Shown in pieces: positions 1-64,000 of a stretch of DNA of 64,000 nucleotides (position 1 is its first letter; every line of letters starts with the position of its first letter). The DNA comes from Rebecca billardiae RCC1528 (lineage: Eukaryota > Protista > Haptophyta), in contig OZ251247.1 of the NCBI GenBank assembly GCA_965240325.2, positions 620,001-684,000 of the forward strand. The letters are read 5' to 3'. Both the position numbers and the translations under genes were made by a program. The notes under the pieces were generated by a model. The model had not been told where the DNA came from. It ran no database searches and saw nothing but the letters and a program-made list of their open reading frames with translations.

Positions 1-1023
1 GTTTGCGATGGCGCGGGCGTGGCGGTGGCGCCGCGTGCCGCGGCAGCGGCTGCCGCCGAGCGGCCGCCGCCCCGCGGCCGCGCGTGCGAGCGCGAGTCGC
101 CGAGCGCTGGCGCCGCTGCGGACGCCGCCGCCGCTGCCGCCGCCGCGCCGCGGCCGGCTCGCGCGCCGAGCCAGGTGCAGCCCGCGCCAAACCCGAACCC
201 GAACCCGAACCCGAGTCCGAACCCGAGCCAGGTGCAGCCCGCGCCGACGGCGGTGGCGGCCGAGGCGAGGGTTAGGGTCAACCCTACCCCTAACCCTAAC
301 CCTAACCCTAACCCTAAGCCGGCGGGGGCGGGGGCGGCACTGTCCGCCAGCGCCGCCGGCCGCGCCGCCAGCGCCGGCCGCCGGCGCTCGGCTGACTCGT
401 CGGCAACCGCCGTCTCGCCCGCCGCTCGCGGCTCCGATGGCGCCGCCGCCGCCGCCGCCGCCGCGGCTGGCTCGGCGGTGGCGGGCGGCGCGCGCCGGCT
501 CACGCCGCGCCCCGCGTGTGCGGGCGGCGCTGGGCACACGCCCGCCGCCGCGCGGCCGCTGCGCCCCAGTTCCGGCAGTGTAGCCTCCGGAGCGGGCGGC
601 GGTGGCGGTGGCGGCTCCGCGCACGCGCCGCCGCCGCCGCCGCCGCCGAGCGCGCTGCTCGCGGCCTTCGACTTCGATTCCGCGGACGCGGACGGCGGCG
701 CACTCTGCGGGTGGGGTGGCGGCGGCGGCGCGGCCGGCGGCAGCCGCGGCAGCCTCTTCCCGGACGGGCCGGACTGGGGCGGCGGTGGCGCGCTGGGAGG
801 GTGGGGCGCCGAGGGCGCTGTGGGCGCCAGCGCCGGCGGCGACGGAGGCGGCGGTCCCGGAGGCGGCGGCGCCAGCCTCGCCGCCGCCGCCGCCGCCGCC
901 GCCGCCATCGTCACCCGCGCCGCGCACGGCGTGCCGCTGCCGCAGGGCGGCGGCGGTGGCGGTGGCGTGCCCGGCGGTGCCGGGCCGCCCGGTGGTGGCG
1001 CTGCGCCCTCGCCGCTGACGTAG
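1..1023 (+). CDS. 3' part of a low-complexity Ala/Gly/Pro-rich protein (5'-truncated by window edge; probable introns 175-231 and 271-318)
   Basis: Frame +1 is open to TAG at 1021-1023, with a non-repetitive patch LLAAFDFDSADADGGALCGW...SLFPDGPDW. Two GT..AG segments filled with telomere-like repeats have lengths divisible by 3. No domain recognised. Confidence 0.45.
   Translation, partial: VCDGAGVAVAPRAAAAAAAERPPPRGRACERESPSAGAAADAAAAAAAAPRPARAPSQVQPAPNPNPNPNPSPNPSQVQPAPTAVAAEARVRVNPTPNPNPNPNPKPAGAGAALSASAAGRAASAGRRRSADSSATAVSPAARGSDGAAAAAAAAAGSAVAGGARRLTPRPACAGGAGHTPAAARPLRPSSGSVASGAGGGGGGGSAHAPPPPPPPSALLAAFDFDSADADGGALCGWGGGGGAAGGSRGSLFPDGPDWGGGGALGGWGAEGAVGASAGGDGGGGPGGGGASLAAAAAAAAAIVTRAAHGVPLPQGGGGGGGVPGGAGPPGGGAAPSPLT
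166..318 (+). repeat. Interstitial telomere-like repeats (AACCCG)n and (AACCCT)n inside two putative short introns
   Basis: aacccg array 189-226 lies between two copies of the 23-bp repeat CCGAGCCAGGTGCAGCCCGCGCC (166-188, 223-245). gttagggt followed by (ccctaa)n occupies 271-318. Confidence 0.85.
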
Positions 1024-3608
1024 CGCGGGCGTTCAGCGGAGCATCCAGCGGGCGCTGGCGGCATGATATATGGCGCGCGCACTTGTCAGACGGAGTGCCT
1101 CGTCCGCGCCGCTCCTCGCCGGCCGGCGGCGGGCCTGGTGGGCCTGTCGTTTTATTATACGCTGATATGATGATGACGACGCGAGAGCCCATATATCGTC
1201 GTCAAATTGGCGATCGATGATGCATGACATTCGCCGTATAATATATATATATATATATAGCGCGTCGCGCCGCGTTTCTGAAAGGCTTGGCTTGCGAGCC
1301 GGCGAGATCGACACGCGGAGGACAAAAGAAAATCATATTCCTGCTTCGTCGCACCAATAGACTAAACGAAGATCGGACGGAGATCGTGGTCTTCAGATGC
1401 AAGACCTGGAAGCCCCCCTTGGGAGTTTTCAGTTGGGGCTCTCAACGCGGCCCGGCGAGGCGGACTTCTTAGGATTCTGAGGATCCTAGAGCACGGGCGG
1501 CCGGCGGGCGAGCACACGACGCCGCCCTGCGGCGGGGAGCCGTCCGCGCCGTGCACGCTCACTGGCACCCACGTCTCCTCCGCCGCGCTGCTCGCCTCCC
1601 GTCCACGTCGTCTGACCGACGCCCGTCGGCACGTGACGTTCACGTTGCCCACGTCGCGCTCTCAGTGGGAGCGCGACGAGCACGCCGCTGCCCGCACCCT
1701 TCGATGCTTTCCTCTTCGCATCGGGCGCGCTCGTGCTGTGGAGCCTGCGCGTGCAGGAGGAGGAGCTCTTTCTCAATCAACGTCGTGCGCGCCCGCCTTC
1801 ATTCACGCTGCGCCGCGCGGAGGGGGAGAGCGCGCGCGGCTGGGCGCCCGCTCGGCCGGCTGCTGGGCTCGCGCAAGTCGGAAGTTCCGGCGCTCGACCT
1901 GACGCTCCCCAGCGAGGAGGCCGAACAGATGGATGTCCCAGCTGCGGCTCACTGTGAGAGCAGCTTGTGGGAGCGGGCTCCTGCACGGCACGGTTTGTAA
2001 ACAAGGTTGTCGACGCCCAGGGTGGGCTGGCTGCGGTGAAGCTCAGGGCGTCCACCGACACCAGCGCAGCCAGGCGTGAGGCCCGCCTTCTCAGGAAGCA
2101 CAGGTACGCGTCCAAGGCGTTGCCTGGATGCAGCATGCAGCTCACGAGTGCGGCCTCGTCGCCCGCCGCACGGTGCGCCGTTCTACGCGGCCATGAACTC
2201 GTACGGAGGCACTCGCGGCGTACGCGGGTACGGTGGGGAGGGCAAGCACAGACTATGGAATTGTCATGTCTTATCACTCTGGCATCGAATCCAAGGTCAG
2301 CCCGGGCAGCACGCTCGCGGCAGTGCACGCCGCTGGGTTCACCAAATCGGCCGAGGCCCGTGCAGACTCGTGACGATGCCGAGTTGGCGAGTTATTGCAG
2401 CGCCGGTGCGCACGGCGCCCCGCGTCAAAGGGAATTGAGTCAAAGGCCCGACGACTCTTGGGAGCTTGGCACTAGACGGACGACAGCGCGGTGGGCGTCG
2501 TCGTCACTCTGCTGCCCGCCAGTCACTCAATATACAGATGACGATCATCATCAGAGCATGCAGTCACCGCGTGTCGAACTATCGCGATTGGCGAGTGCCG
2601 CCGCCGGACCAGACTCATGTCCCATCACGGGATTACGGTGCCGCATCACGTCTCGGACGGATACTCGGATCTAGCAGTAGCAATAGCGCCAGCAATTCAT
2701 CTACGACTTCTAGCGCCGGTCCGACCGGCGGCGGAGACGTTCCGCCGGCGGCGACAGAAGTGGTGACGCCGCCCGCACTGATGGCGCAGCGCCCGGATCT
2801 GACACTGACTTCTGAGTCGGACTCGGATCGGGATGAGGAATTCAGGAAGTAGGTGAACAACGACGAGTAATAATAACGGGCTAACAAGTGCGCGCGCGGG
2901 CCCGACGTCGGATGAGTCGTCGGAACGAATAGGCGGAATAACGTCCTGGAATCGGCACGACTCGGCGGCGCGCCACGGCCCGCCGGTACTAAGACTACAC
3001 GGTCCGATAGTTATACCGCCGTTATTATAGCAGTACGTACGCGGCCGTATAGTCGACGACCGGTAGTCGTCGTCGCCGAGCGATCATTCGCGGCGAATCA
3101 ACACGCGCGGCTCACCGCCCGGCAAAACAAGCGTTGCACTCCACGCTGTGATCCTCTGGCCCGGTCTTGAGGACGTCGCCGCATAACTCCATCAGCTCAA
3201 ATGCGACCTGCGGGAGGTGAAAACGGCACATGCCGCGGACGCCAGGCCCGAACGACATGATGAGCTTGCCCGCCGCGGACCGGCCCGCCACCACCCTTTT
3301 GATGTGCATCCGGCCGATCGACTGCGCAGCGAGTCTGGCCACGCAGAGGCAGCGTCGTGAAAGGCGTCGCCATCGTCTTCATCCATGTCACCGTCACCGT
3401 CGCAAGAGCCGTGGTGAGCGCCTATAGGAAGGCCGGCGACCCCAACCTGCGGCGCGACGCAAGCCCGGCGGGCCTGCCGTGTACAGTACAGTGGCCGGGC
3501 CCGCATCACAGAGCTGCAGTGTTGGTCGGCTGGAGTTGAATACGATGCCTGGTCTTTCAGCCCATCTTCCAATCCCCAATCCCACTTGAGTTGCGACCAT
3601 CGCCAGCC

Positions 3609-4325
3609 CAAGGGCCGTAAGGGCACCCAACTCCCAGTGCGGAGGTTGGGGCGCCTCTGTTGTGCTCGCCTCCGTGAGTGCCCGCGGTGAGTGGCCCGTC
3701 GCCGAAGACGCGGGAGGCGAGGGTGCGGGCATGACGGGGCGCCGCGGCGGGCGGCGCGCGGCGGGCGGCGCGCGGCGGGCGAGGCGGACAGTGCTGATGG
3801 CGAGGCGGAGGTGGAGGCGGAGGTGGGGGCGAGCCGAGCGCAGCTCGGCTGAGGCCACCGGACGCGCGACGAGTCGAGCAGCCGACCGCCGGGAACGGAA
3901 GTGCGTCAGGCGGACATGGAGGCTGCCCGTAGGGGCCTACAAGCCAAAGTGCGGGCGGGCGCCCACGCTTGCCCCTGCGTGCCCGGTGCAAGCAGCCCGA
4001 GCGCTCCGTTTGCTGCTGGCGCGCACGGCACGAGTGAGCTCGCGCGCCGCGTTGGCAACTGCCGATTGCACGGGCCGAGAGGCGAAAGAGGCGAGCCTGG
4101 CGGACTCACGCGCGTGTCAGGAGAGCCTTGACCCGCGCCGCTCAGCGGCGAGCCGTCCGGGTTCGGCATCGCCGCCAGTCATCCAGGCAGAGCGCTCGAC
4201 GTCGCGCCCTCGCGCAGCGTTTGAAGCACGCCGGCCGGACGCGAGTCGCGAGGCCACGAGACAGACAGAGGCACCTCAACCTCCGAGCTGGCCGCACTGG
4301 GAGTTGGGTGCCCTTACGGCCCTTG
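3609..4325. mobile_element. MITE with CAAGG termini and 7-bp TSD (P-element-like)
   Basis: 34-bp perfect TIR CAAGGGCCGTAAGGGCACCCAACTCCCAGTGCGG (3609-3642; reverse complement 4292-4325), extending imperfectly inward. TSD GCCAGCC at 3602-3608 and 4326-4332. Confidence 0.85.
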
Positions 4326-4829
4326 GCCAGCCGCCGTCTTCGCCATCAGCGTCGGCGGCTAGCTGCCTTGAACCTCACGGAGCCAGCGAGCCAGCGGCTC
4401 CCCTTCGCTTTGACGCGCTCTACTCGAGTCTCGACCCGAAGCCCTTCCGCTCGCAAGCGATCTCGTCCAGGCCTCGTGGAGGTGGAGAAGGACACAAAAA
4501 AGGAGCGAAGATTGCTGAGATGCTAAGGAGATTGCGGCCAAGCCATCATGCCTTCCGGGATGACCATTGGCTCGTTTTCTTCCTGATTCCAGTCTTTCGC
4601 CTGATGGTATTGAGATAATATGTCTCACTTTGGCGACCGCTCATTTTTCGATCCCCCCCCAACCGACCAATGGGAAGGCGGAGCCGCGACTCGCTCTGAA
4701 AATGCGTGAATTGTTTCGCGGTCTGGCGGACCGGCCCGTGGAAAAACGCAGCGTATATCATGTCGGTTGCGCTCCGCTGCCGCCCGCGCGCGCTGCTAAA
4801 ATTCATCATCATCATATCATATTCGCTTA

Positions 4830-7464
4830 CACAGTGCCGGAATAAACTGCTCAGGGTGACGTTTTAAGTTGTCCGCACCACTAGTCGAATCATCGGACAA
4901 TTCTGAAGCGGTGCGCCTAAATTCGGCGCACCATAGGCGCGTCGAATCGTGGCACAGACCTTGGTAGCAGGCCACACCTGAGCGCGCTGCGCGCGCCGAC
5001 GCGCGCTCGGCGCGGGCAAAAAATCATGCGCCGTTGGCATTACGCAGCCCCGCGCAGCGCTGTGCTCGAGCTCGGCGGCGGCGAAAGCGGGCGGGCGCAC
5101 ACGGCGGTGCGCGTGCGCGCTGCTCCGAGCGCAGCTGCGGCCACCCCGGCGGCATACTGCCGGTCGAGGGCACGAAAACCGATTTTTCGGGAAAATGCAG
5201 AGCAGCGGCGCCCGAGCGCGCCCGAGCTCGTCGCAGCACAGTCTCCTGGTGGCTGCGCCCCGTGAAGCCACGCCACGCGGGGCGCTGGCGTGCGCGTGGC
5301 CTGCGCCCACCGTGCGCTGCCCGATCATGGCCGTCGACCGCTCCGAGCGCCTCACCACGCGTGCTCGAGCCCACCGATACTGACGCCCGAGCACGGTGCC
5401 GGCAGCGCTCGCAGGTGGGCGTCGGAGAAAACACGCCGGCCGAACGAGCTTGAAGCGTCCGCCGCGATGCCAACGGCAGCGGACGACGTGCGCGCCACCT
5501 CGGCGCCAGTCGCCCAGCCCTTGCGCGGCGGTGCGGGCTCGCTCGTTCGCCGCCATCAGCTGCGCGCGCGCAGCCCGATCACTGCCCGCTGGTTCTGTTG
5601 TCGAGCAGCTGCGGCCTGCCACGCGCACTGCCGGACATTGAGCCACAGCGCGAGCACGCGCCTCGTCTGGCACGCGCGAGCACTCAGCATCGTGCGTGGC
5701 CACCATGACGCGCCCATCTGCGCCAGCAGCGATGAGCACGCCGCCGTTCAGCTCGCATCGGGCTCGCTCGCGACGCAGCAACGCGCGGCCGTAGCGGCAG
5801 CAGCGGCGCCGTCGAGCACGCGCAGCAAACAAATATGCAGCGCGGGCGAGTCGACGGTCTGGAAAATGCGCGATCACGCCACAGCAGGCTGGCAGAGCCC
5901 GCCCGAGCTGCAGCATGCCGTAGGTGCTGCCCCAAGCTCTCGACTGCCCGTAAGCGGCGGCATGTGCGGCGGCGCCGGCGGCGGCCATGCTGCCACGCCG
6001 TTGCGCGCCGCGGGGCGCCGTCGGCACCTCCGTGGTGAAGCGCACAGAGCTCGAGCCCACGGGGGCTGGCGACCGTCAAACCGACACCCCATGACGCGGG
6101 GCTGCGTGCGCCAGCTGCGCGCACTCCGTGGGCCCACCTAGCCCGCTCGAGCAGCTCGCCTTGGGTGCGCGCAGCGGCTCGAGCACACTGGTATGGGACG
6201 CCTGCCTGCGGTGCCGCCGAGCACATGCGGCCGACGGTCACTCAGCACGGGCGACTCGACGGCGGCGAGCAGGCGCGACGGCCTCGCCGCGCCGCGGAAA
6301 AGCCTGCCCGGGCTGCAGCACGCCGTAGGAGCAGCCCAGCGCCCTCCTCCGCCCTCCAGCTTCGGCGCGCGCAGCAGGCCCGGCGGCGGCCATGCTGGCG
6401 TGCCCAAGCATGAAGATGGGCGCGGCCGGCCGCGCCGTCGCAAAGCGCGCAGAACTCGAGCTCGGGGGGGCGGACGGCCGCCAAACTGGCGCGGCAGGAC
6501 GTGGCACTGCGTGCGCCAGCTGCGCGCACCCGCTGCGCCCGCGTGGCCCGTGCGAGCGCCGCGCCTCGAGCACACGCAGCTGCTCGACACAGCCACGGCA
6601 GTGTGGCTTGTGCGCGTGCACGTGATCAGTCTCAGCTCTGAGGCGCGCGCTCAGGAGGGCTGCGGCCGGGCCGAGCGCGATCTGCGCGGACGGTACAGCC
6701 TGGCGGCTCATGCCAGCCAGCCCAAAGCCCGCTCCGCCATCCGCGTCATGGCGCTCCAGCCTCTCGCGTGCTGCGCTGCAGCCGCGCTCGGCAAAGACGT
6801 CGCCCAGCCCGCCTTGCACGCGGCTGAGCAGTGGCAGCCAGGCGAAGCGTCGTCGCGGGCGAGGCTGCGCTGGGTGATGCGGCTCGGGTCGGTGGGCAAG
6901 TCGCACCCCGCCGTCGGTCGCCTCCACGCCTCAGGCTCGCTCGAGGTCAAAGACAACTGCGCGGCGCGGCGTTTGCGCGGGCGGGCCGCGGGCGTGGCGG
7001 GGTGTACGCGTGCAATGTCACAGCCTCCCACACAATTTCAGGAGGGTGAGACGCACCGCCAGCGGCACCCGCACACAATCCCACCCTGCGCGAGCCACCT
7101 GCCGTTTCGACTGAAGCATCAGGCTCGGGCGCAACCGCGGGCGGCGCATGCAAGAAGCTCGCGAAACGCACCGCGCGCGCCGTGAGGGCGAAAGGAGAGC
7201 ACCCGTCAGGGCGGCGAGGAACTTGCCCAGCGCCACGCGGAAGACGACCCCAGCCCGCGTCGACGCATAGTCGGGCCTGCGAGCAGCCTCGTCGGTCTTC
7301 GCCGAGTAGATCGCGCCGCGAGCCGAGGCACCGCTCGTTTGAGGCTCCGTCCGCCGCGAAGTCGCGGCTTCCACCCGAGTTCCACTGTCCGGCCGAGACC
7401 GGATTCGCTGACTCGAGCTGCGGACCGTCCGAAGCGTCACGGAAAATTCCAATCCTGCACTGTG
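4830..7464. mobile_element. Non-autonomous CMC/EnSpm-like DNA transposon, CACAGTG termini, TA TSD
   Basis: Left end TA|CACAGTGCCGGAAT...GTGACG; right end (reverse complement) TA|CACAGTGCAGGATT...GTGACG. Internal degenerate ~400-bp-period duplication (about 5890-6140 vs 6295-6550). No credible ORF. Confidence 0.65.
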
Positions 7465-7478
7465 TATTTAAAATAGCA

Positions 7479-7699
<221 letters not shown>

Positions 7700-7919
7700 T
7701 TTCAGTGATGCTCAGACACACAGGAAGCCGCATGATGGATCTCGAGCTCGGAGAGCAGCGTCCGAGCACCACAGGCACTGACTGGCAGCCCGAGAGCCGA
7801 CCGGCGGGTGACGTCCTTCACCCCGCCTGATGCGGTACCGCTTGCGGCACCATACCGCAGCGATACGAGCACCTCAGAGGCGAACTGAGCACCCCTCAAA
7901 ACTTTGCTTCTGGGCGTGC

Positions 7920-9078
7920 TCGAACACTAGCTCGTTTGGCACTCCGTTTGGACGCCGTGGCACCGGAGAAGGGGGAGGGCGGCGGCGATGAGGCTCGGGT
8001 GGCCCACGAACATGCGCGCTCACGAAGATGCCTCTCAGCCATCGCGCGCCCTCTCGCGGCGTCCACCTGCCCGCCGAGCACGCACCCGCGGGGGCGAACC
8101 CATCTTTGCTTCGTATCCCCTTACCGCAGTTCAATCTGCTTCGTATGGAAGCAGATTTGACGGCGGCCGCTGCGCGCGCTTTGCGGCCCACCCACGCGCG
8201 CCTGGGCGTTGAACACGGCTTGAGAGTGCCCAGGCATGGTCTAGCTACCCTCAGACAGCCGCCAGCCTAGTACCTCCAGCTTCACCGCCTCCACGATGGC
8301 AACGCGCGGCGGCGCCGAGCTGCCGTCGTGCTGGCTGGGCGCTCGTGACTGGCCCGCGACACCCGGCTGCACTCCTTGCAGCCGCTTCAAGCACGTGGGC
8401 GACCGACAAAGATGATTGTAGACAGTGTACATACTGCGCGCGTTACTCTGCGCGCGTTCGCATGACCGATCACGTTGAAAGTGCCCACCAGCCAGCCGCG
8501 CGGGACACGCTGAGGCACGGGTCGGGCTCCTTCCTTGCGGCACGCCGCACGCAGTGTGTACACCGAGTGCAAGTCAGGCAGGCGCTTCGCGGGAGTGGTG
8601 GTATCGCTTCTTCGCTTGCCCTGGCGTCGATCGCAGGCGCGACGCGCGTACCCCTCGCAAGTACACCCTCCTCGTGCTCAGTGTCACTCGCGCGGAGCCC
8701 ACGGTGAGGGATCTTGAGCTCGAGGTGCAGCGTACGAGCCTACGGGCGCTGAGTAGCAGCCTGCCGACCGGCGCACGGGTGACGACCGTCATCCATTACG
8801 TTATTATACCCCTCCCAGCCTCACGCCGCAGCCTGACGATCACCTCCGCAGCGGTTTGAGCACCATTCCAAATCTGCTTCGTGGCATGTTCAAACGCTCG
8901 TTTGGCACTCCGTCTGGACGCCGTGGCACGGGAGAAGGGGAAGGGCGGTGGCAGCGAGGCTCGGGTCATCGATGGGTATGGTCCCAAAGATGCCCCCAAG
9001 CGTGCGCGCGCCCGCTCGCGCCGTCTACCTGCGCGCCCAGCGCTCCCACGCCGCCGCCCACCCAAATCTGCTTCGTAT
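7920..9078 (+). repeat. Degenerate ~200-bp direct repeat pair (about 7920-8116 and 8885-9078), both ending in TGCTTCGTAT
   Basis: ctcgtttggcactccgt(t/c)tggacgccgtggcac(c/g)ggagaagggg(g/a)agggcgg(c/t)ggc...gaggctcgggt is shared by both copies. Confidence 0.75.
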
Positions 9079-12000
9079 CACAGTGGCACCGGAAGGGCCG
9101 ATGTTGCGGATAAGCCTTTTCGTCGCCCCGGCGCTCCCCCAGTGGGAAAAATGATTTTCCGTGGTTTTCACGATGGCCGCCGTCCAACCTGGCCTCGGCC
9201 GGCGGACGCCTCTCGAACGGACTTCGCTGGCTCGCGCGAAGTCGCCGTCGACGGTGTGGTGCGAGTCGCGCGACGGCCCGCGCGCGATGAGGAGTGCGCC
9301 GCGCGCCGTGCGCGCTTACCACAAGCCCTGCCCCTCCACCCCGCCCAAATCGCCCGCGCAGAGTGCCACCTCTCTCGACTCGCTCAGGTCACATGCCCGC
9401 CTCGGGCACGGACGGGCGTGCTCAAACACGGTGCACGACTTTGGGCAGGCGGGGCTCGTGAACCTAATAAGTCATTGTCTGGCGAGACGCTGCACGATGG
9501 GCGGGGTGCCCCTGGTCTATACGGATATGCCATGGACGTACAGGGTTTCGGACCTCCTCATCATGTGAGCTGGCCACGATGCCCGGCGGCACGTCCTCGG
9601 TCGTGCCCGCTGGCAGCTGCTCCCGCGACCCGCGCGCACAGCTGCGTGTGATTCATCGCGCGGACACCTGCGCGATCGCGTGTCTGGCGCATGCCTACAC
9701 CAGTGGGTCTCTCTGCAGGGCCGTTGCGTTCCGGTACGGTCACCCGCTGGCGCAGCAGGGCCGCTTTTCAGGTGTCGATGGCTCCGATCGGCACGGCGCG
9801 AGCGACTCTCCACGACTTTGGGCAGCCCTTGCCGACGAAGCCAATACGAGTGTACCTGACCGCGCGCGCGCTGATGATAGCGGGTGTGATGCTGCACGGC
9901 GTCGCAGCGGGCTGCCACGCCTGGAGCATCCTGCGGCACGTTCCAACCGGATGCGCGCGCTGCGGCATGCGCTCACGTGTGCGCGAGCACGCCCACCACA
10001 CCTGCCTGCGCGACGCGCGCGCAGGCGATACCGATGCTTCCAGTGGGCAAGGGGGCGATCGTGTGGACGCGGCAAGATGTCTGTGCCTACGAGCCTCTCG
10101 TGGCGCCCACGACACATCCGTTTGGCAGACCGTCGAGCAGCAGTGTGATCGCAGCAGGTGCTTTGCGTTTGCTCGGTGACGACGCAGTACGACCGCCAAT
10201 CTGAGCTCAAGCACTGCTGTGGTCGACGAGCTGCGCGGCGAAGCGTGCGCGCGAGCCACGCGTGTGCTTGCATTGGCCTGTGACTCAACGACTTCGAGCG
10301 GGTGGCTTGGAACGCGCTTTCTGTATCCGCTGCGGCCACGCGCAGGTCGGCGCATCGCTTCGGGGCGCGAGGAGCTGTGATCTCGACAAACAAGCGAGCT
10401 GCCTGCCCACTGCACGCCCGCGCTCGCGCCAACGGCTGCTGCCGCTCACCAGCCCGGCCAGTTGGCAGTTCGGGCGGTAAGACCAGCCACTTGCCGCGCG
10501 TGGCCCATCATTGGCCGCCGCCCGTCTCATCAGCACCGCGCGGCCGCCTCCGGTGCCGCGCCCCGGGGCCGGCCCGGATACGTCAGCACCGCGGACTGCA
10601 GCACCGCCGGCTTATCGTCCGATGACATCGCCGGGCGATGACTCACCGCTCGACGCCGACTGACAGTCACTCTACTGCTGGCGCCAGTCATCTCCGATCA
10701 GCAGTCGTCGTCCGTCCGCTATATCGTCTCATCATCAGTACCCGGCCGCCGCGCGGCCGATTCACTACTCATATCGTCTGCGCGGCGTCACTACTACTGC
10801 TGCGCTGCTCGGATGATTCCGATCTCGCCGCATCTCGCGGACCGTCCGAGATGACATCTGACGCGCGCCGCGCGCGCGCGGGGGGTGCGCGGCCCGATAT
10901 GCGCGGATCGCCGGCGGCCGGCGGCGGGGCCGGCGGCGGGGCCGCCGCTCGGCCGCGCCGCGCTCCCGCGCCGTATATCGTCAGAGTCGTACGACGCGAC
11001 ATATGAGCCCCCAGCACGGCGCGCCGGCCTCGACGACCGTATGTGATGGGCTGCTCATTGTCTGTTCCACGTCCAGCTGCGCGACTCGTATGATGCGCGC
11101 CGGTCGCGGCCCACCCGAACGGCCGCGATGACGCTCCGGGCCGTCCAAGCCGTCAGACTCCGATAGTATAGTCGGTGGCACGGCATCCGCCTGCCGGCGC
11201 GCGCGGTATACCCAAATCAGTCTGCCCGGTGCGACTGCTGCTCCCTCTGCGGCAGTCGCCTGGATCGATCATCGGGGCCGCCGCGCGCCGCCGCCCACGC
11301 TGCGCGGCGTGCAGCTGCACTCGCCGCCGCGCGCCGGGCTCAGCGCCACGCGTCAGCGTTCGCCGCCGATGCCCACGCTGCGTGACGCGCACCTCGCACG
11401 GCTGTGGCGGCGCGGGCCGAGCCGCGCACGCGCACGCTCGCAGCCACCGCCCACGCTCTGCGGCGTGCAGCACTCGGCGCCGCCGCGCGCCGGGCTCGGC
11501 GCCGCGCGTCAGCATTCGCCGCCCAAAGGCCTTGCACACGCGCCCAACCGATGCCGATGGTTGAAGCCGTCCCTAAAGCACCCTCGCCAGCGTCCCATCC
11601 CGGCCACGAGCTAGCGTGCCACCGAGCAGCGTCGCAGCCGCGCGGCGCGCGGCTCAGCTGCCCGCCCGGCCCGGGCGCTGCTGCGAGCTCGCACGCCCAT
11701 CGCCGCGGGCTCGAGCGGAGCCCTCCGGCAGCGAGGCCTTGCATACACGCCCAGACGATGCCGATGCTTGCAATCACTCCTCCGACGCACTCGCCGGCGG
11801 CCGATCGCGGCCGTCAGCCAGCGTGCCACCGGCACGCTTGATGAGTGGGTCACGGCCGTCGACAAGCACCGGTGCCCACTGCTCAGCATGCCGACATCCG
11901 TAGACCCAGATGCACTCCAGAAGAGCGACGCTCGGGGCGTCACGATAAGCATAGATACCACTGGGACTGATCCCCACCCATCTAGCTCCATCCTGCGCTT

Positions 12001-12320
12001 GCTAAGCCCTCGGAAGTGGTTGCACGCGCCTCGCGTGCAACATGTCGACCGCGAGTCGCAATCGCGCCTTGCGCACGGCGCCCAAGGACGGCTAAGACGG
12101 CGACGAGGTGGGTCTGGGCGGGCTTCCTCCGCCTGCCGGGACCCGTGCGCCTTGCCCCCGCGCACGAGCGCCGGCCGGCGACCGCTCACGTGGCCGTCAG
12201 AATTTTTCCGCGGCGGTCGCCGTGCGTGCACGGGTTATCCGCAATCGCCATCGTTCCGGTGCCACTGTGATAGAAGCAGACTGCGGTAAGGGGCTAATAG
12301 AAGCAACCTGCGGTAAGGGG
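8117..12320. mobile_element. Non-autonomous TIR element with CCCCTTACCGCAG termini and AT TSD (host of the 9079-12269 element)
   Basis: AT|CCCCTTACCGCAG at 8117-8129 and CTGCGGTAAGGGG|AT at 12308-12320. A second CTGCGGTAAGGGG copy is at 12281-12293. Confidence 0.6.
9079..12269. mobile_element. Non-autonomous CMC/EnSpm-like DNA transposon, CACAGTG termini, AT TSD
   Basis: 16-bp perfect TIR CACAGTGGCACCGGAA plus a shared inner TTGCGGATAA motif. TSD AT at 9077-9078 and 12270-12271. Removing the element rebuilds the hairpin ctgcttcgtat(a/g)gaagcag seen intact at about 8137-8154. Degenerate subterminal repeats at about 11280-11830. Confidence 0.85.
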
Positions 12321-12801
12321 ATATAGCATGCATCTTCGTCCGGTCGTACATCGTTCGCGTCATCGAAGTCGTGTATGCCCCGGACCAGCGCGGAAACACT
12401 TGGTCATCGCCTACCCCCATACCCATATACTATACCGCAGACGCAGCAATCATATCGTCAGGCACCCCCCCTGCTGAAGATGCGTGCATGCTGTATTTGT
12501 ACATAGCTGCTTGCGTGCTGCTGTTGCTTGCATGGCGCGTGCCTTTACCTACTCCGATAGCCATTATTGCCTTACTTATAGCAATGCGCATGCAAAAGTA
12601 GCAATACTGCGCCTGCCGGGCGCATGCAATAGTAGCCAGGCGCCGGCGCCGACGGCGCCCGCGGGTCCCCAGAAGTAGTGTGGAACAACTTGGTGGAATG
12701 ATGAGCAGCGCCCGTCGAGCCCGTGAAGCCAAGCCAAGGGCCGTGCTGAAGCGTCGCTTGGTGGGGAGGGCGCCGCGAAGACCCCCCAGCATCGCCTTGT
12801 C

Positions 12802-15800
12802 ATGCGTTTGGCGTGGCTGCTTCTCCCCGCCGCCGTGGCGGGTGCTGGCCCAGCGCACGCGGCATCGGCATCGGTGCCGGCTTCGCCAGCTGGGCGGAGC
12901 CCGATCGATGCTGCGCGCGAGCCTGCAGGCTCGACGTCCAACACCAAGTGCGCGCTTTGCGGGCGTCGCGGGCGGGGGCAACGCGCGTGCCGCGGCGCGT
13001 CAGTGCCTGGTCGTGAGGGGGATGGGGCGCGGCGGGGTGGGCGGGGCGCGGCGTGCGTGGAACGCATCCCGATGCGCCACAGTGCATCGTCCCTCCCGGC
13101 TGCACAGGGCTTCGGCCGGCCTCGGGCTGTCCCTGCCGACCGCCAGCCCGTGCCCGCCCGAGCACGGCTGCGCGCGCGCGCGCGCGCGCGCACAGCGCGC
13201 ATCCATGCTCGCCGAGCGCGGGGCGGCAGCTGCGAGTGCCCCCCAGTGCCGGCACCACCGGCGGTAGCTTACGCCCGCCCCCCGTCCCCCGGCGCGCGCG
13301 CGCGCGCGCGCGCGCGCGCTCGCTGTGCAGGAACCGGCGCGGGCTCGGGACCTACATTGGCAAGGGGGGCGCGGACGTTCTGGCCGCGCCGGACGCGAGG
13401 CCCGCCCTGCTCCCGACCGCGCTCGACGGCTACAAGGCCATCCGCTACCACTACGTTGGCGGTGACAAGGGCGACGACACGCTGGACGGCGGCAGCGCCG
13501 GCACGGCCGCCTTCTACGGCGACGGCCTGGACGTCGTGAACGCCGTGTACGGCGGTGGCGGCGACGACGTGATCAACGACGATGGCGCGTCGTCGGCGGG
13601 CGCCGGCCTCCTGCTCGGCACGGGTGGCAGCGTGCTCAACGTCGTGCGCGGCCAGTCGGGTGACGACACCATCAACACCGACCGTGGCGGCTCCGCTGGC
13701 GTCGGCATCGGCGGCACAGGTGGCGATGCTGTCAACATCGTGTTCGGCGGGCGCGGCGACGACGACGTCAACTACAATGGTGGTGGCGACGCTGGCGATG
13801 CGCAGCTCCACGGCCAAGGTGGCAACGTGCTCAACGTGCTTCTCGGGCGGCAGGGCGACGACGACCTCAACGACGACGGCGGCAAGGCCGGCGACGCCAC
13901 CTGGAACTCGGCCGGCGGCAGCGCCGTGAACATTGTGGCCGGCGGCGCCGGATCCGACACGATCCAGTACGACGGCGGCGACGCGGGTGACGGTTCGCAG
14001 GGCGGCACGGGCGGCAACGTGCTCAACATCCTCTCCGGCGGCCAGGGCGACGACGAGATCAACGAGTATGGCGGCGACGCGGGCGACGCGTACTCCCTCG
14101 GCACCGGCGGCAACGCGATCAACCTCATCTCCGGCGGCGACGGCGACGACGAGATCAACGCCTATGGGGGCGACGCCGGCGACGGCAAGAATGTTGCCAA
14201 CGCGGGCGGCAGCGTGCTGAACGTCGTGCTCGGCGGCGCTGGCCGCGACGGCCTGAACTACCAAGGAGGCCAGGCCGGCGACGGGGAGGCGCTCGGGGTC
14301 GGCGGCGACGCGACCAACGTGCTGGTCTCAGGCCTCGGGGACGACAACATCAACGAGTACGGTGGGAACGCCGGCAGCGGCGCAAACTTTGGGCGCGGCG
14401 GCCACGTGCGCAACGTTGCGCTCGGCGGCGACGGCTACGACAACATCAACTACTACGGTGGCAACGCGGGCTCCGGCAAGAACGTCGGCGTCGGCGGCAG
14501 CGCCTTCAACGTGCTCGACGGCGGCACCAGCGACGACCAGATTAACAAGTACGGAGGGGATGCCGGCACAGGCTCCTACCTCGGCGTCGGCGGCGACGCC
14601 GTCAATCTCATCAACGGGCTCACGGGCGACGACACGATCGCGTATTACGGAGGGAACGCCGGGGCCGGCAGCTACGGCGGCAGGGGCGGCAGCGTGACCA
14701 ACGTGATCAACGGCGGCGCTGGCGACGACAACATCGGCGTCGGCGCTGGCGACGCCGGTGACGGCTACATGGTTGGCGTCGGCGGCGACGCCGTCAACGT
14801 GGTCAACGGCGGCGCTGGCGACGACACCATCTTCAAGTACGGCGGCGACGCGGGTGACGGCTACGACACCGGCAAGGGCGGCAGCGCCGTCAACGTGATC
14901 AACGGTGGCTCTGGTGACGACGACATCGGCTATTCCGCTGGCGACGCCGGTGACGGGTACCGTGTTGGCGTCGGCGGCGACGCCGTCAACGTGGTCAACG
15001 GCGGCGCGGGCGACGACACCATCTTTGAGTCCGGCGGCGACGCGGGTGACGGGTACGACACCGGCAAGGGCGGCAGCGCCGTCAACGTGATCAACGGCGG
15101 CGCCGGCGACGACGACATCGGCAATTCCGCTGGCGACGCCGGTGACGGGTACCGTGTTGGCGTCGGCGGCGACGCCGTCAACGTGGTCAACGGCGGCGCT
15201 GGCGACGACGACATCTTCAGGTACGGCGGCGACGCGGGTGACGGCTACGACACCGGCAAGGGCGGCAGCGCCGTCAACGTGATCAACGGCGGCGCCGGCG
15301 ACGACGACATCGGCGATTCCGCTGGCGACGCCGGTGCCGGGTACCGTGTTGGCGTCGGCGGCGACGCCGTCAACGTGGTCAACGGCGGCGCGGGCGACGA
15401 CACCATCTTCAAGTCCGGCGGCGACGCGGGTGACGGGTACGACACCGGCAAGGGCGGCAGCGCCGTCAACGTGATCAATGGCGGCGCCGGCCAGGACGTC
15501 ATCTTTGACGGCGGCGGCCGCGCGGGCAGCGGCCACGATCTCGGCAAGGGCGGCAGCGTGACAAACGTCATCAGCGGAGGCGACGCTGACGACACCATTC
15601 TCCCGGACGGTGGATCTGCGGGCGCTGGCTATACCGTCGGTCGGGGCGGCAGCGTCGTCAATGTGCTCAGCGGAGGCGAGGGTGGCGACGACATCGGCAT
15701 TGGCGGGCTGAACGGCAACTACGGCAGGGACCGCGGCTTCGGCGGCAGCGCCACCAACATGGTGAGCGGTGGCGCCGGCGACGATCGCATCGCCAATGAC

Positions 15801-18263
15801 GGTGGCAACGCCGGCCGGGGCTCCGAGGGCGGCACCGGCGGCAGCGTCCGCACAGTGATCGATGGCGGCGCAGGCGACGACCAGATCTTCCAGTACGGCG
15901 GCAACGCAGGCACCGGCCGCGACGGCGGCACGGGCGGCAGCACCACCAACCTGGTCAACGGCGGTGCCGGCAACGACGCCATTCTCAGCGGTTGGGAAGG
16001 ATCTGGCCTCGGCGGCGACGGCTACACGTCCGGCATCGGCGGCTCCGCCGTCAACGTGGTCAACGCTGGCGACGGCGACGACGCGGTGCTGCGCTACGGC
16101 GGCAAGGGCGGGGCCGGGTACGATGTTGGCGTCGGCGGCAGCGTCGTCAACGTGGTCCGCGGCGGCGACGGCAACGACGAGGTGCTTACGGGTGGCGGCC
16201 TGGCTAATGGCGGCGGCTATGGCGGGCAAGGCTGGAACTCGGGCGTCGGCGGCTCCGTCCTCAACGTGGTCAGCGGCGGCCACGGCGACGACGAGGTGCT
16301 GACGGGCGGCGGATACGGAGGCTACGCCTGGAACTCGGGCGTCGGTGGCTCGGTTCTCAACGTGGTCAACGGCGGCGACGGCGACGATTCTCTGCTCAAC
16401 AGCCAAGCTGGCAGCGGTGGCGGCGCCTGGGACGATTTCGGCATTGGCGGCACCGCCCTGAACGTGGTCAACGGCGGCCGCGGCGCGGACGAGATCCTGC
16501 GCGACAGCGGCAACGGCGGCTATGGCCGTGACGGGCGCGCCTTTGGTGGCCACGCCATCAACATCGTGCACGGCGGCAGCGAGATCGACAACATCCTCTA
16601 CCAAGGCGGGAGCGGCGGCTATGGCCGAATCGGCGGCATCGGCGGCTCGGTGCTCAACGTGCTGCAAGGCGGCCGGGGCAACGACAAGGTGCTGTACGAG
16701 GGCGGCAACAGCGGCTACGCGTTCAGCGGCGGCAACGGCGGCACTGTGATCAACCTGGTCAGCGGCTACACCGGCGACGACAAGCTCATCGAACGTGGCG
16801 GCAACGCTGGCTACGGCAACAATGGCGGCGTCGGCGGGACGGCCATCAACCTGATCAGCGGCGGCGTCGGCGCCGACCAGATTGGCTACCTGGGTGGACG
16901 TGCTGGAGCTGGCACCGACGGCGGTGACGGTGGCAAGGCGATCAGCCTTGTGACCGGAGGCGCCGGCGACGACTCGATCTTCGCGTACGGCGGCAACGGC
17001 GGGGACGGCACTGCTGGCATGAACACGCGGCCCACGACTGGCGGCGACGCCATCAACTTCCTCTTCGGCGGCTCCGGGGAGGACATCATCCTCTACAGCG
17101 GCGGCAAGGGTGGTGACGGAGTGTTTGGCGGCACCGGCGGCAACGCTGTGAACGTTGTCCTCGGCGGCCGCGGCGACGACGAAGTCGCCGCGGGCGGTGG
17201 CGGCTCTGCTGGCGACACCTGGGGCGGCTCTGGCGGCTCTGGCGGCAACACGCTCAACGTCCACCTTGGCGGCGCCGGCGACGACACGCTGCACGGCGGC
17301 CATGGTGGCGTCGACGGCGCTGGCGCCGCCGGCGCCGCGCGCAACTGGCTCTTCGGCGGTCTTGGCGCGGACAAGCTCTACGGCGGCGACGACAACGACG
17401 GTGGCGCCATCAGCCGGCTCTTCGGTGCGCGCGACGATGCGCGATGCGTGCCGCGGGTCGCGCCGCGCCTCGCCTCACCGCAGGTGCCGCCGCGCCGCGC
17501 CCGGCCGGAGCGCCGCCGTCCCGCGCGCGCGTTCTCACGCGCACGCGCCTGCTCCGCACGATGGCGCGTGCGCGCCACACAGGCGGCCTGGGCGACGACA
17601 AGATCTACGGCGGCTCGGGCTTCGACTTCGTCTCGGGCGGCCTCGGCGCTGACTACGTCAACACGCAGGACGGCGAGTACGACATCATCTGGCACGACGG
17701 CAAGGACACGCTCGTGTACGACGAGGGCCTCGACTACGTCTTCTGCAACTACCGCTGCCAGGTCGCCAAGGTCGCCGCGCTCTTCCCGGTGCGCGCGGCG
17801 CAGCGCGCGCGGCGCGCGAGCGCGCGGCGCGTCGCTGCGCGCGAGCGGCCCATGCGCGCGAAGGCGATGTCTCACGCACCCCTCCCTCATCCGCCCGCGT
17901 GCCCTGCTCGCGTGGTGGCGTGCCGCGCAGACCTCGCCGCAGGGCGTCGCGTTCCGCGCCGTCGCCACCGAAGTCGCCGACAAGATCAACCGCCGCATCA
18001 GCAGCGTGCGCGAGGCCTACACCTTCCTCGCGCCCTGCCTCACGGGCGGCGAGTGCACGACCAGCGACGAGGGCTTTGGCGTCATCCACGGCGCCCGGCG
18101 TGCCCTGCGCGCCGTCGGCGGCGTGCGCTCGCCGCTTGCCGCCGCGGCGCTCCTGGGCGTTGGCATCCTCGTGGTTGCCGCCGCCATGCTCACGGCCGCC
18201 CGCCGGCGCCTGGCGTCGGCGCGTGCCGCCGCTTCCGAGGACGCGGCCACGCAGGCCGTCTGA
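12802..18263 (+). CDS. Type I membrane protein with ~40-45 Gly/Asp-rich RTX-like (hemolysin-type Ca-binding) repeats, ~1592 aa
   Basis: Exons 12802-12947, 13331-17424, 17583-17788 and 17931-18263 join in frame at GT/AG sites (4779 nt). Signal peptide MRLAWLLLPAAVAGA; ~30-aa units GGxAVNVVNGGAGDDxIxxxGGDAGDGYxxGx; C-terminal TM ALLGVGILVVAAAMLTAA followed by RRR. Confidence 0.85.
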
Positions 18264-18532
18264 GCAGTATATCGCGGACGAGCGGACGCGCGGCAGTTCA
18301 TTCATCATGTGCATCGTCATCGTCGCGTCATCATCGTGATGCTGCGCTTCAGCGCTTCTTGCTAGGGCGCGATGTCCTTGCCACTGCGATATTTCACCCG
18401 CCGTCCCGGACCCGCAGCCCCACCCTACGTCATGCATATCAAGGCTCGCGAGATAGTCGCGAGTCTGCTGAGTGCTGTAGTAGTTTAGCGTGATCGTGTC
18501 GTATATAGATTATTTTAGCAGCGCAGGTCGTT

Positions 18533-19583
18533 GGCCTGTTTTATTTCTACCAGATTCCATTTACTACAGTTTACTAAGAATAAGAGACGCACACAGCTCA
18601 GGCAGGCGAGATTGACGCCCGCCAACTGTCACCGCCCATGAAGCCGTCGCCGATGGTAGCGCCGCCGGAAAAAATCGTTCAGCCGTCCGCCTGCGAGGCC
18701 TGGATGAGGTATGTCACGGCGACAAACCCGTGCCCGCCAGTGGGAATCGGTGTCACGCCCCATTCAGTGTACCTCTCACGGCCGATGGCGGCCCCGGCGT
18801 GCGCAAGGAATGCGATTCCTGCACTCCTCGGTGGCCGGTGAGTGCAGGAATCCAGTTGCGGCGCTCGTCCGCCTCGTCGTCGTCGCACACGAGGTACACT
18901 GAAGAGCACGGGTCAGAAGCCAGATCTCTCTGCGCGCTCGCGCCCGCGCGGCAGGGCACTGGCAGGCTTGTTCTCATCATCTTGGCCAAGCCTGCAGCCT
19001 GCCAGATGCGCGAGGACGCGTGCGCATGCCTTTCCGCGCGTCATGGGTGCGCGTGGCACGCACCCTGTCGTCATCTACGCCGAGGAGGCCTGAGCAACCA
19101 GCCCAACAACCTGCTGTGACCACGTTCGCAGGCGGCAAGCTGCATGCGAGCGGCACGCAACGGAAGCATCTCACACTCGACAAGGAAGTGGCGGCGGAGC
19201 GAGTGTAGCTGTTCTCGTTTGCAGCCCATCTGTCGTTCAACAATCCTGGTTCACCAACTGACACGGGCGCGACGCAGCCAAGGCAGAGTGCTTGCAGCTC
19301 GCAGCGCGCCCGCAACTGCTGTTTGCCGCCGCGGCGCGGTGATCGTCACACCGCCGTGCGCTGCGAGTGACCTCTGTGTCATGGCGAAGCACCATGGCAA
19401 GGCTAAGCAGCATGCCTTGGCAACGCCTTTCGCTACAGCTCAGCGCCCTAGTACGAACATGCGCCAACGACGTGCCATCCCTACTCCGCAATCGCGCCGG
19501 TACCCACCACCAGCGGGCAAGCCGCCATTTTACCGCGTTTTGGCGAATGTCGCCGTTGGGCTCTCGTAGAAATAAAACAGGCC
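18533..19583. mobile_element. MITE with 18-bp perfect TIR and 4-bp TSD
   Basis: GGCCTGTTTTATTTCTAC (18533-18550) and GTAGAAATAAAACAGGCC (19566-19583). TSD CGTT at 18529-18532 and 19584-19587. Confidence 0.85.
18570..18610 (+). repeat. Dispersed ~40-bp repeat TTTACTAAGAATAAGAGACGCACACAGCTCAGGCAGGCGAG
   Basis: Identical inverted copy at about 23849-23889; degenerate copies at about 33757-33792 (+) and 57692-57720 (-). Confidence 0.8.
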
Positions 19584-20072
19584 CGTTATATTCGTCAATA
19601 TATATAATCTATATGCGGCGCACTTGTTGCCAGCCAGCATTGGCTGCATATTGGATGGGCGCGCGCTTCGGGTGCGCAGCGCATGTTGCCGTTGGCCTGC
19701 ATCATATCCATACCAAGTCACCGACCGAGCGCAACGGCCTGGGGCCGCGGCTCCACGGAGCACTCTGTGCGACAGCCCGCTGCTGCGCGCGTGGCTTGGC
19801 GCTGCAGCCCTACCACTGCCGGGGCCAGCACGCCGGCGGCCCACCCCACGGCACCCGGACCACCGGCCGCGACGCACACAGTCGTGCGGCCGCAGCGCCG
19901 GCAGCCTCGGTCGGGGTATGGCGTGGCTGGCGCGGCGCGCGGGCGCGACGCTGGTGGCAGCGACTGCGTGCGACGTCGGCGGCGGCGCGCCGGCGGCGCG
20001 CACGGCGGGCGCGGCTGTGCGCGCCGCCCGCCCGCGCGCGCGCGCGCGCCGCGCGGCCGGCCGGCTCGGGCC

Positions 20073-23000
20073 TCAGATCAGGTCGGCGACGTTCATCGGC
20101 ATCTCGTCAATCTGCGTCGAGTAGTACTGCTCGATGTCGCGCAGAATCCGAATGTCCTCCGTTTTGACGAAATTGATGGCGACGCCCTTCCGGCCGAAGC
20201 GGCCGGAGCGGCCGATGCGGTGGATGTAGAGCTCGCGGTTGTTGGGCAGGTCGTAGCAGATCACGAGCGACACCTGCTGCACGTCCAGGCCGCGCCCCCA
20301 CACGTCGGTGGTGATCAGCACGCGCGACGCGCCCGAGCGGAACTCTGCGCGCGGAGAAGGAAAAGGGAAAAGAAACACAGATGTAAAAAAGAAAAGAAAA
20401 GGCGCGACCAAAAATGCCGGAGAGAAACGAATGGGCGGCCACAACGGCCGGCGCGCGCGCGCAGCGGCACGGCGGGGCGGGATGCGCGACGGGCGTGGGC
20501 GCAGCGGGTCAGGGCTAGCACGCGCACGCGGCGCGCGCGCAACACGTGTCGCGCGGCGCGGCGCGGCGCCGCGCCGCGGCGGGCGCGGCCGCATGCGCAT
20601 TCGCACCGGCCATGATCTCGTCGCGCTCCTTCTGCGGCATGTCGCCGTGCATCGAGGAGACGGTGAAGTTGGCCGCGCGCATCTTCTCCGTCAGCCAGTC
20701 CACCTTCTTCTTCGTGTTGCAGAAGATCACCGCCTGGCCGTTACGAAAGACGTTACAAGTGTGGCGGCGGGCGAGCGCGCACGCGTTGGCGGCGCGGCGC
20801 GGCGCGGCGGCGGCGCGGCGCGGCGGGCAGGGTGAGTGCGACGCGTCCCACGCGCGGCCACGGCGGCAGCGCCGCGCGCCGCGTTCGCGCCGCGGTCGCG
20901 AGGCGGCGGTCGCGCAGTCTCGCCGCGCCACCACTGGCGGGGCGGGCGTCGCGAGGCCGCTGGGCGCACGCGGCGCGGCGCGCGTGAGTGCGCGCCCCGC
21001 GCGGGTAATTTACCCACCTGGGTAATTGTCAGTGTGTCGTAGAGGTCGCAGAGCGTGTCGAACTTCCACTCCTCGCGCTCCACCGCGACGAAGAACTGGC
21101 GCGGGCGGGCCGGCGGGCGCGGGCGCGCGCGCTCAGCCGGGGCGGCGCGCGCGCGCGCGCGCGCCCACTGCGGCACCCGAGCGCGCCCACTGCGGCACCG
21201 CGCGCGCCCACTGCGGCACCGCACCTGCTTGATGCCCTCGAGCGTGAGCTCGTCGCGCTTGACGAGGATGCGCACCTGCGCGCGCGCCGAGGCCGACGCG
21301 CCGCCGCCACCACCGCACGCCCGCCCAGCGCGGGGCAGCGCCCTCAGCAACGGCTGCAGCGTGCGCGCGCGCGCGCGTGTGCGCGCGCGCGCATGCGCGC
21401 GGCGCGCGCGCACGCCTCCTGGGCGCGCAACGCTTGGGCGCGCGCGCGCTCGGCTGCGGCTGCGGCGGGGCGGGGCGCGGTTGCGCGCACGGGGTCGGTC
21501 ATGAACTTGGTGCTCATCTCGAGGATCTCGCCCGGCATCGTCGCGGAGATCAGCACCACCTGCGCCCAGTCCGGGCAGTCCGGGCAGTCCGGTGAGTCCG
21601 GTAAGTCCGGGGGCGCGCCGGGCGCGGGCGCCACAGCGCGGCCTCTCGCGCGTCTCGCGTGCGCCGCCGCCCGCCCGCCGCGCCCCTCCGCGCCGCGCGC
21701 GGCACGGCCGACCGCCGTCCGGCCGCGGCGCCGCCCGCGCGCACAGCCACGCACAGGCGTGCGTCGCTGGCGGGACGCGGGCAGCAGCAGCGGCAGGGGC
21801 GGGCGCGCGGGCGCGGACACAGGCGCAGGCGCGCCCGCCCCTGCCGCTGCTGCTGCCCGCGTCCCGCCAGCCACGCACGCCCGTGCCACCGGCCCCTGCC
21901 ACGCAGGCGCGCGCGCAGGCACACGCCCACACACACCTGCGTCGCGGGCGGGAGGTAGCGGTAGATGTCGTAGATCTGCTCCTTGAAGCCCACGTTGAGC
22001 ATCTCGTCTGCCTCGTCGATCACGAGCATCTTGATTGCGCGCGTGCGCAGCGCGCGCCTGGTGGGGGTAGGGTTAGGGGTAGGGTTGGGGGTAGGGTTGC
22101 AGCGGGTCGTCGGCTTCAGGCCGGCAGCTCACGCTCTTACGCGCGCACACGCTACACGCACGCACGCACACACGCACGCACACACACGCACACGCACGCG
22201 CGCACACGCACACGCACGCACACGCACGCACGCACGCACACGCACGCACGCACGCACACACACGCGCACACGCGCACCTGTTGATCATGTCGAAGACGCG
22301 CCCCGGCGTGCCGCTCACCACGTGCACGCCCGCCTCGAGCCGTCGCAGGTCCTCGCCGATCGACTTGCCGCCGATGCACGCGTGGCACTGCACGGACATG
22401 AAGTCGCCCAGCGCCAGCAGCACCTGCGGTGGGGGTGAGGGTGAGGGGCAGGGTTAGGGTTAGGGTTAGGGTGCGGGGTTGAGAGTGCCGCGGACAGGGG
22501 CCGCGCCGGCGCGGGCTGGGGCCACAGCCGAGGCCCGTGTGCGCCAAGCGCGCCAAGCCGCGCGCCGCGCCGCGCGCGCCGCCGGCCGCCACCCTCACCC
22601 AACCAAACCCAACGCACGCCCCAGCCACGCCCTCCCCCATCCACCCAGCGGCCCCGCCCCGCCTTGCCCTCTGCGCCCTTCCCCCGCCCTATCCGCACAC
22701 GCGCACACACACACGCACACACACACGCGCACACGCACACGCACGCGCACACGCACGCGCGCACGCACGCGCGCGCGCGCACACACACACACACAACGCA
22801 CACACACACACACACGCACACACAACGCACACACACGCGCACACGCACACACAACGCACACACACACACACAACGCACACACACGCACACACCTTGCACG
22901 ACTGCTCCGCCAGCTCGCGCGTCGGGCTGAGCACGAGCGCCTGCACGTCACGCGCGCGCGTGTCCACGCACTGCAGCAGCCCGATGCAGAAGATCGTGGT

Positions 23001-23722
23001 CTTGCCCGTGCCGGACTGGGCCTGCGGAGGGGCGGTGGGGAGAGTGTGTGTGCGTGCGAAGGGCGTGCGCGGGGCGGTGTGAGCGGGCTGCGGCGTGGCG
23101 GCCGCAGTGTCCCGCGCGCGCACCAGCTCGGTCGCGGCGCGCCGTTGCCCCCCGCGCACGCAGCCGAGCGCGCGCGCAGCCGAGCGCGTGCGCGCGCGCT
23201 CCACGCAGCCCCGCCGCACACACGCCCACGCACGCGCAGCCCGCAGCCCGCGCCGCACACACGCAGCGCGCGCACCTGCGCGATCGTGTCCCGCCCCGCC
23301 ACGATCGGGATCAGCGCGCGCTGCTGAATGGCTGACGGCCGCTCGAAACCGTACGCGTAGATTCCGCGGAGAAGGTCCTCCTTGAGGCCCATGGAGTCGA
23401 AGGAGGAGACGACCTCGACGGTGTCCGAGACCGCGAGCTCCTTCGCGCGCTGCGCCGCGCGGCGGCACGCGGCGCGAGGCCGGCAGCCGGGGGGGATGGC
23501 GCGCGCGCGCGCGCGCGCAGCACGCCAGGGGGTCAGTCCAGGGCCGGGGCGCACGCGCGCGGCGGCGCGGCCCCGGGCGCCAGGGCGTCGGGCCGGCGCG
23601 GCGAGGCGGGGGACGAGGCGAGCCCGGGGCGGGCGCGCGCGAGCCGCCCGGCCGGTGCGCACGCCGCCCGCCGCGCCGCCGCACCGCTCGCGCACCGGTT
23701 GCCGCTGGCGTGACGACGACAT
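20073..23722 (-). CDS. EIF4A3: Eukaryotic initiation factor 4A-III (exon-junction-complex DEAD-box helicase), 10 exons
   Basis: Exons 23722-23696, 23449-23276, 23021-22893, 22423-22278, 22057-21937, 21559-21491, 21275-21225, 21095-21018, 20733-20607, 20344-20073. Motifs [45 protein letters not shown] and [13 protein letters not shown]; eIF4A3-type [22 protein letters not shown] and C-terminus [10 protein letters not shown]. Confidence 0.97.
21751..21886. repeat. 58-bp inverted repeat (hairpin) in EIF4A3 intron 5
   Basis: Arms 21751-21808 and 21829-21886 are complementary with 2 mismatches; 20-nt loop. Confidence 0.9.
22058..22892 (-). repeat. Intronic (GT/GC)n microsatellites at donor ends and CCCTAA-like repeats at acceptor ends of EIF4A3 introns 3 and 4
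   Basis: (ca/cg)n at 22141-22277 and 22695-22892; gggttagggt-type arrays at 22061-22098 and 22430-22480, immediately before the acceptor AG on the minus strand. Confidence 0.85.
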
Positions 23723-24294
23723 GCTGAGAGCGCGCGCTGGGGCAGGGCGCGCCCGCCCTCGCGTGGCCAGCCGCCCACAGCGGTAGCGCGCACCGCGCGT
23801 CCGGGCGGGCAGGAAACTTTATTATTTGCGGGATGTATTTTGCGAATACTCGCCTGCCTGAGCTGTGTGCGTCTCTTATTCTTAGTAAACTAATTCTATG
23901 ATTTAAAGACACAGGCACGAGGGCGCAGCTCTCCTGATTCGTCTGTAGTGGTACTGGTCGAAGCTTGCAGCAGGTATCGACGACGCGTGATACGACGAAT
24001 GATTTTACTTTATTCGCGAGTGAAACCAAAGATTAAGATATATTCCTTAATCCTTTGGTGATGCGAAATAGCTTTATCTATAGTAGTGGACAGTGGTACA
24101 GTGTCGACGACCGGGCACTGCCGACGACGAATCAGGAGACCGCGCCGTCCTACCTGTGTCGTTAAATCATATAGAATGAGTACAGTAGAGTCACAGCAGC
24201 AAGCTGACAGCACTCAGCAGGCGGCGACAGTCGGCGCGGGGACGGGGGAGGGCGGAGCGAGTGACACGGATGATCGTCGCGAGCGAGCCCGCAC

Positions 24295-25842
24295 TCAGCT
24301 GATGGCGGTCCAGCTGCCCGGCTGTAGCGGCGGCGGCAGCTGGAGCTGCTCGATGCGCGTCGGCGGCCAGCTCAGGGGTTTGGCAGAACCCTCAGGCACA
24401 GAGGCCGCGCTCACGCCGAGGCCGAGCGCTGCCGACTGCAGGCCACACGCATAGACCGCGCCGTCAGCAGTGGTGTACAGCGCGTGGGTGCCACAGAGCG
24501 CGCAGTCCAGCACACTGCCTGCCTCGAAGGCCTGCACGCGCGCCGGCAGGAAGAGACGCCTGCTGTTACCAGGCGCAGAGAGCTGGCCGAACTCGTTGTC
24601 CCCGAACGTGTGCACGCTGCCGTCCGCGCCCAGCACCGCGCTGCTGTCAAAGCCAGCGCACGCGCGCACAGCGCGCACTCCCACCAGCGCTGGAATGGGG
24701 AAGGGCGTGAACGCAGATAATCGGCCACCGTGGCCGAGCTGCCCAGAGCGCCCAGACCCGAAGAAGTGCACCCCGCCCGCGGCGTCCACCACCAGGCTGT
24801 GCGTGTGGCCCGCGCTCGCGTGCACGGCGCGCACGCCCGCGAGCGCCTCGATGCGCCTCGGTGTGAGCTGCTCCCGCTCGCGGTCGTGGCCGAGCTGGCC
24901 AGAAGAGCCCCAGCCGCACGAGTAGACGGCGCCCTGCGCCGAGAGCAGCAGCGTGTGAGAATCGCCAGCTGCAACACCGCCCACGCGCACGCCGTCCAGT
25001 GCCTCGATGCGCGTCGGCTCCCACCGCTCCTCCGTGTCGCCGTGGCCGAGCTGGCCGCAGTAGTTGTAGCCCCAGCTGTACGCACAGCCCGCGGCGGTGA
25101 GCGCGAGGCTGTGGTAGTCGCCAGCAGCAATGCATACGACGAGCTGCGTCTCGACCCCCCGGACTTGTTCGAAACCCCACCGCGTGACAGTGTCACCCAG
25201 CCCCAGCTGGCCGCACTCGTTGTCGCCGCAGCCGTACACGGCGCCGGCCTGGCTCAGCGCGAGCAGGTGGGACCTGCCGGCGGCCACCGCGACCACGCGC
25301 ACCGCGCTCAGGGAGGCCACGCGCGTCGGCAGGAGCACCGTGTGCGCGTCCGGGTGGCCAGCTGCCGGGGATGCATGGTACTCGCCCGTGCCCTCCTCGT
25401 CCTCCTCGTCCTCGTCCTTCTCCTCGCCGCACGTGTGCAGCCCGCCCTCTGCGTCCACAAACGCGCTCAAATAAACGCCCGCGCCCGGAGTTGTCGCGAC
25501 GGCGTGCGCGTGCGCTCGCACGAGCGAGAGGACGGCCTCGCGCTGCATGAGTGCGTCCGTCCACGTGCAAGCATCCACGGGTAGGCTGGCCGGAAGGGCG
25601 CGCGCATGCCCGCGTGCGTGCGCGCGCTCGCGCAGCGCGTGCTCGACCGGCGAGCGGCCGCCGGGCTCGCCGCGGAAGAGGCGCGCCGTGGCGTTGGCGC
25701 GGACGATGGCAGGCAGCGCGGCGATTGACAGGATGCGCTCGATGATCTCGGGGGGCAAGCTCGCCAGCTGCCGACCCGCCGCCGCCGACGGCTCCAGCCG
25801 CGGGGGTGGCGCAGGGACGTCGGTCGTGGTGGTGCGCGCCAT
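24295..25842 (-). CDS. F-box-like + RCC1-repeat protein, copy 1 (515 aa, intronless)
   Basis: Start MARTTTTDV is shared with paralogues. LASLPPEIIERIL F-box-like motif; repeated RCC1 signature xAGxxHSLALT...YSWGxNxxGQLGHG...P.RIEAL. Confidence 0.9.
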   Translation of the reverse strand: MARTTTTDVPAPPPRLEPSAAAGRQLASLPPEIIERILSIAALPAIVRANATARLFRGEPGGRSPVEHALRERAHARGHARALPASLPVDACTWTDALMQREAVLSLVRAHAHAVATTPGAGVYLSAFVDAEGGLHTCGEEKDEDEEDEEGTGEYHASPAAGHPDAHTVLLPTRVASLSAVRVVAVAAGRSHLLALSQAGAVYGCGDNECGQLGLGDTVTRWGFEQVRGVETQLVVCIAAGDYHSLALTAAGCAYSWGYNYCGQLGHGDTEERWEPTRIEALDGVRVGGVAAGDSHTLLLSAQGAVYSCGWGSSGQLGHDREREQLTPRRIEALAGVRAVHASAGHTHSLVVDAAGGVHFFGSGRSGQLGHGGRLSAFTPFPIPALVGVRAVRACAGFDSSAVLGADGSVHTFGDNEFGQLSAPGNSRRLFLPARVQAFEAGSVLDCALCGTHALYTTADGAVYACGLQSAALGLGVSAASVPEGSAKPLSWPPTRIEQLQLPPPLQPGSWTAIS

Positions 25843-26148
25843 TCTCCGATCGCGTCGCCCTTCGGCCTTATTCCAAGAGTCGTTCAGTACGACAGCACTC
25901 TGGACTGTACTGTAAAGTAGCAAGGGCCGGTACTTATCATACGTACAGTAAGTCGTACAGTCGTAGTCGTAAGACAGACAGGCTCGGGTCGTAACTAGTA
26001 CAGTCGTACAGTACAGCAGTACAGCAGTGGAGCAGTGGCAGTGCGTGCTGCAGTGTTCAAGTGGCGATGCCCTGACCAGCACGACCCTACTCAATGATGA
26101 ACATGCCGTCACTACTGCCTAGCGCATGTCCGCACCCACAGGCCACAC

Positions 26149-27753
26149 TCAGCTGGCGCTCCGGCTGCCCAGCTGCAGCGGCGGCAGCTGCCCGATGCGC
26201 ATCGGCGGCCACCTCAAGCCCTCGGGCTCAGTGCCCGCGCTCGCACCGAGGCCGAGCGCTGCCGACTGCTTGCCGCACGCGTGCACGCTACCATCAGCGG
26301 TGACGTACAACGCGTGGGTGTCGCAGAGAACACAGTCCAGCACACGCGCTGACTCAAAGGCCTGGACCCGGAGCGGCAGCATTTGGCCAGAGGGTCCCGG
26401 CGGGCAGATTTGGCCGCTGCTGCTGTCCCCGAACACGTGCACGCTGCCGTCCGCGCCCAGCACCGCGCTGCTGTCAGGACCCGCGCACGCGCGCACCGCC
26501 TTGACACCCGCCAACGCCTCGATGCGCATGGGCACCAACGCCTCGATGCGCCCGGCCGCGCGCTCGGATGATTCGCCAGCGTGCCCAAGCTGGCCATGAT
26601 CGCCATGTCCAAACGAGTGCACGCTGCCCGCTGCGTCCACCACCAGGCTGTGCACATCGCCTACGCTCACGTGCACGGCGCGCACGCCCGCGAGCGCCTC
26701 GACGCGCTTCGGCGTGAGCTGCTCCCGCTCGCCGCCGTGGCCGAGCGAGCCCTGGCCACACGAGTAGACGGCCCCATCTGTTGAGAGCAGCAGAGTGTGC
26801 CCAAGCCCACCAGCCACTCCGCCCACGCGCACGCCGTCCAGCGCCTCGATGCGCGTCGGCTCCCACCGGTCCACCTCGTCGTCGTGGCCGAGCTGGCCGT
26901 ACGCGTTGTTGCCCCAGCTGTACGCGCGACCAGAAGCGGTGAGCGCGAGGCTGTGGACTGGGCCGGCGCCAATGCCCACGGCGGGCTCTGCGTCCAGGGC
27001 GGCCAGTGGCACCAACGCGTGTGTACCATCCGCATCGGCACCCAGCCCGAGCTGGCCCCACCCGTTCTCGCCGCAGGCGTACACCGCCCCAGCATCGCTC
27101 AGCGCGAGCAGGTGCCCGCAGCCTGCGGCCACCGCGACCACGCGCACAGCGGCGAGCGAGGCGACGCGCGTCGGCAGTGGCACCACCTCGTCTCCCGAGT
27201 GGCCGGCTGCCCGGGTTGCACGGTACTCGCCCGTGCCCAACCCGTCCTCGTCCCGCACCTCCTCCTCGCCGCACGTGTGCAGCCCGCCCTCCGCGTCCAC
27301 GAACGCGCTGAATACGGGGTTGCTCCAAGTGTGGTCGTTGCTCCAAGGGCTGCTCGCGACTGTGGTGCGGAAGCGGTCCTCCGAGCTCCCGCTTGTCGCG
27401 ACGGCGTGCGCGTGCGACCGCGCGAGCGAGAGGATGGCCTCGCGATGCATGAGTGCGTCCGTCCACGTGCACGCGTCCACGGGGAGTCGGGCCGGAAGGG
27501 CGCGCGCGTGCCCGCGCGCGCGCGCGCGGGCACGCAGCGCGTGCTCGACCGCCGAGCGGCCGCCGGGCGCGCCGCGGAAGAGGCGCGCCGTGGCGTTGGC
27601 GCTGACGATGGCAGGCAGCGAGGCCAACGACAGGACGCGCTCGATGATCTCGGGGGGCAGGCTCGCCAGCTGGAGCCCCGCCACCGCCGACGGCTCCAGC
27701 CGCGGGGGTGGCACGGAGACGTCGGTTGTAGTGGTCGCAGTGGTGCGCGCCAT
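26149..27753 (-). CDS. F-box-like + RCC1-repeat protein, copy 2 (534 aa)
   Basis: Same architecture, with a unique ~20-aa insertion (SSEDRFRTTVASSPWSNDHTWSNP) before FSAFVD. Confidence 0.9.
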   Translation of the reverse strand: MARTTATTTTDVSVPPPRLEPSAVAGLQLASLPPEIIERVLSLASLPAIVSANATARLFRGAPGGRSAVEHALRARARARGHARALPARLPVDACTWTDALMHREAILSLARSHAHAVATSGSSEDRFRTTVASSPWSNDHTWSNPVFSAFVDAEGGLHTCGEEEVRDEDGLGTGEYRATRAAGHSGDEVVPLPTRVASLAAVRVVAVAAGCGHLLALSDAGAVYACGENGWGQLGLGADADGTHALVPLAALDAEPAVGIGAGPVHSLALTASGRAYSWGNNAYGQLGHDDEVDRWEPTRIEALDGVRVGGVAGGLGHTLLLSTDGAVYSCGQGSLGHGGEREQLTPKRVEALAGVRAVHVSVGDVHSLVVDAAGSVHSFGHGDHGQLGHAGESSERAAGRIEALVPMRIEALAGVKAVRACAGPDSSAVLGADGSVHVFGDSSSGQICPPGPSGQMLPLRVQAFESARVLDCVLCDTHALYVTADGSVHACGKQSAALGLGASAGTEPEGLRWPPMRIGQLPPLQLGSRSAS

Positions 27754-27761
27754 CTGCCTGC

Positions 27762-29245
27762 CACTGGGGACACGGCACCCAGGGTCGGAGAAAATCGGCG
27801 CGCTTTTTATTTCCGCTTTTCATTTATTCAGCCGCGCGCGTCGCGGCGGCCGCGTGCGTCTCGGGCGAGCGGGCGGCGGCGCCGCGCTCCCGAGCGTGTG
27901 GACGATCCCGCGAGCGCAGAGCCGGCGAGCTAAGCTGGGCAGTCGTGCTGAAGTGCCATGCGCCGCTTCGCGCCGCGCATCGCATTCGGCTGTACTTGCC
28001 TCGGGCCAGCATGTCTGTGCACACCGCCACACGGCCAGCCTCCCCCGCGTGCGCCATTCGAGGCGAGACAAACACGGAGCGTGCGCTTCCGCGTGGCGAG
28101 GCCTACACTGTACGCACGGCGCTGCCTTGCGCCGCCGCGCATGAGCGCGGGTCCGCGAACAGCTGCGTTCAGGTGTGCTAATTGCATCCTTCATACGATT
28201 CGATTGGTCGAACAAGCGCTCTAGCCCGGCGACGACGTTGCAGCGCACGCCATGCTGATCTGCGGTGACGCGCAGCATGTGCGCTCGCGCGGAGTGCCCG
28301 CACACGTGCCTGCTGTCCAGCTCTGCCCCGGCATTGACCTCCCTGACTTGTGCTCCGACGTCAATCTTGGCCCGAGGTAGTACGTACATGCATGCGCGCT
28401 GATGCAGAACATACCTGAACGAGGCCCATGGCCTGCATGGATGTGCCTCATCGGATGACACGGCGCGTGCATGAATGTGTGTACACTGCTTCGTCAAGCA
28501 GTAGCTTACGCCTGGACGTTCGTGTCGAACTTCACGGTGCGCATCACGCACGCACGGTCAGCCTTGATGGACACACCCATGCAGCCGGAAGGCAGCATCA
28601 GCCTGCCCAAGACGTGAGCATCCAGCCCCGACGCCGCTTCCGGGGCCTAAATGGCGCGCGCTCCTTTCACGCGGGAATGTGCTCACTACATCACTATCCA
28701 GCAGGGCGCATGTCAGTGCTTTCCATGCTCACACGACCCTTGCCGTAGGTCGATGCCGACAGCTGCGTGATGCTCGATCGTGCCAGTTTTGACGGCTGTG
28801 TGACCCGTGCAGATGCGCATGCCAGGCAGCGTACTGCGACGAGCGATGACGCGTGCACAAACTACCTGGGCGTTGCCCAGTGCAACCAAGTGCCGGACGC
28901 CGACGCCGCTGCTCGCGGCACGCGTGCAGTCAGCTGAGGAATGCACACGACTTCCTTGTTGTTGCGGCGCACGCGATGGCCTGAGGCGCGGCGGATGCAG
29001 TGACTCCGAACGGCGCGCGGCGGAACGACGCAAATGGCTGCTTTTCAGCCGCGCTCAACCACGCGCACCGCCTTCGCTGTCACGCAGCTACCGCAGGAGT
29101 GCGCGCAGTCGGCGCCCGTATCGCCCTCCGGCGCCGCCCAGCGCGCTTCAGCGCAGCCGCCAGCGGCAGAGGTTGGTGGTGCTCTGACGGCATCACCAAC
29201 ATATTCGGAAAAGAAAATCCCCACCCGAAATTCCTGCGCCCAGTG
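27762..29245. mobile_element. Non-autonomous CACTA/EnSpm-like element (CACTGGG...CCCAGTG) inserted 8 bp upstream of the copy 2 ATG
   Basis: Imperfect TIRs. Sequence after 29245 (aatctccgcttgcgctgacgcgccca) resembles the leader of copies 3 and 4 (attctccgatcgcgacgcgccca). No clean TSD. Confidence 0.6.
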
Positions 29246-29705
29246 GAATCTCCGCTTGCGCTGACGCGCCCAACAAACACGAACGCGACGCTTCGTTCGG
29301 CGACTGTCCGGTCGTTAAGACCCGGACTGCCACAGCCGCGTGTCCGAGCTGACTAGTATGTAACTACAGAGTATGACCGCGATCCGCGGTCCTTCCGTAG
29401 AACCAACGTAGTTAGGGGCCCGCGGTGCACCCTCCGTCGGCTGCTGTCTCAGTCTGGTCAACATGGCGGGCCGATGGCGATGAGGACCGTGTCGCCGCGG
29501 GCCCGCGCGAAGAAGTACGGACGGCGGCCGGGGCAGCGGCGCGCGCGCGCAGGGCGAGCCTGCCTTGAGATGCTCGCGCTGCGCCACGCGCTCGACGACG
29601 GGCCGCTGGTCGCTCAGCCGGCGCGCCTCGTGCCGGCAGAGCGACAGCGCGCACCACTCTGCTGGCCCCACCCCCAGCGGCCCCAGCCTGCGCTCACGGC
29701 GTCAG

Positions 29706-32104
29706 TAGGGGGTCCATCTGATTAAATCGAGTTTTGATTTCTTTTCTTTTCCTTTTCAGAACTTGTTCGGCGTGTTTTCGCGATCGGCAGATTCCAAATC
29801 CGCGCTCGGCTCGGCCCGGCGCGGGAGCGGAGCTCTGAACGGGGTCGGCAAGGCTGATGGCCCTCGTCGACGGCCGTCCGCTCGCCATTGGGCGCGCCCA
29901 CATCGGCGCAGGCGCCTCGCCGAGCGACTCGGTGGACACGGACACGTAGCCACGGTTCGTGTGGACCGGGCTCTCGCTGGGAGTCGCTGGCCAAACGACG
30001 CTCGTGCTTCATCATTTGAATCTGCGTGCTCGACGTGTCAGCTGCTCGCGACCAAGGAGCGCGTCCTAGGAGCACGTGCAGGAGAGCAATACGGAGACGA
30101 ACATGCGCAATATGGTGGGATGGGCATCGACAACGACTGGACACTGTCTCCTTCCCCACCCGTCGCTGCCATCTCGCCCTCGGACGTGCCCGCGACGCCT
30201 CTGCCGCAAGGGCCAGCTGCCGCCGACCAACTTGCGGACCGCTGTGCCGGGCATGACGAGGTCCAGGGCGCGGCAGATGATGATGCACGCGTGCCCATGG
30301 GTGTGTGCGACCCGCCCGAGGTCCCTGCCGGCACCGCCGAGGGGCTCGCCTCCTCCGCGGACGGCCTCGACTGTGAGCAACCGTGCAGGCCCGAACTACG
30401 GCCTGACGTCAACGTCAGCGCGCAGCAGCTCGAGGAGACGGCGGTGGCGGCGCGCGCCATCCACGTGCTACAGCCCTCGACCAGCTGGCGCGTGGCCGGC
30501 ACTCGCCCGCGGTACGCATCGGTGCTCGACTTCATGCTCCTCGACCACCTCCGCACGCTCGTGGTCTCGCGGAGCTCATGCTTGAGAACTCGAAGAAGCA
30601 CAAGCCGTTGGTCAGAGTGTTCACCCCTGCGTGCGCCCAGACCGCGCGCGACGGTCGGACGAAGAAGCCCAAGGCGCTCACGCTCGTCTGCGTGGATGCG
30701 CTCGGCATCTCGTTGCGCCACGACTCGCCGCGGCTCCGGAGGTGATCGGCATCTGGCTGATGACCGTGCACAGGTGGTGGAAGGGCAAGCACGAGGACAT
30801 GGAGCGCATCCTGAGCCGGAAGCAGGGCGCGTCGGCGGCGGAGAGGAAGGCGGAGCTGGATGTCGACGACACGTCGCTGGGCGCCGGCGACGACAGCTGC
30901 CCCTTCCGCGACCTCTACTCGCCCCCCGACGCCAGCGCGCCGCGCGCGTCCGCAGCAGGCCGCGTGCAGGTGCAGCTGCACGAGCAGCGCGTGACTCCTG
31001 CTGAGCACGCGATCATCTTGGAGCAGCAGGTGCGCCTGACGGAGCAGCAGGTGGAGCTGAACTCGTCGCGCAAGGCGATCGCGCGCGCCGTCGCCGACGC
31101 TGCGCGCGCCAGCTTGCGCGCCAACGCAACCGAGCGGGGGCACAGATCGAGCTGCGGCCGAGCGGGCTGCCATGGCTGCCGACTGCGCCGAGTTCGAGCG
31201 CGAGAGGAGAGCGGCGGAGCTCGAGGGCGAGCGCGCGGCGAAGCGCGCGCAGTCCGCCGCAGTACTGGTGGACCGGTGACGCCCTCGCGTGGGCTAGGGT
31301 ACGACGAACGGCGACGACGCCGGTGACACAGAGCACGGGCACGGAAGTCGCCGAACGGACCGCGGCAAGCTCGGCGGCGGCGACTGCTAGTCTGCGCACG
31401 CAAGCCTCGATGGCGGAGGACTCTCTCACGACTATGGGGATGGTGGCATGCTCAGAGGTGGGCTTGGTAGTGTGCTTCGGCACGCAGCCCGCCGCCCGCA
31501 TCAGGTCCGTCCGGGCCTGCTGCGGCACGGTTCGAGTGGCATGAGCCCGCCGTCTCCGCGCGGCGGCGCGGCCTATTCGGATGACCCAGCACGAATAGTG
31601 AACAAGGTACCCTCATATTGACAGCACCCTGAATATATATTTAAAACACACCCGCATTATATAATAAGCGGATATATATGCGCATATATATGGGTACGTG
31701 TCTCTAATTAAATGGGTAACATGCTCGATCTTGGAGTAGTTTTTCCTCGCCCTCTACGCGCACTCATCGTGCCTTCTAAAAATCAGCAATTCCGCCGTAA
31801 TTTTATTTGGGCGGGTTGCAACGGTTATGAATAAGTAAGTTCGGCGATATATATACCGTCATTTAGCCGCCATAACAAGTCGTTGACGTTTGGCTGAATC
31901 TGTATGTGACACAGTGGCGCAGCTGGCGTGCGCGCACGACCGCGCAACGACGCGCGGAGTCGGTTTTGGGTGCTTCTGACGGCTGGGCTGGGTTCCAGGA
32001 CATATTTGTGGGTGCCTCCGCAAGCGCCACGCTCGTCAGACACCTAATAAATCGCATGGTTGTCGAAAATCACACATCAGTGGGCTGCTGTCATGGACCC
32101 CCTA
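29706..32104. mobile_element. hAT-like element with TAGGGGGTCCAT TIRs carrying a degenerate, frameshifted ORF
   Basis: 12-bp perfect TIR at 29706-29717 and 32093-32104. CTCACGGCG is duplicated at 29693-29701 and 32105-32113, with 4 extra nt on the left. Broken reading frames at about 30110-31130 include a weak HTH-like segment (AAPEVIGIWLMTVHRWWKG). Confidence 0.7.
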
Positions 32105-33136
32105 CTCACGGCGCTGCGCAGCCGCGCACCGAGAGGCGAGACCGAGCGGAGCTCGGGGTGGAACGAGGCGAGCGGCGGGTCGCGCCTGCCGCCGCGCGTG
32201 CGCGCCTGCTCCACCGCGCCACCGTGCTCGCCCGCCGCCTCCTCCGCCGCGTCGGCCTCGAAGCCACGGCGGCGGCCAGCCAGCCTCCGACCGAGGCGGA
32301 GCCCGTGCGTGCTCACTCACCCGGCGCGGTGGCGCGGGCCGTGGCGCCCTCGAGTCGACGGCCGTCTACTCCACAGCTGGCTGCTCGAGCTGCTGCACGG
32401 GGCGTCGCGACGAGGGCGCCGCGCGCGCCCAGCGCGTCCGTCGCCGCGTCGCGCAGCGCGTCGAGCTCGGCGCCGCGCTTCGCCAGCTCGGCGCCCAGCG
32501 CCTCCGTGCGCACTCGTGCTCATTCGATTGTCGTCATTGACGCGCTCGTCGGCTCCGTGGCGAGCCCGCGGGGCGGACGAGCGGACTACTGCGCGCCGCA
32601 GCAGGAGCAGCGCGCGGTGCGCAGCACTCCGCGCGCAGCAGGGCCGTCTCCTCATCCACCGAGTGCACGGCCTGCGCGGCGGCGACGCGGCGGCGCGCGC
32701 CGCCGCGGGGGCGGACGCACGCGTTGCGGGCCGAGATGAGTCCGGCCGCCGAGCCGCGGTGGCGGCGTCGGCGTGCGCGCCGGGCGAGGTGGGCGAGCTC
32801 ACGCGGCCCGGGCTCAGCACGCCCGTGCACAGCGCCGGCCGCGGTGGCGAGCGCGCACCGCTCGGCCGCGGTGGCTTAAAACCGGCTGAGCGGTTGATGT
32901 TTGAAGCCGCGAGGTCAGCGACGTCTCCGATGACTCGGCCATGATTGTGGTCCTCCTTCGCCCACTGGTGCTTTGTCGACCATCCGCTGGAGGCGCGCCA
33001 ACGTCGGTACGGACAGCGCCTGCTTGAGCGTCGTGATGTGCATCAGCTCGAGCCGGCCGAAGATGGGCCCGCCGACGGCGATGATCATGATGTGCGCGCT
33101 TGCCGCTTGGGCACCCGTCCTCGTCGCGAGACGCTG

Positions 33137-33405
33137 GCGGGCGGGTAACCCGTTTTTCTTATTTCATTATGGCAAAGGAGGTTCATCCATCGAGGCAGGC
33201 GGGTAACTTGGTTTAACCAGCGCTATTCAAAACAATCCCTTCATTATGACACTCAGGAGGTTCATCCATCGAGGCAGACGGGTGACTTGGTTATTGGACA
33301 AGCGCTATTGAAAAGAATCGTCTCTTTTAATATGACGAGGCGGTTCATACATCGAGGCAGGCGGGTAACGTATTTGAACAAGCACTATTCAAAAGAATCT
33401 GGTCT
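33137..33405 (+). repeat. ~80-bp degenerate tandem repeat (3 copies plus a partial)
   Basis: Core GGAGGTTCATCCATCGAGGCAGGCGGGTAAC at about 33177, 33256 and 33339, each followed by a related AGCGCTATTCAAAA segment. Confidence 0.85.
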
Positions 33406-34514
33406 CATAGCTGTTTTCGACCCAAAACAATCAAACGTCGCTCGGCAAACTCGTACTTCAGCATACAAGAGGGGTAGGAATACTCACTTGTTTCACCCCC
33501 GGGGTATCTGATCCCACGTCCGTCCATAGTAGATACAAGAATTGCAGCGGGCGCGGCCTTTTAAGCTGTGATGGACAGCATACCCCCCCTCAAAAAGTCG
33601 AAAACTCACCCTCCAACAGCCCTCAAAATCGTCCCCCATCCCCTTTTCTTTGATCAAAAGATCTTTTTGACAACGTAGTGAGGGCCCCCGGCGGGGCTCC
33701 ACGCTACGCGCTCCGCCCTGCACCGCGGGCCATGATGCTGAGTTAGCACTAAGCCGATAAGAGACGCGCACACAGCTCAGGCACGGGCGAGACTAGCTCG
33801 GCCGCGTGCAAGCTGCAAGCAGTGCGCTGCCCACCCGCACCGGCACCTGGGGCTCCTCTCCGCTCTCGGACTCGCAGACACGCTCTGCCCCCGGCGCCAC
33901 GCGGCTACTCGCGGTACCGCGGGCCTCGCCTCACTCTCGGCTGAGTAGTGAGTGAGTCGTAGTGCGCAGAGTGCCGCATCCGATTAGTGAATGCCAATCA
34001 AAGCCGCCCGGCAAGCGCTTCTGCTGCCTTCCGCAAGGCGCCGCACAGTAGTCGGCGTGAATCAGCTAGGCACAGCAGCCACTACGAGAGTAGTGAGTAC
34101 GGTTACCGTAGTTGAGTACGGCCACTTGCGCACAGACCACAGCCCATATATATCATCCTAATAATGGCCTGTACCAAGGTTCATGCTCGCCTCGACGTAC
34201 GCAAATAAGTAAGTTCTTGCGTTTGGGCTCAGCATTTCGGCTAAGTAAGACTGCTTACCCACATTCAGCAGATGACTGACGATTCTCTATATGTGCCCGT
34301 AGACCGTACTCGTAGTTATTACAAGTCCCGGCGGCGCGCGCGCACGCTCACGACGGGCCGCGGATGCGCGATTTTTATAGGCGGCCGAAACTTTTGCTCC
34401 GCCAAAACTTTTGCTCCGCCCGCCGGGCTGGGCCCAGCATTTGTTATACTACGCGCTGCTGTTTCCGGGGCGGGTGCATGAGCGACGTGCCTAGGGGCCC
34501 GCATATTCATTTTG

Positions 34515-34657
<143 letters not shown>

Positions 34658-36225
34658 CCCCGAAATAAAGTGCTCCAGCAGTGCGTCTGGACTGTGTCAG
34701 CAGGCTAATCGGCTGCGCCCGTCGGACCCGCAGGCCACTCTCCCAATGCTTCTCGATCACCTTGAATGGCCCCAGTGGGCGGAAATGGCCACATCTCCCG
34801 GAGATCGGGCGTACTCACACGTGTGAGTAAAGTTTCGTCGGGATTTTCAGCAATTTCATTGGAGGAGGGTGCCTCACTCTATTGTCCAAACTTGCATTTT
34901 CGGGATGTGAAGCTGTAAGTGTTTCGCCTTGCGGAGTAGCGCAGCCGCCAATCCGTCCAATGGGAAGCCAGCTCGGGCTTCGCTCAATGAAAAATGATCA
35001 CATCGGCCCCCGCGAGCCCCAATCGGAAATAGATGCTCGCTCCGTTCCACTTCGCGAACGTCGGTATCTCGCCGTCTCGTGGTGGGCGAGGGGCGGAGCT
35101 GAGTGGTTGGGGCTGCGGCGCGGACTGCGATGCTGGGCTGCTGACGTTCTCCGCGCGGGATATCTGAGGGGCACGCGAGCTGTATGTAGGGCACGCCTTG
35201 CAAACAATCTCCCCGCTGTACGTGCAGGTCATGCTAGCGTCCTCCGCGCCAAAAAAACCTGCTTGTTCTTGCGCGAGGCCCGAGTCCGCGGCACTGGTCG
35301 CTGCTCGCCGCAAGCTGGCACGCGTCAGCGTCTACACATTCACGATTCGGTGGTCATCGTGCGCCTGAGGACGGGGGCGATCTACTGAGTGCGCTGCTAG
35401 ATGAGCAGGCCCGCGTAAGGTTAGATCACCCTGCTCCTCACGCCTTGCGCGCACCTTGGGTTGCTTCCGTCACGCTTGAGGCGCTTCACGTCGCATGGGT
35501 CGGCGTAAGCTGTGTGTGTGATGCAAGCAGACGTCTTCCAAGCCTGGCTTGTACCCGATGGGAGAGCATACTTCTATCGCCTTCAGCCACCACCTTCTCC
35601 GGCGTTCGACGCCCACACTACATGCGACCACAGCCATACGCAGCTCGTCGGGACTCGTCTCCGTTAGCTTGTCGTTGTGCAAACGCCAAGGCCTGTGACA
35701 CGCAGGGAAGACTGATTCGCCATGGCATTTGTGCACTGCGTGAAGCATTGACACCAGCGCACGTTCGCCAGGTAGATTTGCGGGAGCAGAGCGTGCTTTT
35801 CTGCAAGGATTCGCACACGTATCACAGAAGTTCAGCAGTCGCGGGCTCGGACTGAAGATCTCTGCACCGTCGCTTGGCCGTGAGTGACAGGAACAGGCGA
35901 GGAGCTCCCACGGTGCTGGCGCACAACATGCCGTGACAGCGGGGGGCACACACATGGCGCGTACGCTGACGCAACCGCGCGGACGACCGGGCTAGGCGCC
36001 ACTGATCGGCCGCCCTCGTGCAAGGCACCGGCGGACTTCGCGGCCGGAACGCCATCGGGACAGCCGTCCCTCGTTTCGGCCGCCAGATAGTCTTTATTCG
36101 CCGGCTTCTTCAAAACTCTAAACATTGACTGGCCAAGTAACTCTGAGATTCGCAATCGTGCGGCCAAAAACGGGGCTGGGGGGCAGTCAAGGTGAGTCCG
36201 AGTCACTCCGCCGCTCAGTCAGTCA

Positions 36226-37800
36226 TCAGGCTCCGCCGGCTCGGCCCAGCTCAGGCAGCAGGGCTGCAGCTGCTCCGGATGCGCATCGGCAGTGCCAACT
36301 CACCGCCATCAGTGCCGCCAACCTCATCTTCGGATTCCTCGTCCTCAGGCTTAGCAGTGGCCGCGCTCACGCCCCGGCCGAGCGCTGCCGACTGCTTACC
36401 GCACGCGTGCACTGCCCCGTCCGCCGTGACGTACAGTGCGTGGGTCTCAGACAGCGCGCAGTCCAGTACGCGCGCTGACTGGAAAGCCTGCATGCGCACT
36501 GGCGATCGCAGCACCCGTCCCTGGCGCGCCCCACCTCCCCGAGCTGGCCATTGCGGTTGTCCCCGAACGTGTGCACGCTGCCGTCCGCACCCAGCACAGC
36601 GCTGTTGTAATTGCCCGCGCACGCGCGCATCACGTGCACACCTGCCAGCGCCATAATGCGCCTGGGCACGCCCGCTGATTGCCAACCGTGGCCGAGCTGT
36701 CCAAGGTGACAATGTCCGAACGAGTGCACCCCGCCCGCCGCGTCCATCACCAGGCTGTGCTCTTTGCCCGCGCTCACGTGCACGGCGCGCACGCCCGCGA
36801 GCGCCTCGATGCGCGTCGGCGTGAGCTGCTTAGACTGCTGGTCGCCGTGGCCGAGCTGGCCGTCATTGCCAAAGCCGCACGAGTAGACGGCCCCACTGGT
36901 CGAGAGAAGCAGCGCGTGCCCACTCCCAGCAGCGACGCCACCCATGCGCACGCCGCCCAGCGCGTCGATGCGCGTCGGCTCCCACCGGTCCTCAATGTCG
37001 CCGTGGCCGAGCTGGCCGGAGCTGTTGTTGCCCCAGCTGTACGCACAGCCAGCAGCGGTGAGCGCGAGGCTGTGCTCGACACCGGCGGCAATGCACACGG
37101 CGAGCTGGGCGTCGAGACCCCGCGTTTGCTCGAAACACCACCGCGTCTGAGCATCTCCTAGCCCGAGCTGGCCGCAGGCGTTGTCGCCGCAGCCGTACAC
37201 GGTGCCGGCCTCGCTCAGCGCGAGCAGGTGGTCACCGCCAGCGGCCACAGAACGCACGTGCACTGCGCTGAGCGAGGCGACGCGCGTCGGCACGAGCACC
37301 ACCTCGTCTCCTGAGTGGCCGACTGCCAGGAGTGCATGATACGCGCCCGTGCCGTTCCCGACCTCGTCCCGCTCCTCCTCCTCGCCGCACGTGTGCAGCC
37401 CGCCCTCCGCGTCCACAAACGCGCTGAAGCGAATGTGAATGCTCCCGCTTGTCGCGACGGCGTGCGTGTGCGACCGCGCGAGCACGAGGATGGCCTCGCG
37501 CTGCATGAATGCGTCCGTCCACGTGCACGCGTCCACGGGCAGCCTGGACGGAAGGGCGCGCGCGTGCCCGCGTGCGCGCGCGCGCTCGCGCAGCGCGTGC
37601 TCGACCGGCGAGCGGCCGCCGGGCGCGCCGCGGAAGAGGCGCGCCGTGGCGTTGGCGCTGACGATGGCAGGGAGCGAGGCGAATGCCAGGATGCGCTCGA
37701 TGATCTCGGGGGGCAAGCTCGCCAGCTGCCGCCCCGCCGCCGCCGACGGCTCCAGCCGCGGGGATGGCGCGGAGACGTCGGTCGTGGTGGTGCGCGCCAT
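36226..37800 (-). pseudogene. F-box-like + RCC1 copy 3, frameshifted near the 3' end
   Basis: The family frame is lost after GDNRNGQLGEVG (about 36525). The conserved RVLDCALSETHALYVTADG continues in another frame, with further indels at MRI/EQL (about 36275). Confidence 0.8.
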
Positions 37801-37949
37801 TCTCCGATCGCGACGCGCCCACCGGACCGGCCACCCTAACCCGTCCGGCGTGGTGCCAAGGCGCCACGCTTCTGCCGAGTGCTTGTGATATGATGATGCT
37901 CATCAGTCATCTGAGCAGTGCTACCACTGTACTGCCCGCACCCACACAC

Positions 37950-39497
37950 TCAGCTGGCGCTCCAGCTGCCCAGCTGGAGCGGCGGAAGCTGCTCGATGCG
38001 CTTCGGCGGCCACCCCACGCCGTCAGGCTCGTCAGACGATTTCTCAGAGTCAGACTCAGACTCATCAGCGGCAGCGCTCGCGCCGAGGCCGAGCGCAGCA
38101 GACTGCCCACCACACGCGTGTGCGCCCCCGTCTTCTGAGACGTACAGCGCGTGGGTCTCACTCAGCGCGCAGTCCAGCACGCGCGCTGCCTCGAAGACCA
38201 GGGCACTGCTTTCGCCCTCGGGCACCGGCGGGCAGATTTGGCAGCAGCTGTTGTCCCCGAACGCGTGCACGCTGCCGTCCGCGCCCAGCACCACGCTGCT
38301 GTCATCTCCCGCACACGCACGCACCGCGCGCACGCCTGCCAGCGCCGCAAGACGCCTGGGCACGCGCTCGGATGAGTCGCTGCCGTGACCGAGTTGACCA
38401 AAGCGCCCAAGCCCGAACGAGTGCACCCCACCCGCTGCGTCCACCACCAGGCTGTGCAGCTTGCCCGCGCTCACGTGCACGGCGCGCACGCCCACGAGCG
38501 CCTCGATGCGCCTCGGCGTGCGCTGAGCCTGCTCAGGCTGGTCCCCATGGCCCAGCTGGCCCCAGTTGCCATAGCCGCAGGAGTAGACATCGCCACTGGC
38601 GGAGAGCAACAGCACGTGCGAGTACCCTGCGGCCAGCCCACCCACGCGCACGCCGTCCAGCGCCTCGATGCGCGTCGGCTCCCACCGCTCCTCGTTGTCA
38701 CCGTGGCCGAGCTGGCCGCAGTTGTTTAAGCCCCAGCTGTACGCACAGCCCGCGGCGGTGAGCGCGAGGCTGTGGTCAGCGCCAGCGGCAATGCACACAA
38801 CGAGCTGAGCCTCGAGGCCTCGCACTTGTCCGAATGCCCACCGCGTGACTGTGTCGCCTCGCCCGAGCTGGCCACTCCTGTTGTCGCCGCAGCCGTACAC
38901 AGCACCAGTATCGCTCAGCGCGAGCAGGTGGGCATAGCCAGCGGCCACAGCAACCACGCGCACTGCGGAGAGCGAGGCCACGCGCGCCGGCACCACGACC
39001 GCGTCTCCCGTGTGTCCGATTGCCGGGGGTGCATGGTACCAGCCCATGCCCTCCCCGTCCTCGCCAACCACCTCCACCTCGCCGCACGTGTGCAGCCCGC
39101 CCTCCGCGTCCACAAACGCACTGAAGAAAATACCCGCGCCCCCACTTGTCGCGACGGCGTGCGCGTGCGATCGCGCGAGCACGAGGATGGCCTCGCGCTG
39201 CATGAGCGCATCCGTCCATGTCCACGTGCCCACGGGTAGGCTGGCCGGAAGGGCGCGCGCGTGCCCACGCGCGCGCGCGCGCTCGCGCAGCGCGTGCTCG
39301 ACCGGCGAGCGGCCGCCGGGCGCGCCGCGGAAGAGGCGTGCCGTGGCGTTGGCGCTGACGATGGCGGGCAGCGAGGCGAACAACAGGACGCGCTCGATGA
39401 TCTCGGGGGGGAGGCTCGCCAGCTGGCGAGCCGCCCCCGCCGACGGCTCCAGCCGCGGGGGTGGCGCGGAGACGTCGGTCGTGGTGGTGCGCGCCAT
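37950..39497 (-). CDS. F-box-like + RCC1-repeat protein, copy 4 (515 aa)
   Basis: Intact ORF with the family architecture. Confidence 0.92.
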   Translation of the reverse strand: MARTTTTDVSAPPPRLEPSAGAARQLASLPPEIIERVLLFASLPAIVSANATARLFRGAPGGRSPVEHALRERARARGHARALPASLPVGTWTWTDALMQREAILVLARSHAHAVATSGGAGIFFSAFVDAEGGLHTCGEVEVVGEDGEGMGWYHAPPAIGHTGDAVVVPARVASLSAVRVVAVAAGYAHLLALSDTGAVYGCGDNRSGQLGRGDTVTRWAFGQVRGLEAQLVVCIAAGADHSLALTAAGCAYSWGLNNCGQLGHGDNEERWEPTRIEALDGVRVGGLAAGYSHVLLLSASGDVYSCGYGNWGQLGHGDQPEQAQRTPRRIEALVGVRAVHVSAGKLHSLVVDAAGGVHSFGLGRFGQLGHGSDSSERVPRRLAALAGVRAVRACAGDDSSVVLGADGSVHAFGDNSCCQICPPVPEGESSALVFEAARVLDCALSETHALYVSEDGGAHACGGQSAALGLGASAAADESESDSEKSSDEPDGVGWPPKRIEQLPPLQLGSWSAS

Positions 39498-39774
39498 TCT
39501 CCGATCGCGACGCGCCCACCGGCCAGGGGCGGCGTCGTCAGCGCGACCTGCCAGACGCGTGCTTGCGAGCAGCCGTCGTACAGTCGTAGCAAGGGCGGTA
39601 CAGTCGTAGTCGTAGATTGAAGAGTAGCGGTCGTCATCGTAAGTACAGTACCGTTACCGTACAGTGCTGTACAGTCTGGTGGCAGGGCGTGCTGTAGCTT
39701 AGTAATGAAGTGACGATACCGTGACCAGCACGCACGACAAATGCATGCTGCCAAGTGCATGCCCGCACCCACGC

Positions 39775-41259
39775 TCAGCTGGCGCTCCGACTGCCCAGCT
39801 GCAGCGGCGGCAGCTGCTCGATGCGCATCGGCGGCCGCCACATGGCGATCTCATTGGCCGTGCTCGCGCCGATGCCGAGCGCAGCCGACTGCTCGCCGCA
39901 CACGTGCACTGCCCCATCCGCTGTGGCGTACAGCGCGTGTCTGTCACACAGCACACAGTCCAGCACACGCACTGGCTCGAAGGCCTGGACACGGAGCGGC
40001 AGCAATGCCCACCATGGGGACGAGGCCTGGCAGAACAGGCCCTTGAGGTTGCCCCCGAACGCGTGCACGCTGCCGTCCGCGCCCAGCACCGCGCTGGTAT
40101 GATCAGTCGCGCACACACGCACCGCGCGCACGCCCGCCAGCGCAGCAATGCGCCTGGGCACGCGCTCGGATGATTCGGTACCGTGACCAAGCTGGCCATG
40201 CTCCCCCGACCCGAACGAGTGCACCCCGCCCACCGCGTCCACCACCAGGCTGTGCGCACCGCCCGCGCTCACGTGCACGGCGCGCACGCCAGCGAGCGCC
40301 TCGATGCGCCTAGCAGTGAGCTGGTCCCGCCTGTCGCCGTGGCCGAGCTGGCCGTACTCACCCCAGCCGCACGAGTAAACAGCGCCATCTGAGGAGAGCA
40401 GGAGCGCGTGCGCATGGCCGGCTGACAGCCCACCCACGCGCACGCCATCCAGCGCCTCGATGCGCGTCGGCTCCCACCGGTCCTTCCTGTCGCCGTGGCC
40501 GAGCTGGCCACAGTCGCCCCAGCCCCAGCTGTACGCACACCCAGCGGCGGTGAGCGCGAGGCTGTGGTACTCGGCGGCAGCAATGCATGCGACGAGCTGA
40601 GGCTCCAACCCGCGGACTAGCTCGAACAGCCGCCGCGTGCCCGTGTCCCCCAGCCCAAGCTGGCCGCGGTCGTTCTTGCCTCAGCCGTACGCGGCGCCGG
40701 CCTCGCTCAGCGCGAGCAGGTGGGCAAAGCCAGCAGCCACAGAACGCACGCGCACCGCGGAGAGCGAGGCCACGCGCGTCGGCACGAGCACCATTGCACC
40801 CTTCGGGTGACCAGCTGCCGAAGGCACCAGCAACTCGTCCGTAAACGCCCCTGCCTCGTTGTGCCACACCTCCTCCTCGCCGCACGTGTGCAGCCCGCCC
40901 TCCGCGTCCACAAACGCGCTGAAGCGAATGCGAATGAGCCCACTTGTCGCGATCGCGTGTGTGTGCGACCACGCGAGCGAGAGGATGGCCTCGCGATGCA
41001 TGAGTGCGTCCGTCCACGTGCACGCGTCCACGGGCAGGCTGGCCGGAAGGGCGCGCGCGTGCCCACGCGCGCGCGCGCGCTCGCGCAGCGCGCGCTCGAC
41101 CGGCGAGCGGCTGCCGGGCGCGCCGCGGAAGAGGCGCGCCGTGGCGTTGGCGCTGACGATGGCAGGGAGCGAGGCGAATGCCAGGATGCGCTCGATGATC
41201 TCGGGGGGCAGGCTCGCCAGCTGCATCGCCGCCGAAGACGACGGGTTGGTGCGCGCCAT
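39775..41259 (-). pseudogene. F-box-like + RCC1 copy 5 with a single in-frame TGA at a conserved Cys codon (pseudogene, or recoded)
   Basis: AAYG*GKNDRGQLG versus VYGCGDN in paralogues. TGA at 40683-40681; the frame is otherwise open for 495 codons. Confidence 0.75.
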
Positions 41260-41368
41260 TCAGTCCGACCGCCGCGGAGGAACCTGATTGGCCAACGGCG
41301 AATTCGGAAAGCAGCTGCTGCCGGTGGTCCGGGGCACGGGTGGGCAGCCCCCCACTCGAGCCGCCACG

Positions 41369-41908
41369 ATGGCGTCCGTTTCGCGCTCTGCGCTCTTTGC
41401 GGCCGCCCTCGTGGGCGGCGCGAGCGCGTTCTCCGCGCCGGCGCTCGGGCTCGCGCGCAGGGCGCCGATCGTGTGTGGCGCAAGCGCCTTCCCCCCGCCG
41501 CCGCCCACGCTGGCGCGCGCGGCGCCGGCGCGCGCGCACGCGGGCGCGCGCACGGCGCGCATGGGCCTCATGGACGCTTTTAAGAAGGCCTTCGCGAACG
41601 AGGAGTTCAGCGACAGGGCGGCCAAGGCGTCGCACATCCTCTTCAAGGGCGGAGACGCCGCCGACGCCGCCAACGCCGTGCTCGCGCGCATCGAGGCGGG
41701 CGACATCTCCTTCGCCGACGCGGCGCGCCAGTACAGCGAGTGCCCGAGCCGGTCGCGCGGCGGCTCGCTCGGACAGTTCGAGCCGGGGCAGATGGTGCGC
41801 GAGTTCGACGCGGTCGTCTTCGACCCGGCGACCGCGATCGGCGAGATCCGCACCGTCGAGACGCAGTTCGGCACGCACCTCGTGCGGGTCGACGCGCGCT
41901 CGGGCTAG
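41369..41908 (+). CDS. Parvulin-type (PpiC/rotamase) peptidyl-prolyl isomerase, plastid-targeted
   Basis: AKASHIL, FADAARQYSECPSRSRGGSLGQF, MVREFD and VETQFGTHL motifs. Signal peptide plus ASAFSAP motif followed by an Arg/Ala-rich transit peptide. Confidence 0.93.
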   Translation: MASVSRSALFAAALVGGASAFSAPALGLARRAPIVCGASAFPPPPPTLARAAPARAHAGARTARMGLMDAFKKAFANEEFSDRAAKASHILFKGGDAADAANAVLARIEAGDISFADAARQYSECPSRSRGGSLGQFEPGQMVREFDAVVFDPATAIGEIRTVETQFGTHLVRVDARSG

Positions 41909-42121
41909 TCCGTAGTCGGCGGGCCCACGCAGTCAGTGGCTGACTCGTAGAGGGGTCAGAGCCCCACTGGGGGCTGCGTGGCCCAAAATCCAACTTCCTG
42001 TCGTCTTGAGATGATCGAGGCTCTCAATGACCTCGGGATGTCAATATTCGCCTGAAATGACCTGGGGTCACTCTGACAAGTAGTTTGCGACGAAAACATG
42101 TCGTCGCATCTAATTCTAAGT

Positions 42122-44336
42122 TAGGGGGCGGGCCAAATAAGTGGCACTGTGACGTGACTGACGGCTACGAGCGCTGGTCCTAGCGAGTGTTTAGCGCTGA
42201 CTTCGGGCTGGATCATATGCCCTCTGGAGGGGTCTGGGCCAGTCAAGTAAAAAAAGCAGGTGCACATACCCTGAATATAGGGCGCAACGGCTAGCATATT
42301 TACTTACAAGTCTTATTAGAATGAGCCTGAACTTATTGGAAACGGCATGTAACGGCTGTCTTATATGTGACATATAGACCATGTCGACTTCGTCACTTTG
42401 ATAGAGCATCTCGGCGAGATCGTTCTGAGTCCCCAGCAGCAGCAGGTCCCAACATGCGATATAGGCAGTGTACTGGCAGGCTGTCAAACACGTAGTTTCC
42501 CGGAAGCCATATTGGTCGTTACATACCCACCGTGTATATGAAGACGCCATGCTGATGAATACAGTCTCGTCTGATCTCGAGCCGCGATTGATGGCTCTGG
42601 CTTCGGTTGACCCCTGCCAGAGACGGGCACTGTGAGCTCCTTCATGAAGTCACTCGCGAAAACTGCACAGGAGGACCTCAACGGATGCCTAGATGATGAC
42701 TTCAGAGCGATATTGGGCCAACAAGCACTTCCTCTATAGTTCAGACTCTATTTTTACTATGTATTTACCCATTTCAGACTCTGGTCAGAACACGGTCCGG
42801 GAGCGATCCGGATGCACCCGTAGCTATTGGAAATATGTCACCGGACTGGGTAAATAGCTATGAAAAATAGAGTCTGAAGTAGTCACAAACTGAGTTTCAC
42901 ACCCTGGGCACTTATTGGCCATCCATAGTAACAAGTAACCCTACTTGGAGCCCTGTGGGACACTTCGGGCGTTCATTCGGCCGCAGGAATGCGAACATCA
43001 TTTTCGGTACGCCCTGTTTCTATGACCGGACTGGCAGGGGTCAACCGGAGCCAGAGCCTGATACGTTTTCAGACTGTGTATACGGCCATGCGTACGGCGT
43101 ATTGCAGACATAGTAGACCCAAAGCACCGGCCCCATGTCCTCAGCCCGGGAGTACTCTCGGTCATAATCAAGGTGTAAAGTCACTCGAGCCAACCGTCAC
43201 CGCTCCATGGCCGAGACCTACGAGGCAGGTCAAATCTGTCGTCGTCGCAGTGCGGCACAGCAGTGCCGAGCATGCGATTCGGCAGCAAACGCCTGCTCCA
43301 GGTGGTGGCTGGCGTCTCTGCACCAAACCAGGCCGGATGGGATCGGTCCATATATGTACGCCCTACCCTGTTCCGCGCTATTTCTGGGCGTTGGGGCGGA
43401 TATTCGGCCTACAGAGGCTGATCCGGCGCTGTTCGGCGCTCCTGTCTGGCTGCGCGGAGCCCAATGGCAAGCGCCGGCGTGTGCAAGGTGTCAAGATTGA
43501 GACGGTCTCTGACGCTCCCGCCGGTCTTGGGCGCACCACGGTGCATTGAGGCCCATCTGCGTCTGCTTCTGCAGGCATGCGCGTCACAGGGGCGCGCTTG
43601 TAGGCACGGTCGAGTGCACGTCGGACCTGTCGAATGAGCCATCCGCTGCCTGCGAGCACGTCCGCGACGTCCTGAGAGGCGAATGGGAGGCGCCCCGACG
43701 CCATCTGGGGGCACGCGTGACCCATACTCAACGTGCTGACCATCGCAAGTGCCACGGCAGGTGCAAACACGGGCCCTACGAGCGGAACATGACAGTTGCG
43801 GGCTCCGCGGAGGTGTTGCGCGCGAGCTCGCGCCGGTCTGCTGACGGCGATTCCGGCGCAGCAGGGCAGGTTAGGCGAGCTGGGCATCCACGGATACACA
43901 TGAACACTTGGGGCGAGCATCGATCTCGCCGGGGCGAGTTGATCTTGAGCCACAAGGAGGGGTAGCGTGACGGGCGTACGCAGCACAGCAATTCAAGCCG
44001 GCCGACGCGCGCCGCGCACGGCGCGAGGTGGCCAAGAACCGGGTGGTGAGCCGCTGGTGGCGCAAAGACAAGGGTCAGAAGCGCCCACCAGCGTCACGCG
44101 CGCGCGCTCCCGAGACCATCTCGGCGTATCATGGGACGCGAGCGCGCGGCGGTCCACTGCCTCCGGCCGCTCGTGCTCGAGCGGAACCGAGCTCTGAGCG
44201 CCCGAAGCCCCGAACGCGTCGGAGCTCGATTTTCGGGCGGGGTCCAGGCTCCGCGCCACCCTAAAAGGCCGAGGGAGGAGCGAAAATGCGCCGCGGCTTT
44301 GATTTTCTTTTTTGAATGAGCGGTTTGGCCCCCCTA
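42122..44336. mobile_element. hAT-like non-autonomous element, copy A (with nested MITE)
   Basis: Colinear with 48229-49946; ends TAGGGGGCGGGCCAAA and TTTGGCCCCCCTA; TSD not preserved. Confidence 0.85.
42593..43058. mobile_element. 466-bp MITE, 28-bp TIR, 4-bp TSD TGAT
   Basis: GGCTCTGGCTTCGGTTGACCCCTGCCAG and CTGGCAGGGGTCAACCGGAGCCAGAGCC (1 mismatch). TGAT at 42589-42592 and 43059-43062. Absent from copy B (about 48670). Inner inverted repeat at 42740-42771 / 42847-42878. Confidence 0.92.
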
Positions 44337-44381
44337 ATCCAATATTACTACAGTACGTAGTATATATATATATATATATAT

Positions 44382-45921
44382 GTCTAGCCACTCCGCCATG
44401 CCCGGCTCGTACAAGGCGTCGGGTACGAATGGACTCTGGAGCTGGATGGTCGCGGCGCGCGGCGTCGTGGAGTAGACAGACCACAATGATCAATCATGGA
44501 ACGATCAGGTTAGCTATGTTGGGATTTGAGCAACGAACGACAGCGGGCGCTGGCAGCGGCGTGGCGGTTGAGCTGCTGCCCGAGGTCGAGAGGGCGCCCG
44601 CGAGTCGTCAGTCACTGAGCAAGGTCGATTAAGGCTGATGGCTCGCTGACACTGCAGTGCTTCCATATCCGCCAGAGGCCGAGGGTGGGCGGGCGGGCAA
44701 ACGATGAAGCGTGCGGGTTGACGCGACAGCGGCGAGAGCAAGAGACCATTGCATGAGGGGCGACGCGGCGAAGACAGATGATGACGTCGCGCCGCCGAAC
44801 GATCAGGCGGGGAGCCGGGCCACACAGACAGCCAGCGACCTTACCGAGCAGAGGGGCTGCGGCGACTGCGGTGCACCTCCTGCAGCGGAGCGTGCACCCG
44901 GCAGTGCCCGATGCAGGCGATTCCCTTGCCCAGCTCGGCGCCTTCGTCGTGAGCAGCCCCATGGCGCCCCCGACAGTGAAGCCTGATCGATCCGATGTGA
45001 GCGGTAACCAACCGAGTCCTGCAGGTGCGCCGCTGTGGGCCAGATTGGCAGCGCACCAGGACTCCTGCGCGCGGCGGTGCGCACAGGACAACGCAGGAAT
45101 GCCGTGCGAGCCGGATTCTTGGCGTCGCTCATAGACACTCAGTTATAGGTTCCCTATAACGCCACGTCTAGCCACTCCGCCATGCCCGGCTCGTACAAGG
45201 CGTCGGGTACGAATGGACTCTGGAGCTGGATGGTCGCGGCGCGCGGCGTCGTGGAGTAGACAGACCACAATGATCAATCATGGAACGATCAGGTTAGCTA
45301 TGTTGGGATTTGAGCAACGAACGACAGCGGGCGCTGGCAGCGGCGTGGCGGTTGAGCTGCTGCCCGAGGTCGAGAGGGCGCCCGCGAGTCCCGTTTATAA
45401 GTTGGAGCGGGCGTCCAAGTAGTCGTTGATGAATCCCGTTTAGAAATAGAAGAGACGAGGACTGCGCGGCCGCGCGCGCACGATCGATCGCGACGCGCGG
45501 CGAGCAGACACGCGTCAGAGTGCGCCGCACCCGCGCGACGCACGGGCGCGAGGCGAGCGCGTATCTCAAACGATGAAGCGTGCGGGTTGACGCGACAGCG
45601 GCGAGAGCAAGAGACCATTGCATGAGGGGCGACGCGGCGAAGACAGATGATGACGTCGCGCCGCCGAACGATCAGGCGGGGAGCCGGGCCACACAGACAG
45701 CCAGCGACCTTACCGAGCAGATTGGGGCTGCGGCGACTGCGGTGCACCTCCTGCAGCGGAGCGTGCACCCGGCAGTGCCCGATGCAGGCGATTCCCTTGC
45801 CCAGCTCGGCGCCTTCGTCGTGAGCAGCCCCATGGCGCCCCCGAGAGTGAAGCCTGATCGATCCGATGTGAGCGGTAACCAACCGAGTCCTGCAGGTGTT
45901 ATAGGTTCCCTATAACGCCAC
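44382..45921. mobile_element. Head-to-tail dimer of a ~770-bp TIR-less element inserted in (AT)n
   Basis: Unit GTCTAGCCACTCCGCC...GTTATAGGTTCCCTATAACGCCAC at about 44382-45165 and 45166-45921. Terminal hairpin GTTATAGG-TTC-CCTATAAC; the copies carry different internal segments. Confidence 0.7.
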
Positions 45922-46028
45922 ATATAGTACTACACACACACACACACATATATATATACATCATATATTATGATGAGTTGATATGCTGATGGTAAAAACT
46001 GGTCCGCCGACCCCTTATTCCTTGCTCG

Positions 46029-47840
46029 TCATCGCGGCGCCGATGGCAAGCCGGCTGACAGGGCTGGACACGCCAGCGGGGCGTCCTTCCCGCCAAAGGG
46101 TTTCAGCCGCATGGGTTGCCTACACTGCCGCTCGCGCGCGTCGGGCCCTTGGTCGCCGCCGCGCCGCCGCGCGTGCTTGCCGCCGAGCCGGAAGCTGTGT
46201 GCCAGCCGGTCGCAGCACGCAGAGTTGAGATTCACAATGTCCTGCCCGTGCAGGCACGCGATCTCGGACAGCTTCAGGCCGTACCCGCCGCCGCCGTAGA
46301 AGAAGCGCTCGCCCGCGTGCAGCGCGTGCACCAGCTCGTCGTCCGGGTGCCCCCCCAGCCGCAGCGTGACCGTGGCGCCACCGCGCGCCTCGAAGTAGCG
46401 CCGGAGCGCGAGCACGTACAGGCACGACTTGGTCACACTCTCCTGGGCGGCCGTTACGTAACGGCCATCCCCCAGCCCGAGCTGCCCGACGCCGCCGGCG
46501 TGCGCAGCGGCCATCAGCGTGAGCTTCTTGTTGCCCACGCAGTCCAAGCTCTGCAGCGGCAGCACGTACGCGTTCCACACCGCCGGGCCCCCGCGCGGGT
46601 AGAAGTACGCCTGCCGCCGCAGCATCTGTGCGAGCGAGTCCGGGGCTTCGTCGATCACGTCGCCGATGCGCAGGTGGATGGTGGCTGCCGACTGCGCGGG
46701 CTCGCGGCGGGTGGCGCGGGTGGCGTTGGGCGGCAGGCGGCGGCTCGCGACCCGATACAGCTCGCGGTGGTCGGCCCACGTCCGCGCCCACGACGGCGCG
46801 CGCCGGCCGCGCCACGCCTCGAGCTGCGCCACGATGAACTCGGCCGCCAGCGAGCCGTTGAACTCTGCGCACACGCGGCCGCACTCGCGCCGCTTCCACG
46901 GGAAGTCCTTGCCGATAAAGTCGGCGAGGCGGTAGCGCTCCCAGCCACTGGGCGGGCGGAAGCGGCGCAGGAACGCCTCGTCGTAGCACGGCGCGCTCTC
47001 TCGCTGCACCCGCGCGGCGGTGGCGCACTCGGCGGCGACCTCTGGCCAGCCAGGCGGTCGCTGCCCGCCGAGCGCACACGGCCGTGAGGTCTTGCCCCTG
47101 AGGAACCGTGTGGGATCGCCGCCGGCGGCGAGCACGCGCCAGCGCTTCGAGCGGCCAGACTGGGCGAATGCGAGCGTGGCCGGGTGGATGAAGCTCAGCA
47201 GCTCGCGCCCCGAGAGCACGAACTCCTGGCCGACGCCGCAGCACGAGCCGGCGAAGGAGCACGCGCACGCGAACGCTGAGCGCTCCGTGCTGCGCAGTAG
47301 CGGCGCCACGTGCTCCAGCCACGCGGGGGTGAGGCCGGTGGGCGAGCCGATCTCGGTGACGATGCGCATGTCCACGCGCGCCAGCGCCGCCGCGCTCATC
47401 AGGTCCCGGAGCGGCCCGATCTGGCTCGGGCAGCTGAACGCGATGACGCGGGGCGCTGTCGCATTCGGGGCGCCACCGCCCCCCCTCCAGGTGCGGGGAA
47501 AATCGAGCAGGCGTCGCGAGAGCTGCGAGGGCGAGACGTCCTGCTCGGCGTACGCGCTGGAGAGCTTGGTCACGTAGTCGGGCACCCACATGCACGCGTC
47601 GCACTCGTTCATCAGCTGCACCCACATCCGCACGGCGTTGGTGAGCACGCACACGTACCGCTGCCGCAGGGAGTAGAACGCCTTCGGGGCGCGGTGAGCG
47701 TCGTACACGTCAGGGTCCGCCGCGAGCTTTGCCGGGTCGGCCATCGTCGGCCTGGGGTCAGCGGGGGCGACCCCGTGCAGTCCCCACGTGATGCAGAGCG
47801 CGGCGACGACAGCCGCGCCTCGACCAGCGCGCGCGGCCAT
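46029..47840 (-). CDS. Secretory-pathway protein, putative fucosyltransferase-like glycosyltransferase (603 aa, intronless)
   Basis: N-terminal hydrophobic signal or anchor (AAVVAALCITWGLHG). ATIHLRIGDVI resembles the HxRxGD GDP-fucose-binding motif of GT11/GT23/O-FucT families; downstream PDDELVHAL...FFYGGGGYG. Confidence 0.65.
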   Translation of the reverse strand: MAARAGRGAAVVAALCITWGLHGVAPADPRPTMADPAKLAADPDVYDAHRAPKAFYSLRQRYVCVLTNAVRMWVQLMNECDACMWVPDYVTKLSSAYAEQDVSPSQLSRRLLDFPRTWRGGGGAPNATAPRVIAFSCPSQIGPLRDLMSAAALARVDMRIVTEIGSPTGLTPAWLEHVAPLLRSTERSAFACACSFAGSCCGVGQEFVLSGRELLSFIHPATLAFAQSGRSKRWRVLAAGGDPTRFLRGKTSRPCALGGQRPPGWPEVAAECATAARVQRESAPCYDEAFLRRFRPPSGWERYRLADFIGKDFPWKRRECGRVCAEFNGSLAAEFIVAQLEAWRGRRAPSWARTWADHRELYRVASRRLPPNATRATRREPAQSAATIHLRIGDVIDEAPDSLAQMLRRQAYFYPRGGPAVWNAYVLPLQSLDCVGNKKLTLMAAAHAGGVGQLGLGDGRYVTAAQESVTKSCLYVLALRRYFEARGGATVTLRLGGHPDDELVHALHAGERFFYGGGGYGLKLSEIACLHGQDIVNLNSACCDRLAHSFRLGGKHARRRGGDQGPDARERQCRQPMRLKPFGGKDAPLACPALSAGLPSAPR

Positions 47841-48228
47841 TAGTGACGACGAGGCATCATAATACTTGTAAGCTGCAAATTGCGAGTGATTAGGAATCTT
47901 TCGTCGTCGTCATTTGTAGCACGGGTAAGCAAGCACTGCACCTGCAGGGCCGACCCTTACGATCTACTACGACTATGATACAGTCTCGAAGTCTGCCTCC
48001 TAGAGTTTTCAAAACAACTCTTGCATATACCACATACATTGCTGACTGACACCGCGCAGTACACTGTACGTAAAGTATCATGATACAGCATGCAGTAGTA
48101 TCTGTACTTATTTCTACGGCATCCGCCAGATCCGGCTGCATGCCGTTGTCATCATCGTCGTCGCCCGACGTTTTCGTGCGCCAAGGGTGGCCACACGCCC
48201 ACACCCGAACAACGTGCACACTGCCAGG

Positions 48229-49946
48229 TAGGGGGGCCAAAGTGGCACTGTGACGTGACTGACGGCTACGAGCGCTGGTCCTAGCGAGTGTTTAGCGCTG
48301 AATTGGGGCTGGATCATATGCCCTCTGGAGGGGTCTGGGCCAGCCAAGTAAAAAAAGCAGGTGCACATACCCTGAATATAGGGCGTAACGGCTAGCATAT
48401 TTACTTATTAGAATGAGCCTGAACTTATTGGAAACGGCATGTAACGGCTGTCTTATATGTGACATATAGACCATGTCGACTTCACTTTGATAGAGCATCT
48501 CGGCGAGATCGTTCTGAGTCCCCAGCAGCAGCAGGTCCCAACATGCGATATAAGCTGTGTACTGGCAGGCTGTCAAACACGTAGTTTCCCGGAAGCCACT
48601 GGTCGTTACATACCCACCGTGTATATAGACGCCATGCTGATGAATACAGTCTCGTCTGATCTCGAGCCGCGAGATACGTTTTCAGACTGTGTATACGGCC
48701 ACGCGTACGGCGTATTGCAGACATAGTAGACCCAAAGCACCGGCCCCATGTCCTCAGCCCGGGAGTACTCTCGGTCATAATCAAGGTTTAAAGTCACTCG
48801 AGCCAACCGTCACCGCTCCATGGCCGAGACCTACGAGGCAGGTCAAATCTGTCGTCATCGCAGTGCGGCACAGTGCCGAGCATGCGATTCGGCAGCAAAC
48901 GCCTGCTCCAGGTGGTGGCTGGCGTCTCTGCACCAAACCAGGCCGGATGGGATCGGTCCATATACGTACGCCCTACCCTGTTCCGCGCTATTTCTGGGCG
49001 TTGGGGCGGATATTCGGCCTACAGAGGCTGATCCGGCGCTGTTCGGCGCTCCTGGCTGGCTGCGCGGAGCCCAATGGCAAGCGCCGGCGTGTGCAAGGTG
49101 TCAAGATTGAGACGATCTCTGACGCTCCCGCCGGTCTTGGGCGCACCACGTGCATGGAGGCCCATCTGCGTCTGCTTCTGCAGGCATGCGCGTCACAGGG
49201 GCGCGCTTGTAGGCACGGTCGAGTGCACGTCGGAGGCCTGTCGAATGAGCCAACCGCTGCCTGCGAGCACGTCCGCAACGTCCTGAGAGGCGAATGGGAG
49301 GCGCCCCGACGCCATCTGGGGGCACGCATGACCCATACCCAACGTGCTGACCATCGCCAGTGCCACGGCAGGTGCAAACACGGGCCCTACGAGCGGAACA
49401 TGACAGTTGCGGGCTCCGCGGAGGTGTTGCGCGCGAGCTCGCGCAGGTCTGCTGACGGCGATTCCGGCGCAGCAGGGCAGGTTAGGCGAGCTGGGCATCC
49501 ACGGATACACATGAACACTCGGGGCGAGCATCGATCTCCCCGGGGCGAGTTGATCTTGAGCCACAAGGAGCGGTAGCGTGACGGTCGTACGCAGCGCACC
49601 AATTCAAGCCGGCCGACGCGCGCCGCGCACGGCGCGAGGTGGCCAAGAACCGGGTGGTGAGCCGCTGGTGGCGCAAAGACAAGGGTCAGAAGCGCCCACC
49701 AGCGTCACGCGCGCGCGCTCCCGAGACCATATCGGCGTCTCATGGGACGCGAGCGCGCGGCGGTCCACTGCCTCCGGCCGCTCGTGCTCGAGCGGAACCG
49801 AGCTCTGAGCGCCCGAACGCGTCGGAGCTCGATTTTCGAGCGGGGTCCGAGAAAAAGGCTCCGCGCCACCCTAAAAGGCCGAGGGAGGAGCGAAAATGCG
49901 CCGCGGCTTTGATTTTCTTTTTTTAATGAGCGGTTTGGCCCCCCTA
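48229..49946. mobile_element. hAT-like non-autonomous element, copy B, 7-bp TSD
   Basis: 13-bp perfect TIR TAGGGGGGCCAAA / TTTGGCCCCCCTA. TSD TGCCAGG at 48222-48228 and 49947-49953. Confidence 0.88.
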
Positions 49947-50698
49947 TGCCAGGCTTCGCGCCGTGCGCTCCTGCGGCCGTCGAGTCGGGCAGCGGAGGCG
50001 ACACGGGCCGTCGCAGAGCCGCCCGGTGCCACTCTCTGCGCTGTGCGCGTTCCTCATCATCACCTCCTGTGCGCCTTGAAGCAGCATGCAGGTGTGCGTA
50101 GACGCGATCGATGCGGAGGCGTTTATGCTTGCGTGCGCGTCTGAATTCAGCGGAGTCCGTCCGCACTAATTCAAATTGCTGAGAAACGCCGCGTACGTGG
50201 ATGATTATATCGTGCCTTGCCTACTACGTACGATCTCGTTGACTCGTCATGGCGAGTGGCCTCTTCAGTCAGCTGATCCGAAGGATGAGGCTACGACTCT
50301 TGAACACGAAGACGCGCGTGTGCGCATTTAGTGGCGCGTGACGAGCACAGCGACCCGGCGGCTCGATGTAACGTCACGTGCTGTGCTTTTAATGCTGCGC
50401 GGTTGCCGCACTCTCAGTCACTCCTGGCCTCGCCAGTGGCGCGAGGCCGGAGCCTTGAGGCGGGCCGTGGCTAGTGCCCCAATTCGCGAGCCCCGTCGCG
50501 TGCTGCGCGCGCGCCGTTGTTGGCACGCGCAGGCCGACCGGCGTCGGACGCACCGCCGCCACGGCCGGTCCGCCACTTTGATGATATGACGACTTATATA
50601 ATAATTAGTATATATATATATACTGGACGGAAGGCGCGGACGCATTCTATGTGTCTGTTGCACTCTGAGCCTGACGCTTGTCCGATGCTGCCACGTCG

Positions 50699-50850
<152 letters not shown>

Positions 50851-51014
50851 TTTATGGCAGTAGCAGCAGTACGACCGGCGGTACTCGCGCTGAGGCGCCT
50901 GCGCCGGTGACTCAGGTGGCATCGCGACAGAGTTATGTATGGGGTCGACGAGTCGCGGTCGTGCCTCGGCCAAGTGGCCGCCGGCCGAGTGCGCGCCGCC
51001 CCATACTACTACGG

Positions 51015-52306
51015 CTACCACCAAACCCACGCGTCTCGCAGCAGGACCTCTGAATACAGCGCCGTCGACTCTGCAGGCCTGCCACCGGGGCCTCCTACTT
51101 GCGGCGGCGGGCCGTATGGCGAGAGCTCGCTGCCGCGCATGTCCTGGCCGAGGATGCCCATGTCCACCGCCACGCGCGAGAACGCCTCGGCGACGGGCAC
51201 CGCCTGCACGCGCGCGCGGCGCTCGGTCGAGCGGAGGCATGTGGGCCGACGGCCGACGGCGGCGGGGGAGGCACCGCCGCTGGGCGCTCCCTGGTCGCGT
51301 CCGTGGCGCGCGGCGAGGCGCGCGCACCGTGCCGTCCGCGCGCTGTGCGCTCAGCAGCAGCGCGTCGCGGCGCGCGAGGAACTCAGTGTCCACCGCGAAG
51401 GTGCTGAGCTGCCGCCAGATCTGCGGCATGATGTCCTCAACCGCCGCCTCGCCCGGCGCCAGCCCGGCGGTGCTCAGCGCGGCGCGCGGCGAGAGGACTG
51501 GCAGAGGCTCCGCGTCTGCCCGCCCGTGGCCGGCGCGCGGCCAGCCGACGATCTGCGCGTACAGCGTCACGTTCGCGGCGGCGGGGCCGCACACCGCCTC
51601 GACGGTCACGGTGGCGGGCGGCCAGAGCCTCGTCCTGCTCGGCAGCACCGCACCGCTCACTGCCTCGCCCTTGCCGAGGCGGACAGTTGGGAGTGTGGGC
51701 GCGCCCGGTGGCACTGCCGCGCCGACGGCGCGGAACTGGACGATGCCGCGCTCGAAGACGAGGAGGAGGAAGAGCGAGTCGAGCGCGGTCTCGTCGGGTC
51801 CCTCCACGTAGAACTGCACGTCCGCCACCTTGTCCCCGCTCAGCATGCGCATCACGCGGCTGAGCAGGACCATCGTCGTGCGCCCGCCGTCCAGTCCGCG
51901 TTTGAACGGCTCCATCTGCGGCGGCACGCGCAGCCGGGGAGCGCACGCGCGCGGGGGCGTGGGGCGCATTGGTGGAGCGCGGGCGCACGCACGCGCGGGC
52001 GTGGCGCACGGTGCGCACCCAGAGCTTACGACCGGCGGGGTCGAGGGTGAAAAGGCTGATCGCGTTCTGCGTGCCCGCCGTCTCGGCAGTCGCCGACACG
52101 TAGGCGTACTCGAGGCGCCCGGCGTCAGCGAGTAGCCGCTGGACGGGTGCGCTCTCCAGGCGCGACCCGAACGTCGCGTTGCGCCACAGCTGCTGGTCCA
52201 GCATGAGTAGAAGCGCGCCGCCCATGAGGATGGCGATGCCGGCCGCGCCGGCGGCCCGCATTTTCGTCATCGTAAACTCGCGGAAACTGCTTGAGGAGAA
52301 TTGCAT
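51015..52306 (-). CDS. Hypothetical type II membrane protein, 3 exons
   Basis: Exons 52306-52019, 51915-51328 and 51203-51015 join in frame at GTGCGC/CAG sites. N-terminal [18 protein letters not shown]; start could be the downstream MTKM. No domain recognised. Confidence 0.7.
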
Positions 52307-52435
52307 CGCGTCAACAATAGCAGACGCAGTGCGTACTTACGTCATTATTGTGTCAAGTGACTAACAAGTGAGACTGACGTATGCCATGTCGTGAAAAGCC
52401 GCACCCACTCTCAGCTGGCGTCCCGGCTGGCCAGC

Positions 52436-53938
52436 TCACAACGGCGGGAGGTGCTCGATACGCATCGGCGGCCACGTGGATTCGATCTCAGTCACAGTGG
52501 CCGTGCTCGCGCCGAGGCCGAGCGCAGCCGACCGCAAGCCGCACGCGTGCACTGCCCCGTCCGCTGTGACGTACAGCGCGTGGTTCTCAGACAGCGCGCA
52601 GTCAAGCACGCTCGTCGCTGACGCCAACTCGTGCATGCGCACCGGCAGCATCAGCTCCCAGGGAGCCGCGCCCGTCTGCCGAAGCTGGCCCCAACGGTTG
52701 TCCCCAAACGTGTGCGCGCTGCCGTCCGCTCCCAGCACTGCGCTGCTGTGAGCACCCGCACACGCACGCACCGCGCGCACGCCTGCCAGCGCAGCAATGG
52801 GCCTGGGTACTAGCTCGGATACGTCGGTACCGTGCCCAAACTGGCCAAACTGCCCCGACCCGAACGAGTGCACCCTGCCCACCGCGTCCACCACCAGGCT
52901 GTGCGCACAGCCCGCGCTCACGTGCACGGCGCGCACGCCCGCGAGTGCCTCGATGCGCCTCGGCGTGTGCTGATTCCGATGGTAGCCGTGGCCGAGCTCG
53001 CCAAAGTAGCCGTAGCCGCACGAGAAGACGGCGCCTTGTGCAGAGAGCAGTAGCGAGTGTATAGACGCTGCAGCCACGCCCCCCACGCGCACGCCGTCCA
53101 GCGCCTCGATGCGCGTCGGCTCCCACCGGTCCTCCGTGTCGCCGTGGCCGAGCTGGCCGCGGTGGTTGTAGCCCCAGCTGTACGCGCACCCAGCTGCGGT
53201 GAGCGCGAGGCTGTGGTGGCAGCCAGCGGCAATGCCCACGACGAGCTCGGCGTCCAGCGCAGGCAGTGGCAGGAATGCCAGTGCGTCGTCCGCCTGGTGA
53301 CCCAGCCCGAGCTGGCCCAAGTCGTTGCCACCGCAGCCGTACACTGTGCCAGCCTCGCTCAGCGCGAGCAGGTGGGCACGGCCAGCGGCCACGGAGCACA
53401 CGCGCACTGCGCTGAGCGAGGCGACGCGCGTGGGCTCGCGTGCCATGTCGGCACCCGTGACGCCAAGGGCGCGGGCAGGACGAACGTCCGCCCGCCCGTC
53501 CTCGTCCCACACCAGCTCCTCGCCGCACGTGTGCAGCCCGCCCTCCGCGTCCACAAACGCGCTGAACGACGAGAAAGGGTGGATGCGGCCGCCGATAGCC
53601 ACGGGCATCGCGTGCGCCCACGCCAGCTCATACACGTAGTCGCGGATGAACAGCTCCTCGGTCCACGTGCGCGCGCCCGCCGGCAGCTCGGTCGACAGCG
53701 CGCCAGCGTGCCCACGAGCACGAGCGCGCGCGCGCAGCGCGTGCTCGACCGGCGAGCGGCCGCCGGGCGCGCCGCGGAAGAGGCGTGCCGTGGCGTTGGC
53801 GCTGACGATGGCGGGCAGCGATGCGAACGACAGGATGCGCTCGATGATCTCAGGGGGCATGCTCGCCAGCTGCCGCGCCGCCGCCGCCGACGGGTCCAGC
53901 CGCGGCGGTGCAGTGTCGTCAGTAGTGATGATCGCCAT
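52436..53938 (-). CDS. F-box-like + RCC1-repeat protein, copy 6 (500 aa)
   Basis: Intact ORF, LASMPPEIIERIL plus RCC1 repeats. Confidence 0.92.
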   Translation of the reverse strand: MAIITTDDTAPPRLDPSAAAARQLASMPPEIIERILSFASLPAIVSANATARLFRGAPGGRSPVEHALRARARARGHAGALSTELPAGARTWTEELFIRDYVYELAWAHAMPVAIGGRIHPFSSFSAFVDAEGGLHTCGEELVWDEDGRADVRPARALGVTGADMAREPTRVASLSAVRVCSVAAGRAHLLALSEAGTVYGCGGNDLGQLGLGHQADDALAFLPLPALDAELVVGIAAGCHHSLALTAAGCAYSWGYNHRGQLGHGDTEDRWEPTRIEALDGVRVGGVAAASIHSLLLSAQGAVFSCGYGYFGELGHGYHRNQHTPRRIEALAGVRAVHVSAGCAHSLVVDAVGRVHSFGSGQFGQFGHGTDVSELVPRPIAALAGVRAVRACAGAHSSAVLGADGSAHTFGDNRWGQLRQTGAAPWELMLPVRMHELASATSVLDCALSENHALYVTADGAVHACGLRSAALGLGASTATVTEIESTWPPMRIEHLPPL

Positions 53939-54128
53939 TGTCCGAGTGAAGGAAAGCGCAGCGGTGCGGGGTCGCGCTGGTCAGCGTACCAACTGTACTC
54001 AGTTCAGTATGTATTGCGCACATATCTACTACTACTTTATCTAGCAGAACAGTGCATGTACTATGTAGTAGTGTCGTGCGCTCAGCGCCGAGCTCAGTAG
54101 CCACTAACACTGGGCACCACAGCGCGCG

Positions 54129-55289
54129 CTACTCACATTTGAGCGGGTGGTACAGCAGGGGCTTCGTCCTCGACGCTGGTGCGGCCACCGCGAACCTAGC
54201 CGAGTGCGCCGCCGAGTATACTGCGTCATCATGCTGTCGCGGGTTGCCACTACTACCCGTTCGCCCGCGGCCGCCGGCACCACGAGCCGTGCCGCTGCGC
54301 CGCCTGCACGCCGCGCGCACGAGCGCTTGGGCGTCGACCGTGCCCTGCGGGTTGCGCGCGCCGCCTCGCCACGTGACCACGCCGCTCGCGCCCGCGCGGA
54401 GCACGTCGCGCACCACGCACTCCGACCGCCCCGCCGCCGCCATGCGCTCACAGACCAGCGGCACCGCGATCTCGTGGTGCGCGTACCCGCGGCCGGTGCG
54501 CAGCTCCGCGTCGAGCGCGGCGGCCACGCCGCGCGAGAGGCGGAGCACGGCGGTCATGCAGATGGGCACCGAGGTCACGTTGGGCTCGGCGCAGTACGAG
54601 CACACGCTCGGCGCGTCCCACGGCCCCGTGCCCGGCAGCTCGCGCCGGCCGCACGACGAGGCCAACACAAACTCCGCGCTGGGCGGCAGACCGTCGCCCG
54701 CGTACGCGCCCAGGCCGCGCGAGGCGCCGGCTGGGCGGGCGAAGCGGGCGAGGAGCGCGCCCACGTCAGGCGAGACGACGAGGTCGTACTCGAAGAACCA
54801 CACCTCGGCCATGCGCTGCCGCGCCTGCCACATGACCATCGCCACCTTGGCCATCCGCGAGTTGCCCATGTAGTGGCGCACGCTCGTCTGGTTGTAGCCG
54901 AGCGCCGCGAGCGTGCGCGCCATGCCGGGCGTGGTGTAGCTCACGACGAAACCGTCGGCCGCGCTCGACACCGCCGAGGCCGCCTGCCGCACGGCCGCCT
55001 CCCCGTCCTGCGCGTCGAGCAGCACGCCGACAGCGCAGCGCGCCGGCGCGCCGCACGCGAGCGCGTGAAAGCGCTCGCGCACGCACGGCGTCCAGGTGTG
55101 CGTCATCAGCACGAGCGCGCACGGTCGCTCTGTCTGCAAGCGCTCAGTGACGCCGTGCGCACCGGGTGCGCCCGCGCACGACCGATCGCCAAGCGCGAGC
55201 AGGAGCAGCAGCCGTCCACGCCATGTTGTCGCCATCGTGCTCGCACAAAACACTGCTGCGGCGAGAGTGCCAGTGTTCATCAGTGCCAA
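54129..55289 (-). CDS. Secreted protein, DUF3405-like putative glycosyltransferase (start may be 55235)
   Basis: Signal-like MATTWRGRLLLLLALG. VWFFEYDLV and terminal LYHPLK resemble the WxxExD and HPVK motifs of DUF3405-type proteins. Confidence 0.55.
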   Translation of the reverse strand: MALMNTGTLAAAVFCASTMATTWRGRLLLLLALGDRSCAGAPGAHGVTERLQTERPCALVLMTHTWTPCVRERFHALACGAPARCAVGVLLDAQDGEAAVRQAASAVSSAADGFVVSYTTPGMARTLAALGYNQTSVRHYMGNSRMAKVAMVMWQARQRMAEVWFFEYDLVVSPDVGALLARFARPAGASRGLGAYAGDGLPPSAEFVLASSCGRRELPGTGPWDAPSVCSYCAEPNVTSVPICMTAVLRLSRGVAAALDAELRTGRGYAHHEIAVPLVCERMAAAGRSECVVRDVLRAGASGVVTWRGGARNPQGTVDAQALVRAACRRRSGTARGAGGRGRTGSSGNPRQHDDAVYSAAHSARFAVAAPASRTKPLLYHPLKCE

Positions 55290-55395
55290 CCGTCGGACCG
55301 CCGTTGTGGAGCCGCATCAGCGCTCCCGCACGGCGCCCCCCCTCGACTTCGAACTCGCTCCGGAGCGAGCGGTGGGGCGGAAGCTTGCGCGTGCG

Positions 55396-56946
55396 ATGAA
55401 GCGGCAGGCGGGCGCCGTCTCCCCCACGCTCGCGAGCATGCCGACCGACGTGATCGAGCGCATCGCTGCGTCGCTGCCCACGCCGCGCGATCTCGCCGCC
55501 GCCAACGCCACCTCGCGCCTCTTCCGCCGCGCGCCGCCCGGCGGCCGCTCGTCGGTCGAGCGCGCGCTGCGCGAGCGCGCCCACGCGCGCGGGCACACTC
55601 GCGCGCTGCCGCCGACGCTATTCGCGGGCACGTCCACTTGGACGGAAGAGCTCCTCGTGCGCGAGGCCACACTCGCCATGGCCCGCGCGCACGCTGCCGT
55701 CGTCGCGGGCGGCATTAACTTCAGCGCGTTTGTGGACGCGGAGGGCGGGCTGCACACGTGCGGCGAGGAGGAGGAGCGGGACGAACTCTGGCGTCGGACG
55801 GGCGAGTATCGGCCGCATTCGGCGGCGGGCCACACCGCCGTGCCCATCGCGCGCGTGCCGGTGCGCGTCGTCTCGCTGGCAGCGGTGCGCGTGCGTTCTG
55901 TGGCCGCTCGCGGTGACCACCTGCTCGCGCTGAGCGACGCCGGCGCTGTGTACGCGTGCGGCCACAACGACTTCGGCCAGCTTGGGCTGGGGAGCATCAG
56001 CAACCGGCGCGGCTTCCGCCCGATCGCTGCGCTGGCTGACGTCGTGGTGGTGTGCATCACCGCGGGCGGTTTGTACAGCCTCGCGCTCACCGCCGCGGGC
56101 TGTGCGTACAGCTGGGGCTTCAACTGCTACGGCCAGCTCGGCCACGGTGACAACGAGGAGCAGTGGGAGCCGACGCGCATCGAGGCGCTGGACGGCGTGC
56201 GCGTGGGTGGCCTGGCCGCGGGGCGCAACCACACGCTGCTTATGTCTGCGCACGGTGCCGTCTACTCGTGCGGCGATGGCAGCTGCGGCCAGCTCGGCCA
56301 CGGCGACGAGCAGGATCAGCACACGCCGAGGCGCATCGAGGCGCTCGCGGGCGTGCGCGCCGTGCACGTGAGCGCGGGCTGTGCGCACAGCCTGGTGGTG
56401 GACGGCGAGGGGGCGGTGTACGCGTTCGGACGGGCCGGCGGTGCGCATGCGCCGACGCTGCCGACGCGCATGTGGACGCTGGCTTGCGTGAGAGCGGTCA
56501 GCGCGAGCGCTGGCGATGCAAGCAGTGCGGTGCTGGGCGCAGACGGCAGCGTGCACACGTTCGGGAACGAGCACGGGCAGCTGGGCCTGGATGCCGCGTT
56601 TGCGCCGACCGCTCCAAGCCATGCTCGCGTGCTGGAGTGCACGTTCGGCTTTCGCCACACGCTCGTTGTCACCGCCGACGGCGCCGCGTACGCGTGCGGC
56701 CATCGGTCCGCTGCCGCTGCGCTCGGCCTCGGGCTGAGTGACCGCGGAGCCGACGAGACCGAGGCGGTGCTGTGGCGGTGGACGCCCGTGACGCGCATCG
56801 AGCAGCTGCCACGCCTACTGCCTGGCCTGCCCGGTGGCGGGTATTGCCGCGATGAGTCAGTCCGCATGGACGCATGGGGCAGCGCCACCCGCTGCTGGCT
56901 CTGTTATATCTCAGTGCAGCAGAGCCGCACGTATGCAAGCAGTTAA
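55396..56946 (+). CDS. F-box-like + RCC1-repeat protein, copy 7 (516 aa)
   Basis: LASMPTDVIERIAASLPTPRDLAAANATSRLFR plus RCC1 repeats; extended C-terminus. Confidence 0.9.
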   Translation: MKRQAGAVSPTLASMPTDVIERIAASLPTPRDLAAANATSRLFRRAPPGGRSSVERALRERAHARGHTRALPPTLFAGTSTWTEELLVREATLAMARAHAAVVAGGINFSAFVDAEGGLHTCGEEEERDELWRRTGEYRPHSAAGHTAVPIARVPVRVVSLAAVRVRSVAARGDHLLALSDAGAVYACGHNDFGQLGLGSISNRRGFRPIAALADVVVVCITAGGLYSLALTAAGCAYSWGFNCYGQLGHGDNEEQWEPTRIEALDGVRVGGLAAGRNHTLLMSAHGAVYSCGDGSCGQLGHGDEQDQHTPRRIEALAGVRAVHVSAGCAHSLVVDGEGAVYAFGRAGGAHAPTLPTRMWTLACVRAVSASAGDASSAVLGADGSVHTFGNEHGQLGLDAAFAPTAPSHARVLECTFGFRHTLVVTADGAAYACGHRSAAAALGLGLSDRGADETEAVLWRWTPVTRIEQLPRLLPGLPGGGYCRDESVRMDAWGSATRCWLCYISVQQSRTYASS

Positions 56947-57961
56947 GTATTCGGAGCCGGGACCGTACGGTTCACGACGATAGTATTATATTAACACTAG
57001 TACTAGTAGCCGACACGGTCACACGCGGCAAGCGGGCCCCGTCTACGCGCGGCTGCATGCGCGGTCGAGCAGCGCCTGGTATATAGCCTGGTAGCCACAC
57101 ACCACGAAGCTCACCTCGCCCCACAACTGCGCCGCCCGGCCCAGGATGGCCACCCAGCAGCGCAGATGCAGCTACTTGCAGGGCTCTTCGCCCTCTCAAC
57201 TTGGGGGTGACTTTCCCTCCTGACCCGTTTGCTTGGCATGGCTGCTGCTCTGGGTCGGAACGGGCGGCGAGGGGCGAGGCTGCGGCGGCACCGTCGTTGC
57301 ACCAGGCGTCGAGTTGGAGCGGTGCTTCTTCTCCCCAGCCTCAGCCTTGCCCTCCGCGGTTGCTCGAGGCTTCAGCTCTGGCTTTGATTGCCGTCGACGC
57401 GGCAAAGGATTCAGCGCCCCAGAGGCGCCGATGCCCGCATCGATGCGCCGGTCCATCGAAGCCGAGCGGTAGGGGCGGTGCACGGCGGAGTGCTCATGGC
57501 GCGGGTCCTGCTCGTGCCCGGGTCCGTGGAAGCCGTACCCGTCGTACCACACGCCGCCCCCCGGGCCTATGCCCCGCGACATGGACGCATGCACGGCTGT
57601 CAAGGACGATCATCCATTCCGGTCTCCAGCGGAGGCACCCGGATTTCCTTTCGCACCATCACAGCGACAGTTGGGCAGTGAGTTGAGAGTGGCGCCTGAG
57701 CCGTGCGCCTCTTATTCTTATTATCTAGAAAACTGTACGACAGAGTAGTAATAGTACATCAGTACTTTGCGTCCGTCCACGCGCATCGGTATTGCCGCCG
57801 CCGGCACGGATCACATCGCATGCACATCGGCGCGCGCTCTCAACAGGGTCCACTGGGGCCATGCGCCGCGTAGGCGGACGGCTCAGGCCGCGCGCAGCAT
57901 GCGATTGCGAGCGCCATGCGGCGGCCACGCCCACCACCGTCGCCAAGAGGCGCGTCTGCCG

Positions 57962-59464
57962 TCAGGACGAGCCCACCCGCCTCAGGGGTGGCAGCTCCGT
58001 GACGCGAGTGGGCGTGCGCCGGTCCGCCGTCCCGTGCTCCCGGCTCAGCCCAAGCCCGAGCGCCGCCGACTGTGAGCCGCTCGAATAGGCGGCGCCATCC
58101 GCGGTGACGAACAGCGCGAGGTCGCGGCTGGGCGCGCAGCCCACCACGCGCTCGTGTGAGAGGGCCGCCACGCGCGCCGGGGGCTGGAGGGCGGTGTAGC
58201 CGGCCCCCCGCACGAGCCCGCTGCAGACCCCCAGCGTGTGCACGCTGCCGTCCGCGCCCAGCACCACGCTGCCCCTATTGCCGGCGCGTGCGCGCACAGC
58301 GCGCACGCGTGCGAGCGACTCGACGGGTGCGGGCGCCGGCCAGTCGACACCCTGCGCTTCGGGGCACAGGCACGCGCCCGAGCCGAACGCGTGCACGGCC
58401 CCCTCGTCGTCCACCACCAGGCTGTGCCACACGCCCGCGCTCACGTGCACGGCGCGCAGGCCCGCGAGCGCCTCGATGCGCCTCGGCGTGTGCTGATGCT
58501 GCCGGTCGCCGTGGCCGAGGCGGCCTAGATGCCCGCCGCCGCAGGAGTAGACGGCGCCATGCGCGGCGAGCACGAGGACGTGTGCCATGCCGGCGGACAC
58601 TCCGCCGACGCGCACGCCGCGCAGCGCCTCGATGCGCGTCGGCTCCAACCGGTCCTCCGTGTCGCCGTGGCCGAGCTGGCCGCAGCTGTTGTGGCCCCAG
58701 CTGTACACGCAGCCATCCACACTGGAAGCAAAGCTGTAGGCTGCCCCAGCTGCGATGCACGCGGTAGTCTCGGGGGAGACCGCCCCATCCAGCCGCACGA
58801 AGCCATGGCGGGGCGCCGTGTCGCCCAGCCCGAGCTGCCCGTACTCGTTCTCGCCACAGCCGTACACAGCGCCAGCCTCGCTCAGCGCGAGCAGGTGGTC
58901 CCAGCCAGCGGCCACCGCGACCACGCGCACTGCGCTGAGCGAGGGCACGCGCGTGGGCACGGGGACAGGTGGGACGCTCGCGCGCGCCGCTGAGTGGCCC
59001 AGTGCCGTGGGTGCGCACCACACGCGCACGGCGGGCTCCTCGTCCCCCACCGCCTCCTCGCCGCACGTGTGCAGCCCGCCCTCCGCGCCCACAAACGCGC
59101 TGAACGCCAGCTTGGAGGTGCGGCTCGCGGCGGCCACGCGTGCGTGCGCGCATGCGAGCGCGGTGATTCGCTCGCGCACGAGCAGCTCCTCTATCCACGT
59201 GCACGCGTCCGTGGGTAGCGTCTCCGGAAGGGCGGAGTGGTGGCCGCGCGCATGCGCGCGCTCGCGCAGCGCGTGCTCGACAGGCGAGCGCCGCCCAGGA
59301 GCGCCACGGAAGAGGCGAGAGGCGGCGCTTGCGCTGACAATGGCCGACAGCGGCATGGCCAGCACGATGCGCTCGATGATATCCACGGGCATGTCCGTGA
59401 GCGTCCGCCCCGCCGCGTCGGAGGTGGATGATGGCGGTAGGGGGGTGACGCCGGCGGCCGCCAT
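57962..59464 (-). CDS. F-box-like + RCC1-repeat protein, copy 8 (500 aa)
   Basis: LTDMPVDIIERIV plus RCC1 repeats. Confidence 0.92.
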   Translation of the reverse strand: MAAAGVTPLPPSSTSDAAGRTLTDMPVDIIERIVLAMPLSAIVSASAASRLFRGAPGRRSPVEHALRERAHARGHHSALPETLPTDACTWIEELLVRERITALACAHARVAAASRTSKLAFSAFVGAEGGLHTCGEEAVGDEEPAVRVWCAPTALGHSAARASVPPVPVPTRVPSLSAVRVVAVAAGWDHLLALSEAGAVYGCGENEYGQLGLGDTAPRHGFVRLDGAVSPETTACIAAGAAYSFASSVDGCVYSWGHNSCGQLGHGDTEDRLEPTRIEALRGVRVGGVSAGMAHVLVLAAHGAVYSCGGGHLGRLGHGDRQHQHTPRRIEALAGLRAVHVSAGVWHSLVVDDEGAVHAFGSGACLCPEAQGVDWPAPAPVESLARVRAVRARAGNRGSVVLGADGSVHTLGVCSGLVRGAGYTALQPPARVAALSHERVVGCAPSRDLALFVTADGAAYSSGSQSAALGLGLSREHGTADRRTPTRVTELPPLRRVGSS

Positions 59465-59641
59465 TGGTGCGTCGTCCGCCAGGCGGGGACCGGTCGCCGA
59501 TTCACAGCCGCCCGCGCCCAGTTCCGGGTGGCTTGGTCCGGTGGTGGTGGTGGTGACGAGCTGACGAACGCTTCCGCATCAAGCCGGCTGATGACTAGTC
59601 CCGACGCACCAACTCACACGCATCTAGCTACGCAAGGTACG

Positions 59642-61174
59642 CTAAACGGCTTCGCACAGCAGCGACGGCAGCTGATGGATGCGCTCGGGCACGTCCACGC
59701 CGTCTCCGTCGTTCAACAGCGGCTCGTCAGCGGTGCTCACGCCAAGCCCGAGCGCTGCCGACTGCTTGCCGCACGAGTACGCTGCGCCGTCCGCTGTCAC
59801 AAACAGCGCGTGCTCAGGGCCGAGTGCGCAGGAGACCACGCGCGCGTGCGCCAGCGCGTGCACGCTCGCCCCCGGGAGCACCTTCCGCGCGCCGTGCCCG
59901 CGCTGCAGCCCCAGCCGACCGCTCCGGTTGTAGCCGAACGCGTGCACGCTGCCGTCCGCGCCCAGCACCGCGCTCGCACGGTGCGCTGAGCACGCGCGCA
60001 CGGCGCGCACGCCCGCGAGCGCGTCCATGCGGCGCGGCGTGAGCCGTCTCGGGTCGTCGATGCTGCCGCCCAGGCACGCGCCCGGGCCGCACGAGTACAC
60101 CGCGCCGCCCGCGTCCACCACCACGCTGTGCCAGTCGCCCGCGCTCACGTGCACGGCGCGCACGCCCGCGAGCGCCTCGATGCGCCTCGGCGTGTGCCGC
60201 TGCTGCTGGTCGCCGTGGCCGAGCCGGCCGTGTTGGCCGTCGCCGCACGAGTAGACGGCGCCGCTGGTCGAGAGGAGCAGCGTGTGGACGCCGCACGCGC
60301 TCACGCCGCCCACGCGCACGCCGTCCAGCGCCTCGATGCGCGTCGGCTCCCGCCGCGCCTTCCTGTCGCCGTGGCCGAGCTGGCCGCACTCGTTGCGGCC
60401 CCAGCTGTACGCGCAGCCGGCCGCGGTGAGGGCGAAACTTTGAAGGCAGCCCGCTGCAATGCACACGACGGGCTGGGGCTCCAAGCCGCGCACGAGCTCG
60501 AACACCTCGCGGACGTCCCGCCCCCCGAGCCCGAGCTGGCCGTTCCCGTTCTCGCCGCAGCCGTACACCGTCCCGGCCTCGCTCAGCGCCAGCAGGTGAA
60601 GGCGCCCTGCGGCCACAGAGCGCACGCGCACCGCGGAGAGCGAGGCCACGCGGGTCGGCACGCGCACGGGCGGCGCCGCGGGTCCGTCGTCGTGGCCGAG
60701 CGCGAGAGGGGCGACGCGCTCCGTCAGCGCGTCCCCGTCCTCCTCCTCCTCGGCGTAGTCGTCGTCGTCCTCCTTCTCCTCGCCGCACGTGTGCAGCCCG
60801 CCGTCCGCGTCCACAAACGCGCTCAAGCCCACCTCCTCCTCCATCCCGCCCGCGGCCACGGCCAGCGCGTGAGTGCGCGCGAGCGCGAGGACGGCTTCGT
60901 GGTGTAGCAGCTCCTCGGTCCACGTGCGCACGCCGTCCGGCAGCGCGGCCAGAAGGGCGCGAGCGTGCCCGCGCGCGCGCGCGCGCTCGCGCAGTGCGTG
61001 CTCGACCGGCGAGCGGCCGCCGGGCGCGCCGCGGAAGAGGCGCGAGGTGGCGTTGGCGGCGGCGATGGCACGCAGCGACTGTGCGAACAGAATGCGCTCG
61101 ATGATCTCGGCGGGCAGGTCCGCCAGCTGCCGTGGCGCTGAGGAGGGCTCGTCGCCCTCGCTTGATGTCGTCAT
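59642..61174 (-). CDS. F-box-like + RCC1-repeat protein, copy 9 (510 aa)
   Basis: LADLPAEIIERIL plus RCC1 repeats; long acidic loop EEKEDDDDYAEEEEDGD. Confidence 0.92.
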   Translation of the reverse strand: MTTSSEGDEPSSAPRQLADLPAEIIERILFAQSLRAIAAANATSRLFRGAPGGRSPVEHALRERARARGHARALLAALPDGVRTWTEELLHHEAVLALARTHALAVAAGGMEEEVGLSAFVDADGGLHTCGEEKEDDDDYAEEEEDGDALTERVAPLALGHDDGPAAPPVRVPTRVASLSAVRVRSVAAGRLHLLALSEAGTVYGCGENGNGQLGLGGRDVREVFELVRGLEPQPVVCIAAGCLQSFALTAAGCAYSWGRNECGQLGHGDRKARREPTRIEALDGVRVGGVSACGVHTLLLSTSGAVYSCGDGQHGRLGHGDQQQRHTPRRIEALAGVRAVHVSAGDWHSVVVDAGGAVYSCGPGACLGGSIDDPRRLTPRRMDALAGVRAVRACSAHRASAVLGADGSVHAFGYNRSGRLGLQRGHGARKVLPGASVHALAHARVVSCALGPEHALFVTADGAAYSCGKQSAALGLGVSTADEPLLNDGDGVDVPERIHQLPSLLCEAV

Positions 61175-61267
61175 CAGTACTACTTAGTCAAGCAACTGCG
61201 GCGGTCCCCGCCAGCAGCCGCCGCCGCCATCGTGTTCCGCACGACCCGGACGATCGATCGCGAAGAG

Positions 61268-62767
61268 ATGGCGGCACCACCAGCATCGGCGACGACGCGC
61301 ACGCGTCCCGCGGCTCCCGCGGGAGCGCAGCGGCTGACCGACCTGCCGCCCGAGCTCGTCTCGCGCATCCTTGCCCACTTTGACGACGTTGGCGACCTCG
61401 TTGCCGCCAACGCCGCCTCTCGCCTCTTCCGCGGCGCGCCGCTCGAGCACGCGCTGCGCGAGCGGGCGCGCGCGCGCGGGCACTCGCATGCGCTGCCCAC
61501 GACGCTGCCCGCGGGCGCGCGCACGTGGACGGAGGAGCTGCTCGCCCGCGAGCGCGTGCACGAGCTCGCGTGCGGGCACGGCCAGGTCGTCGTCGCAGTT
61601 GGCACCGATGATCACCCGTTCAGCGCGTTTGTGGACGCGGACGGTGGCGTGCACACCTGTGGCGAGCCGCCGGGCCAAGTCGAACTCTCGCGGCGGGAGC
61701 GTAGCGCCTTGGCCTGGCGAGTATTCGCAGCAATGCGACACGCAGCCTGCTCGCCGCATCCGACGCGCGTGACCTCACTCTCGGCGGTGCGCGTGCGTTC
61801 TGTGGCCGCTGGCTATGACCACCTGCTCGTGCTGAGCGAGGCCGGTGCCGTGTACAGCTGCGGCGAGAACGAGTACGGCCAGCTGGGGCTCGGCCATCGG
61901 GCGGAGGACGCGCATGTGTTCGTGCCGTTGCCCGCGCTGGACGCCGAGCTCGTCGTGGCCATCGCCGCGGCTGGCCTTCACAGCCTCGCGCTCACCGCCG
62001 CGGGCTGTGCGTACAGCTGGGGCTACAACAGGGACGGCCAGCTCGGCCACGGCGACAGGAAGCACCGGTGGGAGCCGACGCGCATCGAGGCGCTCGACGG
62101 CGTGCGCGTGGGCGGCGTTGCAACTGGGGATGGACACACGCTACTGCTCTCGGCGCAAGGCGCGGTCTACTCGTGCGGCTGGGGCTACAAGGGCCGTCTC
62201 GGCCACGGCGACGAGCAGGAGCAGCACACGCCGAGGCGCATCGAGGCGCTCGCGGGCGTGCGCGCCGTGCACGTGAGCGCGGGCGAAGCGCACAGCCTGG
62301 TGGTGGACGCGGAGGGCGGCGTGTGCTCGTTCGGCTTTGGCCGCAACGGCGAGCTTGGGCACGGCGACGACCTTGACCAGGAGATGCCCACGCCCATCGA
62401 GGCGCTGGCGGGTGTGCGCGCCGTGCGCGCGTGTGCAGGCCATTGCAGCAGCGCGGTGCTGGGCGCGGACGGCAGCGTGCACACGTTCGGCGACAACAGT
62501 ACTGGGCAGCTCGGCCGGACATCGTCCCACCCGGTGGTCAACGCGCAGCCCGCGCGGCTGCACGCCCTCTCACACGCGTGCGTGCTGGGGTGCTCGCTCA
62601 GCAACTCCCACGCGCTGTACGCCACAGCGGACGGCGGTGCGTACGCGTGTGGGCGGAAGGTGGCCGCGCTCGGCCTCGGCGTGAACGACCTGGTCGACCC
62701 GCAAGCAAAGCAGCGGACGCCGCAGCGCGTGGCGCAGCTGCCGCCCCTTGCAGGCACGCTCCGCTGA
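61268..62767 (+). CDS. F-box-like + RCC1-repeat protein, copy 10 (499 aa)
   Basis: LTDLPPELVSRILAHFDDVGDLVAANAASRLFR, the best F-box match in the family, plus RCC1 repeats. Confidence 0.92.
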   Translation: MAAPPASATTRTRPAAPAGAQRLTDLPPELVSRILAHFDDVGDLVAANAASRLFRGAPLEHALRERARARGHSHALPTTLPAGARTWTEELLARERVHELACGHGQVVVAVGTDDHPFSAFVDADGGVHTCGEPPGQVELSRRERSALAWRVFAAMRHAACSPHPTRVTSLSAVRVRSVAAGYDHLLVLSEAGAVYSCGENEYGQLGLGHRAEDAHVFVPLPALDAELVVAIAAAGLHSLALTAAGCAYSWGYNRDGQLGHGDRKHRWEPTRIEALDGVRVGGVATGDGHTLLLSAQGAVYSCGWGYKGRLGHGDEQEQHTPRRIEALAGVRAVHVSAGEAHSLVVDAEGGVCSFGFGRNGELGHGDDLDQEMPTPIEALAGVRAVRACAGHCSSAVLGADGSVHTFGDNSTGQLGRTSSHPVVNAQPARLHALSHACVLGCSLSNSHALYATADGGAYACGRKVAALGLGVNDLVDPQAKQRTPQRVAQLPPLAGTLR

Positions 62768-63043
62768 GCACGCGTACGCGGGTGCAGCAGGATGCACACC
62801 GCCATGATGAGCAGCCTGAGCCCCCTGAGTGCAGTGCCACACACTCCCCTAGCTGCTGCTTCTCTCCAACCCCCTGCTCAGCACTACAGTACGTAAGCTA
62901 CAGTCTTCCGGTCGTAGTACAGTAGGCGTAAGTACGTACACTACGGTGGTACCGCGGGTATCCTTAGGTCGAGCAGTGCGCACGCTTACTCAATGATGTG
63001 CGACCAACCGCCAGCGCGCAGCACCCTCCGGCTCGGAGCGGAG

Positions 63044-64000
63044 ATGGCACCAGCAGCATCGGCGACGACGCGCACGCGTGCCGCGGCGCCCCCGGGTGTG
63101 CGGCGGCTGACCGACCTGCCGCCCGAGCTCGTCTCGCGCATCCTCTCTCATCTGGATTGCGCGTGTGACCTCGCCGCCGCCAACGCCGCCTCGCGCCTCT
63201 TTCGCGGCGCGCCGCTCGAGCACGCGCTGCGCGAGCGGGCGCGCACGCGCGGCCACGCCCGCGCTGCCTGAGACGCTGCCCGCGGGCGCGCGCACGTGGA
63301 CGGAGGAGCTGCTCGCCCGTGAACGCGTGTACGAGCTTGCATGCGAGCACGGGCAGGTCGTGGTCGCTGCTGGCACCGATGATCACCCGTTCAGCGCGTT
63401 TGTGGACGCGGACGGCGGCGTGCACACCTGTGGCGAGCCGCCGGGCCAAGTCGAACTCTCACGGCGGGAACGCAAGGCCTTGGCCGGGGGAGTATTCGCT
63501 TTAATGCGACACGCAGCCTGCTCGCCGCATCCGACGCGCGTGGCCTCGCTCAGCGCAGTGCGCGTGCGTTCTGTGGCCGCTGGCTGGGCCCACCTGCTCG
63601 CGCTGAGCGAGGCTGGCGCCGTGTACGCGCGCGGCCACAACGACTACGGCCAGCTGGGGCTGGGTCACCAGGCGGAGGACGCGCATGCGTTCGTGCCACT
63701 GCCTGCGCTGGACGCCGCGCTCGTTGTGGGCATTGCCGCTGGCCCCCTTCACAGCCACGCGCTCACCGCCGCTGGGTGTGCATACAGCTGGGGCAACAAC
63801 TACTGCGGCCAGCTCGGCCACGGCGACAAGGACCGGTGGGAGCCGACGCGCATCGAGGCGCTGCGCGGCGTGCGCGTGGGTGGGATCGCAGCAGGGGTAG
63901 CCCACACGTTGCTTCTCTCGACCAGCGGCGCCGTCTACTCGTGCGGCCGCGGCCAGCACGGCCAGCTCGGCCACGGCGACCAGCAGCAGCGGTATGCGCT
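63044..64000 (+). pseudogene. F-box-like + RCC1 copy 11; frameshift near 63262, runs off window
   Basis: Close paralogue of copy 10. A 2-nt loss in a GC run (ggccacgcccgcgctgcctgag) creates TGA at 63269-63271, and the family frame resumes afterwards. Could be an assembly error. Confidence 0.75.

What the first reader, a model, noticed from the sequence alone, without database searches (positions are those of the whole stretch)
24295..64000. Array of 11 intronless F-box-like/RCC1-propeller genes: candidate diversified ubiquitin-ligase receptor repertoire
Seen: 11 paralogues of ~500 aa in 40 kb, in both orientations, all intronless although neighbours such as EIF4A3 have 9 introns. Three are disrupted (birth-and-death pattern) and they are interleaved with transposons. 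Each has LxxLPxEIIxRIL...ANATxRLFR at the N-terminus, then RCC1 blades. Known: F-box motifs bind Skp1 in SCF E3 ligases and the C-terminal domain selects substrates; expanded, clustered, fast-evolving F-box families in nematodes and plants are proposed to target foreign proteins. Inference: an algal intracellular surveillance system (for example against giant viruses) that uses RCC1 propellers as variable binders. I do not know of such a system being described in this lineage.
Basis: partly seen in the sequence, partly recalled or inferred. Interest (0 to 1): 0.88.

Follow-up and report, generated by a model that had tools for sequence, protein, structure and literature searches.

The report
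Hypervariable F-box/RCC1 propeller gene array
A very GC-rich, probably haptophyte alga carries here 11 of several hundred intronless genes for likely ubiquitin-ligase adaptors; their propeller framework is kept, while a few loop residues on one face differ in every copy, as in a recognition repertoire whose targets are unknown.

Summary
The window has 11 intronless paralogues of about 500 aa: 8 intact and 3 broken, 8 on the - strand and 3 on the + strand. They are separated by high-copy dispersed repeats.

The scan has already reported this family on other DNA of the same genome, in at least 9 other windows. Genome-wide there are at least 150 full N-terminal modules, from about 600 first-look candidates. 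Two thirds of the scored ones lie on this 1.18-Mb contig.

- **F-box call.** Window copies score below the Pfam cut-off. Paralogues pass it, and 80 of 131 outside relatives are clear F-boxes.
- **Skp1 docking.** The motif docks on the genome's single Skp1 in a controlled complex prediction: 0.86 against a best control of 0.02. This shows likeness, not binding.
- **Hypervariable sites.** They were defined on 20 copies outside the window. In the window copies they evolve at about twice the local synonymous rate, against about 0.45 for the scaffold.
- **Position on the fold.** They align to the interface Trp/Arg positions of UVR8.

Expression could not be checked because no RNA run was listed. 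The immune or antiviral role remains speculation. I class this as a new variant of a known kind (expanded F-box receptor families; FBXO24 architecture).

The parts
24295..25842 (-). c1, intact F-box/RCC1 gene (515 aa plus stop)
   Evidence: 75% identical to c4
26149..27753 (-). c2, intact (534 aa)
   Evidence: WD40_RLD E 1.1e-72
36311..37800 (-). c3, disrupted. A frameshift between 36485 and 36540 replaces the last blade; the open frame 36370-37800 gives 477 aa.
   Evidence: two HSPs in different frames; identity collapses after codon ~420
37950..39497 (-). c4, intact reference copy (515 aa), folded and docked
39327..39422 (-). F-box-like motif of c4 (residues 26-57)
   Evidence: Pfam F-box-like 26-57, E 0.14. 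Predicted Skp1 contacts lie in residues 24-60.
39162..39314 (-). Conserved helical linker of c4 (residues 62-112; motif SPVEHALRERARARGH...TWTEEL)
   Evidence: Invariant columns E67, A69, L70, R73, R77, H79; helices 65-76 and 94-110; the whole ~90-residue module recurs in 132 outside representatives
38088..39155 (-). Seven-bladed RCC1-like propeller of c4 (residues 115-470). Hypervariable residues include 188-189, 205, 207-208, 240-241, 257, 259-260, 292-293, 309, 311-312, 346-347, 363, 365, 398-399, 415 and 417.
39775..41259 (-). c5, disrupted by an in-frame TGA at 40681-40683 (codon 193, consensus Cys)
52436..53938 (-). c6, intact (500 aa)
55396..56946 (+). c7, intact (516 aa). Its nearest relatives lie about 300 kb away on the same contig.
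57962..59464 (-). c8, intact (500 aa)
59642..61174 (-). c9, intact (510 aa)
61175..61267 (.). 93-bp head-to-head spacer between the start codons of c9 and c10
   Evidence: gene models; sequence
61268..62767 (+). c10, intact (499 aa). It has the best F-box-like score in the window (E 0.012).
63044..64000 (+). c11, disrupted by a frameshift near 63240. It runs past the window end to about 64394, where the C-terminus is also lost.
29703..32105 (.). Dispersed 2.4-kb repeat between copies (at least 25 copies, 93-99% identical, on many contigs)
   Evidence: no Pfam domain in its ORFs
34758..35900 (.). Dispersed 1.14-kb repeat (at least 12 copies, 98-100% identical)
42139..44341 (.). Composite dispersed repeat (parts 1-449 and 922-2198 occur in at least 40 copies at 93-98%). 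A second copy lies at 48240-49951.
48240..49951 (.). Second copy of the same repeat, 98-99% identical to 42139-44341

Best explanation
Each gene encodes a substrate receptor of an SCF (Skp1-cullin-F-box) ubiquitin ligase, built from three parts.

- **F-box.** A diverged F-box (c4 residues ~26-57) docks on the single Skp1.
- **Linker.** A strongly conserved helical linker (~62-112) holds the propeller in place.
- **Propeller.** A seven-bladed RCC1-like propeller presents one face where two or three residues per blade differ in every paralogue. These are the xx of AAGxxH and the x positions of GxNxxGQLG.

Tandem duplication, occasional gene loss and diversifying selection on that face produce a germline repertoire of several hundred binders. 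Each presumably delivers a different target for ubiquitination.

Shown here: the gene anatomy, the family size, F-box homology, the RCC1 fold and the site-specific rate pattern. Predicted only: Skp1 docking. Inferred: ubiquitination of targets, and what those targets are.
For: F-box:
- 26 of 29 N-termini of the family hit Pfam F-box-like.
- 6 of 10 paralogues re-scanned pass the cut-off, at 24.4-28.3 bits against 24.3. One also passes PF00646.
- The N-terminal profile retrieves 132 outside representatives. Of the 131 scanned, 80 are F-box-like (best 5e-16), 33 are F-box (best 1e-17) and 68 carry RCC1 domains.

Skp1:
- The genome has one Skp1 and several cullins.
- Complex prediction gave score 0.86 in three runs against a best control of 0.02. 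That mark was reached by 51 of 78 solved complexes and 2 of 108 mismatched pairs.
- The runs agree in at least 74% of contacts, and the partner's pLDDT is at least 64.
- The interface joins partner residues 24-60 to the C-terminal helices of Skp1.

Propeller:
- Pfam RCC1-like domain at E 1e-57 to 1e-73.
- AF2 model pLDDT 86.8 and pTM 0.88.
- Foldseek puts UVR8 first (TM 0.84-0.91), then the HERC2/HERC1 RLDs.

Hypervariability:
- Entropy peaks recur blade by blade, at the same columns in window and non-window copies.
- With sites defined on the 20 non-window copies, dN(HV)/dS(gene) is 1.6-3.9 in all 36 window pairs, against 0.34-0.72 for the scaffold.
- Four independent pairs give 2.07 (1.62-2.58), and 2.19 (1.60-3.05) against the synonymous rate of flanking codons.
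- Codons differing at one base split 548 nonsynonymous to 81 synonymous at HV sites, against 1967 to 2566 in the scaffold.
- HV sites align to UVR8's GWRHT Trp/Arg and loop Trp positions.
- They are enriched in D, Y, W, K, N and Q.
Against: - No window copy reaches the Pfam F-box cut-off itself (11.5-15.8 bits). Only the first ~32 of 47 profile positions match.
- The N-terminal profile finds no solved F-box chain.
- The isolated N-terminal model is poor (pLDDT 65) and has no fold match.
- The complex pass may come from memory of solved Skp1-F-box complexes. Skp1 was supplied as two exon pieces, without its first coding exon.
- Measured against the synonymous rate of the HV codons themselves, omega is 0.91 (0.63-1.36). 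I read that as a multi-hit path artefact, but the result is method-dependent.
- Third-position identity oscillates along the gene, so gene conversion of scaffold segments may distort dS.
- There is no expression evidence.
- Long ORFs arise easily at GC3 0.87, so intactness alone is weak evidence.
Confidence: 0.7

Rival explanations
1. The molecular mechanism is the same (an SCF receptor repertoire), but its role is specifically intracellular immunity. Each propeller recognises proteins of giant viruses or other parasites and sends them to the proteasome.
For: - Diversifying selection on one binding face, family size, clustering and pseudogenes are the hallmarks of arms-race families.
- Nematode F-box families with the same pattern have been read this way (Thomas 2006, as described in PMC12062965).
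- Haptophytes are hosts of giant viruses (my own knowledge).
Against: Nothing here links any copy to a foreign protein. No expression data exist, and no viral partner was sought. The same signature fits mating or self-recognition, or conflict with selfish elements.
Confidence: 0.25
2. The repertoire serves self/non-self or genetic-conflict recognition inside the species. Examples are mating or gamete compatibility in the manner of plant S-locus F-box genes, or control of toxin-antidote or transposon proteins. It does not serve pathogen defence.
For: - About two thirds of the best-scoring copies sit on one 1.18-Mb contig. That resembles a specialised or non-recombining region.
- Copies are interleaved with young dispersed repeats.
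- Collaborative non-self recognition by clustered F-box genes is known in plants (my own knowledge).
Against: No mating-type genes or candidate partner genes (for example RNases) were seen among the spacers examined. Copies also occur on at least 20 other contigs.
Confidence: 0.15
3. The N-terminal motif is a decayed F-box that no longer recruits Skp1. The proteins act as stand-alone RCC1-like binders or regulators (UVR8-, RCC1- or RLD-like), or the family is a largely neutral birth-and-death expansion with unconstrained loops.
For: - Window copies are below the Pfam cut-off, and the third helix of the F-box is not matched.
- N-terminal omega is only moderately low, at 0.4-0.9.
- Omega at HV codons is about 0.9 against their own dS.
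- 3 of 11 copies are broken.
- No transcripts are known.
Against: - The L-P...hydrophobic pattern and the following linker are the most conserved part of the protein across paralogues and 132 outside relatives.
- The docking score is far above the controls.
- Scaffold omega of 0.42-0.5 shows purifying selection.
- HV omega is about 2.2 against flanking synonymous sites, which exceeds neutrality.
Confidence: 0.1

Closest known systems
FBXO24 (mammalian F-box only protein 24)
   Same: The domain order is the same: an N-terminal F-box followed by an RCC1 repeat domain. FBXO24 co-precipitates with SKP1, CUL1 and RBX1 and drives ubiquitination of a substrate (PMC10932545). An Atlas feature search lists its cluster among the nearest (score 0.81, a lead only).
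   Different: FBXO24 is a single conserved gene with a testis function. It is not a clustered, intronless family of hundreds with hypervariable loops. Orthology was not tested.
Expanded F-box receptor families of Caenorhabditis (A1/A2/B, with FTH or FBA2 domains) and of plants
   Same: These are large, lineage-specific, clustered families. The substrate-binding domain shows positive selection while the F-box is under purifying selection (Thomas 2006, as summarised in PMC12062965).
   Different: The variable module here is an RCC1 propeller with blade-periodic variable positions, not FTH, FBA or Kelch/LRR. Only one Skp1 gene was found, whereas nematodes and plants have many Skp1 paralogues (my own knowledge). 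The lineage is an alga.
UVR8 (plant UV-B photoreceptor)
   Same: It is the closest solved fold (TM 0.84-0.91, 26-28% identity). The hypervariable pairs align to the Trp/Arg of its GWRHT motifs and to its loop Trp residues. In UVR8 these form the dimer and partner interface (my own knowledge).
   Different: UVR8 has no F-box and is single-copy. Its interface residues are conserved, not variable, and here the Trp triad is absent.
RCC1-like domains (RLDs) of the HECT ligases HERC1/HERC2
   Same: An RCC1-type propeller is used as a partner- or peptide-binding module of a ubiquitin ligase. These are the second-best fold matches (for example 7q41, RLD2 bound to a DXDKDED peptide).
   Different: The ligase class differs: HECT, as one giant polypeptide, against a modular SCF. 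There is no family expansion or hypervariability.
S-locus F-box (SLF/SFB) gene clusters of plants
   Same: Many clustered, diverged F-box genes act together as a recognition repertoire (my own knowledge).
   Different: The C-terminal domain is different (FBA). The known target (S-RNase) has no counterpart seen here.

Membership tests
F-box proteins (Pfam PF12937 / PF00646) | Sequence match to the F-box profile above the curated cut-off, in the window copies themselves | tested here: not met
   The window copies score 11.5-15.8 bits (E 0.012-0.27) against a cut-off of 24.3. F-box-like is still the only recurring N-terminal hit.
F-box proteins (Pfam PF12937 / PF00646) | Homology of the family's N-terminal module to F-box, shown through paralogues and outside relatives aligned in the same columns | tested here: met
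   - 26 of 29 paralogue N-termini hit PF12937.
- 6 of 10 re-scanned pass the cut-off (24.4-28.3 bits), and one passes PF00646 at 21.5 against 20.5.
- 80 of 131 outside relatives found with the module's profile are F-box-like (best 5e-16), and 33 are F-box (best 1e-17).
F-box proteins (Pfam PF12937 / PF00646) | Three-helix F-box fold | tested here: inconclusive
   The full-length model has helices at 31-39 and 43-57, with pLDDT 57-83. The isolated N-terminus folds poorly (pLDDT 65, pTM 0.33) and has no Foldseek match. A profile search of PDB sequences found nothing.
F-box proteins (Pfam PF12937 / PF00646) | Binding to Skp1 | not testable with these tools
   Prediction only. The score was 0.86 in three runs against a best control of 0.02. 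The interface joins residues 24-60 to the C-terminal helices of Skp1. The tool's mark was reached by 51 of 78 solved complexes and 2 of 108 mismatched pairs. The pass may come from memory of solved complexes.
RCC1-like domain proteins (PF25390 / PF00415) | Repeated RCC1 blades above the curated cut-off, forming a seven-bladed propeller | tested here: met
   - WD40_RLD scores 195-249 bits against a cut-off of 150.
- RCC1 scores 152-214 bits against 21.7.
- The AF2 model has pLDDT 86.8.
- UVR8, HERC2 and RCC1 are the fold matches, at E 1e-33 to 1e-23.
SCF ubiquitin ligase system | Skp1 and cullin genes present in the same genome | tested here: met
   There is one Skp1 locus on C5 (101 bits against a cut-off of 22.3). 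Cullin matches lie on C29, C15 and C5. Rbx1 was not searched.
Diversifying F-box receptor repertoires (nematode or plant type) | Large lineage-specific clustered expansion with pseudogenes | tested here: met
   - At least 150 full N-terminal modules scored, from 599 first-look candidates.
- 38 copies in a systematic 200-kb sample.
- Paralogues are 55-77% identical, against at most 52% for any outside protein.
- 3 of 11 copies here are broken.
Diversifying F-box receptor repertoires (nematode or plant type) | Positive selection confined to the substrate-binding domain | tested here: met
   With sites defined on independent copies, omega(HV) is 2.07 (1.62-2.58) against gene-wide dS and 2.19 (1.60-3.05) against flanking dS. 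The scaffold gives 0.42-0.5. Caveat: the value is 0.91 against the HV codons' own dS. No likelihood codon model was run and recombination was not corrected for.
Diversifying F-box receptor repertoires (nematode or plant type) | Targets are foreign or conflict-related proteins; copies are expressed | not tested
   No RNA run was listed, and no partner was sought.

The most novel reading that the evidence does not exclude
One small chromosome-sized contig (1.18 Mb) of a haptophyte-type alga is given over to roughly 200 F-box/RCC1 genes, and several hundred exist genome-wide. All would feed a single Skp1. Together they would form a germline-encoded, antibody-like intracellular recognition system that marks proteins of giant viruses or other parasites for degradation. 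This would be an innate immune strategy not described in algae.
Probability: 0.2. Interest if true: 0.9.

Novelty: new variant of a known kind. Interest (0 to 1): 0.68.

Why it matters
Expanded F-box families are suspected immune receptors in nematodes and plants, but their targets remain largely unknown. This case offers a very large family with a rigid, well-modelled propeller. Variation is confined to about 30 positions on one face, and the organism has a single Skp1. Specificity could therefore be read and swapped loop by loop. Marine algae of this type are infected by giant viruses that shape blooms, so a link to viral proteins would reveal a new arm of eukaryotic microbial immunity. The propeller could also serve as a natural scaffold for engineered targeted protein degradation.

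Tried and rejected
- **RNA evidence.** The look-up of sequencing runs (kind rna) listed no run, so read laying could not be used. Expression and the reality of the frameshifts remain unchecked.
- **PDB sequence search.** The N-terminal profile gave only a chance hit, ExoY at E 1.3.
- **Isolated N-terminal fold.** The AF2 model was of low confidence, and Foldseek found nothing below E 2.7. This is uninformative, not negative.
- **Exact look-up.** The c4 protein is not on record in public assemblies.
- **Outside relatives.** Cluster look-up of the best ones gave no names or taxa. The closest one, P0001, comes from two Logan assemblies with no annotation.
- **Whole-contig fetch.** The contig map therefore rests on a 200-kb systematic sample plus the search lists.
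- **Transposon claim.** No transposase, RT or integrase domain was found in ten spacer ORFs. The repeats are real but unclassified.
- **Shared promoter.** No motif was common to the upstream 150 bp of all copies.
- **Literature.** Searches for an algal or haptophyte F-box/RCC1 family found nothing relevant. Several hits were false, because 'RCC' strain numbers match 'RCC1'.
- **Giant-virus insertion.** I considered and rejected this origin. GC3 (0.87) and overall GC match the host, an intronless relative sits among ordinary genes in Emiliania huxleyi, and the copies are far more diverged than the surrounding repeats.

Full report
**Setting.** The window is G000:C31:620001-684000, from a 72-Mb assembly of 41 contigs. 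GC is 55-75%. The best named outside relatives are from Emiliania huxleyi. The nearest Atlas clusters are mostly Haptophyta (a lead only). I therefore call the organism a very GC-rich, probably haptophyte alga; this is not proven.

The scan had already reported this gene family on other DNA of the same genome, in at least nine other windows. Those notes concluded 'hypervariable F-box/RCC1 array'. One of them stated that targets, expression and Skp1 binding were open. I re-tested the core claims on this window and went for those gaps.

**Observation.** tblastn with one copy finds 11 copies between 24295 and the window end.
- Eight are intact single ORFs of 499-534 aa.
- c3 has a frameshift between 36485 and 36540 that replaces the last blade.
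- c5 has a TGA at 40681-40683, at an otherwise invariant Cys codon.
- c11 has a frameshift near 63240 and a second lesion beyond the window.
- Eight copies lie on the - strand and three on the + strand.

Spacers between consecutive genes can be as short as 93-310 bp. The array continues downstream, with three more copies in the next 9 kb. The eIF4A3-like neighbour (about 20000-23500, -) is split into exons, so the lack of introns is a real contrast.

The larger gaps hold dispersed repeats present in at least 12 to at least 40 copies at 93-100% identity on many contigs. No transposase or RT domain was found in their ORFs.

Many overlapping ORFs of 200 aa or more lie in other frames. These are the usual by-product of high GC.

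**Family size.** The full-length protein gives 720 first-look candidates in the genome. All 84 that were scored are full length at 58-77% identity. The N-terminal profile gives 599 candidates. All 150 that were scored have E below 1e-33 and no stops. By my count from that list, 100 are on C31, 16 on C34, 9 on C35, 5 on C27 and the rest are scattered. The profile was built from C31 copies, which biases this ranking.

A systematic sample of twenty 10-kb stretches from the first 390 kb of C31 holds 38 copies, about one per 5 kb. Matches run from 3.6 kb to 1.14 Mb of the 1.18-Mb contig. About 200 copies on C31 is an extrapolation, not a count.

**F-box.**
- In the window copies, Pfam F-box-like is the only recurring N-terminal hit. 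It stays below the cut-off, at 11.5-15.8 bits against 24.3.
- Across 29 family N-termini, 26 hit it.
- Six of ten re-scanned paralogues pass the cut-off. One of them is the copy just downstream of the window that is sister to c10. One also passes PF00646.
- A profile of the first 100 residues retrieves 132 representatives out of 1.84 billion proteins, usually matching over about 90 residues.
- Of the 131 scanned, 80 are F-box-like (best 5e-16), 33 are F-box (best 1e-17) and 68 carry RCC1 domains.

The module is thus an F-box plus a family-specific conserved linker. The window copies are diverged members. The match covers only the first ~32 of 47 profile positions.

**Skp1.** The genome has one Skp1 locus and several cullin loci. 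The gene is spliced. I used two exon pieces by reference, as separate chains, and did not join them. The short first coding exon was not found.

The complex prediction scored 0.86 in each of three runs, against a best control of 0.02. That mark was reached by 51 of 78 solved complexes and 2 of 108 mismatched pairs. The runs agree in at least 74% of their contacts, and the partner's pLDDT is at least 64. Contacts run from partner residues 24-60 to residues 56-119 of the second Skp1 piece, which are its C-terminal helices.

As the tool warns, this job is unlike its calibration, and a pass for a family with solved complexes shows likeness, not binding.

**Propeller and hypervariable face.** The AF2 model of c4 has pLDDT 86.8 and pTM 0.88. 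It shows helices at 31-39, 43-57, 65-76 and 94-110, followed by seven blades. UVR8 is the closest solved fold (TM 0.84-0.91). The HERC2/HERC1 RLDs, RPGR and RCC1 follow.

Column entropy is near zero over most of the propeller. It peaks at the same few positions of every blade: the two residues between AAG and H, and three positions in GxNxxGQLG. This holds in both window and non-window copies.

By strand topology, these two loops lie on the same face. In a phmmer alignment they match the Trp/Arg of UVR8's GWRHT motifs and its loop Trp residues. In UVR8 these form the interface (my own knowledge). Every copy has its own residue signature there, enriched in D, Y, W, K, N and Q.

**Selection.** To avoid circularity, I defined 43 hypervariable columns on the 20 non-window copies and measured rates in the window copies.

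| Measure | Value |
|---|---|
| dN(HV)/dS(gene), all 36 window pairs | 1.6-3.9 |
| Scaffold omega, same pairs | 0.34-0.72 |
| N-terminus omega, same pairs | mostly 0.4-0.9 |
| omega(HV), four independent pairs, gene-wide dS | 2.07 (bootstrap 1.62-2.58) |
| omega(HV), HV codons' own dS | 0.91 (0.63-1.36) |
| omega(HV), flanking codons' dS | 2.19 (1.60-3.05) |

The apparent dS of the HV codons is 0.87, against 0.34 for the scaffold. Two checks suggest this is mostly a multi-hit path artefact.
- Codons within three positions of an HV site have dS 0.40.
- Among codon pairs differing at a single base, HV sites show 548 nonsynonymous to 81 synonymous changes, against 1967 to 2566 in the scaffold.

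Third-position identity oscillates along the gene in register with the blades, and is higher at the 5' end within the c1-c4 group. Gene conversion of scaffold segments is therefore likely, and it complicates any dS-based test. I rate diversifying selection as supported but not settled. No likelihood codon model was available.

**History.** A tree on scaffold columns puts c1-c6 in one local clade and c8 with c9. It places c10 with the next two copies downstream, and c7 with copies about 300 kb away. Paralogues are closer to each other than to any outside protein, where the best match is 52%. This argues against a conserved one-to-one orthologous set, within the limits of a database that may withhold near relatives. 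The E. huxleyi relative is a single intronless gene among unrelated genes.

**Comparison with the known.**
- The F-box+RCC1 architecture exists in mammalian FBXO24, which binds SKP1/CUL1/RBX1 (PMC10932545).
- Large, clustered F-box families with positive selection in the substrate domain are known from nematodes and plants (Thomas 2006, as described in PMC12062965).
- I found no paper describing such a family in haptophytes or other algae. The library is incomplete.

What differs here is the propeller as the variable module, with blade-periodic variable sites at UVR8-interface positions. The scale, the concentration on one small contig, and a single Skp1 also differ.

**Verdict.** The molecular reading, an SCF receptor repertoire with a variable propeller face, is well supported in silico (confidence 0.7). 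The immune reading is untested (about 0.25). The finding is a new variant of a known kind, and the scan has seen it repeatedly in this genome.

Noticed in passing
window:46029-47840 (-): A 603-aa ORF sits between the two copies of the 2-kb repeat. It has no Pfam hit. Atlas features place it near fucosyltransferase-type glycosyltransferase clusters (GT11, O-FucT, FUT8, NodZ) at scores 0.91-0.94. It is probably an ordinary host gene, not a transposon.
   Followed up: partly
window:61175-61267: Only 93 bp separate the divergent start codons of c9 and c10. Head-to-tail neighbours are 150-310 bp apart. That leaves very little room for promoters and UTRs, so shared or bidirectional control, or co-transcription, is possible. 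No motif common to all upstream regions was found.
   Followed up: partly
G000:C31 (whole contig, 1.18 Mb): 100 of the 150 best-scoring N-terminal modules of the genome lie on this one contig, which is 1.6% of the assembly. They are spread from 3.6 kb to 1.14 Mb, at about one gene per 5 kb in a systematic sample. The contig may be a specialised 'outlier' chromosome. The ranking is biased, because the profile was built from C31 copies.
   Followed up: partly
window copies c1-c4 and c10 with L001:5151-6632, along the coding sequence: Third-codon-position identity rises to 86-97% in scaffold segments (for example codons 241-270 and 316-345). It falls to 40-63% in segments that hold the variable loops. 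This suggests short-tract gene conversion of the framework, or nucleotide-level constraint.
   Followed up: partly
window:34517-34654 and 50700-50842: Two long perfect (AT)n microsatellites of about 140 bp lie in the spacers of an otherwise 65-75% GC region.
   Followed up: no
window:42139-44341: This copy of the dispersed repeat carries a ~470-bp insert (query 450-921) that is missing from most of the 40+ other copies. The insert occurs separately elsewhere, so this is a nested insertion.
   Followed up: no
window:~20000-23500 (-): An eIF4A3-like DEAD-box helicase gene is split into several exons. Motifs seen include VIDEADEML and [13 protein letters not shown]. The last exon ends ...[12 protein letters not shown].
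   Followed up: partly
L002:1054-1653 (G000:C5): The single Skp1 gene is spliced. The in-frame ATG is not in the exon that starts at 1054, so a short upstream coding exon must exist. It was not located.
   Followed up: partly
I did not examine it.
   Followed up: no
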